From positions 480,001 to 544,000 of the forward strand of contig CBDCXM010000008.1 of the NCBI GenBank assembly GCA_965223855.1: 64,000 nt of DNA. Reading direction: 5' to 3'. Position 1 is the stretch's first letter; the number at the start of each line of letters is the position of its first letter. Positions 1 to 64,000 of this stretch are shown one piece after another. The notes under the pieces were generated by a model that was not told the origin of the DNA, did no database searches, and was given only the letters and a program-made list of their open reading frames with translations. Source of the stretch: Candidatus Multivoradales bacterium. GTDB lineage: Bacteria > Acidobacteriota > Thermoanaerobaculia > Multivoradales > JAHEKO01. Position numbers and translations under genes: made by a program.

Positions 1-321
1 GGAATCGACCGTCTCGTTTCGGAACATCGGCTCGACGCTCTCGTCGCACCGACCGGCGGTCCCGCCTGGCCGATCGACCTCGTCAACGGCGACCACTTCG
101 GCGGCGGCAGCTCAACGCCAGCCGCGATCGCCGGATACCCCAACCTGACCGTCCCGGCCGGAGCGGTCTTCGGCCTGCCGGTGGGGATCTCCTTCTTCGG
201 TCCGGCGTTCACCGAGGCGCGTCTGCTTTCGCTCGGGTATGCCTTCGAGCAGGCGACGCTCCATCGCAAGCCGCCGCAGTTCCTGCCCACTCTTCCCTAC
301 GACCGGGTAGCGGGCCATTAG
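1..321 (+). CDS. Amidase-signature family enzyme, C-terminal fragment (5' end outside window)
   Basis: Frame 1 reads ...LDALVAPTGGPAWPIDLVNGDHF...AAIAGYPNLTVPAG..FGLPVGISFFGPAFTEARLLSLGYAFEQAT..* (TAG 319-321), a typical amidase C-terminus. Not in the ORF track because it lacks a start. Confidence 0.85.
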   Translation, partial: GIDRLVSEHRLDALVAPTGGPAWPIDLVNGDHFGGGSSTPAAIAGYPNLTVPAGAVFGLPVGISFFGPAFTEARLLSLGYAFEQATLHRKPPQFLPTLPYDRVAGH

Positions 322-445
322 CCCACCACCTGCGACCGGAAAGACGCCTGATCCGCGTTAGAATTGCGCCGTCCAGGGCCGGCGCGGCCGCGTCGCCCCC
401 TCACCCCGAGTTCGACCCCTCCACCCTGAGTCGAAAGGTCCAGAT

Positions 446-1699
446 ATGCGTCGTCTCCTTCTCTCCTACGTTGTCCTGACTCTCGCGGCGTTGACCGCCA
501 CCGCGCAGGTCGGCCGAGTGACCGGCAAGGTCCTCGACCTCGACGGCGAACCGCTGCAAGGCGTCGAAGTCAGCCTCGTCGACGTCGAGTCGAGCGCCTC
601 CGTCAGCACCGAGACGAGCAAGCGGGGCCGTTTCGCCCTCGCCGTGCGCGATTACTCCCGCGACTACGAAGTGGTTCTGCGCCTCGACGGCTACCAGCTC
701 ATCCGCGAATCGATCCGCCTCATCCCGAACGACCCGGTGATCGGCGAATGGACGATGGAGCCGGGAGACTCGGGCGGCGCCGTGCCCGGGCTCGACCTGT
801 CGCCCGAGGAGCTCGAGGCCAAGCAGGCTGCGGTCGATCAGTACAACGCCGGGGTCAAGGCGTACAACGAGGGAGATCTCGAGGCCGCCGCCGTCGCTTT
901 CGACGCCGCCATCGCCGAGGATCCGGAGTTGCAGGAGGCCTACGACATCGCGTCGGTGCTCCACATCCGCACCGGCAACAACGAACGTGCGCTCGAGCTG
1001 GCCAAGCAGATCCTCGTCACCCGACCGGACGAGGCGCGGGCGCTGGGCGTGCGCTACGACGCCCTGTACGCGCTCGGCCGTGAAGCTGAAGCCGACAGCG
1101 CGCTCGACGCGCTCGTCACCAAGGTGATCGACGGCGAGACCGCCAAGCGTGCCTACAACCGTGGTCTCGCCCTGGCGCGCGACTCCCGTTTCGACGACGC
1201 CGTGCCGCGGGTCGAGCAGGCGCTCGAGATCGACCCGGCGCTGGTACCCGCCTGGGGGCTTCTCGGGGATCTCGAGATCGGGCGCGGCAACTTCGAGCGG
1301 GCGATCGAAGCCGGCGACGCTCTCGCCGCCATCGAGGGCTCCGAGGAGCGCGGCCTGTCGCTGCGCCACCGGGCGTGCGAGGGGATGGGCGACAAGGAGT
1401 GCGCCATGGCGGCGTTGCGGGGCCTCGCCGAGCTCAACCCCGACGCGGTGATCAACAGCCGCTTCGAGCGCGGCCAGGATCTGTTCGACTCGAACCAACC
1501 GGAGGAGGCCGCCAAGCTGTTCCGCGAGGTGGTCGAGTTGCAGCCGGACAACGGCCTGGCGCACTACCGCCTCGGCCTCTGCCTGCTCAGCGCCGGCGAC
1601 ACGGCGACCGCGCGCACCCACCTCGAGCGCTTCCTCGAGCTCGAGCCCGAGCACCCCGAAGCGGCCTCGGCTCGAGACATGCTCGGCTACATCGAGTAA
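446..1699 (+). CDS. Secreted TPR protein with N-terminal carboxypeptidase-regulatory-like domain
   Basis: Signal peptide, GRVTGKVLDLDGEPLQGVEV domain, then TPR helices (AHYRLGLCLL...FLELEPEHPEA). Candidate -10 TAGAAT at 359-364. Confidence 0.85.
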   Translation: MRRLLLSYVVLTLAALTATAQVGRVTGKVLDLDGEPLQGVEVSLVDVESSASVSTETSKRGRFALAVRDYSRDYEVVLRLDGYQLIRESIRLIPNDPVIGEWTMEPGDSGGAVPGLDLSPEELEAKQAAVDQYNAGVKAYNEGDLEAAAVAFDAAIAEDPELQEAYDIASVLHIRTGNNERALELAKQILVTRPDEARALGVRYDALYALGREAEADSALDALVTKVIDGETAKRAYNRGLALARDSRFDDAVPRVEQALEIDPALVPAWGLLGDLEIGRGNFERAIEAGDALAAIEGSEERGLSLRHRACEGMGDKECAMAALRGLAELNPDAVINSRFERGQDLFDSNQPEEAAKLFREVVELQPDNGLAHYRLGLCLLSAGDTATARTHLERFLELEPEHPEAASARDMLGYIE

Positions 1700-1705
1700 C
1701 CCGAC

Positions 1706-2818
1706 ATGAAGACACGAACTCTGCTGGCGGCAGCCGCCGTCCTGCCGTGGCTCCCGCTCTCCGTGGTGGCGGCCGAGACCGAAGACGAATCCCGTTTCCT
1801 CTCGAAGACCCGTCGCCTGACGTTCGAGGGACGCCGCGCCGGCGAGGGCTACTTCTCCCCGGACGGCTCGGTGATGGTCTTCCAGAGCGAGCGGGAGCCG
1901 GGCAATCCCTTCTACCAGATCTACCGGCTCGATCTCGAAACCGGAGACACCGAGCGGGTTTCCCCCGGCCACGGCAAGACGACCTGCCCGTTCGTGCGGC
2001 CCGGGAGCGACGAAATCCAGTTCGCCTCCACCCATCACGACCCCGCTTCGCTCGACCTCCAGCAGCAGGAGCTGGACTTCCGCGCCTCGGGTGAGGAGCG
2101 GCGCTACTCGTGGGACTACGACCCCGAGATGGATCTCTACGTGACGACCGGGGACGGCTACCGCCGCCTCACCGAGGCGCGCGGCTACGATGCCGAGGCG
2201 AGCTACTCGCCCGACGGCGAGTGGATCGTCTTTTCTTCGATGCGCGACGCCTACAACCGCGAACTCTCGGCCGAGGAGGCGGCGATCCTCGAGAACGACC
2301 CGTCCTACTTCGGCGAGCTCTACCTGATGCGCGCCGACGGTTCCGGCGAGCGGCGGCTCACCGACGCCCCCGGCTACGACGGCGGGCCGTTCTTCTTCCC
2401 CGACGGGTCGCGCATCATCTGGCGCCGTTTCGACGAGAGCGGCCTCACCGCCGACGTCTACTCGATGCTGCCGGACGGCAGCGACGTCCTGCGGCTGACC
2501 GACTTCGGCGCCATGAGCTGGGCGCCCTACGTGCACCCTTCGGGCGAGTACGTCTTCTTCGCCTCGAACAAGCTGGGATTCTCGAACTTCGAGGTCTACA
2601 TGGTCGACGTCGCCGGGACGAAGGAGCCGGTGCGCGTCACCACGACCGACGGCTTCGACGGCCTGCCCGTACCGACGCCTGACGGCAAGCGACTCACCTG
2701 GACCTCCACGCGGCACGGCGGCGACGGCGGCCAGATCTACATCGCCGACTGGAATCACGACGCGGCGGTCGCGGCCCTGGCCGCGGCACCGCCGCGAACT
2801 GCGGAGACCGACGAATGA
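1706..2818 (+). CDS. TolB-like beta-propeller (PD40 repeat) secreted protein
   Basis: Signal peptide; repeated FSPDG/YSPDG/FFPDG/PTPDG and RRLT motifs. Confidence 0.85.
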   Translation: MKTRTLLAAAAVLPWLPLSVVAAETEDESRFLSKTRRLTFEGRRAGEGYFSPDGSVMVFQSEREPGNPFYQIYRLDLETGDTERVSPGHGKTTCPFVRPGSDEIQFASTHHDPASLDLQQQELDFRASGEERRYSWDYDPEMDLYVTTGDGYRRLTEARGYDAEASYSPDGEWIVFSSMRDAYNRELSAEEAAILENDPSYFGELYLMRADGSGERRLTDAPGYDGGPFFFPDGSRIIWRRFDESGLTADVYSMLPDGSDVLRLTDFGAMSWAPYVHPSGEYVFFASNKLGFSNFEVYMVDVAGTKEPVRVTTTDGFDGLPVPTPDGKRLTWTSTRHGGDGGQIYIADWNHDAAVAALAAAPPRTAETDE

Positions 2819-4638
2819 AGCAGGTCAGATTCACCCTCCCGTCACCGGCAGTTCTCGTGGTGGCACTCTTCGTAGCGGCGGTCGCTGCACCGGCGATCGT
2901 CGGCCCCCTGACGGCCGATGAGGGCCGCCTGCGTGAGGACGTCGGCTATCTCGCCTCTCCCGATCTCGAGGGGCGCCTCACCGGCAGCGACGGCGCCCGC
3001 GCGGCAGCCGCCTACCTGATAGCGGAACTACAGGAAGCCGGAGCGACTCCGCTACCCGGCCGCGACGGCTTCGAGCTGCCGTTCGAGTTCACGGCGGGCA
3101 CCAACGACGGCGGCTCCTCGGTCACGACCGGAGAGCAGACCTTCACGGGAACCGACGACGTCGTCGCGCTCTCCTTCTCCGAGTCCGACTCGGTCACCGG
3201 CGAGGTCGTCTTCGCCGGCTACGGCCTGGAGATCCCGGAGTCGCAGGGCTACCCCTACGACAGCTACGCGGGCCTCGACGTCGAGGGCAAGGTCGTGCTG
3301 ATCCTTCGCTACTTCCCCGAAGACGTCGACCAGGAGACGCGCGCGATCCTGTCGCGCTACTCCGGGCTGCGCTACAAGGCACGGGCGGCGCGTGAGCGCG
3401 GGGCGACCGGCCTGCTGATCGCCACCGGCCCGCGCTCGCCCAACGCCGGAGCGACGATCCCGATGGCGTTCGACACCGCCGTCGCCGGCTCCGACGTGAT
3501 CGCCGCGAGCATCAGCGGCACCGTAGCCGCGGCACTGTTCGACCAGGTCGCCGACAAGGACCTCGAGAGTGCACAGGAGGCGCTCGACAGCGGCAATCCG
3601 CACGTCACCGGCTTCCCGCTCGAAGGGGTCGAGGTGACGCTCTCGACCGCCGTCGAACGGGAACGCAAGACCGGCTACAACGTCGCCGGCATCGTGCCGG
3701 GAGGCCGCGGCGAAGGCGACAAGCCGTGGGTCCTCGTCGGTGCGCACTACGACCACCTCGGTCGTGGAGGCGGCGGCAACTCGCTCGCCGGCAAGGAGGA
3801 GCAGGACCAGGTCCACCACGGTGCCGACGACAACGCCTCCGGCACCGCCGCGGTGCTCGAGGTCGCCCGACGGCTGGCCGGCGCCGATCTGCGCCGCTCG
3901 GTCGCCGTCGCCTTCTGGTCGGGAGAGGAGCTCGGCCTGCTCGGCGCCAGCGCCTTCGTGAAGGAGATCGACCCGCAGGCGATCGCCGCCTACATCAACC
4001 TCGACATGGTCGGCCGGCCGCGCGAGAACCGCATCACCCTCCAGGCGATGGGGACGAGTTCGGTCTGGCCGTCGATCGTCGAGCGAGCCAACGTCCCCGT
4101 CGGTTTCGACATCAAGACGATGGACGATCCGTACCTGCCGACCGACAGCTCCGCGTTTCACCAGGCGGAGGTGCCGACGCTCAACTTCTTCACCGGCAGC
4201 CACGAGGACTACCACCGCCCCGGCGACACGGCGGACAAGATCGACTACCCGGAACTCGACCGGGTGGCGAAGCTCGCCACCCTCGTCACCCGGAGGGTCG
4301 CCGAGATGGAAGCCGCACCCGACTTCATCAACGTCGAGCCGCAGCGGCAGGACGGCGGCGACCGCGACTCGGTGCGTGCCTTCACCGGCACCATTCCCGA
4401 CTATGCAACCGAGGTCGAGGGGCTCCTCCTGTCCGGCGTGATCGAGGGTGGTCCGGCGGACGAAGCAGGCATCCAGGGGGGCGACGTCATCGTCGAGTTC
4501 GGTGGTCAGACGATCGCCAACATCTACGACTACACGTACGCCCTCGATGCGGTGAAGATCGGCGAGCCGATCGACGTGGTGGTGCTGCGCGACGGTGAGC
4601 GGGTGACGGTGACGATCACGCCGCGGGCGAGGAACTGA
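2815..4638 (+). CDS. M28 family aminopeptidase with PA and C-terminal PDZ domains
   Basis: GAHYDHLG, GADDNASG, WSGEELGLLG, NLDMVG, YHRPGD motifs; PA insert (VVFAGYG); PDZ (GPADEAGIQGGDVIV). ATGA overlap with the upstream gene. Confidence 0.92.
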   Translation: MKQVRFTLPSPAVLVVALFVAAVAAPAIVGPLTADEGRLREDVGYLASPDLEGRLTGSDGARAAAAYLIAELQEAGATPLPGRDGFELPFEFTAGTNDGGSSVTTGEQTFTGTDDVVALSFSESDSVTGEVVFAGYGLEIPESQGYPYDSYAGLDVEGKVVLILRYFPEDVDQETRAILSRYSGLRYKARAARERGATGLLIATGPRSPNAGATIPMAFDTAVAGSDVIAASISGTVAAALFDQVADKDLESAQEALDSGNPHVTGFPLEGVEVTLSTAVERERKTGYNVAGIVPGGRGEGDKPWVLVGAHYDHLGRGGGGNSLAGKEEQDQVHHGADDNASGTAAVLEVARRLAGADLRRSVAVAFWSGEELGLLGASAFVKEIDPQAIAAYINLDMVGRPRENRITLQAMGTSSVWPSIVERANVPVGFDIKTMDDPYLPTDSSAFHQAEVPTLNFFTGSHEDYHRPGDTADKIDYPELDRVAKLATLVTRRVAEMEAAPDFINVEPQRQDGGDRDSVRAFTGTIPDYATEVEGLLLSGVIEGGPADEAGIQGGDVIVEFGGQTIANIYDYTYALDAVKIGEPIDVVVLRDGERVTVTITPRARN

Positions 4639-5911
4639 CCGCCGGAAGCGCCACCCTGCCGCTCTCGCGGCGGAAACGAGCGGCCATCAGCACTCCGGCA
4701 ATGGTGAGGCCGCCGATGATCCCGATCCAGAGCCCGCGCGGCCCCATACCGCGGCCGAAGGCGAGCCAGTAGCCGACCGGCATGCCGACGAGCCAGTAGG
4801 CGATCACCGTGATGGCGAGCGGGCCGCGGGTGTCCTTGATGCCGCGCAGCGCTCCGTTGGCGGCCGCCTGCAGGCCGTCCGGCAACTGGAAGATCGCCGC
4901 GAGCAGCAGCAGTTGAGCAGCCATCGCGATCAGCTCCTCGTCGCTCGAGTAGATGCGCGCGATCCACTCCGGGAAGAGCAGCAACACGAGCGCGGCCAGC
5001 ACCTGCACCCCCACGGCGAGCTGCATGCCGACCCAGCCGGCGCGCGCCACGCCCAGGCGATCTCGCCTGCCGAGAGCGTTGCCGACCCGCACGGTGGTCG
5101 CCATGGTGATGCCCAGCGGCACCATGAACGAGAGTGACGCGACGTTGATCGCCACCTGGTGCCCCGCCACAGCGAGGGTGCTGATCGATCCCATGAGCAG
5201 CGCCACCCCGGCGAACATGCTGACTTCGATGAAGAGGGTGAAACCGATCGGCAGGCCGAGGGCGAGCAGCTCGCGAACCTTCGCCCACCGCGGACCGTCG
5301 AGGCGGTCGAACACCCCGAGCGGCGCCAGCCTCCGGTGGCGCCTGATGTAGACGACGATGCCGGCCAACGACACCCACCACACCAGCGACGTCGCGACGC
5401 CGCAGCCGACGGCGCCGAGCGCCGGCAGGCCCCAGCGGCCGTAGATCAGGCCGTAGTTGGCGACCACGTTGACGCCGAGGCCGAGAAAGCCGAAGTACAT
5501 CACCGGCCGCGAGATCCCCATCCCCTCGCACAGGAAGCGCAACGACAGGAAGCCGAACATCGCCGGCGCGCCCCACAGCAGAGCCGTCAGGTAGCCCATG
5601 ACGGTGTCGTGGAGGCTCGGGTCGATGTCGAGCGCCGTCAGGAGCCCGCGCGCCAGCGCCACGACCGCCGCCGCCAGCACCGTCAGCATCAGGACGATCC
5701 AGACGGTCTGGCGCATCACCGGGCCGATCCGATCGTGCCTGCCCTCGCCGTCGAGACCGGCCACCGTCGGCGGGACGGCCAGCAGTACACCGAGGCCGAA
5801 GAGCGTCACCGAGTGCCACACGGCGGCACCGGCCGCCACGGCGGCGAGAGCCTCTGCCGACAGCCGACCCGACATGACGGTGTCGACGAACGTCATCATG
5901 ACGCTCGTCAA
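4616..5911 (-). CDS. norM: MATE family multidrug efflux transporter (NorM-like); true start probably about 20 codons further upstream
   Basis: DTVMSGRL, LGLPIG, GHQVAIN, RVGNALG, GALRGIKDT motifs and about 12 hydrophobic segments. Confidence 0.85.
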   Translation of the reverse strand: MTSVMMTFVDTVMSGRLSAEALAAVAAGAAVWHSVTLFGLGVLLAVPPTVAGLDGEGRHDRIGPVMRQTVWIVLMLTVLAAAVVALARGLLTALDIDPSLHDTVMGYLTALLWGAPAMFGFLSLRFLCEGMGISRPVMYFGFLGLGVNVVANYGLIYGRWGLPALGAVGCGVATSLVWWVSLAGIVVYIRRHRRLAPLGVFDRLDGPRWAKVRELLALGLPIGFTLFIEVSMFAGVALLMGSISTLAVAGHQVAINVASLSFMVPLGITMATTVRVGNALGRRDRLGVARAGWVGMQLAVGVQVLAALVLLLFPEWIARIYSSDEELIAMAAQLLLLAAIFQLPDGLQAAANGALRGIKDTRGPLAITVIAYWLVGMPVGYWLAFGRGMGPRGLWIGIIGGLTIAGVLMAARFRRESGRVALPAVSSSPAA

Positions 5912-5976
5912 CTGCCCGAGGACGAGAGGTGCGGCGAGACGAAGGGTCCGGGCAGCTTCGGCCCGCCACGAATGGG

Positions 5977-6954
5977 CTACAGCAACTCCTCCACCGCCGT
6001 GCGCTCTTCGCGCAACTCGGCGTCGGTGGCGTCCATCCGGCGGCGGCTGAAGTCACTGATGTCGAGTCCCTGCACGATGTCGTACTGACCGTCGCGGCAG
6101 GCACAGGGATAGGAGTAGATCACCCCTTCGGCAATGCCGTAGCTGCCGTCGGAGGGCACCGCCATGCTCACCCAGTCGCCCTCCGGGGTGCCTCGCATCC
6201 AAGAGCTCACATGGTCGATCGCGGCCGACGCGGCCGACGCCGCCGAGGAGGCGCCGCGCGCCTCGATGATCGCCGCGCCGCGCTTCTGGACCGTCGGGAT
6301 GAAGGTCTCCTCGACCCAGGCGTCGTCGACCAGTTCACTCGCTGCCTGCCCACCGACCGTCGCATGGCTGACGTCGGGATACTGGGTCGAGGAGTGGTTG
6401 CCCCAGATCGTCATTCGCCGGACGTCTCGGGCATGGCGCCCGGTCTTCTCGGCGAGCTGCGAGATCGCCCGGTTGTGGTCGAGCCGGGTCATGGCACAGA
6501 ACTGCCGGCGGTCGAGGTCGGGAGCGTTCGCGGCCGCGATGAGGGCGTTGGTGTTGGCCGGATTGCCGACCACCAGCACGCGCACGTCCTTCGACGCCCG
6601 GTCGTTGATCGCCTTGCCCTGCGGGCCGAAGATCTTGCCGTTGGCACCCAGCAGATCCGAGCGCTCCATCCCCGGCCCTCGCGGCCGGGCGCCGACGAGA
6701 ATGCAGACGTCGGCATCGGTGAAGCCCTCGTCGATGTCGGAGGTCGCGACGATGTCGTCGAGCAGTGGGAAGGCGCCGTCGTTGAGCTCCATCACCGTCC
6801 CGCCGAGGGCGTCCATCGCCGGCGGGATCTCGATCAGGTTGAGCGCCACGGGCTGCTCGGTGCCGAGCATGTCGCCGGCGGCGATGCGGAAGCAGAGTTG
6901 GTAGCCGATGTTGCCGGCTGCGCCGGTGATGGCGACTCGAACGGGCTGACTCAT
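5977..6954 (-). CDS. mdh: Malate dehydrogenase (MDH type 2)
   Basis: [63 protein letters not shown]. Confidence 0.97.
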
Positions 6955-7070
6955 CGAAGTTCCTCCAGGTCGGATCGGTCGGTCCGGGCAGGAGCGGGAC
7001 CACGGCAGTTATAGCGGGATTCCGCCTCGCCCTCAACCGCGGGCTCGAACACGAGCTCGATCTTGCCGGC

Positions 7071-7874
7071 TCAGAGCCGCCGCAGATAGCGCTCGGGGTC
7101 GTTGAGGAAGCTCCTCGTCAGGGTGACGTGCTCCAGCTCGTCCCAGGGCACCGTTTCCAGCCGCTCGCCGTCACAGCTCCAGATCTCCGCGCCGGGGCAG
7201 GCGAGCAGGATCGGCGAGTGAGTGGCGACGACGAACTGACTCCCTTCGTCGATCGCGTCGCACAGCATTCCCAGAAGCGCCAATTGGCGGAGCGGCGAGA
7301 GCGGCACCTCCGGCTCGTCCAGAAGGTAGAGGCCTTGCGGCACCAGTCGGCTGCCGAAGAGCTTCAGGAAACTCTCGCCGTGCGACTGGGCGTCCAGACC
7401 GTCGCCGTAGAGCGAGCGGATCTCGGCAAGGGATCGCGCATGCGGGCCCCGAGCGAGCTGCCTGGCGTAGTCGGAGCGATCCTCGTACTCGATCTCGATC
7501 GCCGCCAACTCCCGCTGCGACTCCGCCGCCAGCTCGGCGATCCGGCGGGCGTAGCCGAAGAAGTCCTCGGCGCGCAGGAAGAAGCCCTTCGCGGTCCTCC
7601 GGTTCCAGGTCAGCCTCAGGCAGGCCGCAAGTGCCCGGGCAGCCGTCAGGGTCTCGTCGACCTCGAGAGGATCGCTGCCTACGGCGACCCGCTCGGAGGC
7701 CACGGCGAGCGCCTCCAGAAGGGTCGACTTTCCCGATCCGTTCTCGCCGACGAGGAAGGTCACCGGGGCGCTGAACTCGAGGCGATCGAGAGTCGCAACG
7801 ATCGGCACCGAGAACGGGAAGGCCTCGCGATCCACCGCACCGAGATCGGCCTCGGCGCTCCGCAGTGGAATCAC
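7071..7874 (-). CDS. Stand-alone ABC/AAA-type ATPase (predicted ATPase)
   Basis: Walker A GENGSGKSTLLE, signature SHGESF, Walker B LYLLDEPE, H-loop ATHSP. GTG start at 7874 overlaps the upstream TGA. Confidence 0.85.
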   Translation of the reverse strand: MIPLRSAEADLGAVDREAFPFSVPIVATLDRLEFSAPVTFLVGENGSGKSTLLEALAVASERVAVGSDPLEVDETLTAARALAACLRLTWNRRTAKGFFLRAEDFFGYARRIAELAAESQRELAAIEIEYEDRSDYARQLARGPHARSLAEIRSLYGDGLDAQSHGESFLKLFGSRLVPQGLYLLDEPEVPLSPLRQLALLGMLCDAIDEGSQFVVATHSPILLACPGAEIWSCDGERLETVPWDELEHVTLTRSFLNDPERYLRRL

Positions 7875-10800
7875 TCTTCCGGCGCCGGGGCGATCGCCCG
7901 CACACCGGCCGCCGCGGCCGCCTCGTTGAAGTCGACGATCGACTCGTCGCGCAGCCGCTGCCATTCGAGACGGGCGTCTGCCATCCGCTCCCCGAGGAGC
8001 CGGTGCACCCCGTACTGCGCCTCCGTCGGCGCCAGATCCACCTGCTGGATGCCCCGCGCCAGGTAGCCGAGACGGGCATAGAGCAGCCGCGGCCAGCGCA
8101 GCGTGTCCTGACGCGCGCCGCTCAGCCGCAGATCGAAGAAGCGCCCCTCGAGCGCCCTCAGATCCTTCTCGAGCCCGGCGGCCCGCGACTCCAGCTCCTC
8201 GCTCCAGCGTGCATCCGGGACGCCCTGCCAGCGGTCCCGCAGCTCGCCGAGCTGTTGCCTCGCCGACTCGATCGCGTTGATCATCGAGGCGGCCTCGTCG
8301 ATCCACTCCCTCAACTCGCGAACGACCTCCTGCTGCTCGGCGAGACTCGCCTCGTCGCCGCTCGAGTGCGGATCCCTGGCGACCCTCAGACGGCTCGTCG
8401 ACACCACCTCGCCGTCGATCCGCAGCTCGAGCTCGTAGTCTCCCGGGGGCGCCAGCACCCCGAAGCGACCGCCGTCGCTCAGAGGGCGCCAGCCGGTGTC
8501 GGGCAGCTGAACATGGCTCGCCTCGTCGGGCGGGGTGCGGAGCCTGACCTCGGTCGTGCGTTCCTCGTAGAGGTTCCACACCTGGCGATGCAGGCCGCCG
8601 CCGCCGTCGAGCCCGCTGAGCGTGCGCACCTCGCGCCCTTCAAGGTCGAGAATGCGGATCGCCACCTCACCTCCGATCCCGGTGGGCAACCAGTAGTGCA
8701 ACGTCGCGCCCGGCGCCGGATTCTCGCCTGCCGCCTCGTTGTGGTACTCCTGCCACTCGGGCGCGCGGCGCCGGAAGCGGAAGGCAGCGCGCGGAGCGAA
8801 GAGGCGAGGCTCCCCCGCTTCGATCGCCCGATCCCACTCGCGCAGCGCCGACAGATCGTCGAGCACCCAGATCCCGCGTCCGTAGGTCGCCACCACCAGG
8901 TCGTCGAAACGCTGCTGGATCTCCATCCAGTGAACGGGCGCCGGCGGCAGACCAGCTCCGAGCTCCCGCCAGCTTCGACCGTCGTCGAACGAGACCCACA
9001 GGGCGTTCTCGGTCCCCAGGTAGAGCATTCCGGGACGCTGCGGATCCTCTCTCACACAATGGGCGTAGGCGAAGACGTTCTGTGGAAGGTCGCCGCGCAG
9101 ACTCGTCCAGGTGGCGCCGTAGTCGTCGGTGCGGAAGACCCAGGTTGAAGTGTCCCCTTCCTGGTGCCGATCGACGGTCAGATAGGCGCGCCCAGTCTGG
9201 TGCCGCGACGGCTCGACGTTGGAGATCGTGCCGAGCGGCGGCACGTCGAGACCGGCGGTGACGTCACTCCAGCTTTCGCCGTCGTCGCGGCTGATATGCA
9301 CCAGGCCGTCGTTGGTGCCGGCCCAGATCACCCCCGGCTCGAGCGGCGACTCGGCGATCGAGAACACCACCGGCGCGATCGTCGGCCCGGCATCGTCGAG
9401 GGTCAGACCGCCGGTGCGGCGCATCAGCTCCGGATCGGCGGTCGTCAGGTCGGGACTCACGATCTCCCAGCTCTGGCCGTGGTCGACCGAGCGGTGGACG
9501 TACTGACTGCCGTAGTAGACCGCCGGACCGTGAGGAGAGACGGCCAGCGGCGCCGTCCACTGGATTCGATAGTCGAGGTCGGCCGCCGCCCAGCTCTCGA
9601 TCGCCAGCGGCCAGACGCTCACCTGACGGGAGTGTCCGTTGTCGAGATCGTGCAGCTCGAGCAGACCGTCGTAGCAGCCCGACCAGACGAGGCTCGGATC
9701 GGCCGGATCGGGGCGAGCGAAGCCGACTTCACAGCCGCCGATGGTGCGCCACGCACCTACCGGGATCGGACCGAAGGACAGGGTGTTCGACGGCCCCATG
9801 GCACTCGGGCCGTCCTGGCGATTGCCGTAGACGTTGTAGGGGATCCTGTCGTCGGTCGCCACATGGTAGATCTGGGCGATCGGCAACTGCGGCCGGAACC
9901 AGCTCTCGCCCCGGTTGATCGTCAGGCTGACCCCGCCGTCGTGGCCGGTGATCCGCCGGTCCGGATCGAGCGGGTCGATCCAGATGTCGTGGTGGTCGTA
10001 GCCCGAGTTCTGCGGCTCGATCGAGTGCCCACCGTCGTGCGAAATCGACTGCTCGACCGCCATGAAGGTGACCTCGTCTGCATCGTCGGGCGCCACCGCC
10101 ATGCGGGTGTAGTAGAGAGGACGTTGCGTCAGCGTGTTGTCCGAGTTGACCAGTTGCCAGCTCCTGCCTCCATTGTCGGAGCGCCACAACACCCCCGCCT
10201 CGTCGTCGACCGGGGCAAAGTCGCGGTTGGAGCTCACCTCGATCAGCGCGTAGATCCTCTTCGAGTCGTCGGGCGACATCGCCAGCCCGATCTTGCCGAG
10301 CGGCGACGGCGGCAGCCCACGGCCTTCGAGGCGCTTCCAGTTGTCTCCGCCGTCGCGCGACACCCAGATTCCACTGCCGGGACCGCCGCTCGTCCGTCCC
10401 GAAGTGCGCATCTCGAACTCCCACATCGCAGCGAAGACGACGCGCGGGTTGTTGGGGTCGATCACGACGTCGATCGCCCCGGTGTCCTCGTCAACGAAGA
10501 GCACCTGCTCCCAGTTCCAACCGCCGTCCTGAGTGCGGTAGAGACCGCGCTCACGCTGCGGCCCGTAGCTGTGCCCGAGGGCCGCGGCGAATACGATGTC
10601 GGGCTTCCTCGGATGGATCGCGATCCGCCCGATCCGGCCGCTCTCGACGAGACCGGCATGCTCCCAGGTCGAGCCGCCGTCGGTCGAGCGGTAGACACCG
10701 TCGCCGATCGACACGTTCGAGCGAATGAAGCTCTCCCCGGTGCCCGCCCACACGACGTTGGGGTCCGACGGTGCCACCGCCAGAGCACCGATGGAGGACG

Positions 10801-11062
10801 CAGGCGTGTCGTCGAACACCGGTTCCCAGTGGACGCCACCGTCGAGCGTCCGGAAGATACCCCCAGAGGCCGCCCCGGCGAAGTACGTCCCCGGCACTCC
10901 GGGCACACCGGCCACCGCCGACACCCGGTTGCCGATCGGCCCCAGGTGGCGAAAACGCAGTGCCGCGAACGGGTCCTCCTCTGCTTCGGGCGCGGCGTCC
11001 GCCGCCGGCACGGGAGGGAACACGACCAGGGTGAGGATCAGCACTACGGCGAATCGCGGCAT
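7871..11062 (-). CDS. Secreted VPS10/BNR-repeat beta-propeller protein (glycosyl hydrolase-like)
   Basis: Signal peptide; many SxDGGxxW Asp-box repeats; FRHLGPIGNRV start; C-terminal FlgD-like and helical regions. Confidence 0.9.
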   Translation of the reverse strand: MPRFAVVLILTLVVFPPVPAADAAPEAEEDPFAALRFRHLGPIGNRVSAVAGVPGVPGTYFAGAASGGIFRTLDGGVHWEPVFDDTPASSIGALAVAPSDPNVVWAGTGESFIRSNVSIGDGVYRSTDGGSTWEHAGLVESGRIGRIAIHPRKPDIVFAAALGHSYGPQRERGLYRTQDGGWNWEQVLFVDEDTGAIDVVIDPNNPRVVFAAMWEFEMRTSGRTSGGPGSGIWVSRDGGDNWKRLEGRGLPPSPLGKIGLAMSPDDSKRIYALIEVSSNRDFAPVDDEAGVLWRSDNGGRSWQLVNSDNTLTQRPLYYTRMAVAPDDADEVTFMAVEQSISHDGGHSIEPQNSGYDHHDIWIDPLDPDRRITGHDGGVSLTINRGESWFRPQLPIAQIYHVATDDRIPYNVYGNRQDGPSAMGPSNTLSFGPIPVGAWRTIGGCEVGFARPDPADPSLVWSGCYDGLLELHDLDNGHSRQVSVWPLAIESWAAADLDYRIQWTAPLAVSPHGPAVYYGSQYVHRSVDHGQSWEIVSPDLTTADPELMRRTGGLTLDDAGPTIAPVVFSIAESPLEPGVIWAGTNDGLVHISRDDGESWSDVTAGLDVPPLGTISNVEPSRHQTGRAYLTVDRHQEGDTSTWVFRTDDYGATWTSLRGDLPQNVFAYAHCVREDPQRPGMLYLGTENALWVSFDDGRSWRELGAGLPPAPVHWMEIQQRFDDLVVATYGRGIWVLDDLSALREWDRAIEAGEPRLFAPRAAFRFRRRAPEWQEYHNEAAGENPAPGATLHYWLPTGIGGEVAIRILDLEGREVRTLSGLDGGGGLHRQVWNLYEERTTEVRLRTPPDEASHVQLPDTGWRPLSDGGRFGVLAPPGDYELELRIDGEVVSTSRLRVARDPHSSGDEASLAEQQEVVRELREWIDEAASMINAIESARQQLGELRDRWQGVPDARWSEELESRAAGLEKDLRALEGRFFDLRLSGARQDTLRWPRLLYARLGYLARGIQQVDLAPTEAQYGVHRLLGERMADARLEWQRLRDESIVDFNEAAAAAGVRAIAPAPEE

Positions 11063-11149
11063 GAGGAACTCCTTGGGTCTCCTAGCCTCTTCACCCTACT
11101 CGAAAGCGCCGCAGGAGCGCGGTGCTGGGGCGCGAGTGCAGGAAGACGG

Positions 11150-11560
11150 CTACCGGAAGGTCAGTGTGCCGGTATCGATGAGCTTGCCGCTCCGGCTGAG
11201 CTGGTAGTGCCTGCCGCTGAAGACGCCGTCCTCGAACGCTCCGGCGAAGCGGTACTTCTGCCCCCGGCCGCGATCGACCGTCCCCTCGATCGATCCTTCG
11301 AGATCGCCGACCGCTTCCCCCTTCCAGCTGTAGTTCTTTCGCGAGAAAAAGAAACGGAAGGTCACCTCCCAGCCCCCTTCGCCGTCGGGGACGAAGCTGA
11401 CATCGAGGCGACCACGCTCCCCCTGGTTCCAGTCGTAGCTCCCGCTGAACGACAACGGGTCACCGTCGGCGATCGCCGGCGGCCCAGCCAGGAGGAAGAG
11501 GAAGCCTGCGGCCAGCAGGACAGACGAGAGGAGAGGTCGAAGCGGACTCGCGTCGTTCAT
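11150..11560 (-). CDS. Small secreted hypothetical protein
   Basis: Signal peptide (PPAIA-DG) followed by a beta-rich domain; fits the gene spacing. Confidence 0.65.
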   Translation of the reverse strand: MNDASPLRPLLSSVLLAAGFLFLLAGPPAIADGDPLSFSGSYDWNQGERGRLDVSFVPDGEGGWEVTFRFFFSRKNYSWKGEAVGDLEGSIEGTVDRGRGQKYRFAGAFEDGVFSGRHYQLSRSGKLIDTGTLTFR

Positions 11561-11611
11561 GCCGGGTGATACGGCCGGACGAGGCGAACGGTTGCTCTCC
11601 GTCGGTCGGCT

Positions 11612-12856
11612 TCAGTCGCCGCCGTGGCGACCCCAGTAACCGACGAGGCCCTTGACATAGTCGAGCGCCGCCTCGAGGTTCTGCACGGTGTTCCACTCGA
11701 AGCGGCTGTGGAAGTCATGCCCGCCGGTGAAGACGTTGGGCGTCGGCAGGCCCATCTCGGAGAGTCGGGAGCCGTCGGTTCCTCCCCGAACCAGCTCCTC
11801 TTCGAGGTCGATTCCCATCTCCTCCGCCGCGCGGAAGGCGAAGTCGATCACCCGGCGGTCGGTCCGCTCGATGTAGTCGCGCATGTTGCGGTAGTTGTCG
11901 CGAATCTCGACTTCGATCTTCGCTCGCGGGTGTTCGAGGCGCGCGACGGCAGCGAGCTGCTCCACGAAGGCCTTGCGGCGCTCCAGCCCGGCGGCGTCGA
12001 AATCGCGCAGCAGGATCCTCGCCTGCGCCCGCGTGACGTCTCCCTCGACCTCATGGGGGCAGAAGTACCCCTCCCGCTCCACCGTCGTTTCCGGCGCCTC
12101 ACCCGCCGGCAGCCCCGCCAGCAGCCTCGAGACGATCGTCACCGCATTGGCCATCACGTCCTTGGCGTAGCCGGGATGAACCCCGACGCCGGCGACCGAG
12201 ATTCGAGCTTCCGCCGCGTGGAACGTCTCGAACGAGAAGGTGCCGACGCCACCGCCGTCGATCGTGTAAGCGACCTTCGCGTCGAGACGCTCGAGGTCGA
12301 GAGCATCGACGCCGCGCCCGACCTCCTCGTCGACGGTGAAGCAGATTCTCAACGGCGGTCGTGTCGCCTCCGGGTCCGCCAGCAGATCGGCGACCGTCTG
12401 CACGATGATCGCCACCCCCGCCTTGTCGTCGCTGCCCAGGAGCGTCCTGCCGTCCGAGGTGATGACGTCGTGCCCCAGATGGTCGAGCAGCGCCGGGCTG
12501 CGCGCCGGATCGAGCGTCACACCGTCCTCGAGCGCGATCACGCCACCCTGATAGTCCTCATGGATCCGCGGCTCGACCGGGCCGCCGGGGGCGTCGGGCG
12601 AGGTATCGACGTGCGCCACGAGCGCCAACGGCGGCGCCGTCGAGTCCGCAGGCACCGGCTCGAGGGCGGCGTAGACATAGCCGTGCTCGTCCATCTCCGC
12701 TCCCCCGAGACCGAGCTCGCGCAGCTCCTCGGCGAGCAGCCGCGAGAGATCCTTCTGCTTTTCGGTCGACGGGGTCGAGGTGGACGCGTGATCCGCCTCG
12801 GTGTCGATCCGGACGTAGCGCAGGAAGCGCTCGACGACGGCGGGCCGCGGCTCCAT
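11612..12856 (-). CDS. pepT: Peptidase T (M20B tripeptide aminopeptidase)
   Basis: ERFLRYVRIDT, AHVDTSPD, LLGSDDKAG, DEEVGRG, RGGTDGSRLS, GGHDFHSRFEW; start at ATG 12856. Confidence 0.95.
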   Translation of the reverse strand: MEPRPAVVERFLRYVRIDTEADHASTSTPSTEKQKDLSRLLAEELRELGLGGAEMDEHGYVYAALEPVPADSTAPPLALVAHVDTSPDAPGGPVEPRIHEDYQGGVIALEDGVTLDPARSPALLDHLGHDVITSDGRTLLGSDDKAGVAIIVQTVADLLADPEATRPPLRICFTVDEEVGRGVDALDLERLDAKVAYTIDGGGVGTFSFETFHAAEARISVAGVGVHPGYAKDVMANAVTIVSRLLAGLPAGEAPETTVEREGYFCPHEVEGDVTRAQARILLRDFDAAGLERRKAFVEQLAAVARLEHPRAKIEVEIRDNYRNMRDYIERTDRRVIDFAFRAAEEMGIDLEEELVRGGTDGSRLSEMGLPTPNVFTGGHDFHSRFEWNTVQNLEAALDYVKGLVGYWGRHGGD

Positions 12857-12861
12857 GCCGG

Positions 12862-13392
12862 TCAGGAGTGGTGGCGCCGGAACATCATCAGCGCCTCGTG
12901 GAACTGCTCGCGAGCCTTGGTGACGTGCTTGTGAGCCTCGTCGATGTAGCCGTCGGTCGAGGTCGACCACACACGGTTGAGCGCCCGCTCGCCGGCGGCG
13001 AATGGGTTCATCACGTCTGCGTAGGCTTGCAGTCCGAAGCGATGCGCCATGCTCTCGCGCGCCTGGACGAACGCGTCGAGATCGTCAGGAAAGTCGCGAT
13101 CGATCACGTGGCGCAGTTCGTAGACGTCGATCGACGCCTTGCCGTCGTCGAGCGCCTTGGCCTTTGCCACGACGCTCTCGAGACTCGAGGCGATCGCGCC
13201 GAGATTGGTGGCGATCTTCCCCTCGGCACGCGACTCGGCGTGCATCGCCCGGCGCGCCAGCACCACGCCGACTACGCCGACGAGGAAGGCGGCGAGATAG
13301 GCGGCCGTCGACACTCCCTCCGGTCGCTCCGTAGCGAAGTACGAGCCGGCGAGGAAACCGATCGTGATCAGGAGATAGCCGAGCTTCTTCAT
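12862..13392 (-). CDS. Hypothetical membrane protein (two N-terminal TM helices)
   Basis: MKKLGYLLITIGFLAG...; sits in an operon-like arrangement between OPT and pepT. Confidence 0.7.
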   Translation of the reverse strand: MKKLGYLLITIGFLAGSYFATERPEGVSTAAYLAAFLVGVVGVVLARRAMHAESRAEGKIATNLGAIASSLESVVAKAKALDDGKASIDVYELRHVIDRDFPDDLDAFVQARESMAHRFGLQAYADVMNPFAAGERALNRVWSTSTDGYIDEAHKHVTKAREQFHEALMMFRRHHS

Positions 13393-13402
13393 CGCTTGCA
13401 CG

Positions 13403-15118
<1,716 letters not shown>

Positions 15119-15152
15119 GGAAGCGGTCCTCGGATCCTAGCAGCCGGCGGCA

Positions 15153-16049
15153 TCAGTCGCCCCGGCGAGCCCGAGGTCGCCACGGAACCGACACCACCGC
15201 AATCCCGGCCACCACGATCGACGCGCCGACCGCCTGCACCCACGACAGTCCCTCGCCCAGCAGCACGACCCCCCAGAACAAGGTCAACGCCGGCTGCGCC
15301 AGCAGCAGGATCGAGGTCTCGACAGCCGGCATCTTCGGCAGCGAGCGGGTGATCATCAGCCAGCCGAACACCTGCGCCACCAGGGCGAGGGCGATCAACC
15401 AGCCGTGTGCCGGCCACGACCACGAGAGGTCGAGATCGCGGTCGAGGCCGCCCAGCACCGCCATCGTGACGAGGGTGCCGAGCGTGGCGTCGAACCACGG
15501 GCCGATGGTCGGGCCACGCTCCGAGCCGCTGCGCCGGAAGGTCAGCAGGAAGGCGGCGTAGAAGAGACCGGTGGCGACGCCGTAGATCACTCCTCGCAGC
15601 GGGGCGTCGCCGTAGGCGTCCGGCCGCCCCAGGCCGGAGGTCAGCGCGACCCCGGTGAAGAGCAGCGGCAGCATCCACAGCAGCAGTCGTCGCGGCTTCT
15701 CGCCGAACAGCCACCAGGCGGCGATCGCCACCCAGAAGACCTGGGAGTTGCCCAGCAACGTCGCGAGGCCGGCACCGATCGACTCGATCGAGCGGTGCCA
15801 CACGGCGAAGTCTCCGGCGAGCAGAGCACCGGCGGCAAAGGCGAACGCACGATCACGGACAGTCCTTCGATCGAGGTCGCGCACCCGCCACCAGAAGACC
15901 GCCAGCAACGGTGCCGCATAAAGGACTCGAAAGAAGCCGGCGGTCGAGGGAGAGGCCGCGGACAGCCGAACGAAGATCGCCGAGAACGAGATCCCAACCA
16001 CGCCGGCGAGCGCCTGGAGACGCAGTCGCAGTGGAGTGTCGCCGCCCAA
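15153..16049 (-). CDS. DMT/EamA family transporter
   Basis: ISFSAIFVRL, WWLFGEKP, LLLAQPAL, VLLGEGL; two EamA halves. Confidence 0.88.
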   Translation of the reverse strand: MGGDTPLRLRLQALAGVVGISFSAIFVRLSAASPSTAGFFRVLYAAPLLAVFWWRVRDLDRRTVRDRAFAFAAGALLAGDFAVWHRSIESIGAGLATLLGNSQVFWVAIAAWWLFGEKPRRLLLWMLPLLFTGVALTSGLGRPDAYGDAPLRGVIYGVATGLFYAAFLLTFRRSGSERGPTIGPWFDATLGTLVTMAVLGGLDRDLDLSWSWPAHGWLIALALVAQVFGWLMITRSLPKMPAVETSILLLAQPALTLFWGVVLLGEGLSWVQAVGASIVVAGIAVVSVPWRPRARRGD

Positions 16050-16146
16050 GATGACGCGATCCTATGCCGAGAGACGCCTCCGAAGCCCCTGTGACAGCTC
16101 CGCTTGCCTGCGCGCCGTCCTGTTCCTGTGATACTCGGAGACGCCC

Positions 16147-17820
16147 ATGCCCGAACGAAACGATGTCGACGGCCTGCGAGGCCGCGCCCTGCTCGCCGAT
16201 TCGCTGCACAATAAGAGCTCCGCCTTCACCGCCGAAGAGCGAAGCGCCTTCGGTCTCGACGGCCTGCTGCCGCCGGTCGTGAGCACGATGGCCCAGCAGG
16301 TCGAGAGGGTCTACGCGAGCCTCCGTCGCAAGGAGAGCGACCTCGAGAAGTACATCGGCCTGATGGCTCTCGAGGATCGCAACGAAACCCTCTTCTACCG
16401 GCTGCTGCGCGAGCACCTGGCAGAGTTCCTGCCGATTGTCTACACGCCCACCGTCGGCGAAGCTTCGAAGATGTTCAGCCACATCTTCCAGCGCGGCCGC
16501 GGCCTGTGGGTCACTCCGGAGCATCGCGGCAGGATCGCCGAGGTGCTCGCCAATGCCGAGAGGCCGCGGGTGCGGCTCGCGGTGGTCACCGACAATCAGG
16601 CGATCCTCGGCATCGGCGACCAGGGAGCGGGTGGGATCGTCATCCCGATCGGCAAGCTGTCGATCTACTGCGCGGCCGCCGGGATCCACCCCGGGGAGGT
16701 GCTGCCGATCTCGCTCGACGTCGGAACCGACAACGAGGCGCTGATCGACGACCCGCTCTATCTCGGCTGGCGCCGACCGCGACTGCGTGGAGACGCCTAC
16801 CTGGGGTTGGTCGACGAGTTCGTCGAAGCGATGAATCAGGTGTTCCCCGGCGCCCTCCTGCAGTGGGAGGACTTCTCGAAGGCCAACGCCTTCGCTCTCC
16901 TCGAACGCCATCGCTCGAGGATCCTGTCGTTCAACGACGACATCCAGGGCACGGGGGCGATGGCGCTGGCCGGTATCGTCGCCGCGTGTCGAGCCTCCGG
17001 CGAGCCGCTCACCGCTCAACGGACGGTCATCGTCGGCGCCGGAGCGGCCGGAATCGGCATCGCGCGACAGCTTCGCAACGCCCTCGCCGAGGAGGGACTC
17101 GGCGGGCAGGAACTGACGGAGGCGATCGCCGTGCTCGACTCGCGAGGCCTCGTCACCGACGACCGCGAGCGGCTCGACGCCTACAAGCGGGCGCTCGCCT
17201 GGCCGGCCGCTCTCGCCGCCCGGCACGGGCTCCACGAGGACCGCTCCCTGCCCGCTGTCGTCCGGCAACTCCGACCGACCCTCCTCATCGGCACCTCCGG
17301 CCAGGCGGACCTCTTCGACGAACCGCTGATGCGCTCGGTCGCCGCCCACGCCGAGCGACCGATCGTGCTGCCGCTGTCGAATCCCACCGATCACTCCGAG
17401 GCTCGACCCGCCGACATCCTCCGGTGGACCGACGGTCGCGCCTTCGTCGGCACCGGCAGCCCGTTCCCGGATGTCGATTGGGAGGGGCGGAGCCTCGAAA
17501 TCGGCCAGGCCAACAACGCCTTCATCTTCCCCGGCGTCGGCCTCGGCGCCCTGTTGGCGGGAGCGAGCGAGGTCAGCGACGGAATGTTCTCGGCTGCCGC
17601 GACCGCACTGGCGGAAGCGGTCACCTCCGAGGACGCCGCTCGCGGCCGGATCTATCCGCCGATCGAGCGCCTGCGCGAGGTCACCCGCTCGGTCGCGGTC
17701 GCCGTCATGGTGCGAGCCGGTGAGGAGGGGGTCGCCTCGCCGATCACCGCCGGGGAAGCCGCAGCGAAGATCGAGCAGTTCGCCTGGGAGCCGACCTACC
17801 CCGACCTGTTGACCGGCTGA
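16147..17820 (+). CDS. maeA: NAD-dependent malic enzyme
   Basis: NKSSAFT, PIVYTPTVG, ILGIGDQG, QWEDF, FNDDIQGTG, GAGAAGIG, LSNPT, NNAFIFPG. Confidence 0.95.
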   Translation: MPERNDVDGLRGRALLADSLHNKSSAFTAEERSAFGLDGLLPPVVSTMAQQVERVYASLRRKESDLEKYIGLMALEDRNETLFYRLLREHLAEFLPIVYTPTVGEASKMFSHIFQRGRGLWVTPEHRGRIAEVLANAERPRVRLAVVTDNQAILGIGDQGAGGIVIPIGKLSIYCAAAGIHPGEVLPISLDVGTDNEALIDDPLYLGWRRPRLRGDAYLGLVDEFVEAMNQVFPGALLQWEDFSKANAFALLERHRSRILSFNDDIQGTGAMALAGIVAACRASGEPLTAQRTVIVGAGAAGIGIARQLRNALAEEGLGGQELTEAIAVLDSRGLVTDDRERLDAYKRALAWPAALAARHGLHEDRSLPAVVRQLRPTLLIGTSGQADLFDEPLMRSVAAHAERPIVLPLSNPTDHSEARPADILRWTDGRAFVGTGSPFPDVDWEGRSLEIGQANNAFIFPGVGLGALLAGASEVSDGMFSAAATALAEAVTSEDAARGRIYPPIERLREVTRSVAVAVMVRAGEEGVASPITAGEAAAKIEQFAWEPTYPDLLTG

Positions 17821-18086
17821 GCCTCCTCGCTGTCGAGGTCGGGAACGGGTCGAAAAGGGCCGACCCTCCGGCTGTGATAATCTTCACAGCCTCAATTCAC
17901 AGTCGAATCGGTCTCGAGGGCGTGAGCCGCGTAGGCCGCTTCCCCCCAGGGGAATCGCGTGTCTCCGCGCCGACCCATCTGCCGAGCTCAGATGTTCGTC
18001 GCTCCGGGGACGCTACCCGGCGGGCGCCTCGTTGCTGGAGAGGACGAATCTCCGGTGTGAGATCCGAAATCGGCGGAAGTAGGAGC

Positions 18087-19436
18087 ATGGCCGTGAGACC
18101 AGACAACCGGCGATCGAACCGATCGGTGGGGCGCAACTTCGCACTCTGCCTCGGGCTCCTGAGCCTGACGGCGAGGCCTTCGGCCGGCGTCGATCCGCGC
18201 CTCGAGTGGGACGGTGTCCTCAATGAGCAGGTGAAGCTGCTTGCGAGCGACGGTGCCGAGGGGGACGCCTTCGGCGGAGGGATCGCGATGGACGGCGACA
18301 CCCTGGCGATCGCAGCACCGCTCGAGGACGGAAGCGGTGCCAGCACCGGTGCCGTCTACGTCTTCATCCGGCAGGGTGGGACGTGGTCCGAAGCTGCAAA
18401 GCTGGTCGCGACCGCCGTGGTCGACTCGCTAGGCACCGGCCTGGCGGTCGAGGGCGACGTGGTGTTCGCCGCCGACTTCCATGACCAGGGAGCGGTTCAC
18501 GTGTTCGAGCGGCCTCCCGGAGGCTGGAGCGGGACCGTGAACGAGGTCGCCACGCTGCTACCGGCCGACGCCGACGCGTTCGGTCGTGCGATCGTCGCCG
18601 CGGAAGGCGACTCGGTCTTCGTCGGCAGTTGGACGCCGACGGAAGGGATCGGGACGATCTACGTCTACGAGCAGCCGCCCGGAGGCTGGAGCGGAACCGT
18701 GAACGAAGTCGCCGAGCTGCGACAGAGCGACACCGTACCCGGGGAACTCTTCCCAACGCTGCTCTCGGCTTCCGGGGACACGGTCGTGGCCGGTTGCGGA
18801 GGCTGCGACGACAACGGCCCTCTCTCCGGAGCGGCCTACGTCTTCGAGACCCCCGTAGGCGGCTGGACCGGGATCGTCAACGAGTCGGCCAAGCTCCTGC
18901 CGAGCCTGGGGATGAGCGATGACTTCTTCGGCGGTCGCCTGGCCGCCTCTGAAAGCACGGTCATCGTCGGTTCGGGTGGCGACGCCAGCCTGGCGGGCGC
19001 CGCCTACGTTTACGAGGAGCCTGCCGGAGGGTGGAGCGGGACGCTGACCGAGGATGCACGACTGGAGCCGTCCGACCTCGCGGCCGACGACCGTTTCGGT
19101 CCGGTCGCGATCGACGGCGAGACCGTGCTCGGAGGCTCGTGGGGGGACGCCGACAACGGTGCCTTCTCGGGGTCGGCCTACATCTTCGAACGGCCGGCCG
19201 GCGGTTGGTCGGGAACGGTCGGCGAGTCCGCCAAGCTGCTCGCCAGCGACGGCGTGACCGGAGACGTCCTTGGCGAGCGCGGCGTGATCGAGGGGCAGAC
19301 CGTCGTGTTGACCGCCCGGGGTCACGATCAGAACGGCGACCTGGCCGGCGCGGCCTACGTCTTCGAGGACATCCTGATGTTCAGCGACGGCTTCGAGTCG
19401 GGCGACACCTCGGCCTGGTCCGTAACCGTCCCTTGA
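18087..19436 (+). CDS. Secreted FG-GAP repeat (integrin-like beta-propeller) protein with DGFESGD C-terminal tail
   Basis: AGGAG RBS before ATG 18087; signal peptide; repeats KLLASDG..GDxFG / GAAYVFE; ends MFSDGFESGDTSAWSVTVP. Confidence 0.88.
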   Translation: MAVRPDNRRSNRSVGRNFALCLGLLSLTARPSAGVDPRLEWDGVLNEQVKLLASDGAEGDAFGGGIAMDGDTLAIAAPLEDGSGASTGAVYVFIRQGGTWSEAAKLVATAVVDSLGTGLAVEGDVVFAADFHDQGAVHVFERPPGGWSGTVNEVATLLPADADAFGRAIVAAEGDSVFVGSWTPTEGIGTIYVYEQPPGGWSGTVNEVAELRQSDTVPGELFPTLLSASGDTVVAGCGGCDDNGPLSGAAYVFETPVGGWTGIVNESAKLLPSLGMSDDFFGGRLAASESTVIVGSGGDASLAGAAYVYEEPAGGWSGTLTEDARLEPSDLAADDRFGPVAIDGETVLGGSWGDADNGAFSGSAYIFERPAGGWSGTVGESAKLLASDGVTGDVLGERGVIEGQTVVLTARGHDQNGDLAGAAYVFEDILMFSDGFESGDTSAWSVTVP

Positions 19437-19602
19437 CATGAAACCGGCGAGACAATCACGACCTGGGGAAACGCCCGTCTCCGGGCCGTCCCATCCGTCG
19501 AGCTCAGGTGTTCTTGGTCCCGGGGTCCGACCGCCCGGAGGCGGTGCGGCTCGAGAGGACGACTTCCCGGTGAGATCGGATCGTGAGAAGAGGAGTGTGA
19601 CC

Positions 19603-20868
19603 ATGGGGCAGGAAAGCCAGCCATCGCACCGTTGGACTCTACGGACCCTGGCGCTCTACGTCTGGCTTTCGAGCGGCTGGGCGGGGCCGGCGGCCGGCAT
19701 CGACCCGCACCTCGAGTGGGAGGGTGTCCTCAACGAGAAGGTGAAGCTGCTGGCGAGCGATGGTGCCGACGGGGACTTCTTCGGTACCGGAATCGCGATG
19801 GACGGAAACACCCTGGTGATCGCTGCGCCAGGGGATGACGACGGAGGTGACGCCTCCGGTTCCCTCTACGTCTTCCTCCGACAGGGCGGGACCTGGACGG
19901 AGGCCGCGAAGCTGGTCGCGAGCACCCCGGCCGATTTCGACCAGCTCGGTCTCTACGTGGCGGTCGCGGGCGACACGGTCGCTGCCACGGTGTTCGATGC
20001 TCGCGGAACCGTCCACGTCTTCGAGCGCCCTCCCGGGGGTTGGAGCGGCACCGTCACCGAGGTGGCCACTCTGCTACCGGCCGACGGCAGTTCCAACAAC
20101 ACCGACCACATCGCTGCCGAAGGGGACACGATCTTCGTCGGCGGCTTCGTGCCCGCGGCGGGCATCGGGACGGTCTTCGTCTACGAGCGCCTGCCGGAGG
20201 CTGGGCCGGGGTGGTGAACGAGTCCGCCGAGCTGCGACAGAGCGACGGCATCCTTTCGGACACGTTTCCCGGGCAGCTCGGTCTCCGGCGACACCGTCGT
20301 TGCCGTTGCCCGCTGTGCGGACAACGGTGGCAACTCCGGATCGGCGACGTGTTCGAGGCTCCTGCCGGCGGGTGGACCGGGGTCGTAAACGAGTCGGCTC
20401 TGGCGAGCCCGACGGATGACGTCTTCGGAGCTCACACTGCGCCGACACGGTGGTCGTCGGCGCCTTTCGCGCCGTCGGCCAGGCGGGCGCAGATCTTCGA
20501 GGAGCCAGCGGGAGGGTGGGCTGGAACTCTGACCGAGACTGCCCGCCTGGAGCCCTCGGACCTCGCACCTTCGAGTTCGGTTCGGTCGCCATCGACGGCG
20601 AGACCGTGGTCGGCGGTTCGTCCCGGGACGACGAGCCTCGCGGGGTCGATGTCTTCGAGCGCCCGGCCGGCGGATGGACGGGGACGGTTGCCGAATCGGC
20701 CAAGCTGCTGGCCAGCGACTGGAGCCGAGCCGATGGCGCACGGTCCTCGAGACAGTGGGCCGACCAGAACGGCGACCAGGCCGGCGCGGACGTCTTCGAG
20801 GCTCCATGATCTTCACCGACGGCTTCGAGTCCGGCGACACCTCGAGCTGGTCCAGTACCGTCCCCTGA
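19603..20868 (+). pseudogene. Tandem paralogue of the FG-GAP protein with multiple frameshifts (pseudogene or sequencing error)
   Basis: GIDPHLEWEGVLNEKVKLLASDG matches the upstream paralogue. Intact to about 20190, then homology continues in shifting frames to IFTDGFESGDTSSWSSTVP*. Confidence 0.75.
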
Positions 20869-20925
20869 GCGGGACGCCGAGAGCACCCCGGTTCGAGCCG
20901 GCTCTCATCCCCTGCGCCGATTTCA

Positions 20926-21104
20926 GCCCCCGGCCGCCCGTGAGCGCCGAGGGGGGCCTGAGCCGAGCCCGAAAGCCGCTCAGACACTGACCGGCCCCCC
21001 GGGCCACGGCGAAGGAGCGCGCGCCGCCCACCCAACTGCCGAGGACGCGCGACGCCCTCCTCGGGCTCAGCCTTCGGGCTGCCGCGGGCCGGCATCCTCG
21101 CGAT
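20926..21104 (+). repeat. Palindromic repeat element family A, copy 1 (divergent)
   Basis: Shares gccccggccgcccg..tgagcgccgagggggg, tgagccgagcccgaaagcc, ggcgaaggagcgcgc, ctcgggctcag.cttcgg and gggccggcatc.tcgcgat with copies at 30258 and 34273. Confidence 0.85.
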
Positions 21105-21564
21105 GTCCGCCGTCCGGAGCTCTGGAGCCCAAGAGCGCCGACCTCAGATCGAGGCACGCCGACTCCAGGGGTGACAGAGGCTCGACTCCAGGGAGACGCC
21201 GTCTGCCGAGCCGGCGATCGAGAATCGCGAGCGCTCGAAGTACCGCGTCGTCGGTAGCCAGAGCCCTTTCGACCGTGAGCGACTGGAACGCTTCCACCGA
21301 CGCCCGGAACTGCTCCGGCTTGTGCCGCCCCTCGCGTTGGAGGAGGCGTCGGACCTCCTGCTGAGATCGCCCCTCGGCCATGAGTGGCCCTTCGAGCTTC
21401 CAGTACGAGACATCGTCCATGCCGGCGATCTCGCTACCGTCAATCAGGACCGCCCAGCGCCAGACCTCCACCGTCCGGTAACCGGTGAGGAACAGGTCTA
21501 CCCGAGGGCGAACCCCCGGCTCCCACCGTTCCCGCGCGACGGTCCTGAGCTTCGACCACCTCAC
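21067..21564 (-). CDS. Hypothetical protein resembling the SF0329 family
   Basis: GTG start after GAGG; MRWSKLR...RVDLFLTGYR...IDG and RALAILDRRLGRRRL motifs. The C-terminus runs into repeat copy 1. Confidence 0.65.
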   Translation of the reverse strand: MRWSKLRTVARERWEPGVRPRVDLFLTGYRTVEVWRWAVLIDGSEIAGMDDVSYWKLEGPLMAEGRSQQEVRRLLQREGRHKPEQFRASVEAFQSLTVERALATDDAVLRALAILDRRLGRRRLPGVEPLSPLESACLDLRSALLGSRAPDGGHREDAGPRQPEG

Positions 21565-21583
21565 ATCCTCAGAGTCTTCCCGG

Positions 21584-21994
21584 TCACCCGTCCTTCGCCA
21601 CCAGAAGTGCCAGCAGCGCCAGCAACAGACACAACGGCGAGAACAGAAGGTCATCCCAGAGGGCGAAGCGGGTGCCGCGCCGGCGCTTCGTGAAGCCGAC
21701 CCAACGCAGATCGCCGAAGGCGCGCACTCCAAACACAACCGCCACCGCGAGCGTTCCGTAGCGGGTCCAGCCGGAGCTTCCGGTGCCGATCAGGCCGGCG
21801 TGAAGCGCCACGACACCCGCGAAAGCGACCAGACCGAGCGCCACGGCCATCGTCCCTGCAGGCCCCGGCTGGAAGAGCGGCTCGCCGTCCGACTCCGGAA
21901 CCGTCACCGACTTCCCCACCGAACCGCCCAGCGCCCAGTAAACGTGCAGAGCGGCGATCACCAGCAGTAGCCCTACCAGCGATCCGACGATCAT
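21584..21994 (-). CDS. DUF3995-like membrane protein
   Basis: LHVYWALGG, RAFGDLRWVGF, FALWDDLLFSPLCL motifs. Confidence 0.8.
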   Translation of the reverse strand: MIVGSLVGLLLVIAALHVYWALGGSVGKSVTVPESDGEPLFQPGPAGTMAVALGLVAFAGVVALHAGLIGTGSSGWTRYGTLAVAVVFGVRAFGDLRWVGFTKRRRGTRFALWDDLLFSPLCLLLALLALLVAKDG

Positions 21995-22014
21995 CGGTCT
22001 TCCACCCGAGCCCT

Positions 22015-23565
22015 CTACTCCAACCTATCGGTCTCGCGCACGAACCGCGCCAGATCTTCCCGGAACTTCACCAGCGACGGCTCGTGGAGGTACATCATGT
22101 GTCCCGCTTCGTAGAGTTCGAGGTGAATCCGCTCGCGTACTTCCGGAGCGACGTCGAGGTGCTCGACGTCGTGCTTGGTGGCGAGCGTCGGGGTCGCGAG
22201 ATCGTAGTAGCCCTGCTGGACGAGGAGGTGCAGCCCGGGGTTCATCGTCAGAGCCATGGCGAGATCGCTGCGCAGGTTCGCCCACGGCTCGACCCAGCCG
22301 CCCGAGGTCGGCGGCCGGTGGCCCCAGTCCCAGTCGGAGACGCCGCCCATGATCTGGTAGGTCTCCTCACGCCCGAAGTCGAGCTCGCCGTGCATGTAGT
22401 CGAGAAAGGCGGCGGTGAACGCCGGGCCGACCGCGGGGAAGAACGGGTCGTAGTCCATCTCCTCGGAGAGCGGGTTGACCGACGGGCCGATGAAGCGCGA
22501 GTCGATGCGACCTGCGATGCGCCGTTCATCCCGCTTGAGCTCCTGAACGAACTGCGTGTGGCTCACCCGGAGGTCGGCCTTCAGCCAGTAGTCCGCCGAG
22601 GTCCCCGTGTAGGCGGCGAGCTTCGCCGCCACCGCCTGCTTCTCGTCGTCCGCGATCGTGTACCCCTTGAGGAGCGCCGGTGCGTACTCGTCGTAGGCGA
22701 AGCGCTCGACCTCCTCGTGAAACGCCTCGAGGTCGGGCTGATCGGGCACCATGCCGTGGTACCAGGCGGTCGCCGCGAGCGTCGGCAGGTAGAGGACGTG
22801 CGGCAGGTCGATGCCGCCACCGTCGATCCCCGATCCCATGTTGAGGAAGGGCGAGACGACGACCACGCCGTTGAAGTTCATCCCGTGGACCGTCTGCAGG
22901 TGCCAGACGAGCCCGGCGCTGCGCACACCGCCGTAGCTCTCGCCGAGGATGTACTTGGGCGACGCCCAGCGACCGTTGAGGGTGACGTACTCCTTGACGA
23001 ACGAGCCGACCGAGCGGATGTCCTGATCGACCCCCCAGAAGTCCTTGCCCGTCGCCTCACCGAGCGGCTTGCTGAAGCCGGTGCCGACCGGATCGACCAT
23101 CACCAGATCGGTCACGTCGAGGATGCTGTACTCGTTGTCGACCCGCATCGCCGGCGGCGGCGGCGCGTACCCCTCGTCCTCGACCACCACCCGCTGCGGG
23201 CCGAGCACCCCCATGTGGAGCCAGATGGAAGACGAGCCCGGCCCGCCGTTGAAGGCGAACATGACCGGCCTCCGGCTGAGGTCGTCGACGCCGTCGCGGG
23301 TGTAGGCGGTGTAGCCGAACCTTGCGATCGGCTCGTCCTTTTCGCTCTCGAGGATCAGCCAGCCGGCGGTCGCCGTGTAGTCGATGCGCTGGCCGTCGAT
23401 GGTGACCCGGTGGCGGGTCTCGGAAGAAGCCGCCTCCGGCTTCTCCGCCGCCATCTCCTTCTCCATCCCGGAGCCCGCCTCTTCGGCGTGGACGGGTGCG
23501 AGGGCGAGCAGAGCGACGAAAACGAAGACGAGGGCGATGCGAGAACTCGGAGACGCTGGAGACAT
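22015..23565 (-). CDS. S10 family serine carboxypeptidase (secreted)
   Basis: FNGGPGSSS, DPVGTGFS, catalytic GESYGG, GYYDLATP, YEAGHMMY. Confidence 0.93.
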   Translation of the reverse strand: MSPASPSSRIALVFVFVALLALAPVHAEEAGSGMEKEMAAEKPEAASSETRHRVTIDGQRIDYTATAGWLILESEKDEPIARFGYTAYTRDGVDDLSRRPVMFAFNGGPGSSSIWLHMGVLGPQRVVVEDEGYAPPPPAMRVDNEYSILDVTDLVMVDPVGTGFSKPLGEATGKDFWGVDQDIRSVGSFVKEYVTLNGRWASPKYILGESYGGVRSAGLVWHLQTVHGMNFNGVVVVSPFLNMGSGIDGGGIDLPHVLYLPTLAATAWYHGMVPDQPDLEAFHEEVERFAYDEYAPALLKGYTIADDEKQAVAAKLAAYTGTSADYWLKADLRVSHTQFVQELKRDERRIAGRIDSRFIGPSVNPLSEEMDYDPFFPAVGPAFTAAFLDYMHGELDFGREETYQIMGGVSDWDWGHRPPTSGGWVEPWANLRSDLAMALTMNPGLHLLVQQGYYDLATPTLATKHDVEHLDVAPEVRERIHLELYEAGHMMYLHEPSLVKFREDLARFVRETDRLE

Positions 23566-23655
23566 CGAGGAACCTCCGGGAGAAGGCGCATGAGCGCGGA
23601 ACTGGTGAGACGAGCGGGCAGTCTAGCAACCGGTCCCTGTGGCCGGGCCGCGTTC

Positions 23656-24042
23656 TCAGCCCACCTGACGCCAGCCGCCGGCGACATGCAGCATCGCTCC
23701 GGCTCCGAAGGCGTACAGTCCTAGACTGCTCCAGGCGGAACGGCCGAGGCCGCCGATCGGCTCGACGACGAAGGCGGCGATCAGGAGCACGCTCGCCAAG
23801 CCGAGAAGCCCGCTTCCCGCTGCCTGCGACCGGCGTCTCCAACCGGCGGCGAACGGGGTCAGATACGTCGCCAGCAGCAGATGGGCGAGGGCGAGCCCCA
23901 GCATGTAGATGTGCCGCGAGACGAAGAGCATGTGCTCGCCGCCGGGGAGGGTCTCGAGCCGGGTGAAGAGCCTCATGTAGGCCCCCGAACCGAGGAACGC
24001 CACCAAGGTCAGGGCACCGAAGATCGCATGGGTGCGCCTCAT
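23656..24042 (-). CDS. Hypothetical 4-TM membrane protein
   Basis: Four hydrophobic segments; SRHIY motif. Confidence 0.7.
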   Translation of the reverse strand: MRRTHAIFGALTLVAFLGSGAYMRLFTRLETLPGGEHMLFVSRHIYMLGLALAHLLLATYLTPFAAGWRRRSQAAGSGLLGLASVLLIAAFVVEPIGGLGRSAWSSLGLYAFGAGAMLHVAGGWRQVG

Positions 24043-24073
24043 CGCCGCTTCATCGTACTCGCTGGCCCGAACT

Positions 24074-24249
24074 TCTCACGCCGGTGTGCTCTGGAAGGCC
24101 GTAGGTTGCTGAAGATACAAGGCTTCCGGTTGCGAGCACCGGAGACATAGCCTTAGCTACGCCGAGGAACGCAGTGACCGGGAAACGCAGTAGATTCAGT
24201 GACATACGGTCTTCCTGACTAGTCCGTCGCACAGTGCAGCGGCGGGAGA
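24074..24249 (+). ncRNA. Candidate structured non-coding RNA (about 176 nt)
   Basis: Nested complementarity: 24074-24083/24240-24249, 24093-24113/24195-24215 (with G-U pairs only on the + strand), and internal hairpin aaggcttccggt..accgga..agcctt. Confidence 0.5.
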
Positions 24250-24270
24250 TGCTCAGGCTAGACTTCCCGG

Positions 24271-24807
24271 GTGACGAAGCCGCTGGTACTGCTGATCGAT
24301 CGACGGTGGGACGGAGCACCGATCGCCTCGGCGGAACGGGCCGGCGTGACGCTCGCCACCCTTGCCGGCGGATGGGAGATCGTGGTCGAGGCGCCTTTCC
24401 ACGACGACCCGCCGCCCGAAGGTTCTCCGGGATCGACCGACGGGCTCTGGAACCACGAGGTCGTCGAACTGTTCGTCGCGGTATGCGGGCCGTCGGACCG
24501 CGTGCGCTACACCGAGATCGAGCTTTCGCCCCACGGCCACCACCTGGTGCTCGACTTCCGCGGCGTCCGCCGGCGCCAGGCCGTCGTCCAACCGCTGTCG
24601 ATGACCGCCGGGATCGAGGGTGCGAGATGGCACGCTCGGATGGCGCTGCCGCTCGACGCCCTGCCGCCGCAACCGTGGCGGGTCAACGCCTTCGCCATCC
24701 ACGGCGTGGGAAGGCATCGACGCTACCTGGCGGCCTTCCCAGTCCCAGGAGAACGGCCCGACTTCCACCAGCCGGCGGCCTTCCCGATGGCCGGAGGTCT
24801 CCCCTGA
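24271..24807 (+). CDS. UPF0462/C4orf33-like protein (DOMON/CBM9-like fold)
   Basis: APFHDDPPP..G...LWNHEVVELF...YTEIELSPHGHHLVL...NAFAIHG...PDFH motifs. Confidence 0.7.
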   Translation: MTKPLVLLIDRRWDGAPIASAERAGVTLATLAGGWEIVVEAPFHDDPPPEGSPGSTDGLWNHEVVELFVAVCGPSDRVRYTEIELSPHGHHLVLDFRGVRRRQAVVQPLSMTAGIEGARWHARMALPLDALPPQPWRVNAFAIHGVGRHRRYLAAFPVPGERPDFHQPAAFPMAGGLP

Positions 24808-24814
24808 CACGAGG

Positions 24815-25975
24815 TCAGGGCTCGAGAGCGGCCCGGAAGCGCTCACCGAGGCCGGAGAGCCGCTCGATGGGTTCGTTCGAGAACACGAGACGAACATAGC
24901 GAGCCACAACGTCGCTCCCCCAGTTCGTCATCGGCGTCGCCGCCACCTTGCCGTGCTCGAGCAGACGCCGCGACGCCTCGGCGCCGGACAGCCCGAGCGG
25001 CGCAACATCCACCAGCAGCGACCAGCCTCCCTGCGGGGGGATCGCGACGAAGCCGGCCAGCTCCTCGAGAACCCGATCGCGCCGCCGCTGCCACTCGGCG
25101 ACGCAGGTCGCGATGCCGTCGTCCGGGTCGTCGATCGCCGCCGCCACCGCGCCCATGGCAATGCCGGTCTGGCAGACGACGTTGGTGAGGCTCACCCTGG
25201 CCACATCCGCCAGGATCGGCGCCGGACCGACGACCCAGCCGGTTCGCCAGCCGATCATCCGGTACTCCTTGGAGGCGGAGCCGACCGTAATCACCCGCTC
25301 GCGCATCTCCGGAAGCGACGCCGGATGGAGCACCTCGCGACCGTCAAAGAGCAGTCGCTCCATCGCCGCGTCATGGATCCACCAGGCGTCGGCGCGGCGG
25401 CAGAAGTCGGCCAGCGCCTCCGTCTCGGCCCGGTCGAACACCGAGCCGGTCGGCATCGACGGGCTCATCAGCAGCGCCGCCGTCACCGGCCCCGGGTCGA
25501 TCGAGCTCAGCGCGTCGGTGTCGAGCCGCCAGCCATCCACCCCGGGGACCAGCGGCACGAAGCGCGGCACCCCGCCGACCAGCCGCACCCGGTTGATCAG
25601 ACCGACGTAGGTCGGGTCGGTCAGCAGCACTTCGTCGCCCGGCTCGATCGTCGCCAGGAGCACGTTGAGGATGCCGGCCAGGCCGCCGGCGCTCGCCACG
25701 CACTCCGTCGCCCAGTCGTACTCGCGCCTGCTCAGCCGCGATACCAGAGCGGTGGCCGACCGGCGGGTCGAATCGAGGCCGACGAACGGCAGATAGCTGT
25801 TGGCGTCGTCGTCGTCGATCGCCTGCTTCGTGAAGTCGAGCGCCGACTGTGGCGGGCGCAGGTCGGTGTCGAGGTTCTCGAGGCGGAGGACGTCCGGATC
25901 GTCGAGACGGTCGGCCAGGGCGCCGAGGTCCTCGACGCCGATTCGGGTTACGTGTTGGAGTCGGGAGACCGGCAT
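24815..25975 (-). CDS. PLP-dependent aminotransferase class I/II
   Basis: PGDEVLLTDPTY, PSMPTG, DAAME, GSASKEYRMIGWRTGW (PLP lysine). Confidence 0.92.
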   Translation of the reverse strand: MPVSRLQHVTRIGVEDLGALADRLDDPDVLRLENLDTDLRPPQSALDFTKQAIDDDDANSYLPFVGLDSTRRSATALVSRLSRREYDWATECVASAGGLAGILNVLLATIEPGDEVLLTDPTYVGLINRVRLVGGVPRFVPLVPGVDGWRLDTDALSSIDPGPVTAALLMSPSMPTGSVFDRAETEALADFCRRADAWWIHDAAMERLLFDGREVLHPASLPEMRERVITVGSASKEYRMIGWRTGWVVGPAPILADVARVSLTNVVCQTGIAMGAVAAAIDDPDDGIATCVAEWQRRRDRVLEELAGFVAIPPQGGWSLLVDVAPLGLSGAEASRRLLEHGKVAATPMTNWGSDVVARYVRLVFSNEPIERLSGLGERFRAALEP

Positions 25976-26009
25976 CGAGTCACACGAGCAGAGGGAAGAG
26001 TGGCTGGCT

Positions 26010-26570
26010 CTAGTCCGCGCCCCGGTAGGCAGCTCGAAGCCATGCTTTCAGCTCGTCGTCCACGTCGTCGGGCTCGCCGAGTCTCACCCGATGACTCACC
26101 ATCGAGTTGAAGCTCCCCGAAGCTTCCAAGCGCCCATCCGGGTCCGTGTCAGGAAGCTTCAGCCCCAGATCGACCCGGGACTTCGTCGACGGCTGGACGA
26201 GCCCGAACTGCTTCTTGCGCCGCAGGCTGACGTAGGCCTTCTTCGGAGCCAACTCGACATCGTCGCCGAACCCCCGGACGATCTCGACGATGCGGTCGTA
26301 GATCGGTCGCAACGCCTCCTTGCCCTCGTACTGCGAAGCAACGAGGTCGGCGTCGTCCGCGTGGATCGCCCCCGACTTCTTCGATTCGTGGGCGATCAGG
26401 TTAGCGTAGCCGTGGGTGACGCCGTGCTCGGTCTTGAGCAGCTTGACGATCTGGCCGTGCTTTTCGAGGCCGCTGGCGGCAACGACCTTCTTCCAGTGGT
26501 CGAGCGGCGCCCCTGTCTTGGCCTCGACGTTGTCGAGCATGGACTGGGCTTGTTCTTCGGGAGTGGGCAT
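26010..26570 (-). CDS. DUF4287 + DUF5655 domain protein
   Basis: NVEAKTG..W..KHGQIVKLLKTEHGVTHGYANLIAH, then PKKAYVSLRRKKQFG...SHRVRL. Confidence 0.8.
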   Translation of the reverse strand: MPTPEEQAQSMLDNVEAKTGAPLDHWKKVVAASGLEKHGQIVKLLKTEHGVTHGYANLIAHESKKSGAIHADDADLVASQYEGKEALRPIYDRIVEIVRGFGDDVELAPKKAYVSLRRKKQFGLVQPSTKSRVDLGLKLPDTDPDGRLEASGSFNSMVSHRVRLGEPDDVDDELKAWLRAAYRGAD

Positions 26571-26615
26571 GGCTCGTCTCTTCCGGGGCTGCTCCTCTGG
26601 GGCTCGGCGCCCGGA

Positions 26616-26813
26616 TCAGGCGGTGCCCGAGTCCCGCTGTGCGAGGAATTCCCGCAGCGCTCTGTCGACCGCCTCAGCATCCTTGAACTGCCGGGCGAGG
26701 TCCGGCTCCAACACGAGCACAGCGGCATCGGCGCGGAAGCGATCGGCGTACTTTCCGCGGACACCGCCGCGGAAGTCGTAGTGATCCCTCAAGTCGTCGT
26801 CTCGATCGCTCAT
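26616..26813 (-). CDS. Putative antitoxin (BrnA-like)
   Basis: LRDHYDFRGGVRGKYA...VLEPDLA..F..AEAVDRALR; ATGA-coupled to the BrnT gene. Confidence 0.75.
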   Translation of the reverse strand: MSDRDDDLRDHYDFRGGVRGKYADRFRADAAVLVLEPDLARQFKDAEAVDRALREFLAQRDSGTA

Positions 26814-27091
26814 GCCCGTCCTTCGTAGTCGCGCCGCTCACGCCTGTTGGCCGGTCGCGCGCTGATCAACCGGATTCTACCGTCCACCTCGGTGTGCGAG
26901 ACCACCAGCAACCGCCGGCGACTCCCCATGCCGATCAAGAGGAAGCGCTCTTCGCCGATCGAATGGTCTGGATCGGGCACAGTGATCGAGAGCGGATCCG
27001 AGAAGGCCGCGATCGCTTCACCGAACGACACCCCGTGCCTCCTCAGGTTCCGGTCCCCCTTCGAGGAATCCCATTCGAATACGAGGCTCAC
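26810..27091 (-). CDS. brnT: BrnT family ribonuclease toxin
   Basis: FEWDSSK..NLRRHGVSFGEA...DPDHSIGEERF..IG...LLVVSHT...IRLISARPA..ER; GTG start at 27091. Confidence 0.88.
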   Translation of the reverse strand: MSLVFEWDSSKGDRNLRRHGVSFGEAIAAFSDPLSITVPDPDHSIGEERFLLIGMGSRRRLLVVSHTEVDGRIRLISARPANRRERRDYEGRA

Positions 27092-27152
27092 GCCCCACAC
27101 GACGCAGACGGCAGCTCGAATCGCACAGACGCCCGCTGTATCCTTGCCCGCC

Positions 27153-27929
27153 ATGCGCCTCGCCACCTGGAACATCAACGGCCTCCGCGCCCGTCTCGAC
27201 TTCGTCCTCCACTGGCTGGACGCCCGCTCTCCGGACGTCGTCGGCCTGCAGGAGCTCAAGCTCACCGACGAGCAGTTTCCGTACGACGAGATCGAGGCCG
27301 CCGGCTACAAGGCGGCGGTGCACGGGCAGAAGGCGTGGAACGGAGTGGCGATCCTCAGCCGCGAGGAGGGGGAAGTCACCCAGCGAGGCCTGCCCGGCGA
27401 GGAGGAGTTCGGCTCGCGGCTCGTCACCGCCCGGTTCGGTGATCTCTCGTTCACCACCGTCTACTGCCCCAACGGTAAGAGCGCCGACCACGACGATTAC
27501 CCGAAGAAGCTCGCCTGGTACGAGTCGCTGGCGGCTCATTGGCAGGCCGAGCACGCCGACGACGCGTCAGCGATCCTGTGCGGCGACTTCAACATCTGCC
27601 CAACCGAGCTCGACAGCCACCACCCGGCGGAGAAGACCGTCGGCCGGATCTTCCACACGCCGGACGAGCGCAGGCGCTACGAGGCGCTGCTGGACCTCGG
27701 GCTCACCGACCTCTACCGCGACCGCAACCCGGAGACGCGGATGTACTCGTGGTGGGACTACCGTGCCGGCTCGTTCCACATGAACAAGGGCCTCAGAATC
27801 GACTTCGTGCTCGGTACCGAGGCGATCCGCTCGCGTGTGGCGGACGTCGTCATCGACCGCGACTACCGCAAGAAGAAGGACGGCCTCACCGCCTCCGATC
27901 ACGCCCCGGTATGGGTCGATCTCGAGTAG
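27153..27929 (+). CDS. xth: Exodeoxyribonuclease III
   Basis: MRLATWNINGLRAR, LQELK, NGVAIL, YCPNG, GDFNI, YSWWDYR, GLRID, SDHAPV. Confidence 0.96.
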   Translation: MRLATWNINGLRARLDFVLHWLDARSPDVVGLQELKLTDEQFPYDEIEAAGYKAAVHGQKAWNGVAILSREEGEVTQRGLPGEEEFGSRLVTARFGDLSFTTVYCPNGKSADHDDYPKKLAWYESLAAHWQAEHADDASAILCGDFNICPTELDSHHPAEKTVGRIFHTPDERRRYEALLDLGLTDLYRDRNPETRMYSWWDYRAGSFHMNKGLRIDFVLGTEAIRSRVADVVIDRDYRKKKDGLTASDHAPVWVDLE

Positions 27930-27933
27930 AACG

Positions 27934-28611
27934 ATGAGCGACTCGCCCCTTCTCCCTTGCGTCGAGTTGCACCCGCCCAACGGCGGCGAGGCGACGAGCG
28001 CCGTGATCTGGCTTCACGGCCTCGGCGCCGACGGCAACGACTTCGTGCCGATCGTCCCCGAGCTCGGCCTGCCCGAGGGCCATGGCATCCGCTTCGTCTT
28101 CCCCCACGCGCCGAAGATCCCGGTGACGCTCAACGGCGGCTTCGTCATGCCCGCCTGGTACGACATCACCAGCCTCGACGCCCGGGGCCAGGACGAAGCG
28201 GGGATCCGAAAGTCGAGCAACGAGCTCGAGCGGCTGATCGACCGTGAAGTCGGGCGCGGCATCCCGACGGAGCGGATCGTCCTCGCCGGTTTCTCGCAGG
28301 GTGGCGCGATCGCCCTCTTCTGCGGCCTGCGTCTCGATCTCAAGCTCGCCGGCATCATGGCGCTCTCGACCTACCTGGTCGCTCCAGATGTGCTCGAGAC
28401 CGAGCGCCACGAGGCCAACGCGAAGACGCCGATCTTCCAGGCCCACGGCACCTTCGACCCGATGGTGCCGCACTCCCTGGCGATCAGGACTCGCGAGTGG
28501 CTCGAGGGACACGACTACGAGGTCGAGAGCCTCGACTACCCGATGGCCCACCAGGTCTGTCTCGAGGAGATCGAGGCGATCGGCAACTGGCTGCGGCGGA
28601 TCCTGGTCTGA
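27934..28611 (+). CDS. Phospholipase/carboxylesterase (alpha/beta hydrolase)
   Basis: IWLHGLGADGNDF, MPAWYDI, GFSQGG nucleophile motif, HGTFDPMV, YPMAH. Confidence 0.93.
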   Translation: MSDSPLLPCVELHPPNGGEATSAVIWLHGLGADGNDFVPIVPELGLPEGHGIRFVFPHAPKIPVTLNGGFVMPAWYDITSLDARGQDEAGIRKSSNELERLIDREVGRGIPTERIVLAGFSQGGAIALFCGLRLDLKLAGIMALSTYLVAPDVLETERHEANAKTPIFQAHGTFDPMVPHSLAIRTREWLEGHDYEVESLDYPMAHQVCLEEIEAIGNWLRRILV

Positions 28612-29831
28612 CCTGTCAGCGCGGCGTGTAGCCGGCGCCGGCGATCGCTTCGCGCAGCCGCGCCTCGTCCGCCGTGCCGGCGACGCGAGCCAGCCCCGGG
28701 TCGAGGTCGACGTCGACCCCGGTCACCCCGTCGGTCGCCCGCAGCGCCTTCTCGACGTGATCGACGCAGGCGCCGCAGCTCATACCGTCGATCGCGATCT
28801 CGGTCACCGTGCCCTCCCGACTCCGCCACCACCTCCTCGGGGGAGGGACCGAAGAACTCCCGAAGCTCGCTCGAGGCGAACCACGCCAGGAGCGCCAGCA
28901 GCAGGACGGCGCTCGCCACCGCCCACCACGCCGCCGCGTGCTCATGCGATAGCGCTGCCCGCGCCGCCTCGTCGCCGATCACCCAGTCGAACACCAGCGA
29001 CAGCGCCAGGCTGCCGACGACGATCGTCGCCAGGTACACCACCAGCATCCGCCGCCCGAGGGTCTTGGCGATCGCACCGATCGTCGCGACGTTGGTCGCC
29101 GGCCCCGCCATCAGGAAGACCAGCGCCGCCCCTGCCGGCATTCCGGCCCCGACGAGCGAAGCGGCGATCGGCACCGAGGCGGTCGCACACACATAGAGCG
29201 GCAGGCTCACCGCCAGCGCCGCCAGCCCGGCCCCGAGCGCGCCGATCGAGCCGAGCCCGGCTAGCGCCGAATCCGGCACGAAGACGTCGATCGCAGCCGA
29301 GATCAGCACTCCGCCCACCAGCCAGCGCCAGATGCTCCGAAGGATGTCGAGCCCGTGCTCCAGCATCTCCGCGGCCGCGCCGCGACGAGTCCCAGGCCGA
29401 TCGTCCAACACTGCTTCCGGCTCGGCCTCCTCCTCCCCGCCGATCGCCTCCGCCCACCAACCGCCCACCAACCCCGTCACCGCCGCACTGGCCACCTTGA
29501 AGAGCGCGAACGGCCAACCGAGGAACGACGCCGACACCAGGATCGAATCGACCCCGGTCTGAGGCGTCGAGATCAGGAAGCCGACCGAAGCACCGTCACT
29601 CGCTCCATCCTTCTTGAGCCCCAATCCCGCCGGAATCACCCCGCAGGAACAAAGCGGCATCGGCACCCCGAAGAGCACCGCCTTGCCGACTCCCCCGTAG
29701 CCACGCAGTTGCTTGCGGATCAGGTCGCGCGGCAGCACCACGTGCAACACCGCCGCGATCACCGTCCCCAGCAGCAGCCAGGGCGCCAGCTCCAGCAGAA
29801 TCTCCCAGTTCGCTTCGAGATACGCCCTCAT
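28536..29831 (-). CDS. DUF318/ArsP-type permease (SO_0444-like Cu/Zn efflux); plausible protein only down to about 28815
   Basis: PMPLCSCGVIP, FLISTPQTGVDS, PLYVCATASVPIA, FLMAGPATN motifs. After ..AESGG the frame becomes Arg-rich, shadow-like sequence. Confidence 0.85.
   Translation of the reverse strand: MRAYLEANWEILLELAPWLLLGTVIAAVLHVVLPRDLIRKQLRGYGGVGKAVLFGVPMPLCSCGVIPAGLGLKKDGASDGASVGFLISTPQTGVDSILVSASFLGWPFALFKVASAAVTGLVGGWWAEAIGGEEEAEPEAVLDDRPGTRRGAAAEMLEHGLDILRSIWRWLVGGVLISAAIDVFVPDSALAGLGSIGALGAGLAALAVSLPLYVCATASVPIAASLVGAGMPAGAALVFLMAGPATNVATIGAIAKTLGRRMLVVYLATIVVGSLALSLVFDWVIGDEAARAALSHEHAAAWWAVASAVLLLALLAWFASSELREFFGPSPEEVVAESGGHGDRDRDRRYELRRLRRSRREGAAGDRRGDRGRRRPRPGAGSRRRHGGRGAAARSDRRRRLHAALTGQTRIRRSQLPIASISSRQTWWAIG
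28616..28807 (-). CDS. HMA (CopZ-like) metal-binding domain; separate gene or frameshifted C-terminus of the permease
   Basis: IDGMSCGACVDHVEKAL...AIAGAGY; GGGAGGG before GTG 28807. Confidence 0.8.
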   Translation of the reverse strand: MTEIAIDGMSCGACVDHVEKALRATDGVTGVDVDLDPGLARVAGTADEARLREAIAGAGYTPR

Positions 29832-29836
29832 CGTCC

Positions 29837-30124
29837 TTACCTGGCCGCGATTCCGCCGAACCGGTCGAAGATCGTCATCAGATCCTCCACCTGCCGCCGC
29901 CGCGCCTCCTCACTGCCGTCCTTGAGCGCGTCCGAAACGCAGGTCTCGATATGCGACCCCAGGAGCACCTGAGCCGCCTTGCTCAACGCCCCCCGGATCG
30001 CCGAGATCTGCAGCAGCACATCCACACACCCCTCGTCCGAATCCACCATCCGATGCACCGCCGCCAACTGCCCCTCCGCCCGCCGCAACCGCTTCAGAAG
30101 CTCGTCTTTCGTCTCTTTCTTCAC
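29837..30124 (-). CDS. csoR: CsoR/RcnR family metal-sensing repressor
   Basis: RLRRAEGQL..V..M....CVDVLLQISA...L......LL..HIETCV. Confidence 0.92.
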   Translation of the reverse strand: MKKETKDELLKRLRRAEGQLAAVHRMVDSDEGCVDVLLQISAIRGALSKAAQVLLGSHIETCVSDALKDGSEEARRRQVEDLMTIFDRFGGIAAR

Positions 30125-30126
30125 AA

Positions 30127-30172
30127 TACCCCCTAGGGGTACCTAGCATACCCCACAGGGGTACCAAGTCAA
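30127..30172 (-). promoter_or_regulatory. csoR promoter with two tandem CsoR-type operators
   Basis: TACCCC-N3-GGGGTA at 30127-30141 and 30149-30163; on the minus strand TTGACT(30172-30167)-N16-TATGCT(30150-30145). Confidence 0.8.
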
Positions 30173-30257
30173 CCCCAAGACCCATCGTGATTCAGGAGAC
30201 TCGAAGTCCCCTGAGTCACGCTTCCTCCCCACCCCCTCCGGGTGCACCCCACCGATA

Positions 30258-30474
30258 GGCCCCGGCCGCCCGAAGACTGAGCGCCGAGGGGGCTCTGAGC
30301 CGAGCCCGAAAGCCACCGAACCATTCTCCGGCGAAGGCGAAGGAGCGCGCCCCACCCACTCAACTACCCCTGTCGCGCAACGCCCCCCCTCGGGCTCAGT
30401 CTTCGGATGGCCGAGGGCCGGCATCGTCGCGATCGCATTCGATCGCAGATAGGTAACCTGTCACCGAAACTCCG
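30258..30474 (+). repeat. Palindromic repeat element family A, copy 2
   Basis: About 36-bp imperfect inverted arms at 30258-30293 and 30384-30419, plus a tail ending gtaacctgtcaccgaaactccg shared with copy 3. Confidence 0.9.
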
Positions 30475-30672
30475 AAACCGGAACTCCGACGCAACTCCGA
30501 TTCCTCGCGGAGCACCGCTTCCGAAGCCCGTTTCGTGGTGCCTGCGGCAGGTTCGGCGCCATCCGCCAGCGATGTGGCGCGATCTGCTAGTGACCACCTG
30601 TTCGCGGCCGCCTAGTGTGGAGTCGATAGGAACGAGAGCCCACCGGCTCACAGGCCGGAAAGGAGACGAGGA

Positions 30673-31494
30673 GTGAGCAAGACCGTACTGATCACCGGAG
30701 CGTCCTCGGGAATGGGCAAGGCTGCCGCCCTGCTCTTCGCCGAGGGTGGCCACAGGGTGTATGCCGCCGCGCGTCGCATCGACCGCATGCAGGAGGAACT
30801 GGCCCCCAGGGGCATCGTGCCCGTCGCACTCGATGTGACGAAGCCGGAGGACAACGAGCGTGTCGTGAAGCAGATAGTCGAGGCTGAAGGCCGCATCGAT
30901 GTCCTGATCAACAACGCAGGCTTCGGCCTCTACGGCCCGGTCGAGGACGTACCGCTCGACGACGCCCGCTACCAGTTCGAGGTCAACCTCTTCGGAATGG
31001 CCGATCTGACGCAGCAGGTACTGCCGCACATGCGGGCGCAGAGGGGAGGCCGCATCATCAACACCTCGTCGATGGGGGGCAGAATCTACACGCCGCTCGG
31101 CGCCTGGTACCACGCGACCAAGCACGCCGTCGAGGGTTGGTCGGACTGCCTCCGGATCGAGCTGGCCCCTTTCAATATCCAGGTCGTCGTCGTCCAACCC
31201 GGCGGCATCAGGACCGAGTTCGGGGACGTCACCGGAAAGCAGCTCAAGAAGTACTACGACCGGAGCGCTTATCAAGGCCAGATGGAGCCGTTTCTCAGGA
31301 TGATGGAAGACCCGCGCACCTTCGAGCGCGGTACCGCACCCGAGGTACTCGGGAAGGTCTTCCTAGAAGCCGCTACGAGCCCCAGGCCCAGGCGCCGCTA
31401 CGTCAAGGGGATGGGCGCCCGACCGCTGATGTTCATCCGGAAGTGGTTCGGCGACGGCGTCTACGAGTTCCTGCTCAGCCGCCTGTTCCGATGA
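30673..31494 (+). CDS. Short-chain dehydrogenase/reductase
   Basis: TGASSGMG, NNAGFG, YHATKHAVEG. Confidence 0.94.
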   Translation: MSKTVLITGASSGMGKAAALLFAEGGHRVYAAARRIDRMQEELAPRGIVPVALDVTKPEDNERVVKQIVEAEGRIDVLINNAGFGLYGPVEDVPLDDARYQFEVNLFGMADLTQQVLPHMRAQRGGRIINTSSMGGRIYTPLGAWYHATKHAVEGWSDCLRIELAPFNIQVVVVQPGGIRTEFGDVTGKQLKKYYDRSAYQGQMEPFLRMMEDPRTFERGTAPEVLGKVFLEAATSPRPRRRYVKGMGARPLMFIRKWFGDGVYEFLLSRLFR

Positions 31495-31561
31495 GCCGCG
31501 CTACCTCTTCACAGATGCAGGAAGCAGGCATGAGACACCATCGCCAGCCCGGAGGAGACCG

Positions 31562-33163
31562 ATGAAGTCGAGAGCAGCCGTCGACCACCTGGATCCGCAG
31601 ATGTGGGCGAGGACGCCCGCGGAGCAGAGACTCGAACTGCTCGAGCAGGTCCGCGAGAACCTCAAGACGCATGGAGACGAACTCGCCGCCTCCGACACGA
31701 AGATGAAGAACGAGCTGATGGGCGAGCCGCTCTACAACGATGCGCTCTCGAAGGTGGGCACCGTCGTACCGATGGCCAACACCGTCGTCGCGGCGATCGC
31801 GCTTTACGAAGGCCTCGTCCGCGGCGAAATGCCCCAGCCGCTGGAGGTTAGAAAGGTCGCGGCGGGGCTCTACGACATCAAGGTCTTCCCATCCTCGGCG
31901 AAAGACCGACTCTTGTATGGCGACCGTACGGAAGTCCTGCGGGTCAAGGGTGAACCGAAGCAGATCAACCCGATGGAGAAGCCCGCCGGCGTCATCGCCG
32001 TGCTGGGTGCCGGCAACTACTCCTCATCCCTAGAGATGCTCAAGGCCATCTTCTTCGAGAACTGCACCGTCGTGCACAAGCCCCACCACCTCAATGCCGC
32101 TACCGATCGGGTTTGGGAGACGATCATGCAGCCGTTGGTCGCACACCGGGTCCTCAGCTTCGCGGACCACGATCAGGGCCGAGAACTGACCACGGAGCCA
32201 GGACTCTCGAGGATCTACTTCACCGGAGGGTCCGGCACGGCCCAGGCGATCATGCAGGCCACAGAGACGCCTCTCGTGAGTGAATGCGGCGGCAACAATC
32301 CCTGTCTGGTGGTGCCCGGCGACCGACCGTGGACCGCCAAGGAGATGGCTCATCAGGCCCGGCAGATTGCCACCATCTCCAAGTTGAACGGTGGAGCTGT
32401 GTGCGGGAGGGTGCAGACGATCGTGACCTCGAAGCGGTGGCCCCAGCGGGAGGAGTTCCTGGCCGTCCTCAGGACGGCGATTGCCGAGGACACGCCGGCT
32501 GCGGGCACCTACTATCCCGGCTCTGACAACGTCTTCCGGAGATTCAAGGAAGCCTACCCGGACGCGGAGATCCTCGAACCCGAAGACGGCAGGTACAGGA
32601 GTGCGAGCTTCATGGTGATCACCGGCGCGGATGAGGAGGGCTATGCGACCGCCAACGAGGCCTTCTGTCAGATCCTCAGCGAGGTGCCGCTCGACACGGA
32701 GGCGAACGCGGAGGACTTCCTGCCAGCGGCAGTGACCTTCTGCAACACACGCCTCCACGGGACCCTGGCCAGCTGTATCCTGATCGATGAAGACACGAAG
32801 AAGGCCCACGAGGAGGTCCTGGAGCAGGCGGTGACGGACCTCGAGTACGGTGCGATCGCCATCAACACGATGCCGCCCTTCATCTTTCTCAGTCCCTGGC
32901 TGACCTGGGGTGGCAACGAGGAAGGCAGGGAATTCGTCTCCGGTCAGGGCAACTTCGGCAACGGGATGAACTTCGAGAGCGTCGAGAAGTCGATCATGAC
33001 CGCCGGCTTCATGTCGCCCGGACACATGATCCAGACCAACAAGAGCGCCTTCGACAGCATGGCGCTCAACATGGCGCGCTATGCCGTCGAGCCAGGCTGG
33101 CTGAACCTGATGCGACTGATGGGCGGCGCCGTCAGGGACTCTTTCCGTGGCAAGGACTTCTAG
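31562..33163 (+). CDS. Aldehyde dehydrogenase family protein (divergent)
   Basis: GAGNY, FTGGSGT, ECGGNNP, catalytic Cys in GAVCG, EAFC. Confidence 0.82.
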   Translation: MKSRAAVDHLDPQMWARTPAEQRLELLEQVRENLKTHGDELAASDTKMKNELMGEPLYNDALSKVGTVVPMANTVVAAIALYEGLVRGEMPQPLEVRKVAAGLYDIKVFPSSAKDRLLYGDRTEVLRVKGEPKQINPMEKPAGVIAVLGAGNYSSSLEMLKAIFFENCTVVHKPHHLNAATDRVWETIMQPLVAHRVLSFADHDQGRELTTEPGLSRIYFTGGSGTAQAIMQATETPLVSECGGNNPCLVVPGDRPWTAKEMAHQARQIATISKLNGGAVCGRVQTIVTSKRWPQREEFLAVLRTAIAEDTPAAGTYYPGSDNVFRRFKEAYPDAEILEPEDGRYRSASFMVITGADEEGYATANEAFCQILSEVPLDTEANAEDFLPAAVTFCNTRLHGTLASCILIDEDTKKAHEEVLEQAVTDLEYGAIAINTMPPFIFLSPWLTWGGNEEGREFVSGQGNFGNGMNFESVEKSIMTAGFMSPGHMIQTNKSAFDSMALNMARYAVEPGWLNLMRLMGGAVRDSFRGKDF

Positions 33164-33178
33164 GGCGAACGGTCGGCC

Positions 33179-34183
33179 ATGAGAAGCGGCGGTTCGTTCG
33201 CGGTCCACCCGGGCTGGGCTGTTCTCCTCAAAGACGTCGGGATCGACGCCACGAGTGTCCTGCGCCGCGCAGCTCTACCCGACGACCTCTTCTCTCGCCC
33301 TTCAGCCTCGCTCTCCACACTTGACTACTTCCGCTTCTGGCAGGCGCTCGAAGAAGAGGCCGACGATCCGGCTCTACCCATTCGGCTGGGCAGCGGTATC
33401 TCGGTCGAGGCCTTCGACGCGCCGATCTTCGCCGCCCTGTGCAGCCCCAACCTCAACACGGCTCTGCAACGCATCCGCCGCTACAAGCCGCTGATCGGTC
33501 CGATGGCGCTCCACATAGACCAGGGGTCGACGGCAACGACGCTCGAGATCGAATTCCTCGAGAAGGCCATCCCACCCCCGCCGGTCCTGATCGCTACCGA
33601 GCTGGTGTTCTTCGTCGAGCTCGCTCGCCTCGCAACCCGCGAGGGGATTCGCCCAGCGGCCGTGGAAACCCCGGCCCCCCCTCGGCCGGCCGAGGCGTTC
33701 ACCAGCTACTTCGGCAACAGGGTCAGGACCGGACCGAAGCATGCCGTGACCTTCTCGGCGCTGGACGCTGCGCGCCCCTTCCTGACCAGAAACGACGCGA
33801 TGTGGCTCTTCTTCCGGCCCGAGCTGCGCAAGAGGCTCGCTGAACTAGATGAGACGGCCACCGTTTCGGACCGGGTCCGCGGCGCGCTCCTGGAACTGCT
33901 GCCGAGCGGAAGGTCGGCGCTCGGTGCGGTGGCGAACAGGCTCGCCGTCAGCACGAGAACCCTTCAACGGCGCCTGAGTGCCGAGGGCAGCAGCTTCCAG
34001 GAAGTCCTCGATTCGACGCGGGAAGCCCTCGCGCGACACTACCTGGGGAACTCGACGATGTCCGGAGGCCAGATCGCGTTCCTGCTCGGCTACGAGGACC
34101 CGAACTCCTTCTTCCGAGCCTTCCATGCCTGGACTGGTGAGACACCGGAGCAGGTTCGTCTCGTCACTTCCAGGGACTCCTAG
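33179..34183 (+). CDS. AraC family transcriptional regulator
   Basis: VANRLAVSTRTLQRRL, IAFLLGYEDPNSFFRAFHAWTGETP. Confidence 0.94.
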   Translation: MRSGGSFAVHPGWAVLLKDVGIDATSVLRRAALPDDLFSRPSASLSTLDYFRFWQALEEEADDPALPIRLGSGISVEAFDAPIFAALCSPNLNTALQRIRRYKPLIGPMALHIDQGSTATTLEIEFLEKAIPPPPVLIATELVFFVELARLATREGIRPAAVETPAPPRPAEAFTSYFGNRVRTGPKHAVTFSALDAARPFLTRNDAMWLFFRPELRKRLAELDETATVSDRVRGALLELLPSGRSALGAVANRLAVSTRTLQRRLSAEGSSFQEVLDSTREALARHYLGNSTMSGGQIAFLLGYEDPNSFFRAFHAWTGETPEQVRLVTSRDS

Positions 34184-34272
34184 GCCTCCAGCCCAGCCTC
34201 TCGGGTGGAGCCCGGAGTGGGACCCCACGACTACCGCCAACGCCAGGTCCCAGGACGCTCCCCGCAGCGACA

Positions 34273-34499
34273 GGCCCCGGCCGCCCGAAGACTGAGCACC
34301 GAGGGGGCTCCGAGCCGAGCCCGCTATCCACCCAATCAGCCGCACCGCTCCCCGGCGAAGGCGAAGGAGCGCGCGCCACCCACTCAACTACCCCGGTCGC
34401 GCAATGCCCCCCTCGGGCTCAGTCTTCGGACGGCCCGAGGGCCGGCATCGTCGCGATGCCGGTTCGATCAGAGATAAGTAACCTGTCACCGAAACTCCG
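34273..34499 (+). repeat. Palindromic repeat element family A, copy 3
   Basis: Highly similar to 30258-30474 in the same orientation; inverted arms at 34273-34307 and 34407-34443. Confidence 0.9.
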
Positions 34500-34586
34500 G
34501 ATCGATCCAGGCCAATCCGGAAACCAAGACCACACCGAGCCCCAGCACCACCAGCACGATCCCCGCCCAGCCACGCACCCCAAGCC

Positions 34587-35249
34587 CTAGCCCTTCCGCC
34601 ACTTGGAATGCTCCTCAGCCATCCGCTTCTTCGTAGCCGCCCAAGAACAGATCGGACAGGCGGAAAGGTCATGCCGAGCCGCCGGGCAATGCTCTCGCCC
34701 GAAATAGATGATCTGAAGATGCACCCGATTCCACGTCTCCTCGGGAAACACCGCCTTCAGATCAGCCTCCGTCCTGTCCACGTTCTTGCCCGTCGACAAC
34801 CCCCAGCGAGCCGCCAACCGATGAATGTGCGTATCCACCGGAAAGGCCGGAATCCCGAAAGCCTGCGCCATCACCACCGAAGCCGTCTTGTGCCCCACCC
34901 CCGGCAACGCCTCCAGCTCCGCGAAACTCCGCGGCACCTCCCCGCCGTGCCGCTCCACCAGGATCTCCGCCAGCTTCTTCACGTTCTTCGCCTTCGTCGG
35001 CGCCAACCCGCAGGTCTTGATGAACTCGAGGATCTGCTCCACCGAGAGCGCCGCCATCGCCTCCGGCGTCGGCGCCTTGTCGAAGAGTGCCGGCGTCACC
35101 ATGTTGACGCGGGCGTCGGTCGTCTGGGCCGAGAGCAGAACGGCGATCAGCAGCGTGAACGGATCGCGATGATCGAGCGGAATCGGCGGTCGAGGGTGGA
35201 GGTCGTTGAGGATGCCGAGGATCTTCTCGGCCTTTTCGGCGCGGGTCAT
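34587..35249 (-). CDS. nth: Endonuclease III
   Basis: LLSAQTTD, HhH LPGVGHKTA, VDTHIHRL, 4Fe-4S motif C-x6-C-x2-C (a fourth Cys is not evident). Confidence 0.96.
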   Translation of the reverse strand: MTRAEKAEKILGILNDLHPRPPIPLDHRDPFTLLIAVLLSAQTTDARVNMVTPALFDKAPTPEAMAALSVEQILEFIKTCGLAPTKAKNVKKLAEILVERHGGEVPRSFAELEALPGVGHKTASVVMAQAFGIPAFPVDTHIHRLAARWGLSTGKNVDRTEADLKAVFPEETWNRVHLQIIYFGREHCPAARHDLSACPICSWAATKKRMAEEHSKWRKG

Positions 35250-35293
35250 GCGGGTAGCATACCGACACCTGACCGAACCCGAGGAGGCTCCTC

Positions 35294-37183
35294 ATGCGCC
35301 CTGTTTCGCCCCGCCCGCTCGTCCTGGCTCTCGCTGCCGTCACCCTTGCCGTCGCTCCGCTGGGGGCGCAACGTACCGTCAAGCCGGTGCTCCACGGCAA
35401 GCACTGGGTGGCGATCACCGGCAAGCCGCTCGGCGCGACCGCCGGGGCGGTGACCTTCGCCAGGGGGGGCAACGCGGTCGACGCGGCGTGCGCCATGCTG
35501 GCGGCGACCTCGACCATGTGGGACACCCTCGGCTGGGGCGGCGAAACTCAGGCGCTGATCTACAACCCGGAGACGAAGAAGGTCATCGGCGTCAACGCCC
35601 TCGGCGTCGCGCCGACCGGGGCGACCGTCGAGTTCTTCAAGGAGCAGGGGTTCCTCTATCCGCCCGAGTACGGCCCGCTGGCCGCGGTCACGCCGGGTAC
35701 GCCCGGCGGCCTCCTCGTGATGCTCGAGAAATTCGGTCGCCTGTCGCTCGCCGAAGTGCTGGCACCGGCGATCGAGATGGCGGCCGGCTATCCGATCGAG
35801 GCATCGCAGGCCGACAACATGGAGCGCCGCCGGGAGATGCTCGCCTCGTGGCCCTACTCGAAGGAAGTCTTCCTGCCGCACCTCGACGAGGAGAACCCCG
35901 GGGAGCGCGCCGCCCCCTACCCGGGCGAGATCTTCCGCCAGACGGACCTTCACGCCACCCTGCTCAAGCTGGTCGAGACCGAGCAGAAGGCGCTCGACGC
36001 CGGCAAGAGCCGCGAGGAGGCGATCCGCGCCGCCTACGACCGCTTCTACCGAGGCGACATCGCCGAAGAGCTGGTGCGCTCGACCCGGGAGCAGGGCGGG
36101 CTCATCACGATGGAGGATCTCGACCGCTGGCAGGTCTACCTCGAGGAGCCGGTGACCGCCAACTACAAGGGGGTCGAGGTCTACAAGCTGACCCACTGGG
36201 TGCAGGGCCCGGTGATGCTCCAGGCGCTCAACATCCTCGAGAACCTGCCGGATCTCGCCGGCATGGGCTACAACTCGGCGTCCTACATCCATGCCCTCTA
36301 CCAGGCGATGAATCTCGCCTTTGCCGATCGCGACTTCTACTACGGCGACCCGTACACCCCGCCGGTCGAGCCGATCGAAGGGCTACTGTCCGAGGCGTAC
36401 GCCCGGGCGCGCTTCGAGGAGATCGACTGGGAGCGCAACGACGACGACACCAAACCGGGCGATCCATACCCCTTCCAGGGCGGCGAGCATCCGTTCCGCG
36501 ACCTGCTCGACGCCTGGACCAACATTCCGCCGGCCGCCGAGGCCGAAGGCGAGGACGGCTTTCAGCAGGCGTTCTCGATGACCGCCGACGAAGCGTTCGT
36601 CGCCGGCACCACCTCGATCCAGGCGGCGGACGCCGACGGCTGGGTGGTGTCGATCACCCCCTCGGGCGGCTGGATCCCCGCCGTGATCGCGGGCGAGACC
36701 GGCATCGGCCTGTCGCAGCGGATGCAGAGTTTCGTGCTCGACGAGCGGCTCAACCCGTACAACGTCGTCCAGCCGGGTCAACGCCCGCGGGCGACGCTCA
36801 CACCGGGCATGGCCCTCAAAGGCGGTGAGCCCTACCTCTCCTTCGCCGTCCAGGGGGGCGACACCCAGGACCAGAACCTGCTCCAGTTCTTCCTCAACGT
36901 GTTCGAGTTCGGGATGAACGTGCAGCAGGCGGTGGAGGCGGCCAACATCACGAGCTACCAGATGCAGTCGAGCTTCGGTGCCCACAAAGCGGAGCCGGGA
37001 CGGCTGGTGGTGCGCGACGACGTGCCCGACTGGGTGATCGCGAAGCTCAGGGAGAAGGGCTACCGGGTCGAGACACGCCGCCGCACCTCCGGGCCGATCA
37101 CCGCCATCTACTTCGATCGCGAGCACGGCACGATGTGGGGCGGCGCCAGCGACTTCGGCGAAGACTACGGCGTCGCCTGGTAG
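35294..37183 (+). CDS. ggt: Gamma-glutamyltransferase family protein (secreted)
   Basis: GGNAVDAA, FYRGDIA, LAFADRD, nucleophile TTSI, PGQRPRATLTP, GGDTQ. Confidence 0.9.
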   Translation: MRPVSPRPLVLALAAVTLAVAPLGAQRTVKPVLHGKHWVAITGKPLGATAGAVTFARGGNAVDAACAMLAATSTMWDTLGWGGETQALIYNPETKKVIGVNALGVAPTGATVEFFKEQGFLYPPEYGPLAAVTPGTPGGLLVMLEKFGRLSLAEVLAPAIEMAAGYPIEASQADNMERRREMLASWPYSKEVFLPHLDEENPGERAAPYPGEIFRQTDLHATLLKLVETEQKALDAGKSREEAIRAAYDRFYRGDIAEELVRSTREQGGLITMEDLDRWQVYLEEPVTANYKGVEVYKLTHWVQGPVMLQALNILENLPDLAGMGYNSASYIHALYQAMNLAFADRDFYYGDPYTPPVEPIEGLLSEAYARARFEEIDWERNDDDTKPGDPYPFQGGEHPFRDLLDAWTNIPPAAEAEGEDGFQQAFSMTADEAFVAGTTSIQAADADGWVVSITPSGGWIPAVIAGETGIGLSQRMQSFVLDERLNPYNVVQPGQRPRATLTPGMALKGGEPYLSFAVQGGDTQDQNLLQFFLNVFEFGMNVQQAVEAANITSYQMQSSFGAHKAEPGRLVVRDDVPDWVIAKLREKGYRVETRRRTSGPITAIYFDREHGTMWGGASDFGEDYGVAW

Positions 37184-37195
37184 GCGGCTCCCGCC

Positions 37196-39472
37196 CTACT
37201 CGTCACCGTCGTCGTCAGCCTCCCCGCGGACGACGCGGCGGCGCTCGATCTCACGGCGCCGCTCCTCGCGGATCTCGCGCCGCACCTGCTCGAGCTCGTC
37301 GTGGACCTCCTCCATCCGCTCGTCGCGGATCCGGTGAATGCGCTCACGGACCGGCTCGAGCTCCTTTCGAAGCTGTTCCATCCGCTCGCGGTGCGGTTCG
37401 AGGGAGTGGCGGATCTCCTCCATCCGCACCCGATGCTCCTCCATCCGGGCACGGATCTCCTCGCCGTGCTCCTCCATGTGCTGCTGCATCTCCTGCCGAT
37501 GGACCTCCATCTCCTGGCGCTGCTCTTCGAGACGCTCGCGAACCTCTTCCATCCGCTGCCGGATCGCCTCGGCCTCCTCGCCCTCGGCTCGCGCCAGCTC
37601 CGCACCGAGCCGCGCCTGCTCCATCGCAGCCTCGGCGAGGGCGGCGGACTGCGCCGCCATCGCATCGCCCGCGCCAGAGGCGTGGAAATCACGTAGGCCG
37701 ATCTCGCTCATCTCCGCGCCCAGCCGGCTCATCTCTTCCTGGAACGGGCGCATCTCGAGCTCGAGCTCCTCCATGCTTTCGAGCAGCGGCTGCATGGCCG
37801 ACTCCATCTCGCGCTCGATCTCTTCGTGGATGGGGCGCATCACCTCTTCGAGCCGCTCGAGCTTCTCGCGCAGCGCTTCGTCGAGCTCGTAGGTGGATTC
37901 CCAGCCTTCGTCGAACCAGTCGTCGTCCATCGACTCGTCGTCGGGACGGGGCGCGCGAGGAGCCGTGGGTGCCACCACCGGGCTCGGCTCTTCTTCCGGC
38001 GAGGGGCTCGCCTGCGGAGCGGACACCGCCGCCTGAACCCAGGCCACCTTCGGTGTCGGCGCGACGGCCGGTGTCGGCGCGACAACAGGGGCCGGCGCGA
38101 TCGACAGATCGACGCTCGGTTCCACAGAGACATCGCCGACGGCGACCATTGGACTACCCGCGAGCGCAGCCGGGACCGATGGGGCGACCGGCCTCACCTG
38201 GGGCGACGGGGCAGGTGAAGGAGCGACCGCCGGAGCCGGCAACGGCCCGACGAGATCGACCGGCCCGACGATCCCGTCCGGTCCGACGACTGGCGCTGCC
38301 TCGGGGGAAGCTGGAGCCACGGGAGCCTCGGGGACCTCGCCGACGACTGCCGAAGACGCCTGCGGTGCCGGCGCAGGCGCCGACGCCCGGGGTGCCTGAG
38401 GAGGCCGGGGCGCCTCGGGAGCTTCGGACCTGACGGTCGCGAGCACCGGCAGAGCCACGACGAGCAACGCGGAGACGAGCAGCCCGCTGCGAAGCGGGCG
38501 ACGGGAACGGTTCGAGAGAATCGACATCAGTCTTCCTTCCATGGGTGTGCGGCGCGCCATGTCGAGCGCAGCCACGTCGAGAACGGCGGCCCCGCGTCTT
38601 GCCGCGGCCGCCTGAGCGATCGCCAGCAGGTGCTGGGCATAGGTGCTCGGCCGGGTGCCGAGATCCAGAACCGCCTGATCGCACGCGAGCTCCTGTTCCG
38701 TCCGCAGACGGGTGAGTCCGAGCCAGGCGACCGGATGAAACCAGTAGAGGGCGCAGCCGAGCCGCGCCAGCACGCGCACGATCCAGTCGTGGCGCGCAAC
38801 GTGAGTGAGTTCGTGGGCGAGCACGAGTTCGAGTCGCTCGCGACTCCAGCTCCGGCAGGCGGGCGGAAGCACGACCGTCGGCTTCCGCCACCCCCAGGTG
38901 GCGGGACCCGAGACCTCCTCGGAGACGATCAGCTCGACCGGCCGCCCGATTCCGAGGCGGCGGCGCAACGCCGCGGCCATGAGATCGACATCGGTCGAGG
39001 GGGCGGACGAGCGCCGACGAATCGAGCGCAACCGCACGAGCCCGAGGGCCAGCCAGCCGACGACGGCAACGACCCCCAGCAGCCAGCTGGCGAGCAGCAG
39101 CTCACCCGCGTGGCGGCGCACGAAGGCGCCGACCGGATCGAACTCGGGTACCGAGACCGCGACCGCGCCGAGCGTCGCGGTCGTGCGGCCCGGCGACCCG
39201 AGCCCGGCGGACGGGAGAATCGACTGCACCCCGAAGGAGGTCTCCTCTCCCGAAGGCGGGACGGAAGCTCCCGCAGGCAGGATCGGGAGCGGAGGCAGGG
39301 TGAGAGTCAGCAGCGGCAGGGCGAGGACACCGACGATCGTCGCCGTCCACAGCCCCTGACGCACCGCCGGCGCCGCCTTGCGCAGCAGGGCGGCCGCCAG
39401 CCCCGCGAGCAGCCACAGGACGCTGCCGCGAAGCGCCACATCGACGAGAAACGAAGAGCCCGGGTCAATCAT
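37196..39472 (-). CDS. BlaR1/M56 family metallopeptidase with Pro/Ala-rich linker and coiled-coil C-terminus
   Basis: HELTHVARHDW, WFHPVAW, EQELACD; coupled to blaI by a 4-nt overlap. Confidence 0.9.
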   Translation of the reverse strand: MIDPGSSFLVDVALRGSVLWLLAGLAAALLRKAAPAVRQGLWTATIVGVLALPLLTLTLPPLPILPAGASVPPSGEETSFGVQSILPSAGLGSPGRTTATLGAVAVSVPEFDPVGAFVRRHAGELLLASWLLGVVAVVGWLALGLVRLRSIRRRSSAPSTDVDLMAAALRRRLGIGRPVELIVSEEVSGPATWGWRKPTVVLPPACRSWSRERLELVLAHELTHVARHDWIVRVLARLGCALYWFHPVAWLGLTRLRTEQELACDQAVLDLGTRPSTYAQHLLAIAQAAAARRGAAVLDVAALDMARRTPMEGRLMSILSNRSRRPLRSGLLVSALLVVALPVLATVRSEAPEAPRPPQAPRASAPAPAPQASSAVVGEVPEAPVAPASPEAAPVVGPDGIVGPVDLVGPLPAPAVAPSPAPSPQVRPVAPSVPAALAGSPMVAVGDVSVEPSVDLSIAPAPVVAPTPAVAPTPKVAWVQAAVSAPQASPSPEEEPSPVVAPTAPRAPRPDDESMDDDWFDEGWESTYELDEALREKLERLEEVMRPIHEEIEREMESAMQPLLESMEELELEMRPFQEEMSRLGAEMSEIGLRDFHASGAGDAMAAQSAALAEAAMEQARLGAELARAEGEEAEAIRQRMEEVRERLEEQRQEMEVHRQEMQQHMEEHGEEIRARMEEHRVRMEEIRHSLEPHRERMEQLRKELEPVRERIHRIRDERMEEVHDELEQVRREIREERRREIERRRVVRGEADDDGDE

Positions 39473-39858
39473 CGCCCTTCCTCCCGCGCCGTATCGATCA
39501 ACGACTGCAGGCGGTCGATCTCCTCGCCGCTCAGGTCTGTGTCGCCGATCTCCAGCAACGCCGCCACGGCACTCGCCGCCGATCCGTCGAAGAAGGTCGC
39601 GAGCACATGCTCCAGGGCACGCTCACGAGCCTTCTCGCGAGGCACCGTCGGCACGAAGATGTAGCGGTTCTCCTCCACCTCGTGCCGCAGATGCCCCTTC
39701 TCCTCGAGGATCCGCAACAACGCCCGCACCGCCGAGTACGACGGCGCATCCGGCAAAGCCTCCCGCACCTCCGCGGCGCCGGCCCGACCGGCAGCGTAAA
39801 TGACGTCCATGATCTGCCGTTCCCGGCGGCTCAGATGGCGGCTCTTGTCGTCGCTCAT
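39469..39858 (-). CDS. blaI: BlaI/MecI/CopY family repressor
   Basis: LSRRERQIMDVIY, YSAVRALLRILEEKG, TFFDGS. Confidence 0.92.
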   Translation of the reverse strand: MSDDKSRHLSRRERQIMDVIYAAGRAGAAEVREALPDAPSYSAVRALLRILEEKGHLRHEVEENRYIFVPTVPREKARERALEHVLATFFDGSAASAVAALLEIGDTDLSGEEIDRLQSLIDTAREEGR

Positions 39859-39882
39859 AGGGTTCGAGTACCTCGTGATCGA

Positions 39883-39937
39883 GTGCTATGTTTTTAGCAC
39901 TGCTAGAAAATTAGCATTCGGCGGCGACGTCTGTCAA
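39883..39937 (-). promoter_or_regulatory. blaI promoter with tandem palindromic operators
   Basis: GTGCTA-N6-TAGCAC (39883-39900) immediately followed by TGCTA-N6-TAGCA (39901-39916); on the minus strand TTGACA(39937-39932)-N18-TAATTT. Confidence 0.75.
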
Positions 39938-39967
39938 GCCCCCGGCTCGCCTGGAGGCGTGTCCCAC

Positions 39968-40333
39968 GGATTCAGGGCGACAAAGCCCCTTCTCTACCAG
40001 GCCTCACCCGACCATACCCCTGGCAGAGAAACGTCTTTGTCGCCCTTGACGACCCGCCAAGCTGCAGCTTCTCCCACGCCGCCGACCTCGTACCCCATCG
40101 GGAGGATGCCGGAAGGTCAGCCAGTGCGCTGTCCACGACAGCGCACTGACCTTCCGCCCTTCCACCCCCTAGCGAGGGCCTTCCGGTTCGTGCGGTCCGG
40201 GGTCGAACGTGCAAGTTCCTCTGTCAGGAGAAGCAGCAGCCCTCCGATCCATCAAGGGCGACGAAGGGGTTTCTCCGCCCGGGGTTTGGTCGGGTGAGGC
40301 CGGGCGGAGAAAGGGCTTCGTCGCCCTGAATCC
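39968..40333. repeat. Inverted pair of 82-bp hairpin units (REPIN/MITE-like element B)
   Basis: 39968-40049 is an imperfect reverse complement of 40252-40333; each unit is itself a hairpin. Confidence 0.88.
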
Positions 40334-40365
40334 TCAGGACGCGCGAACCCCCCTGAAGAAGCCCT

Positions 40366-40857
40366 CTAGTCCCGCATGTTCACGAACCGGAACTCCGGCC
40401 CGAGATCCGCTTCCTTGACCATCGCGATCACCGCCTGCAGGTCGTCCCGCTTCTTGCCCGAGATCCGCACCTGATCGCCCTGGATCGCCGCCTGGACCTT
40501 CCTCTTCATCTGCTTCACCCGCTTGGCGATCTCCTTCGCGGTCTCCGCCTCGATCCCCTTGGCCAGGGTCACCGGCTGGCGGCGCATACTGTCGGCGGCG
40601 TCCTCCGCGGTCCCGAGGGTGAGGTTCTTGATCGACACACCGCGCTTGAAGAGCTTCGACTGCAGCACGTCAAGCACCGCCGCGAGCCGGTAGTCGTCCT
40701 CGCCGAAGAGAGTGATCTCGTGGGTCCCCTTCTCCCACTCGATGCGGCTCTTCGAGCCTCGGAAGTCGTAGCGCTGGGACAGCTCCTTGCGCGCCTGGTT
40801 GACGGCATTGTCGACCTCTGCGAGGTCGGTCTCGACGACGATATCGAACGAAGGCAT
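40366..40857 (-). CDS. yajQ: YajQ nucleotide-binding protein
   Basis: MPSFDIV, NAVNQARKE..RYDFRG, KVQAAIQGDQVRISGKKRDDLQ, NMRD. Confidence 0.96.
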   Translation of the reverse strand: MPSFDIVVETDLAEVDNAVNQARKELSQRYDFRGSKSRIEWEKGTHEITLFGEDDYRLAAVLDVLQSKLFKRGVSIKNLTLGTAEDAADSMRRQPVTLAKGIEAETAKEIAKRVKQMKRKVQAAIQGDQVRISGKKRDDLQAVIAMVKEADLGPEFRFVNMRD

Positions 40858-40930
40858 GGCGACTCCCAGGGTGTTGCGAGGGTTCGTGTTGCGAGGGTTC
40901 CGGGAGGTCGGCCCGGAGCTCTTTCGATGC

Positions 40931-41806
40931 TCAGACGATCTTCTTCAGGAGGCCGATGCAGTCACGCAGATACGAGCCGCCGAAGAGATTCAGGTGGTTC
41001 AACAGATGATACAGCTTGTAGATGTCGAGCCGTTCGGCACTGCCGGGCGGAAGCGGCCACTCCTCCTCGTAGGCGCCGTAGAAGTCGGCACCGAAGCCGC
41101 CAAAGAGCCTCGTCATCGCCAGATCGGCCTCGCGATGGCCGTGATAGCAGGCGGGGTCGATCAGCACCGGCCTCCCGGCGTCGTCGCACAGCAGGTTGCC
41201 GCTCCACAGGTCACCATGGAGCAGGCAGGGCACCTCGCCCGGCACCTCGAGCCGTGACTCGAGAACGGCGAGCAGGCGGTCACCGAGCCGGTCGAGCTCG
41301 GGGGTCGAGCGCCCACGCTGGCGCGCCAGCCGGAGCTGGAAGCCGAGGCGGCGGCGGGCGAAGAACTCGGGCCAGCTGTCGAGCCAGCCGTTGGGCTGCG
41401 GGGTCGCGCCGATGAAGTTGTCTCGCTCGAAACCGCATCGCTCGCCGACGGTGCCGCGGTGCAGCCGGGCGAAGCGCCTTCCGAGATCGGCGAAGAAGCC
41501 CGGCGGCCGTGTCGATTCGGAGATCGCCTCGAGCAGGAGGTACTGCTTCCCGCCCACTTTGCCCACGCCGACGACCTCGGGTGTCCGGATCGCCGCCGCC
41601 CGCTCCAGCGCCGCGAGCCCCTCCGACTCGCGCTCGAGCAGCCCCGCCGGCTCAGGATCGTGAAGCTTGAGGAAGACGTCACGGCCGTCGGTGAGGGTGA
41701 GGAGCGTGGCGGAACTGATGCAGCCCCCCGATGCGGCGCGTGCGGACACGACACCGACGCTCGCCCCCAGGGCGTGGGAGACAGCCCGCTCGACGAGGCC
41801 GCTCAT
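40931..41806 (-). CDS. Fructosamine kinase family protein
   Basis: GGCIS, DNFIGATPQ, LLHGDLWSGN, IDPACYHGHREADLAMT; start ATG 41806. Confidence 0.93.
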   Translation of the reverse strand: MSGLVERAVSHALGASVGVVSARAASGGCISSATLLTLTDGRDVFLKLHDPEPAGLLERESEGLAALERAAAIRTPEVVGVGKVGGKQYLLLEAISESTRPPGFFADLGRRFARLHRGTVGERCGFERDNFIGATPQPNGWLDSWPEFFARRRLGFQLRLARQRGRSTPELDRLGDRLLAVLESRLEVPGEVPCLLHGDLWSGNLLCDDAGRPVLIDPACYHGHREADLAMTRLFGGFGADFYGAYEEEWPLPPGSAERLDIYKLYHLLNHLNLFGGSYLRDCIGLLKKIV

Positions 41807-41831
41807 CGGCCGCCACGCCCGGGAATGCGGC

Positions 41832-43334
41832 TCAGGGGACCGTCGACGTCCAGGCCGATGTGTCGCCGCTCTCGAAGCCGTCGTCGAAGATCTCCGGCGG
41901 CAGCGACAGCGACGCCCGCACCGACCCCCAGCCATAGGTGTTGTTGGGAGTCTGCGAATCGGGGATGCCGCCGCAGGTCTGGCCGGTCACCGTGCCGGGG
42001 ACCGCCGTGGACATCAGATGCTGTTCGATCGCGTCCGGATCGCCCGAGAAGGAAGGGTCGGCGGAGATCAGCAGCCCGACGAGCCCTGAAACGTGCGGCG
42101 CCGCCATGCTCGTGCCGCTGGAGAAGCCGTAGCCGCTGGGAGGCACCGAAGAGCGGATCGACACCCCGGGGGCCGAGACGTCCGGCTTGAGGCGCTGGCT
42201 GCCGTCGACGGTCACCGGGCCGCGCGAGGAGAAACTCGCGATCGTGTCGCTCAGGCTCACTGCGCCGACGCTGAAGGTCGCTTCGTAGATCGCCGCCGGA
42301 GTGTTGACGGTGCTGCAGCCCGGCCCGCTGTTGGCGGCCGCCTGCGAGACGACGATCCCGGCGGCTCGCAGGCTCTCCACCACCGATCTGAGGACGTTCG
42401 GATCGGTGCAACCCTCGGAAGGGGGACAGCTCCACGAGCCGTTCACCACGTCGGGAGCGAGGCCCGGATCGGGGTTGTTGCCGGCGAGATCGGTCGGGGC
42501 GAGGAAGAACTGGAAACACTCGCTGTAGGTCGTCGGTGTGCCGTTGCCCCGGTCCATGTTGCGGCAGCCGATCCACCTCGCTCCGGGCGCCACGCCGATC
42601 TTGTTGCTGCCGCCGTCGTCACCGACCATCGTTCCCATCGTGTGCGTGCCGTGGGAACCGTCGTCGCATGGCTGCGTCGAGTCGAATCCGCAAGACCCGC
42701 CGCCCGAGTGGATCGCGTCGTGCCAGTTGTAGTCGTGCACCGCCGCCGAGCCGTCCCAGCCGCGATACTGATCGCGCAACGCCGGGTGGTCCCAGTCGTA
42801 GCCGGTATCGGCACCGGCGATCACCGTCCCCTGACCGGTGAACCCCTGAGCCCAGAAGTCGGTCGCGCCGACGTGCGCGAGACTCGGTTCGGCGCCGAGC
42901 ACAGCCGCCGAGTCAGCCGCAGTCACCTTGGGGGCGACGAACCGCACCGACGGGTTGGCGTGGATCCGCGCGACGTCTCCGCGGCCGGCGAGGCCGACCA
43001 GTGCCTCCTCGCCGCCCCGCACCCAGATCATGTTCGCGATCCAGTACGGCCGGTGCTCGAGGCCACGGGACTCGAGCTCCTCCAGCAACGGCCCCTGCGT
43101 GGCGCGGGCGATCGAGGTGAGGCGCTCGAAGACGAAGCGCCCCTTCTCCGCCTTGGTCCCGAGGGTGCGCGCGGCCGACAGGTCCGCCTGACGCTCGAGA
43201 ACGACGAGGAACTCGGTCTCTCCCGAGAGCGCGACCTGATCGAGGACCCAGGGATCGACTTTCGTCTCCCAGTCGCTGGCGGTCAGGGGAGAGACGGTTG
43301 CGACGACGACGAGAAAGGCACTGAGGACTCGCAT
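41832..43334 (-). CDS. Secreted S8 subtilisin-like serine protease with DGFESGD C-terminal tail
   Basis: DTG, HGTHTMGT, GTSMAAPHV catalytic triad; signal peptide; ends IFDDGFESGDTSAWTSTVP. Confidence 0.95.
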   Translation of the reverse strand: MRVLSAFLVVVATVSPLTASDWETKVDPWVLDQVALSGETEFLVVLERQADLSAARTLGTKAEKGRFVFERLTSIARATQGPLLEELESRGLEHRPYWIANMIWVRGGEEALVGLAGRGDVARIHANPSVRFVAPKVTAADSAAVLGAEPSLAHVGATDFWAQGFTGQGTVIAGADTGYDWDHPALRDQYRGWDGSAAVHDYNWHDAIHSGGGSCGFDSTQPCDDGSHGTHTMGTMVGDDGGSNKIGVAPGARWIGCRNMDRGNGTPTTYSECFQFFLAPTDLAGNNPDPGLAPDVVNGSWSCPPSEGCTDPNVLRSVVESLRAAGIVVSQAAANSGPGCSTVNTPAAIYEATFSVGAVSLSDTIASFSSRGPVTVDGSQRLKPDVSAPGVSIRSSVPPSGYGFSSGTSMAAPHVSGLVGLLISADPSFSGDPDAIEQHLMSTAVPGTVTGQTCGGIPDSQTPNNTYGWGSVRASLSLPPEIFDDGFESGDTSAWTSTVP

Positions 43335-43359
43335 GGCGGGCATTCTAGGCTACGAGCCT

Positions 43360-43821
43360 TCAGGCGACGAGGCGATCGAGCAGTTCGGGGCACCCCTGCT
43401 CGAGAAGGTCGAGGACGTTGTCGAATCCCTCCGGTCCGCCGTAGTAGGGATCGGGCACGTCGGTCGGGTTGCCGGACGGCAGGAAGTCGCTGAAGAGTGC
43501 CAATCGGGCTCGTCCGCCGCGACGCATGGACTCGAGATCGCGCAGGTTGTCGCGGTCCATGGCGACGATGAGGTCGAACGACTCGAAGTCCTCCACGACC
43601 ACCGGGCGCGCCTGCCCGTCGACCTCGACGCCACGGGCGGCGGCGGCCCGGCGCATCCGGGCGTCGGGACCCTCGCCCGAGTGGTAGGCGATGGTGCCGG
43701 CCGAATCTGCCTCGACCGCCTCGCCGACGCCGCGCTCGAACGCCTGTCGAACGAAGACCGCCTCGGCCGCCGGAGAGCGGCAGATGTTGCCCATGCAGAC
43801 GAACAGGACTCGCTTGGTCAT
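43360..43821 (-). CDS. Low-molecular-weight protein tyrosine phosphatase
   Basis: VLFVCMGNICRSP, DSAGT, DVPDPYYG. Confidence 0.95.
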   Translation of the reverse strand: MTKRVLFVCMGNICRSPAAEAVFVRQAFERGVGEAVEADSAGTIAYHSGEGPDARMRRAAAARGVEVDGQARPVVVEDFESFDLIVAMDRDNLRDLESMRRGGRARLALFSDFLPSGNPTDVPDPYYGGPEGFDNVLDLLEQGCPELLDRLVA

Positions 43822-43859
43822 CGCCTGACTCACTTCTCGAGTCACTCCGGCTCCTCGAG

Positions 43860-46800
43860 TCACTCCGGCCGCCACTGCGGAATGCGGCCCGGAGTCCAGG
43901 GCGCCCCGGCAAGCTCCATCTCCGCCTCCAGGCTCGAGAGATCGGCCTCGAGTGCGCCCAGCTCACCGAGAGCCTCGGCGAACGCGTCGGAGGCGATCTC
44001 GTACTGCCGGCGATGGGTCCCTGTCGGTGGAGCGGTCGTCGCCCACTGGCCGGTGATACGACCCGCGCGGCTGGCGATCGAAGGCGAGGTCGGCTCGCTG
44101 CGCCGCGCCACGGTTCGGTCTCCCGTGAGCTCGACCCGAAGGTCGGCGAGGCGCTCGGTCAGCGCGTCGAGACGATCGGCCCAGGCCGGATCGCCGTCGG
44201 CGGTGTCGAGCGCGGCGCGGCGCAGATGGCTCAGCCGACCGTCCATCTCGCCGGCCACCGAGACCGCGCCGTCGATCGCCCGGTTCAATTCGGCCGCCTT
44301 GCGATGGAAAGCCAGCGTCTCGGCCGGGTCGCCGGGGTCGAGCGTCGAGCGACCCAGCGCTTCGACGTCGAACTCGACCGGGCCCGCCAACTCGGTCCAC
44401 TCGCCCCGAACCCGCTTCGACAGACTCACCGAGTAGGTGCCGGGCACCACCAGCGGCCCCATCGGATCGCTCGAGAACGCGTGCCTCGGAGGCGGGCTCA
44501 GCTCCACCGCGTCCGGTGGCGGGAAGCGCAGATCCCAGGTCACCCGATGGAGACCGGCCGAAGTCGGTCCCGTGAAGCGACGCACCACGCTGCCGTCGCC
44601 GTCCCGCACCGTCAGCACGATCGCGGGCTCCTGCTCACGGTCTTCGCGGCGCAGCGCCTCCCAGCTCGGGTAGCGCACCGACTCGCCGGCCTCCTCTACC
44701 TCCTCCTCGGCCTTCTGGCGATCCTCCTCGAGGGTCGTGAGCCCCTCATCGAGGTAGTAGCTCACCGTGGCGCCGATCGGCGGATTCGGGGTGGTGTAGA
44801 ACGCGTCCCCCTGGAACGCCTTATCGTTGTAGCCGAGTTCGAAGCTCTGGACGAAGAGCTTGCTCGTGCGCGGCGCAAAGAGTAGCGACTCGGCAGCGAG
44901 AGTCTCCTCGGTCAGGCCGCGCAGCGGTGAGTAGTCGTCGAGCACCCAGAAACCGCGGCCGAAGGTGCCGAGCACGAGATCGTTCTCGCGGCGCTGGAGG
45001 TCGAGATCGCGGACCGCAATCGTCGGCACGCCGCCTGTGAGCTGCACCCAGGAGCTCCCCTCGTCGGGCGTGAAGAAGACGCCGAACTCGGTGCCGGCGA
45101 AGAGGAGCGACGCCTGCTCGTGGTCCTGATCGACCACGTAGACGCTGCCTCGCTCGGGCAGGTCGGAGCCGATGGACGTCCACGTCCGGCCGCGGTCGTC
45201 GCTCTTGTAGAGGTAGGGCCGGAAGTCGCCGTCCTTGTGGGCGTCGAACGCCGCATAGACGGTGTCGGCATCGTGGAGCGACGCCGTTAGGTCCGCGACA
45301 TAGGTCCAGTCGGGCACACCGCGAACGCCGTCGACGGTGCGCCAGGTCGCGCCGCCGTCCTCGGTGACCTGAATCAACCCGTCGTCGGTCCCGACGTAGA
45401 TCAGCCCCTCGACCAGCGGCGACTCGTCGATCGAGACGATGTTGCCGAAGTAGGACGTCGAACGGTTCTTCGCAACGGTATCGATCGACCACACCTTCCC
45501 CATCACCTCGAGCTCGTTGCGATCGACCTGACGGGTGAGATCCTCGGAGATCGGCGTCCAGTTCTCGCCTCGATCGTCGCTCCGGTAGAGCCGCTGCGAG
45601 GCGAAGTAGAGCCGCTCGTTCGAATGCGGACTGATGAGGAGCGCCGAATCCCAGTTCCAGCGCGAAGGATCCTCCCCCGGCTCGGGCTGCGGCTGGATGT
45701 CGATCAGCTCACGGGTCCGCCGGTCGTAGCGCACCAGGCCGCCGTGCTGCCACTGCGCGTAGACGAGATCGGGGTTCTCCGGATCGACCTGCGGCTCGAA
45801 GCCGTCGCCGCCCACGACGACGAACCAGTCGCGGTTCATGATGCCGTGGGTCGACGTGGTGCGGCTCGGGCCGCCGAGGGTCGAGTTGTCCTGAGTGCCG
45901 CCGTAGACGTTGTAGAACGGCGTGTCGTTGTCGACCGTCAGTTTGTAGAACTGCGTGATCGGCAGATTGGCCTTGAAGCTCCAGGTAGCACCGCGGTCGA
46001 AGCTCTCGTAGACGCCGCCGTCACAGCCGGCAACGAGATGATCCGCATCCTCGGGATCGATCCACAGGGCGTGGTTGTCGACGTGCTTGGCGGTCTCGGG
46101 CACCTGGGAGAAGGAGGCGCCACCATCCTCGGTGACGTGCAGCCAGGTGTCGTTCGAGTAGACCCGATCGACGTCGTGAGGGTCTGGAATGATCTCGTTG
46201 TAGTACTGCGGCGAACCGGAGACGTAGTCGCTGCGCCGCTCCCACCTCGCCCCGGCGTTGGTGGTGCGGTAGAAGCCGCCGGCGTCGCCGATCGACTCGA
46301 TGATCGCGTAGACCACCCTGGAGTCGACCGGCGAGACGGCGAGACCGATCTTGCCCATGTCTTCGGTCGGCAATCCGGCAGTCAGCTTGTTCCACGACTC
46401 GCCGGCGTCGGTCGACTTGTAGATCGCCGACTCCGGACCGCCATCGATGAGGGTCCAGGTGCGGCGACGCCGCTGGTAGGAGGAGGCATAGAGCACGTCC
46501 GGGTCCGACGGGTCCATCCAGACCTCGTTGACGCCGGTGTGCTCGCTGATCTCGAGCACGTTCTCCCAGGTCTCTCCACGATCGGTCGTCTTGTAGAGGC
46601 CGCGGTCCCCTCCAGCGCGCCACAGCGGCCCCTGCGCGGCGACGTAGACAACCCTCGAGTCGCGAGGATCGACGACGATACGACCGATGTGCTCCGATTC
46701 GCCGAGCCCCACATTGGTCCACGTCGAGCCGCCGTCCCGCGAAAGGTAGACGCCGTCACCGTAGGAGACGCTGCGCTGGGAGTTGTTCTCGCCGCTGCCG

Positions 46801-47138
46801 ACCCAGATCGTGTCGGGATCGTTGGGATCGAGAGTGATGCAGCCGACCGAGTACGACGCCTCGTTGTCGAAGATCGGCGTCCAGGTCGTGCCTGCATTCA
46901 CGGTCTTCCACACGCCGCCGGAGGCGATCGCCGCGTACCAGACGTTGTGATTGCGGGGATCGACCGCCAGGTCGCTCACCCGCCCCGATGCGATCGCCGG
47001 GCCGAGCTCGCGGAAGGCGAGGCCGGAAAGCGTGCCGCTCGTCAGCTTCGGATCGTCCTCCGCGGCGGCGAGCGGCAGGACTGCAAGGATCGAAAGCGCG
47101 AGCCATCGCGCGGGCGTCACCAAAGTTCTGGTCACCAT
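43860..47138 (-). CDS. Secreted VPS10/BNR-repeat beta-propeller protein (second paralogue)
   Basis: Signal peptide; FRELGPAIASGRV; Asp-box repeats; same architecture as 7871-11062. Confidence 0.9.
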   Translation of the reverse strand: MVTRTLVTPARWLALSILAVLPLAAAEDDPKLTSGTLSGLAFRELGPAIASGRVSDLAVDPRNHNVWYAAIASGGVWKTVNAGTTWTPIFDNEASYSVGCITLDPNDPDTIWVGSGENNSQRSVSYGDGVYLSRDGGSTWTNVGLGESEHIGRIVVDPRDSRVVYVAAQGPLWRAGGDRGLYKTTDRGETWENVLEISEHTGVNEVWMDPSDPDVLYASSYQRRRRTWTLIDGGPESAIYKSTDAGESWNKLTAGLPTEDMGKIGLAVSPVDSRVVYAIIESIGDAGGFYRTTNAGARWERRSDYVSGSPQYYNEIIPDPHDVDRVYSNDTWLHVTEDGGASFSQVPETAKHVDNHALWIDPEDADHLVAGCDGGVYESFDRGATWSFKANLPITQFYKLTVDNDTPFYNVYGGTQDNSTLGGPSRTTSTHGIMNRDWFVVVGGDGFEPQVDPENPDLVYAQWQHGGLVRYDRRTRELIDIQPQPEPGEDPSRWNWDSALLISPHSNERLYFASQRLYRSDDRGENWTPISEDLTRQVDRNELEVMGKVWSIDTVAKNRSTSYFGNIVSIDESPLVEGLIYVGTDDGLIQVTEDGGATWRTVDGVRGVPDWTYVADLTASLHDADTVYAAFDAHKDGDFRPYLYKSDDRGRTWTSIGSDLPERGSVYVVDQDHEQASLLFAGTEFGVFFTPDEGSSWVQLTGGVPTIAVRDLDLQRRENDLVLGTFGRGFWVLDDYSPLRGLTEETLAAESLLFAPRTSKLFVQSFELGYNDKAFQGDAFYTTPNPPIGATVSYYLDEGLTTLEEDRQKAEEEVEEAGESVRYPSWEALRREDREQEPAIVLTVRDGDGSVVRRFTGPTSAGLHRVTWDLRFPPPDAVELSPPPRHAFSSDPMGPLVVPGTYSVSLSKRVRGEWTELAGPVEFDVEALGRSTLDPGDPAETLAFHRKAAELNRAIDGAVSVAGEMDGRLSHLRRAALDTADGDPAWADRLDALTERLADLRVELTGDRTVARRSEPTSPSIASRAGRITGQWATTAPPTGTHRRQYEIASDAFAEALGELGALEADLSSLEAEMELAGAPWTPGRIPQWRPE

Positions 47139-47245
47139 GTCGGGCCTCCTGGAGTTCCGTCCTGCGGAACCGCCACTCTACCTGCCGTCGTGGCCTCGCT
47201 CCACTGCCATGGGCCTGCCACACGGTGATAGCTACAATGCGCCAC

Positions 47246-48664
47246 GTGTCGAGACGAATGACGAAGATCATCGCCACCCTCGGGCCGGCGAGCGAAGACC
47301 GGGAGACCATCGAAGCGCTGATCGCGGCCGGCATGGACGTCGCGCGACTCAACTTCTCCCACGGTGATCACGACTGGCATCGCAGGACCGCCCGCAGAGT
47401 GCGCGAGGCGGCCGACGCGGCGGGCCGCCCGGTAGCTCTGCTGCAGGACATCCAGGGGCCGAAGATCCGCGTCGGCACCTTCGCAGGCGGCAAGGTGAAG
47501 CTCGAAGCCGGCTCCCAGGTCGTGCTGCGACCGGGCTCCGGAGAGGCCGGCGAGGGCGAAGTCCTCGTCGACTACGATGCGCTGCTTGATGACCTCGCTC
47601 CCGGGCAACAGGTCCTGATCTCGGACGGTCGCGTGCGGTTGCGCATCGACGAAGTCGCACCGAGCGGGCTGACGGCCGTCGTGCTCGAGGGCGGTGTCGT
47701 CAAGGACCGCAAGGGCGCCGCCTTCCCCGGCGCGGCTTTGAGGGTGGAGGCGGTGACCGACAAGGACCGCGAGGACCTCGCGTTCGGCCGTGAGCTCGAC
47801 GTCGACTATGTGGCCGCTTCGTTCGTCCGCTCGGCCCGGGACATTCGCAAGGTGGCCGCCCTGGCCGGCGAGGAGGTCCCGATCATCGCCAAAGTCGAAC
47901 TCGCCGCCGCCTACGAGAACCTGAGGGACGTCCTCCAGGCCTCCCACGGGGCGATGGTGGCGCGCGGCGACCTCGGGGTGGAGATGGAGCTCGAACGGCT
48001 CCCTCGGGTGCAGGAAGAGATCCTGACCAGCACCAACCGCTGCGGGGATATTTCGATCACGGCGACCGAGATGCTCGAGTCGATGACCACCGAATGGCGG
48101 CCAACCCGTGCGGAGGTGACGGACGTGGCCAGTGCAGTGCTGGCCGGCACTGATGCCGTGATGCTCTCGGGCGAGACGGCGGTCGGTCGCCACCCGGCGC
48201 GGGTCGTCCAGACGATGGATCGCATCTGTCGAGAAGTCGAGAGCGGCCCGCGACACCGGCAGGCGCGCAAGGCCGGCTTCCTGGAAGACGAGGCGCTGGT
48301 CCCGTCCGCCACCTCGCGGGCGGCGGTCGAGGCGGCGGTCGATCTCGATCTCGAGACCATCATCGCCTTCACCGAGTCGGGCTCGACGGCGCGGCTACTG
48401 TCGAAGTACAGGCCGGGCGCGAGAGTCGTCGCCTTCACCCCGGAGCCGAGCACCTACCGCCGCATGGCCCTCTACTGGGGGGTCGAAGCGCGACTGTTCG
48501 AGCGCTTCGACTCGACCGACGACATGCTGCAGATGGCGGAGCGCCAGCTCGTGGCCGAAGGAGTCTGCTCGCCGGGGGAGACGGTCGTCATGGTGGCGGG
48601 CATCCCGCCAAACCAGAAGGCGTCGACCAACTTCATGAAGCTGCACGAGATCGCCTCCGACTGA
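47246..48664 (+). CDS. pyk: Pyruvate kinase
   Basis: TKIIATLGP, RLNFSHG, DIQGPKIR, MVARGDLGVE, ATEMLESM, DAVMLSGETA; GTG start at 47246. Confidence 0.96.
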   Translation: MSRRMTKIIATLGPASEDRETIEALIAAGMDVARLNFSHGDHDWHRRTARRVREAADAAGRPVALLQDIQGPKIRVGTFAGGKVKLEAGSQVVLRPGSGEAGEGEVLVDYDALLDDLAPGQQVLISDGRVRLRIDEVAPSGLTAVVLEGGVVKDRKGAAFPGAALRVEAVTDKDREDLAFGRELDVDYVAASFVRSARDIRKVAALAGEEVPIIAKVELAAAYENLRDVLQASHGAMVARGDLGVEMELERLPRVQEEILTSTNRCGDISITATEMLESMTTEWRPTRAEVTDVASAVLAGTDAVMLSGETAVGRHPARVVQTMDRICREVESGPRHRQARKAGFLEDEALVPSATSRAAVEAAVDLDLETIIAFTESGSTARLLSKYRPGARVVAFTPEPSTYRRMALYWGVEARLFERFDSTDDMLQMAERQLVAEGVCSPGETVVMVAGIPPNQKASTNFMKLHEIASD

Positions 48665-48700
48665 AGCCAGGTCGGCGATACCCTCCTCTACACGGGCAGC

Positions 48701-49501
48701 TCAGGCGCGCGGGAACGACAGCCGCGAAGTCGCTTCGAAGCCGGCGGCCTCACCGCGCCACTCGATCGTCTCCAGGCGCAGCTCGTCGTCGTCGACCTCG
48801 ATCCAGAAGCCGGTGTTGCGACGATGCTCACAGCCTCGCCCCCGGCTCGAGGTCGTCGTGCCGGAGTGGGCAAGGATCATTCGCGGGCCGACGCCGGGAT
48901 AGTAGGCCTCGGCCCGCGTCGCGTAGGCCTGATGAAGATGACCGGAGAGCACCAGCTCCACCCCGGCGGCGGCGAGCGATCTGGCAAGGAGGCCGGCGTT
49001 GGCCAGCACTTTCTGTGTGCCGAAGCGCTGAGCCGGCGCCAGCTCGTGGTGAACGACGCAGACCTTGATCCGCCCGGCCGGCGCCGCCTCGAACTGCTGC
49101 ACTGCGCGGCGTATCCGCTCACCGCCGACCCGACCGTCCTTGATGGTCCAGTTCCATGCGCTGTTGAGTCCGACGACGAACAGCTCGCCGTCGTCGAGGC
49201 TCGGCTCGAGCTCGGGTGAGAAGTGCTTGCGGTAGGCACCGAACGGGGCGAGAGCACGCTCCCAGACCCGGTACATCGGCACGTCGTGATTGCCCGGTAC
49301 CGCGAGCGTCGGCACCGGCATCGAGTCGATCCACGCACGCGCCTCGCGGAACTGCACCGGCTTCGCGCGCTGGGTGAGGTCGCCGGCCACGACGAGGAGA
49401 TCAGGTCCCCTCTCGGCCGCCAAGCCGACGAGCGCGGAAGAGACTTCGGGTCTGTGAGGAGGCCCGAAATGCACGTCCGAGACGTGAAGGATCTTCCTCA
49501 A
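48701..49501 (-). CDS. Metallophosphoesterase (CpdA-like)
   Basis: HVSDVHFG, GDLTQ, PGNHD, HH, SGHLH. Confidence 0.92.
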   Translation of the reverse strand: MRKILHVSDVHFGPPHRPEVSSALVGLAAERGPDLLVVAGDLTQRAKPVQFREARAWIDSMPVPTLAVPGNHDVPMYRVWERALAPFGAYRKHFSPELEPSLDDGELFVVGLNSAWNWTIKDGRVGGERIRRAVQQFEAAPAGRIKVCVVHHELAPAQRFGTQKVLANAGLLARSLAAAGVELVLSGHLHQAYATRAEAYYPGVGPRMILAHSGTTTSSRGRGCEHRRNTGFWIEVDDDELRLETIEWRGEAAGFEATSRLSFPRA

Positions 49502-49556
49502 GGGAGCCGCCTGAGCTGGTCCGAAGCGCTCGCGCTCGCGTCGGGCTCGTCTCGCC

Positions 49557-49781
49557 TCAGCGCGAGGAACCGAGCAACGAATCGACGTTGTCCGACAGCG
49601 CCTCGGCGGCCCGGTCGCCGGCCGAACTCAGGAGCTCGGCGCCGCGGTCCCGACCGAGCAGATAGCCCGCGAAAGCCGCCAGAGCAAGCGATGGAATCGG
49701 ATACCGCCGCACCCAATCGCGCCAGTCGAGGCCCTCGGGAGCGAGCTCATCGACCAGCGTGTCGGCCGCCCAATCGCCCAC
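49557..49781 (-). CDS. Small hypothetical membrane protein
   Basis: WVRRYPIPSLALAAFAGYLLGR resembles a DUF883-type tail; coupled to its neighbour. Confidence 0.6.
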   Translation of the reverse strand: MGDWAADTLVDELAPEGLDWRDWVRRYPIPSLALAAFAGYLLGRDRGAELLSSAGDRAAEALSDNVDSLLGSSR

Positions 49782-49797
49782 GTCGTGCCCGCTCCCC

Positions 49798-50139
49798 TCA
49801 GCGACGGCCGCGCAGCAGGACGCCGACGAAGAAGCCGATCCCGGCTGCGATCAGCACCGACTTGCCCGGGTTGTCGCGCACGTACTCGTTGACGTCCTCG
49901 ACCAGCTTCTCTGTGTCCTTGTGGACACGGTCGTAGCCGTGCTTCAGGTTGTCGACGGCAACGCCGTACTTCTCCTTGGCGAACTCTCCGGCACGCTCCG
50001 CCGATTCGCGCACCTGGGCGCCGCCCTGGCGTGCCTTCTCCGCAACCTCACCGAACTTCTCGCGTGCCTGCTCGAGCTTCGCCTTGCCGGCGCTGACGGC
50101 CTCGGCGACCTCTTCCTTGACTTCTGCCTTCTTTGCCAT
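49798..50139 (-). CDS. DUF883 (ElaB/YqjD-like) membrane-anchored protein
   Basis: YVRDNPGKSVLIAAGIGFFVGVLLRGRR; GGAGG RBS. Confidence 0.88.
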   Translation of the reverse strand: MAKKAEVKEEVAEAVSAGKAKLEQAREKFGEVAEKARQGGAQVRESAERAGEFAKEKYGVAVDNLKHGYDRVHKDTEKLVEDVNEYVRDNPGKSVLIAAGIGFFVGVLLRGRR

Positions 50140-50223
50140 GATTCCTCCAACTCGGCCCTCATCCGGGACCGGTAATCAATGTACAACATCCCCTGAAAGC
50201 ACGCTACAATCTCCGCTCTCCGT

Positions 50224-50299
50224 GGGGCAGTAGCTCAGCTGGGAGAGCACCACGTTCGCAACGTGGGGGTCGGGGGTTCAAGTCCCCTCTGCTCCACCA
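50224..50299 (+). tRNA. tRNA-Ala (anticodon CGC)
   Basis: 76-nt cloverleaf GGGGCAG...CTGCTCCACCA with G3:U70 Ala determinant; anticodon arm ccacg-ttCGCaa-cgtgg; TACAAT upstream. Confidence 0.97.
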
Positions 50300-50307
50300 T
50301 TCTCGTT

Positions 50308-51684
50308 TTGGTACCCCTCGAAGATCCCTGGCTGCCGATCGCGGCGCTCCTCGTCGGAGGAGTGGTCGGATGGGCTCTCACGGCCCTGGCACTCTCGAGG
50401 CGCAGTCATCGCAGGACGCTCGACACCGCCGAGCGCCTGGCCAGCGCGGAGACCCTGGCGCACACCGAGAAGGACCGCCGCCTGCAGGCCGAAGCGGAGC
50501 TGCTGGCGACCGAGGAGCGCCTCGCGACGGTCGATCGCGACCTCGCCGTCGCCCGCGAGCGCGCCGAGGGTGCGGGGCGACTGTTCGAAGAGCAACGCAG
50601 CTTCGTCGAAGGCTCCCGCAAACAGCTCGAGGACGCCTTCGGGTCGCTGGCGGCAGCCGCACTCCAGGGGAGCTCGGAGCAGTTCCTGGCGCTGGCCGAA
50701 CAGCGTCTCGACAAGGAACGCTCGGCGGCGCGCGCCGAACTCGACGAGCGCAAACAGGCGGTCGAGGGGCTCGTGACACCGCTGCGCGAATCGCTCGAGC
50801 GGCTCGATCGGCGCACCGGTGAGCTCGAGAAGAACCGCGCCGCCGATCATTCGCGCCTCGGTGAGCAGGTCGAGCAGCTCGCCCGCACGACCGCCAACCT
50901 GAGGGACGAGACGCTCTCGCTGACCACAGCGCTGAGGGGCACCGAAGTCGGCGGCCGCTGGGGCGAGCTCGCCCTGCGCCGGGTCGCCGAGATCGCCGGG
51001 ATGACCGCGCACTGCGATTTCCAGGAACAGTTGACCCTCGCCGACGGGGCGCGCCCGGACATGGTCGTCCACCTGCCGGAGGGGCGACGCATCGCGGTCG
51101 ATGCCAAAGCACCGCTCAACGCCTTTCTCGACGCCTCGCGAGCCCGCAAGCGCCCGGAGCGCCGGGAGGCGCTGGAGCGCTACTCGAAGGCGCTGCGCGG
51201 TCACGTCCGTCAGCTCGCGTCACGTGACTACGCGGCGGCGCTCGGCGCCGACACCGACTTCGTCGTCCTCTTCCTGCCGGCGGACGCGTTCCTCGGCGCC
51301 GCTTTCCGCAGCGATCCCGACCTCCAGGTCGATGCGCTGCGCTCCAAGGTGCTGCTGGCGACGCCGACCACCCTGGTGGCGCTGCTGCGAACGGTCGCCA
51401 TCTACTGGCAGCAGCGATCGATGGCGGACAACGCGGAGGCGATCGCCGAGGTGGCGAGGGAGCTCTACGCGCGGGCGGCCAAGTTCAGCGAGGATCTCGG
51501 CTCGATCGGCCGCGGCCTGACGGCGGCGCTCGACGCCTACGACCGGGCGGTCGGCTCCTTCGACCGTCGCCTGATGCCGATGGGCCAGAGGCTCGACGAG
51601 CTCAAGGTGTCGGACGGGACTCGTCGCGACCTGGACGCGCCCGAGATCGTCGGTCGCAAGCCACGGCGGATCGAGAGCGAGTAG
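50308..51684 (+). CDS. rmuC: DNA recombination protein RmuC
   Basis: N-terminal TM, coiled coil, GRWGELALRR, RPDMVVHLP, VDAKAPL, FVVLFLP, TPTTLVALL; first start after the tRNA is TTG 50308. Confidence 0.92.
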   Translation: MVPLEDPWLPIAALLVGGVVGWALTALALSRRSHRRTLDTAERLASAETLAHTEKDRRLQAEAELLATEERLATVDRDLAVARERAEGAGRLFEEQRSFVEGSRKQLEDAFGSLAAAALQGSSEQFLALAEQRLDKERSAARAELDERKQAVEGLVTPLRESLERLDRRTGELEKNRAADHSRLGEQVEQLARTTANLRDETLSLTTALRGTEVGGRWGELALRRVAEIAGMTAHCDFQEQLTLADGARPDMVVHLPEGRRIAVDAKAPLNAFLDASRARKRPERREALERYSKALRGHVRQLASRDYAAALGADTDFVVLFLPADAFLGAAFRSDPDLQVDALRSKVLLATPTTLVALLRTVAIYWQQRSMADNAEAIAEVARELYARAAKFSEDLGSIGRGLTAALDAYDRAVGSFDRRLMPMGQRLDELKVSDGTRRDLDAPEIVGRKPRRIESE

Positions 51685-51714
51685 CTCTCGCTCGACGGCC
51701 CTCTCGGAACCGGC

Positions 51715-52383
51715 CTACTGGTCGTCCGCCGTCGCGCCGATCATCGGGACGAAGCGCACCGGCACGATGTCGCGACGCACCAGCTCGCCCTCCTGCGTCT
51801 TGACCAGCAGCTCGAGCTTCTGAATCGAGCCGGATCCTACCGGGACCACCATTCGCCCTCCCGGAGCGAGCTGGGTGACGAGAGTGACGGGAACCGAGCG
51901 CGGCGCCGCGGTGACGATCACGGCGTCGAACGGCGCCTCCTCCGGCCACCCGGCATAGCCGTTGCCGATCCGGACATGGACGTTGGTGTAGCCGAGATCT
52001 TCGAGCAGACGGCCCGCCTCGCTGCCGAGCTCTTCGCGGATCTCGATCGTGTAGACCTCCCCCGCCAGCTCGGCCAGCACCGCAGCCTGGTAGCCGGAAC
52101 CGGTGCCGATCTCGAGCACCCTCTCGTCACCGGCGAGATCGAGCAGCTCCGTCATCAGAGCGACGATGTAGGGCTGCGAGATCGTCTGGCCGTCTCCGAT
52201 CGGCAGCGGCGAATCAACGTAGGCGTCAGCAGCGAGTCGATCGGGGACGAAGCGGTGCCTCGGCACCGACTCCATCGCCGCCAGCACCCGAGAGTCTTCG
52301 ACCCCGCGCGCCGCGATCTGCCGATCGACCATCTCCTGGCGCCGCTCCAGGAAGGGGTCGTCGGAAGAAAGGGATTGACTCAT
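51715..52383 (-). CDS. pcm: Protein-L-isoaspartate O-methyltransferase (start may extend to about 52467 with a signal-like segment)
   Basis: VPRHRF, GQTISQPYIVA, VLEIGTGSGYQAA, APFDAVIVTAA, VRFVPM. Confidence 0.94.
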   Translation of the reverse strand: MSQSLSSDDPFLERRQEMVDRQIAARGVEDSRVLAAMESVPRHRFVPDRLAADAYVDSPLPIGDGQTISQPYIVALMTELLDLAGDERVLEIGTGSGYQAAVLAELAGEVYTIEIREELGSEAGRLLEDLGYTNVHVRIGNGYAGWPEEAPFDAVIVTAAPRSVPVTLVTQLAPGGRMVVPVGSGSIQKLELLVKTQEGELVRRDIVPVRFVPMIGATADDQ

Positions 52384-52682
52384 CACGGCTCCGGGCTCGA
52401 CCCAGAGGGCGACGGCGGCAGCAACGGCGCCGAGCCGCCACCGATCGCGCCGTCCGGCGTCCTCCAACGCGGACGCCTGCGAGGCGCTTCGGGGCGCGAC
52501 TCGCCTGCGGCTACCGCGGCGCCCGCTGACGTTGCACTTCATCACTGGGACTCGGCCTCCATTGTGACAACCGGGAGAAGCAAATGCCAAGCCAGAGCCG
52601 CCTGCCGGCCCCGGGCGATGCCGCCGATACCGTCAGGGAGTAGACTCCTTCCTTCGCCCTCACGACCCTACCCCTCATCGAC

Positions 52683-54092
52683 ATGACAGATCACGAGACT
52701 CCACCCGGGAGCGGCCTCTGGGCCGACATCCGCGCCGCCATCCTGGGCTCCCGGCAGGACTTCACGACGGGACCGATCGGCCGTGCCGTGCTCGTGTTGT
52801 CGATCCCGATGATGCTCGAGATGGTCGGTCAGTCGATCTTCGGCATCGTCGACGCGTACTTCGTCGGCCGGCTGGGCGAGGCGCCGCTAGCCGGCGTGGC
52901 CTTGACGGAATCGCTGCTCTACCTCGTTTTCGCCGTCGCCCTCGGACTCGCGATGGCGACGACCGCCTTCGTGGCGCGGCGGATCGGCGAGCAGGACGCC
53001 GAACGCGCCTCTCGCGGCGCGTTCCAGGCGCTCGTGCTCGGGCTGCTGTGCTCCCTGCCGTTCGCACTGATCGGCATCTTCTTCGCACCCCAGCTACTCT
53101 CGCTTCTCGGCGCGGAGCCAGAGACGATCGAGGCCGGCACCGGCTATGCGCAGATCGTGCTCGGCGGCAGCTCCACGGTCTTCTTCCTGTTCCTGATCAA
53201 CGCGATCTTCCGTGGGGCGGGCGACGCCACCCTGGCGATGAAGGCGCTGTGGATCGCCAACCTGCTCAACATCGCCCTCGACCCGATCCTGATCTTCGGC
53301 TGGGGGCCGATACCCGCTCTCGGAGTCACCGGCGCCGGAGTCGCCACCACGGTGGCTCGGGCGGTCGGTGTCGCCTATCAGCTGCGGCTGCTGTCGAAGG
53401 GTGTCGGGCGCCTGCACATCGCCCGCGACGCCGTCGGCCTCGACCGCGAGATTCAGCGCCGGCTCCTCAGGGTCGCCGGCCCCGGCATGCTGCAGTTCCT
53501 CGTCGGCACCTGCAGCTGGCTCGCGATCGTCCGCATCATCGCCGTCTACGGCACCGCAGCGCTCGCCGGCTATGTCGTCGCAGTGCGGATCCTCGTCTTC
53601 GCCCTGATGCCCTCCTGGGGCATGGCCAACGCCGCCGCCACCCTGGTCGGGCAGAACCTGGGCGCGTCAAAGCCCGAGCGAGCCGAGCGATCGGTGTGGC
53701 TGACCGCCGCCGCGAACTCGATCTTCCTCGGCGCCGTAGCGGTGATCCTCGTCGCCTTCGCTCAGCACCTGGTCGCACCCTTCTCGAACTCCGAAGAGGT
53801 GCTGCGCTTCGGCGCCGACTGCCTCCGTATCGTCAGCTACAGCTACGTCTTCTTCGGCGTCGGCATGGTGGCGATTCAGGCCTTCAACGGCGCCGGAGAC
53901 ACGACGACGCCGACCTGGATCAACTTCCTCTGCTACTGGGTCCTGCAACTGCCGCTCGCCTGGTACCTCGCCGAGCCCCTCGAGTGGGGCGCGCACGGCG
54001 TCTTCTGGGCGATCACCGCCACCCAGGGGGCGATCGCCGTCGTCGGAGCGCTCTGGTTCCGACGCGGGAGCTGGAAGGAACGGACGGTCTAG
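52683..54092 (+). CDS. MATE family efflux transporter
   Basis: VDAYFVGRLG, IFRGAGDA, NIALDPILIFG, VGQNLGA, FNGAGDT. Confidence 0.93.
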   Translation: MTDHETPPGSGLWADIRAAILGSRQDFTTGPIGRAVLVLSIPMMLEMVGQSIFGIVDAYFVGRLGEAPLAGVALTESLLYLVFAVALGLAMATTAFVARRIGEQDAERASRGAFQALVLGLLCSLPFALIGIFFAPQLLSLLGAEPETIEAGTGYAQIVLGGSSTVFFLFLINAIFRGAGDATLAMKALWIANLLNIALDPILIFGWGPIPALGVTGAGVATTVARAVGVAYQLRLLSKGVGRLHIARDAVGLDREIQRRLLRVAGPGMLQFLVGTCSWLAIVRIIAVYGTAALAGYVVAVRILVFALMPSWGMANAAATLVGQNLGASKPERAERSVWLTAAANSIFLGAVAVILVAFAQHLVAPFSNSEEVLRFGADCLRIVSYSYVFFGVGMVAIQAFNGAGDTTTPTWINFLCYWVLQLPLAWYLAEPLEWGAHGVFWAITATQGAIAVVGALWFRRGSWKERTV

Positions 54093-54116
54093 CCCGTCTG
54101 CCTCACGCCTCGGCGC

Positions 54117-54836
54117 TCAGTCGACCGTGAAGGTTTGCAGCTCGACCGGCACCGGAGCGCCGTCGAGCGCGAACAGCAGGTCGGGGGCCGCGGCGCCGCA
54201 GCCGGAGCCCGCCTGCCACGAGAGGCAACCGGTACCGAAGCCGTCACCGGGGTTCTCCCACAGGAACTCGGCTCCCGTCTGCGTCGAACGCTCGCTCCAC
54301 AGCCACTGGCCGCCGACCGCCCTGTCCATCTGCACCCTGACCGACAGCCAGTAGTCACCCGGGGCGAGCTGGCACAGCGTCGGCAGGAAGATCTCGAAGC
54401 TCCCGGCGCCGTCGTCCGTGAAGTCGACCCCGGACTCGAGGCCGAGGTAACTGCAGGCCGCCGGCTCCGCCGGGAGCCCGCCGAGATCGCTGAAGAACTC
54501 CACATCGACGAGCGGTGCCGGACCGGGGCCGTTGAGATAGCTGCCGAGGACGCGCACTCCCCCGACATTCCAACCCTCGTCGGCCGCCGGAACGGAGAAA
54601 TCGTCCGCCGCGCGGCAGTCGAAGGCTGCATCGACCGGCTCGAAGATCTGGCTGGAAAAGCCGACCCCCGCCGGGTCGTCGGTCTGGTCGTAGAGGGTGC
54701 CGCCGAGGCTGGAACTCGCAGCGACCTCGGCCTCGAGTTCGGGCTCCGCCCTCAGGTCCGCCGTCGGCTGAGCCTCGGCGGCCGTGACCGCCACGAGGAA
54801 GGGCACCGCGGCTATCGCGATTCGTACCTTGGTCAT
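54117..54836 (-). CDS. Secreted hypothetical protein ending in PVPVELQTFTVD
   Basis: Signal peptide (AAEA-QP); LYDQ..AADDF..LAPGDYWLSV beta domain; GGGAG RBS before ATG 54836. Confidence 0.8.
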   Translation of the reverse strand: MTKVRIAIAAVPFLVAVTAAEAQPTADLRAEPELEAEVAASSSLGGTLYDQTDDPAGVGFSSQIFEPVDAAFDCRAADDFSVPAADEGWNVGGVRVLGSYLNGPGPAPLVDVEFFSDLGGLPAEPAACSYLGLESGVDFTDDGAGSFEIFLPTLCQLAPGDYWLSVRVQMDRAVGGQWLWSERSTQTGAEFLWENPGDGFGTGCLSWQAGSGCGAAAPDLLFALDGAPVPVELQTFTVD

Positions 54837-54856
54837 CTGCGCTTTCTCCCGTCGAA

Positions 54857-57073
54857 CTACGGAATCGTGTTGCTCCAGGCCGAGGTGTCTCCCGATTCGA
54901 AGCCGTCCTCGAAGATCGTCGACGGTTCGAGCTCGAGCAGCGAGACGTCGTCGACGAACGCGTCGACCGCGAGGCCGGCCGGCGACCGCAGCGTCACCGA
55001 ACACAAGGCCGAGGAGGTCGTCGGCGGCGTCGTGAGCTCACCTGCGAACGGCGTCCACACTCCCGACGTCGAGATGGTGTCGAAGAACGCCTGCGTCGGC
55101 AGGCTCGTGCCCGTGCAGTCGTCGGAGGAGAAGAAGTCGCACGCCCTCAGCACCTCGACCGTGCCGCCGGTGGTGTCGAGATTGACCGAACCGCTGAACT
55201 CGTACACGCCGTTCGAGCCGATCGGCACGCACTGGCCGATCGACAGATCGCCCGCGCCCGAGTCGATCTCGAACGCCGCCGATCCCGAGACGAGCGCGTC
55301 GTCGATGTCGGTCAGCGGGTCGTGGGTGATCGACGAGCCGAACTCGACGACCGGCACCCACGGCCCCAGATCGCAGTCGAAGTGGCCGCGGGCCAGGCGA
55401 TCGTTGGCATCGACGCGGAACTGACGCACGAAGTCGTCGCCGCCGATGAAGTCGCCGTCGCCGTCGAGCTCGTTGCCGGCCTCGTCGAGAAGGCCGCCGG
55501 GACCGCTGCAGGCGAGGACGCGGTACGGCCCGTCGATCAGCCCGTCCGGCTCGTCGAACAGGACGGTGGCCAGCAGGTCGGCCGCCTCGTAGTCGACCGT
55601 GTCGATCGGGATCAGCACGTCGTCGCCGACCGCCGGTCCGCAGGCGGTGGTCGACAGGTCGAGATCGGGCCCCGCGCCGACGATCTGCCACGAGGCAGGA
55701 TCGAGCACCGAGGCGACGTCCATCTCCTCGGAGAAGACGAAGCGGGCTCCGACCGTCTTGCGGAAGACGTTCTCGCATTCCTCCAGCGTGCCGTCACCGC
55801 TGAGCTTGATGCTGTCGATGTTGGCGATCGTCGGCGACAGCAGGTCGTTGATCGGGGTCGTGTCGCTGGCCATCGCCTCGACCGGCACGCCTCCGGTGCC
55901 GGCCCCGTCGTCCGCCATCGCCGCGTCGTTCGTGACGAGGTCCGGCGCATCCTGCGGCGGCACGACCTCGACCGCGAAGATCACGGTGTCGATCGTCTGT
56001 GCGGCGAGCAGGCCGTAGGTGAACTGACAGGGGGTCCCCTCGGGATCGCCGTCAGCACAGCTCCAACCGGCGGTCGAAGCTCCCGCATCGAACGTCGTGC
56101 CGGCCGGCACCGTCTCGTCGATCACCACCCCACTGGCATCCTGCAGTCCGGTGTTTTCGAGCGTCAGGGTGTACGGGATCGTCGTGCCCGGATCGAAGGC
56201 TCCGCCGCCGTCGTCCTTCGTCAGGGTGAAGGCGGGATCGGCGTCGATCGGGATGTCGGCCTGGGTCGTGTCGAAGAGCGGCGTCTTCGGCGACGAGATC
56301 TGCGCGGTGTTCGTGAACACCTCGAGGCCGGCGGCGACGGTCGCATCGACCACCGCCTCGTACAGCACCGTGACGGATCCCCCACCGCCCGGGACGGTGG
56401 TGACGGTGATGTCCACAGTGTTGCCGCCGCTGTTGTCGACTGCGCCTGAAGCGCCCCCTCCGAGGATCACCGAGATCGACCCGAGGTCGAGTGTCATCCC
56501 GGCGGGCAGCGCGTCGTTCACGTTGACGCTTACGTCGTCGCCGTTGCCGGTGTTGGAGAGGCTCACGGCATAGCTCAGCCGCTCGCCCGGATCGGCATCG
56601 CCGTCGTTGTTGCCGGCGCTGTCATCGACCGTCATCGTGGCACCGGCGAGATTCGGTGCGGCCAGCACGCTCGTCACGGTCGGATCCTCGTCGCCACCGA
56701 CATCGGGGTCGTCGCTGAGCAGTCCTCCCGCGAGATCGGGACTCGCCAGCGTCGCCTGCGAGGCCACCTCGGTGACGCTGTTGGGGAACGGGTTGTTGAC
56801 GGTGGCGGAGAAGAAGACCCGCAGAGTCTTGCCTTGCGGCAGAACCGGGATGGTGAAGGCGTTCGTCACCGGCCCTTCCGGAGCGTCGCCGCCCTTGCCG
56901 AGGCTCGGCCGATCGAATGCGCTGCCGGAGAGCTCTGCAGTTCCGGACGAAGACTCGCTCCGGACCTTCTGCCCAGCTTCCCGAGCCGCCGCCGCACTCG
57001 AGCCGACGGCCACGAGCAGGACGAGCCAGCTCGCCGGGTTCTTCCACCAGTCTCTTGCTCTGGATCCCATCAT
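54857..57073 (-). CDS. Secreted DUF11-repeat/Ig-like protein with DGFESGD C-terminal tail
   Basis: Signal peptide; DUF11 motifs (PGERLSYAVSLSNTG..DALPAGMT; PGTTIPYTLTLENTG..DETVPAGTTF); Big_5-like FSEEMD region; ends IFEDGFESGDTSAWSNTIP. Confidence 0.85.
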   Translation of the reverse strand: MMGSRARDWWKNPASWLVLLVAVGSSAAAAREAGQKVRSESSSGTAELSGSAFDRPSLGKGGDAPEGPVTNAFTIPVLPQGKTLRVFFSATVNNPFPNSVTEVASQATLASPDLAGGLLSDDPDVGGDEDPTVTSVLAAPNLAGATMTVDDSAGNNDGDADPGERLSYAVSLSNTGNGDDVSVNVNDALPAGMTLDLGSISVILGGGASGAVDNSGGNTVDITVTTVPGGGGSVTVLYEAVVDATVAAGLEVFTNTAQISSPKTPLFDTTQADIPIDADPAFTLTKDDGGGAFDPGTTIPYTLTLENTGLQDASGVVIDETVPAGTTFDAGASTAGWSCADGDPEGTPCQFTYGLLAAQTIDTVIFAVEVVPPQDAPDLVTNDAAMADDGAGTGGVPVEAMASDTTPINDLLSPTIANIDSIKLSGDGTLEECENVFRKTVGARFVFSEEMDVASVLDPASWQIVGAGPDLDLSTTACGPAVGDDVLIPIDTVDYEAADLLATVLFDEPDGLIDGPYRVLACSGPGGLLDEAGNELDGDGDFIGGDDFVRQFRVDANDRLARGHFDCDLGPWVPVVEFGSSITHDPLTDIDDALVSGSAAFEIDSGAGDLSIGQCVPIGSNGVYEFSGSVNLDTTGGTVEVLRACDFFSSDDCTGTSLPTQAFFDTISTSGVWTPFAGELTTPPTTSSALCSVTLRSPAGLAVDAFVDDVSLLELEPSTIFEDGFESGDTSAWSNTIP

Positions 57074-57080
57074 CGCCCGC

Positions 57081-57380
57081 CTATGTGAAGACTGCCTCGT
57101 ACTTCATCCCGTGCTCGTCGGGGCCGATCGGCACCAGGAACAGCTCCATCGTGCCGGTCGCCTCCCCTTCCACGCGGTAGGTCTGCTGGAGCGGCTCCGC
57201 AGTCTGCGGCCCACGCAGCACGACCGAGAACGGCATGCGTCCGTTCGGGCCCCGCGTCTCTCCCATCGGCGCCACCTCGACCACCTCGGCGTCGAAGCTC
57301 GTCTCGTCACCCTCGACACGCACCCTGCGGCCGACCAGCGGCTTCAGAGCTTCCATCTCGACCGTACCGACGTCGATCAT
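57081..57380 (-). CDS. DUF6916-like protein
   Basis: PFSVVLRGP..LQQTY...ELFLVPIG...YEAVF; ATG 57380 overlaps the GNAT stop. Confidence 0.8.
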   Translation of the reverse strand: MIDVGTVEMEALKPLVGRRVRVEGDETSFDAEVVEVAPMGETRGPNGRMPFSVVLRGPQTAEPLQQTYRVEGEATGTMELFLVPIGPDEHGMKYEAVFT

Positions 57381-57862
57381 GCGCCAGCCTCCGCCACCAC
57401 AGCGGGCGCCCACTCCATCAGCCAGTAGACTCCCTGATCCTCGACCCGGCTGAAGCCGAGGCGTTCGTAGAGTCGCATCGCCGGGTTGTTCTGCTCGACG
57501 TGAATCCGCACCTTCTTGCCGTTCCCGGCCGCCTCGTCGAGCACGTCCCGCATCAGCCGCCGGCCCAGACCCGCTCCGCGCTTCTCGGGTACCAGGGCGA
57601 TATCGATCACCCGGTGCTCGTCGTCGCGACGATCGAGATAGAGCCTGCCGATCGGTGTGCCGTCTTCGAGCACGAGGTCGAAGCTCGCGTCGGGGAATTG
57701 CTCCTGGTAGAAGCGATGCTGCGCTTCGAACTGCTGCAGGAGGAAAGCCTGCTTCTCCTCGTCCGACCACGGCACGACCGCCACCTCTTCCGCGCGAGTC
57801 GAAGCATAGAGCTCGCGCAGGAAGGGTCGGTCTGCCTCAGTGATCGGGCGGAACGTCAGCAT
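57377..57862 (-). CDS. GNAT family N-acetyltransferase
   Basis: FLRELYASTR, DIALVPEKRGAGLG, NNPAMRLYERLGF. Confidence 0.93.
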   Translation of the reverse strand: MLTFRPITEADRPFLRELYASTRAEEVAVVPWSDEEKQAFLLQQFEAQHRFYQEQFPDASFDLVLEDGTPIGRLYLDRRDDEHRVIDIALVPEKRGAGLGRRLMRDVLDEAAGNGKKVRIHVEQNNPAMRLYERLGFSRVEDQGVYWLMEWAPAVVAEAGA

Positions 57863-57878
57863 GGAGCGGTCGCAGTCC

Positions 57879-58394
57879 TCAGCTTCGTGACGGATAGAGC
57901 CCGACGAGGGCGATGATGAAGGTCAGCACCAGGAACGGCTGCAGGTTGTTGTGAGCCTGGCCTCCCCCCTGGGCGACGAGAGAATTGCCCTTCATCGCCT
58001 GGAGGTTGTTCGCCGCGGCGTAGATGCCGTTGTCGCCGCCCGTGTAGTTGTTCTGAGGGTCGTTGTCTTCGCCCTCGTTCTCGTTGTTGCCGACCAGGGT
58101 GTGAGTGTGGTTCGGCATCTGCGCTTCGGTGAGGGTCACCGTCTCGACACCGCCCCTCTGACCGAGCCGGCGCGAGGTCAAACCGGGACCGCGGCCGGGA
58201 TGCATCGGCGCTCGCCCCTGGAGGTTCGGTAGCGCCGTGGTCGTCCGGCCGTCACCACCGTAGGTGGTGCCGATCAGCGAGAAGAGCGCCGTGTTCTGGG
58301 AGATCGGCAGCAGCTGTCCGTCACAGAACGCCCAGCCCCTGGGAGCGAAGTTGCCGGCGAAGATCCTGATCTCTGCAATGAAGGGTTCCGACAT
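57879..58394 (-). CDS. Phage tail-collar domain protein (microcystin-dependent protein-like), paralogue 3
   Basis: EIRIFAGNFAPRGWAFCDGQLL..LFSLIGTTYGGDG..LPNLQGR; HTH; HNNLQP..YPSR. Confidence 0.92.
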   Translation of the reverse strand: MSEPFIAEIRIFAGNFAPRGWAFCDGQLLPISQNTALFSLIGTTYGGDGRTTTALPNLQGRAPMHPGRGPGLTSRRLGQRGGVETVTLTEAQMPNHTHTLVGNNENEGEDNDPQNNYTGGDNGIYAAANNLQAMKGNSLVAQGGGQAHNNLQPFLVLTFIIALVGLYPSRS

Positions 58395-58403
58395 GGCTGT
58401 CTC

Positions 58404-58925
58404 CTAGTGGCGCGACGGGTAGATCCCGAAGAGCGCGATGATGAAGTTGATGCAGAGAAAGGGCATCAGGTTGGTATGGGACTGGCTGCCGCCGACATTC
58501 GTCACCGCCGAGGATGCGTAGTTGACGGTGCCGTCGTCCACGTTGTCGATGTAGATGTCGGGCTGCGACTGTGCGAGCAGCGCACCGGAAGGGCTGGCGG
58601 CGTTGGCCGTCGCCGTGGTCCCCTGCCACTGGTGGCGGTGAGACGGCAGCTGGTTGACGGTGACCGTCTCCTTCTCGCTGCCGAGCTTGGCGCCGAGACG
58701 CCGCGCGCTCAGACCTGGCCCTGTACCGGCATGGATCGGGAGGCGACCCCGCAAATCGGGCAGGCCGAAGGTCGTCCGTCCGTCGCCACCGTAGATCGTG
58801 CCGAGCAGGCTGAAGAGAGCATCGTTCTGGGAAACCGCCAGCAACTGGCCGTCGCAGAAGGCCCAGCCCCGCGGCGCGAAGTTGCCGGCGAACATTCTGA
58901 TTTCACCAACGAAGGGTTCTGACAT
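58404..58925 (-). CDS. Phage tail-collar domain protein, paralogue 2
   Basis: Same collar motif; HRH; HTNLMP..YPSR. Confidence 0.92.
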   Translation of the reverse strand: MSEPFVGEIRMFAGNFAPRGWAFCDGQLLAVSQNDALFSLLGTIYGGDGRTTFGLPDLRGRLPIHAGTGPGLSARRLGAKLGSEKETVTVNQLPSHRHQWQGTTATANAASPSGALLAQSQPDIYIDNVDDGTVNYASSAVTNVGGSQSHTNLMPFLCINFIIALFGIYPSRH

Positions 58926-58934
58926 CGGTCTCTC

Positions 58935-59453
58935 CTAGTTGCGCGACGGGAACAGGCCTTGAAGGGCGATGCAGAAGTTCAAGGCCAGGCACGGTTGCAT
59001 GTTGTTGTGAGCCTGCCCTCCACCGACGGCGGAGGAATTGGCGTTGGTCATCGCCACGGCCGGCGACGACGCAACGTTGTTGTAGACGTTCGCAGCCACC
59101 GTCCCGAGGACGCGGCCGTCGGCGTTGGTCTGAGTCGCCGAGGCCGTACTCCCCTGCACCGTGTGGTTGTGCTGGGGCATCTCGCCGGCCGACAGCGTGT
59201 GGTTCTCCTCGCCGCTCTTCTGGCCCAGAGTATGAGAGGTGCCGTTGCTCGAGCCGACGTGGATCGGCGTGCGGCCGCGCAGATCGGGCAGCGCGAAGCT
59301 CGTCCGGCCGTCGCCACCGTAGGTGGTGCCCAGGAGGGAGTACAGGCTCTGGTTCTGGTTGATCGGCAGGATCTGGCCGTCACACAAGGCCCACCCGCGA
59401 GGAGCGAAGTTGAAGCCGACGATACGTACCTCGGCTAGGAAGGGCTCTGACAT
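58935..59453 (-). CDS. Phage tail-collar domain protein, paralogue 1
   Basis: Same collar motif; HNH; HNNMQP..FPSR. Confidence 0.92.
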   Translation of the reverse strand: MSEPFLAEVRIVGFNFAPRGWALCDGQILPINQNQSLYSLLGTTYGGDGRTSFALPDLRGRTPIHVGSSNGTSHTLGQKSGEENHTLSAGEMPQHNHTVQGSTASATQTNADGRVLGTVAANVYNNVASSPAVAMTNANSSAVGGGQAHNNMQPCLALNFCIALQGLFPSRN

Positions 59454-59523
59454 GGCTCTGTTCTCCTCTCTGCTTTCTGGTTGACGCTGAGCTTCTGGTT
59501 CCCGGTAGCGGCTCTATTGGTCC

Positions 59524-62500
59524 TCACGGCAGGGTTCCGTCGTGAGTCGGCTGGGTGCAGGACGCCACCGCGCCGAAGTTGGGGCTGCCGGCCGTCGTCA
59601 CGTTGCCGGCCGGAATTCCGTTGGCGCTCGCCAGGTTGGCGGCGCTCGTCTGAACGATGTTGAGATCGGCTCCGCTGTCCTCGTCGACCACCAGCGTGCC
59701 GCCGCCCGACGCCAGGGTGTTGCCCGACATGTTGAGGCAGAGCACCGACCGGCCGTTGGCGCCGACCGGGCCGTCCTCCGAATCAGCCTCGAGTTCGTCG
59801 CCGGTCCCCTGGTTCGTCAGGGTGTTACCCGTGACGGTCGCGTTGAGTGTTGCGCCCGGATTGAGAGTCGTGCCATCCGGGTTGTCCACTTCCGACTCGA
59901 GATCGATCGACTCCGACGAACTGTCGTTGTTTACGATGTTGTTGCCCGAGATCAGCGTGTTGACGTTGATCGCGTTGTTCGGGTTCGGCGGAATGTTTCG
60001 CGACTGAACCCGGAACTCGATGCCGTGCTCGGCAATCGGGTCCGTCGCCGAACCGATGTTGTTGCCCTGAATGGTGATGTTCCCGAGCACCGTCGAGTCC
60101 CGCAGGTAGAGGAAGATCGCGTCCTCGTCGAGCACATCACGGATGGTGTTGTTGGAGATGACGGCATCGACCTCGGTGGCGTTGTCGTCGCCGATGATCC
60201 GCAACGCCTGCTCGATCTCGACGTCCTCGATGAGGTTGTTGCGGAATCGCAGCCGCAGCGTCGAGTCGTCGTTGGCAACGAAGTCGGCGACGCCCACCTG
60301 CGAACTCACCGGCAGCACACCCGCCTGGGTACCGGTGTCCTGGAAGACGTTGTTCTCGATCGTCGCCCGCAGGGTCCCCGTGCCGGCCAGGAGCGACGTG
60401 AGACGCGAGACGCCCCCTTCGCAGTTGGGCAGGTTGACGCAACCGCCCGTTCCGTTGGGGTTCGAGAAGTTCTGCGTCGAGGTGAAGCAGGAGTTGCGCA
60501 GGTTGAGAGTGATCGTCGAGGAACCCTCGGGGTTCACCTGAACGCCGTCGCCGAACATCGAGTCGAACTGATTGAAGCCGGCCCCGGTGGTGCCGGTGCA
60601 GGTGGTCGAATCCGGCGTCGACGAGCCGACGACGTCGATCCGCATCACCGAGTTGCCGAGGCCATTGACGAACACCCCGTCGTTGCCGCCGAGGTTCTGG
60701 CCGATGAACAGGCTGTCCCTCACCTCGAAGAGCGTGAGGTTCGTGTTGGTGTTGACGATTCGGATGCCGTCGCCGCTTGTCTGCGAGATTCCGGTAACGA
60801 TCCCGGCGCGGAAGCCGCCGCTGCCGGTGAGGTTGACCGCGTTGATGCCGTGCTCGATGTTCCCGTCGCCGGGGCTCGTGAGATTGAGCGAAGTAGCGCT
60901 GAAGCTGTCGGTGCCGCTCAGCGAGATGCCGTGGCTGGTGGTGTTCTGGATCGTGCCGCCGGAGCCGTTTCGGGTGTTCGAGCCGTCGCCGGTGATCGTC
61001 AGGCCGCCCCCGGTGCCGGTGTTGAAGAGCACGATGCCGCTAGTGGAGCCGTTGGACGAAACCGAGCGGAAGGTCAGGCCACTCGAACCGATCGTCGTGT
61101 TGAGGATGTGGATCCCGATGCCGGTCCCCGAGTTGACCGTGTGGGTGTCCGTCGAGTCGTTCTGGACGGTGCCACCACTGGTCGCGGAGAAGCCGTAACC
61201 GGTGGTTGTGTCGAGGTCGAGCGCGCCGTTGAAACTGAACGTCACGCCGGTGTTGTTCGTAAGATCGATCGCGTTCGCAAGCGAAGTGTCCGCGTCGATC
61301 GCGACACCGATCGTCTGGGAGCCGCCGGTGTTGTTCGACGCCTGGTAGGCGGCGGAGGCGTTGGCCTGAGTGATTCCGCCACCCTCGTAGTTCACCGTCG
61401 GCGCGCTGTTGGAGACATTCACGGCAGGACCGGTCGGGCTGGTGATCGTCGTGTTGGCGAACGTGAACGTGCCGCTGCTCGAAGTCAGGATGTCGATACC
61501 GGCGTCGCCGCCGTTGAGCGTCACCGCGCCGTCGAACCTGACCGTCCCGTCGGCGTTGCTCAGCCGAATGCCCGTGCCGTTGGTCGCGCTGACGGAGCCG
61601 TTGAAGTCGACGATCGCACCCAACGGGGTGTGATTCAGGATCTCGACAACGGGGGCATTGTTCGCCTGGGTGAGGGAACCATCGAAATTGACGAAGCACT
61701 GGGCGAGGTCAATTCGGAAGGCGGCACCGGTCGGACTGGTGACGGAGACTCCGCTCCCGAAGTTGAACGTCCCACCCGAGTTGTTGATGATGTCGATCCC
61801 GGCGTCACCGCCATTCAGCGTCACCGTGCCGTTGAAGGTGTAGACCCGATCCGCGTCGCTGAACTGCAGACCGTTCCCGTTCGTCGCGTTGATCGTGCTC
61901 GAAGCGTCGAAGACGATCGGCGCGCCGGTCGTGGTGTGGTTCGAGATCGAAACCGTCGTCGCGTTGTTGGCCTGGACGATCGACCCGCTGTAGGTGAGCC
62001 CGAGGATGTCGCCCGTCAGCCCATCGACGTTGAAAGCGGTCCCGGACGGGCTTGTAATCGAGGTGCCGGTGCCGAAGGTGAAGGAGCCGGACGAACCGCC
62101 GAGGATGTCGATCCCGGCGTCGCCACCGTTGAGTGTCGTCGTGCCGTTGAAGTTGTAGGCGGCGCCGTCGGCGTCGTTGAACTGCAGGCCGGTGCCATTG
62201 GTGGCACTGATCGTTCCCGTCTGGAAAGTGACCGTGCCTGTCGTGTGGCTAGAGATGTCCACGGCAGGCGCGTTGTTCGCCTGCGAGATGTTGCCGCTGT
62301 AGGTGACGCTCGCGGTCCCGCCAGTCAACCGGAAGGCGGCGCCGGTCGTGTTCGTGATCGAGGAGGCCGCGTCGAAGTTGTAGCTGGCCGAACCTCCCGA
62401 GATGCTGACACCGAACGAGCTGCCGGTCGAAGCGTCCAGATTGTCGACGTCGATCGTCCCGGTGGCGTTGGTGAACTCGATACCACTGCTGCCGCCGTTG

Positions 62501-63999
62501 AGACCGGTGTCCGAGACCGTCACGCCGTTGCTGCCGTTGGCGACAATGGAGGTGCCGAGAGGATTGGTGACGTCCAACCCTCGCACGGTGTTGCCGCTGG
62601 CAAGCAGGATCACGTTGCCCGAGTTCGTCAGTTCGGGACGTCCTGCGACTCCGGGGAGGGTGGCCGAGAAGGTGGGCGGCGTGAGCCCGGCGCCCGTCGC
62701 CAGATCCACGCCCTGACCGATCAGGAGCTGGTTGTCCTTGAGCGTGATGCCCTGAGAGTAGTTGGTCGTAGTGCCGTCACCCTCGTAGAGGAAGATGACG
62801 TCGCCCGGGTCGTCCGACGCCGGGACCATGTCGCCGATGTTGTCGAAGGGCGCGGCCAGGGTGCCGGTCCCGCCGGCCGCCGCCGTGTTGTCGATGAACC
62901 AGATCGTGTTCGCCACCGTGACGTTCACCGTGCAGGCGGCCGAATCGCCGAAGCCGTTGCCGACCGTGTAGGTGAAGGCGTCCACCCCGGTGAAGCCGGG
63001 GCCGCTGGTGTAGTCGAAGCCGCCGTCGGTCGCCACCACCGCTGTGCCGCCGCTGGTCGGCGCGGTGTTGCCGGTGACGGTGATCTGGTCGCCGGTGTCG
63101 CCGATCAGCACGCCGCTCGTGTTCGGCACCGAGATGCCGACGTTGCCGAGCGCATCGTAGTCGTCGTCGGGCGTCAGCTCGTCGTCGCACTGCGGGCGCG
63201 TGCCGACGGCGATCGTCACCGTTGCGTCGGAGAAGCCCGCGGCGTTCTGAATCCGGTAGCCGAACATGTCGGGCCCGGTGAAGGTCGCGCTCGGCGGGGT
63301 GTAGACGAAGTTGCCGTCCGCCGACACGACGACGGTGCCGCCGTTGTCGGTCGCGGTCGCAGCGCCCGGCACGGTCTGGTCGGTCGGGCTCGCCGAGGTG
63401 CCGTAGGAGACGACGTCGGCGAGCGGGAAGCCGCGATCGTCGTTGTCCATCACCGACGGCGTGGCGTGCGCGGTGCTGTCGAGCGTCGTGTTGATCGCCG
63501 TGTGGAAAGCATCGCCGGGGCTCGAGAGCATGTCGGGCAGGTCGGCCACCGCGGTCGGCGGCGCCTGGACCTCGACGGTAACGACCGCCGTGTCGCTGCC
63601 GACCGAGTTGGTGACCTGGTACTCGAAGGTGTCGACCCCCGAGAACGTCGGCGCGCCGGTCGCGTCGTACGTGAAGGTACCGTCGCCGCTGACGTCGAAG
63701 GTCACCATGTTGCCGTTCGCGGTGGTGAGGGCGGCGCCGGGTGCGGTCGTGAGCGGCCCCCCTACCGGACCGTAGAGGTCGACGACCCCGGCGGGGATGC
63801 CGAAGTCGTCGGCGCCGCTGCCGTTGTCGGCCGCTGCGTCGAACATCGCCGATGTGTTCTGCGTGATCGTGATCGCGTCGTCCTGGAGCGCCGGCGGCAG
63901 CCCGAGAATGATCGAGGCGGTCGCACTGTCGGTCGCCGGGCTCGACGGCGGGATGCCGTTCTGGACGTCGTAGGTGAAGGTGTCGATCTCGCCCCCGGT
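59524..63999 (-). CDS. Giant surface protein (tandem Ig/cadherin-like repeats plus parallel beta-helix); 5' end outside window
   Basis: The frame stays open from 63999 (TGGEIDTFTYDV...) to TGA at 59524. DGxFxYxP...DxFxYxV repeats, then a G/N/T-rich beta-helix region. Confidence 0.9.
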   Translation of the reverse strand, partial: TGGEIDTFTYDVQNGIPPSSPATDSATASIILGLPPALQDDAITITQNTSAMFDAAADNGSGADDFGIPAGVVDLYGPVGGPLTTAPGAALTTANGNMVTFDVSGDGTFTYDATGAPTFSGVDTFEYQVTNSVGSDTAVVTVEVQAPPTAVADLPDMLSSPGDAFHTAINTTLDSTAHATPSVMDNDDRGFPLADVVSYGTSASPTDQTVPGAATATDNGGTVVVSADGNFVYTPPSATFTGPDMFGYRIQNAAGFSDATVTIAVGTRPQCDDELTPDDDYDALGNVGISVPNTSGVLIGDTGDQITVTGNTAPTSGGTAVVATDGGFDYTSGPGFTGVDAFTYTVGNGFGDSAACTVNVTVANTIWFIDNTAAAGGTGTLAAPFDNIGDMVPASDDPGDVIFLYEGDGTTTNYSQGITLKDNQLLIGQGVDLATGAGLTPPTFSATLPGVAGRPELTNSGNVILLASGNTVRGLDVTNPLGTSIVANGSNGVTVSDTGLNGGSSGIEFTNATGTIDVDNLDASTGSSFGVSISGGSASYNFDAASSITNTTGAAFRLTGGTASVTYSGNISQANNAPAVDISSHTTGTVTFQTGTISATNGTGLQFNDADGAAYNFNGTTTLNGGDAGIDILGGSSGSFTFGTGTSITSPSGTAFNVDGLTGDILGLTYSGSIVQANNATTVSISNHTTTGAPIVFDASSTINATNGNGLQFSDADRVYTFNGTVTLNGGDAGIDIINNSGGTFNFGSGVSVTSPTGAAFRIDLAQCFVNFDGSLTQANNAPVVEILNHTPLGAIVDFNGSVSATNGTGIRLSNADGTVRFDGAVTLNGGDAGIDILTSSSGTFTFANTTITSPTGPAVNVSNSAPTVNYEGGGITQANASAAYQASNNTGGSQTIGVAIDADTSLANAIDLTNNTGVTFSFNGALDLDTTTGYGFSATSGGTVQNDSTDTHTVNSGTGIGIHILNTTIGSSGLTFRSVSSNGSTSGIVLFNTGTGGGLTITGDGSNTRNGSGGTIQNTTSHGISLSGTDSFSATSLNLTSPGDGNIEHGINAVNLTGSGGFRAGIVTGISQTSGDGIRIVNTNTNLTLFEVRDSLFIGQNLGGNDGVFVNGLGNSVMRIDVVGSSTPDSTTCTGTTGAGFNQFDSMFGDGVQVNPEGSSTITLNLRNSCFTSTQNFSNPNGTGGCVNLPNCEGGVSRLTSLLAGTGTLRATIENNVFQDTGTQAGVLPVSSQVGVADFVANDDSTLRLRFRNNLIEDVEIEQALRIIGDDNATEVDAVISNNTIRDVLDEDAIFLYLRDSTVLGNITIQGNNIGSATDPIAEHGIEFRVQSRNIPPNPNNAINVNTLISGNNIVNNDSSSESIDLESEVDNPDGTTLNPGATLNATVTGNTLTNQGTGDELEADSEDGPVGANGRSVLCLNMSGNTLASGGGTLVVDEDSGADLNIVQTSAANLASANGIPAGNVTTAGSPNFGAVASCTQPTHDGTLP

Positions 64000-64000
64000 C

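Follow-up and report, generated by a model that had tools for sequence, protein, structure and literature searches.

A 19-residue peptide that ends unrelated secreted proteins in this Thermoanaerobaculia-like genome was found to be the first ~19 residues of a beta-jelly-roll domain of ~200 aa (98 segments from the matches used for profile building). A separate gene encodes a secreted, single-copy protein, the catcher, which consists of this domain minus exactly the tag residues. Because the shared peptide is the missing first piece of the catcher, it probably clips about 90 enzymes and other proteins to one dock. We put the probability of non-covalent envelope anchoring by donor-strand complementation, the tag entering the catcher, at about three in four. 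The preliminary description of the tag had offered an export signal or a donor strand. The donor strand is strongly supported: the tag is a jelly-roll N-terminal strand, its occurrence goes together with that of the tagless secreted form, and the place at which the domain is split shifts with the length of the tag. The export signal is less supported.

The tag and its cargo proteins

The window, which is the whole 64,000-nucleotide stretch of DNA analysed, holds four copies of the tag (Table 1). The serine codons TCG/TCC/AGC/TCG and the 13 invariant columns of 19 were verified, and domain models agreed with the three cargo folds (FG-GAP_2 repeats, Peptidase_S8 and DUF11). All four tags reported earlier are present, but the gene that carries the second is paralogous to the first FG-GAP gene, leaving the window with three independent cargo families rather than four. 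This paralog is frameshifted several times; since short-read contigs from the same study have inserted bases at the breaks, these are probably assembly errors. A distinct tag, unrelated to the 19-aa one, ends another secreted protein of the window (last row of Table 1).

Table 1. Tags and tagged genes in the window
Feature	Position	Strand	Remarks
Tag 1, 19 aa and stop	19377..19436	+	peptide and stop verified
Cargo: secreted FG-GAP_2 repeat (beta-propeller) protein, 449 aa from likely ATG	18087..19436	+	PF14312, E 8e-54
Tag 2, 19 aa and stop	20809..20868	+	peptide and stop verified
Cargo: FG-GAP gene paralog, frameshifted in assembly, probably intact in organism	19603..20868	+	three frames; short-read contigs
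Tag 3, 19 aa and stop	41832..41891	-	peptide and stop verified; with 11 upstream residues, partner in complex model
Cargo: secreted S8 subtilase, 503 aa	41832..43343	-	PF00082, E 1e-39
Tag 4, 19 aa and stop	54857..54916	-	peptide and stop verified
Cargo: secreted DUF11/Ig-like repeat protein, 738 aa	54857..57073	-	domain-model matches
Secreted protein with C-terminal PVEL tag (P-V-E-L-x-x-F-x-V-D, 10 aa)	54117..54836	-	separate candidate system

The preliminary description had proposed a genome-wide count of the tag, phylogenetic profiling and modelling of the peptide with secreted proteins. A weight matrix found 92 tag-bearing ORFs, and 61 families cover 90 tagged predicted genes. The weakest real tag scored 27.3 and the best match in reversed ORFs 1.5; the matches are thus beyond chance. 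The tag had been said to lie always at the exact C-terminus. This holds for 82 of the 92 ORFs, in which it starts exactly 19 aa before the stop codon, but in seven it starts 21-48 aa before the stop and in three it follows right behind the signal peptide. Internal occurrence had been named as a reason to discard the idea of a sorting or docking system; the three N-terminal copies, and the use of the same residues as the first strand of whole domains elsewhere, instead explain what the tag is.

None of the Pfam and NCBIfam models matches the tag or the catcher, and a C-terminal membrane helix occurs in 0/92 tagged ORFs, in keeping with the reported lack of a helix and basic tail. Signal peptides on the cargo, as judged by eye, are mostly of the Sec type with one twin-arginine signal; a crude signal-peptide rule was passed by 81 of 92 tagged ORFs, but is weak because 268 of 600 background genes pass too. 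Gene neighbours of the tags pointed to no machinery, the biggest family (75 members) flanking tags 9 times versus 7.5 expected. In a comparison of 120 proteins closely related to the S8 cargo, the same C-terminal slot was occupied by the long tag in 72, SLH in 7, a dockerin-like module in 3 and a membrane helix with basic tail in 4.

The catcher and its split point

The catcher gene (P0105, C9:733682-734308) lies outside the window. Its product aligns to positions 20-199 of the domain profile (E 2e-30) directly after its own signal peptide, leaving a mature protein of ~184 aa and ~20 kDa. A single-sequence search with P0001 missed this gene, and the domain profile recovered it. By pattern, the tag is absent from 55 of 56 P0105 homologs. 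We found no related locus among named genomes with P0105, no plasmid match and no PDB sequence match for the domain. For one dock of ~90 cargoes, the catcher's codon use is fairly high but not extreme (rank 185 of 3396 in the genome), and its Arg codons are CGT/CGC in 11 of 11 cases. In one relative, G131, a tagged gene is followed by a catcher gene 32 nt later.

The Lysobacterales tag has 7 residues versus 19 in this genome. In both lineages the catcher starts where the tag ends, at two different split points. The tryptophan strand is kept in 26/26 short-tag (Lysobacterales) catchers versus 0/46 long-tag catchers, indicating at the sequence level that longer and shorter tags go with different split points.

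In complex modelling, the tag peptide and the catcher scored 0.90 versus 0.01 for the best of three controls, a prediction whose high score may reflect likeness and which overlaps with the homology evidence, the partners being halves of one common-fold domain. Of 157 solved complexes, 116 reach the score mark applied, as do 2 of 215 mismatched pairs; the runs agreed in 100% of contacts, with a partner pLDDT of at least 78. The predicted 33-residue interface holds 7 of the 11 conserved catcher residues, with a mean conservation of 0.66 versus 0.37. Together, profile alignment and complex model depict an incomplete fold that is predicted to be completed in trans by the peptide.

Co-occurrence across genomes

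Profiling of 151 genomes of the class gave 23 tag-positive and 23 domain-positive genomes, 22 with both and 127 with neither; kinship among the genomes makes such counts overstate independence. A tagless catcher was present in every one of the 18 genomes that have at least five tags and in 22 of the 23 domain-positive ones. The exception (G386) has whole fused domains only, each of its two tags being the start of such a domain. G301, domain-only by pattern, in fact has one true C-terminal tag, and G350 has one tag-pattern match with the domain absent. The control family C25, found in 76 of the 151 genomes, does not track the tag, and C25 peptidase was rejected as its partner. For the PVEL system, strong catcher-2 matches occurred in 10 of the 23 domain-positive genomes and in the tag-less G266; it was rejected as an obligatory catcher anchor.

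Among 151 Lysobacterales genomes, the catcher profile matched 84 of 98 with at least three motif matches and 11 of 53 with fewer, the latter being genomes with 0-2 motif matches; 11 of 89 tag-rich genomes had no catcher match. A 5-row version of the profile had matched 43 of 151, and the version rebuilt from 26 rows matched 95, of which 46 were seen as sequences, so that some weak matches may not be free catchers. Sequences used for profile training make up 14 of the 23 class matches and 26 of the 95 Lysobacterales matches. No free catcher was found in nine out-of-class Acidobacteriota with 1-5 motif matches (seven without match, two with whole or fused domains only). A loose tag pattern run on five genomes stayed near control level.

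Anchors and neighbours of the catcher

Catchers of relatives are fused to SLH (above cut-off in 3) or dockerin (above cut-off in 1, that of G311, PF00404 E 9e-7). In a dockerin subgroup of Lysobacterales, 6 of 6 catchers gave weak dockerin matches, the gene next to the catcher has a predicted cohesin fold, and the third gene of the locus ends in a membrane tail, with IPTL-CTERM above cut-off in 3 of 12. Fifteen class catchers are without an anchor domain, as is the catcher of this genome, in which neither SLH, dockerin nor an IPTL tail was found by pattern. At 13 catcher loci, sulfatase-family and glycosyltransferase genes lie within 20 kb in 11 and within about 2 kb in 10, against a baseline of 16% of random 20-kb windows; the conserved neighbours of these loci include no secretion gene, chaperone or usher. 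Cumulatively, the homology, the missing strand, the co-occurrence, the covarying split point and the anchor fusions are matters of observation.

Discussion

We favor a scheme in which cargo would be exported through the inner membrane by the Sec or Tat pathway and then fold, whereupon its C-terminal peptide would slot into the separately secreted, single-copy catcher. In the predicted geometry, I-F-x-D-G-F pairs with the last catcher strand, and F and W fill the catcher core. We infer that the pair binds in the cell and that the completed domain keeps cargo on the envelope, presumably on the surface side of the outer membrane and possibly with a calcium site. In relatives, the catcher itself carries the anchor, either SLH repeats or a dockerin meeting a cohesin scaffold with an exosortase-type tail; a stand-alone catcher, as in this genome, most likely binds surface glycan. 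With somewhat less confidence, we lean toward a general display system spanning two phyla, in which a surface-binding domain has been split and a swappable catcher gene places the products of 2-3% of genes. It would have two split points and SLH, dockerin-cohesin-exosortase or glycan anchors, and the same cells would run a second split system in parallel, its PVEL tag served by an FnIII-like catcher that is encoded next to a PorU-like C25 peptidase.

The pair might instead serve as an export address, the completed domain piloting cargo through the outer membrane (for instance by type II secretion) without a lasting anchor. We consider this unlikely, even though the tag on both Sec and Tat cargo is what a post-folding step would produce, 15 class catchers lack an anchor domain, and the genome has a type II-like secretin cluster in addition to that of the type IV pilus. 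Fusion of SLH or dockerin to catchers and adjoining cohesin and IPTL-CTERM genes argue against a mere pilot, as does the lack of secretion genes among conserved neighbours. So does a whole domain on one protein named Chloroflexota (one of ten looked up; for the domain's taxonomic range, cluster look-ups named just 3 of 20 proteins), since Chloroflexota are not known to have a classic outer membrane.

It is quite improbable that the catcher polymerises as an S-layer or matrix protein whose lattice the tagged proteins decorate. Its single copy with a Sec signal, its Arg codons and the nearby sulfatase-family and glycosyltransferase genes would fit, but a subunit without its core strand would require a tagged partner for each copy, and the codon rank is moderate. 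Moreover, the S-layer protein NpdA of Dokdonella and Tahibacter, of 52 kDa and encoded beside gsp genes (PMC10765051), is set apart by this description from the much smaller catcher and its different neighbours. We give hardly any credence to the view that the tag is what is left of a degenerating C-terminal carbohydrate-binding domain, or else a self-contained calcium or glycan motif, and the catcher an unrelated leftover. Proteins with tag and partial domain do exist (P0002 family), and sporadic tags without catcher occur outside the class; against this stand 82 tags of one length, spread over 61 families and varying synonymously, catchers that begin exactly at the tag end in two lineages, and conservation concentrated on the tag groove.

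If donor-strand anchoring is true, tag-catcher sorting would be a new kind of envelope anchoring, without enzyme or membrane helix, in which a peptide of 7-19 residues completes a receptor fold. A candidate receptor can now be named for a tail on tens to more than 100 proteins per genome in Acidobacteriota and Lysobacterales that are common in soil and the sea, and the cultured genera Dokdonella, Tahibacter, Pseudofulvimonas and Marinicella are available for testing. It would also mean cellulosome-like assemblies outside the usual hosts. The approach offers a partner-finding rule for orphan C-terminal tags (seek a domain starting with the tag, then a secreted copy without it), and a short natural tag-catcher pair may be of use in protein display.

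Comparison with known systems

No account of the tag or catcher was found in the openly accessible main texts searched. Like the tripartite signals (LPXTG/sortase, PEP-CTERM and IPTL-CTERM/exosortase, GlyGly-CTERM), the tag occupies the extreme C-terminus of many exported proteins, and among S8 relatives such tails can take its place. It differs in having no membrane helix or basic tail, and its partner is a binding domain rather than a transpeptidase; two tag-bearing tails of 28-29 aa gave no NCBIfam or Pfam match for sortase, exosortase or rhombosortase signals. The T9SS CTD (PF18962, PorV/PorU) likewise serves many secreted proteins of a diderm as an address at the C-terminus, but is a domain of ~75 aa versus 19 residues. 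The three window cargoes have no PF18962 (Por_Secre_tail) match, and PorV (PF19572) was not found in this genome (G000, 92% complete), while the control was found in Bacteroides. Given the missing PorV and C25 peptidases that do not track the tag, T9SS was rejected.

In chaperone-usher pili (PMC13721041), the Ig fold of each pilin is completed by an N-terminal extension of its neighbour in the polymer, with the help of chaperone and usher. There too, a missing beta-strand is supplied by a peptide of another protein; the present peptide, however, is C-terminal, sits on unrelated cargo and would complete a jelly-roll, not an Ig-fold pilin of a polymer. The ABM1/ABM2 motifs of Porphyromonas gingivalis gingipains hold protease non-covalently at the surface, and an ABM1 change releases it (PMC10319874); both motifs derive from one cleaved polyprotein and serve two proteases, whereas here tag and catcher are on separate genes and serve ~90 proteins. 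Polysaccharide-lyase-like jelly-rolls (PF14099, PF21340; PL20 structure 2zzj) resemble the completed domain in modelled fold, with only 13% identity to 2zzj.

Cohesin-dockerin pairing in the cellulosome (PF00963/PF00404) likewise has many unrelated secreted enzymes bound non-covalently to a scaffold by a terminal module, and the catcher of one Lysobacterales subgroup plugs into a dockerin-cohesin chain. Dockerin and cohesin occur in the anchoring chain of relatives only; the tag itself has no PF00404 match, and G000 genes show no dockerin pattern. The cargo module here is a peptide of 7-19 residues rather than a folded dockerin of ~60 aa, and it would complete the fold of its receptor, a single-copy jelly-roll.

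The tag in the window and across the genome

All four peptides placed in the window by the preliminary description were recovered, each followed by a stop codon and with 13 of 19 columns invariant among them. A domain scan confirmed the three cargo folds it had named (an FG-GAP_2 repeat protein, an S8 protease and a DUF11 protein). Synonymous codons in the tag vary and the peptide is therefore the conserved unit, bearing out the proposal that selection acts on the peptide rather than on the DNA. A weight-matrix scan of the complete assembly (4.52 Mb, 92% complete), in which the window occupies C8:480001-544000, revealed 92 copies, so that about 2.5% of its ~3580 predicted genes, in 61 families, are tagged. 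The statement that the tag always forms the exact C-terminus holds for 82 copies, which start 19 residues before the stop and end at it; it fails for 7 lying 21-48 residues before the stop and for 3 directly after a signal peptide. As two secreted proteins carry an N-terminal rather than a C-terminal tag, it may dock from either end. Source names of close homologs were Thermoanaerobaculia or Acidobacteriota.

The second tag ends a paralog of the FG-GAP gene, which showed about 20 small deletions in 1.3 kb relative to short-read contigs from the same study. These point to a local assembly error, and the organism probably has an intact gene because the short-read contigs have insertions at its frameshift sites. 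Similar errors may also have disrupted other tagged ORFs that lack a signal peptide.

Coordinates of tagged proteins, catcher and associated features
Feature	Position	Strand	Description
Second tagged cargo, FG-GAP paralog	window 19603-20868	+	frameshifted in assembly
P0002	G000 (whole genome) C9:2131011-2131784 (L001:9012-9815)	-	N-terminal anchor or signal, tag, partial jelly-roll domain
Catcher P0105, 208 aa	C9:733682-734308	-	signal peptide, then profile positions 20-199, E 2e-30
Secreted protein	G000 C9:748660-749562	+	tag right after signal peptide
Secreted protein	G000 C9:2463250-2464269	-	tag right after signal peptide
PVEL-tag locus	window 54117-54836	-	second C-terminal tag
PVEL-system locus	G000 C9:863141-865266	+	second tag system
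PVEL-system locus	G000 C8:12711-13238	+	second tag system
Tandem paralogs	window 57879-59453	-	
Large Big_9/cadherin-like protein	window 59524-63846	-	domain scan

The tag is the start of a jelly-roll domain

P0002 is an N-terminal tag copy that runs on into a beta-rich domain. It represents a family of ~205-aa proteins in which a conserved anchor or signal at the N-terminus precedes the tag and only part of a jelly-roll domain follows it. Its gene is situated behind TMEM260-like, PIG-V-like and GT2 genes, and the protein may represent an intermediate or a partner linked to glycosylation. Among 103 P0002 relatives, the tag constitutes the initial ~19 residues of a ~200-residue domain, which occurs in tandem arrays and at C-termini and weakly resembles PF14099. 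When the domain profile was run on the genome without its tag columns, it matched a second ORF, that of the catcher P0105; by profile alignment, the part missing from this protein is exactly what the tag supplies. The predicted structure is all-beta (pLDDT 89.7), with jelly-roll lyases as closest folds (2zzj, 13% identity). P0105 had no sequence match in Pfam, NCBIfam or PDB, and its atlas neighbours were hypothetical proteins. For the whole domain (query P0120), the two nearest atlas clusters were phage proteins, a lead toward use of the fold in surface binding.

We modelled the catcher with the C-terminal 30-residue segment of the S8 protease from the window. The complex scored 0.90 versus 0.01 for the best of three controls. 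Of the solved complexes, 116/157 reached the scoring mark, compared with 2/215 mismatched pairs; these rates are a rough guide given our own alignments. The runs concurred in all contacts, with partner pLDDT of at least 78. In the model, tag I-F-x-D-G-F pairs with catcher residues 178-182, its second F packs against V7, G18 and L19, and its W against V32-E34 and L161. The 33-residue predicted interface includes seven of the 11 conserved catcher residues, and mean conservation within it is 0.66 versus 0.37 elsewhere. The model supports the pairing geometry; it is not independent proof, because halves of one common-fold domain can pass by likeness. By analogy with related jelly-roll domains, a calcium site may lie between D178 and the acidic loop of the tag.

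Co-occurrence of tag and catcher

Among 151 Thermoanaerobaculia-class genomes (each at least 90% complete), the strict tag pattern matched 23, as did a profile of 14 catchers, 14 of the latter 23 being training genomes from a single-sequence search. Tag and catcher domain were both found in 22 genomes and neither in 127 (among them G024, a genome flagged as unpublished that underlies no further claim); these are given as counts, without a statistical test, because related genomes are not independent. The genome with the domain only by strict pattern, G301, carries a single true C-terminal tag, missed by the pattern. The tag-only genome, G350, has a single pattern match unsupported by the tag profile, and no catcher domain was found in it. 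The domain-positive genomes contained a stand-alone catcher (15 of 23, one frameshifted near its end as judged from the hits), fusion to SLH-type repeats (4, PF00395 exceeding cut-off in 3/3 scanned), a catcher-dockerin fusion (1), a catcher with an insertion (2), or whole domains fused to cargo and no other form (1). A tagless catcher was present in all 18 genomes having at least 5 tags. In G131 the catcher gene begins 32 nt after a tagged gene, and the unsplit form occurs there too. Control C25 peptidases, present in 76/151 genomes, did not track the tag. In G311, a 5017-aa open frame with a terminal tag (L091, G311:C117:14177-17218) lies 15 kb from the catcher-dockerin gene.

A named-genome scan for the short tail I-F-x-[DN]-G-F-[DE]-stop gave mostly Lysobacterales among the 80 loci listed. 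With the acidobacterial profile, 4 short-tail Lysobacterales genomes yielded one catcher apiece; a Myxococcota genome, in which the motif match did not end at a stop, yielded none. Lysobacterales catchers start 6-10 positions earlier, retaining an 'LSAW' strand; this tryptophan strand occurs in 26/26 of them versus 0/46 acidobacterial homologs (2/14 in a small acidobacterial seed by crude pattern), and DGFE was in none of the catchers compared. The short tag thus accompanies a long catcher and the long tag a short one, as complementation requires. At three Lysobacterales loci (L282, L283, L284), a second catcher-like domain forms part of a larger multidomain fusion and is followed by a degenerate tag-like motif.

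Across 151 Lysobacterales genomes, a 26-row catcher profile matched 95, nearly always once: 78/89 with at least 10 tag-motif matches, 6/9 with 3-9, 7/19 with 1-2 and 4/34 with none. Counting against the tag-catcher reading are 11 tag-rich genomes in which this profile found no catcher, 11 catcher-positive genomes with just 0-2 motif matches, and 9 Acidobacteriota from outside the class that have 1-5 motif matches, several internal, and in which no free catcher was found. We put the probability that tag and catcher pair physically at about 0.9.

Anchoring or export

Within what sequence and modelling can show, the donor-strand idea of the preliminary description is right. Regarding purpose, an export pilot is possible, because a type II-like cluster is present in the genome. 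Envelope anchoring is the likely purpose, since catcher fusions, subgroup operons and swapping of the C-terminal slot all point there. In one Lysobacterales subgroup the catcher bears a dockerin-like tail (weak PF00404 matches in 6/6 scanned). Its operons encode, after the catcher, a small secreted protein whose model best matches cohesins (9/12) and, as third gene, an Ig-repeat protein with a terminal membrane helix and basic tail (12/12; IPTL-CTERM over cut-off in 3, weak cohesin match in 2). Among the 120 proteins most closely related to the S8 cargo, C-termini include the long tag (72), SLH (7), the short tag (3) and, labelled by pattern, a dockerin-like (3), membrane-plus-basic (4) or short x-L-P-x-x (12) tail. 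A pattern search found no SLH, dockerin or membrane-tail type anchor on the catcher of the window's genome. Stand-alone catchers have sulfatase-family neighbours at 11/13 loci, 10 within about 2 kb (random 20-kb windows, 16%), adjoin glycosyltransferase genes, and are highly variable beyond the tag groove (22-33% identity). Because of these neighbours and this variation, the completed domain may bind a surface glycan, the weakest step of the anchoring reading.

A second tag

C-terminal P-V-E-L-x-x-F-x-[VI]-[DE] ends 13 proteins of the window's genome and, by strict pattern, occurs in 10/151 class genomes. Among 40 genomes tested, a small secreted FnIII-like domain matched strongly (E < 1e-22) in those 10 and in G301, each of which has a copy no more than about 4 kb from a gene for a C25 peptidase. 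At 12/30 loci of Dokdonella-type Lysobacterales, the gene immediately after the DGFE catcher is PVEL-tagged; at 3/4 loci read, it is followed in turn by an Ig-repeat protein with a terminal FnIII-like domain. The PVEL tag and the FnIII-like domain probably form a second split tag-catcher system. Elsewhere in the window, three tandem ~172-aa paralogs, presumably phage tail-collar-like, lie between the Big_9/cadherin-like protein and the tagged DUF11 gene. No signal peptide was seen in the large ORF, whose start may lie further upstream.

Comparison with known systems

No description of tag or catcher was found in a search of open-access papers without their supplements. The pair would work like cohesin-dockerin anchoring, yet membership tests place it outside that system. 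It shares the donor-strand principle with chaperone-usher pili (PMC13721041) and falls outside them by the same kind of test. Likeness to gingipain ABM motifs (PMC10319874) is loose, and membership tests were negative there too. NpdA (PMC10765051) is unlike the catcher in size and gene context.
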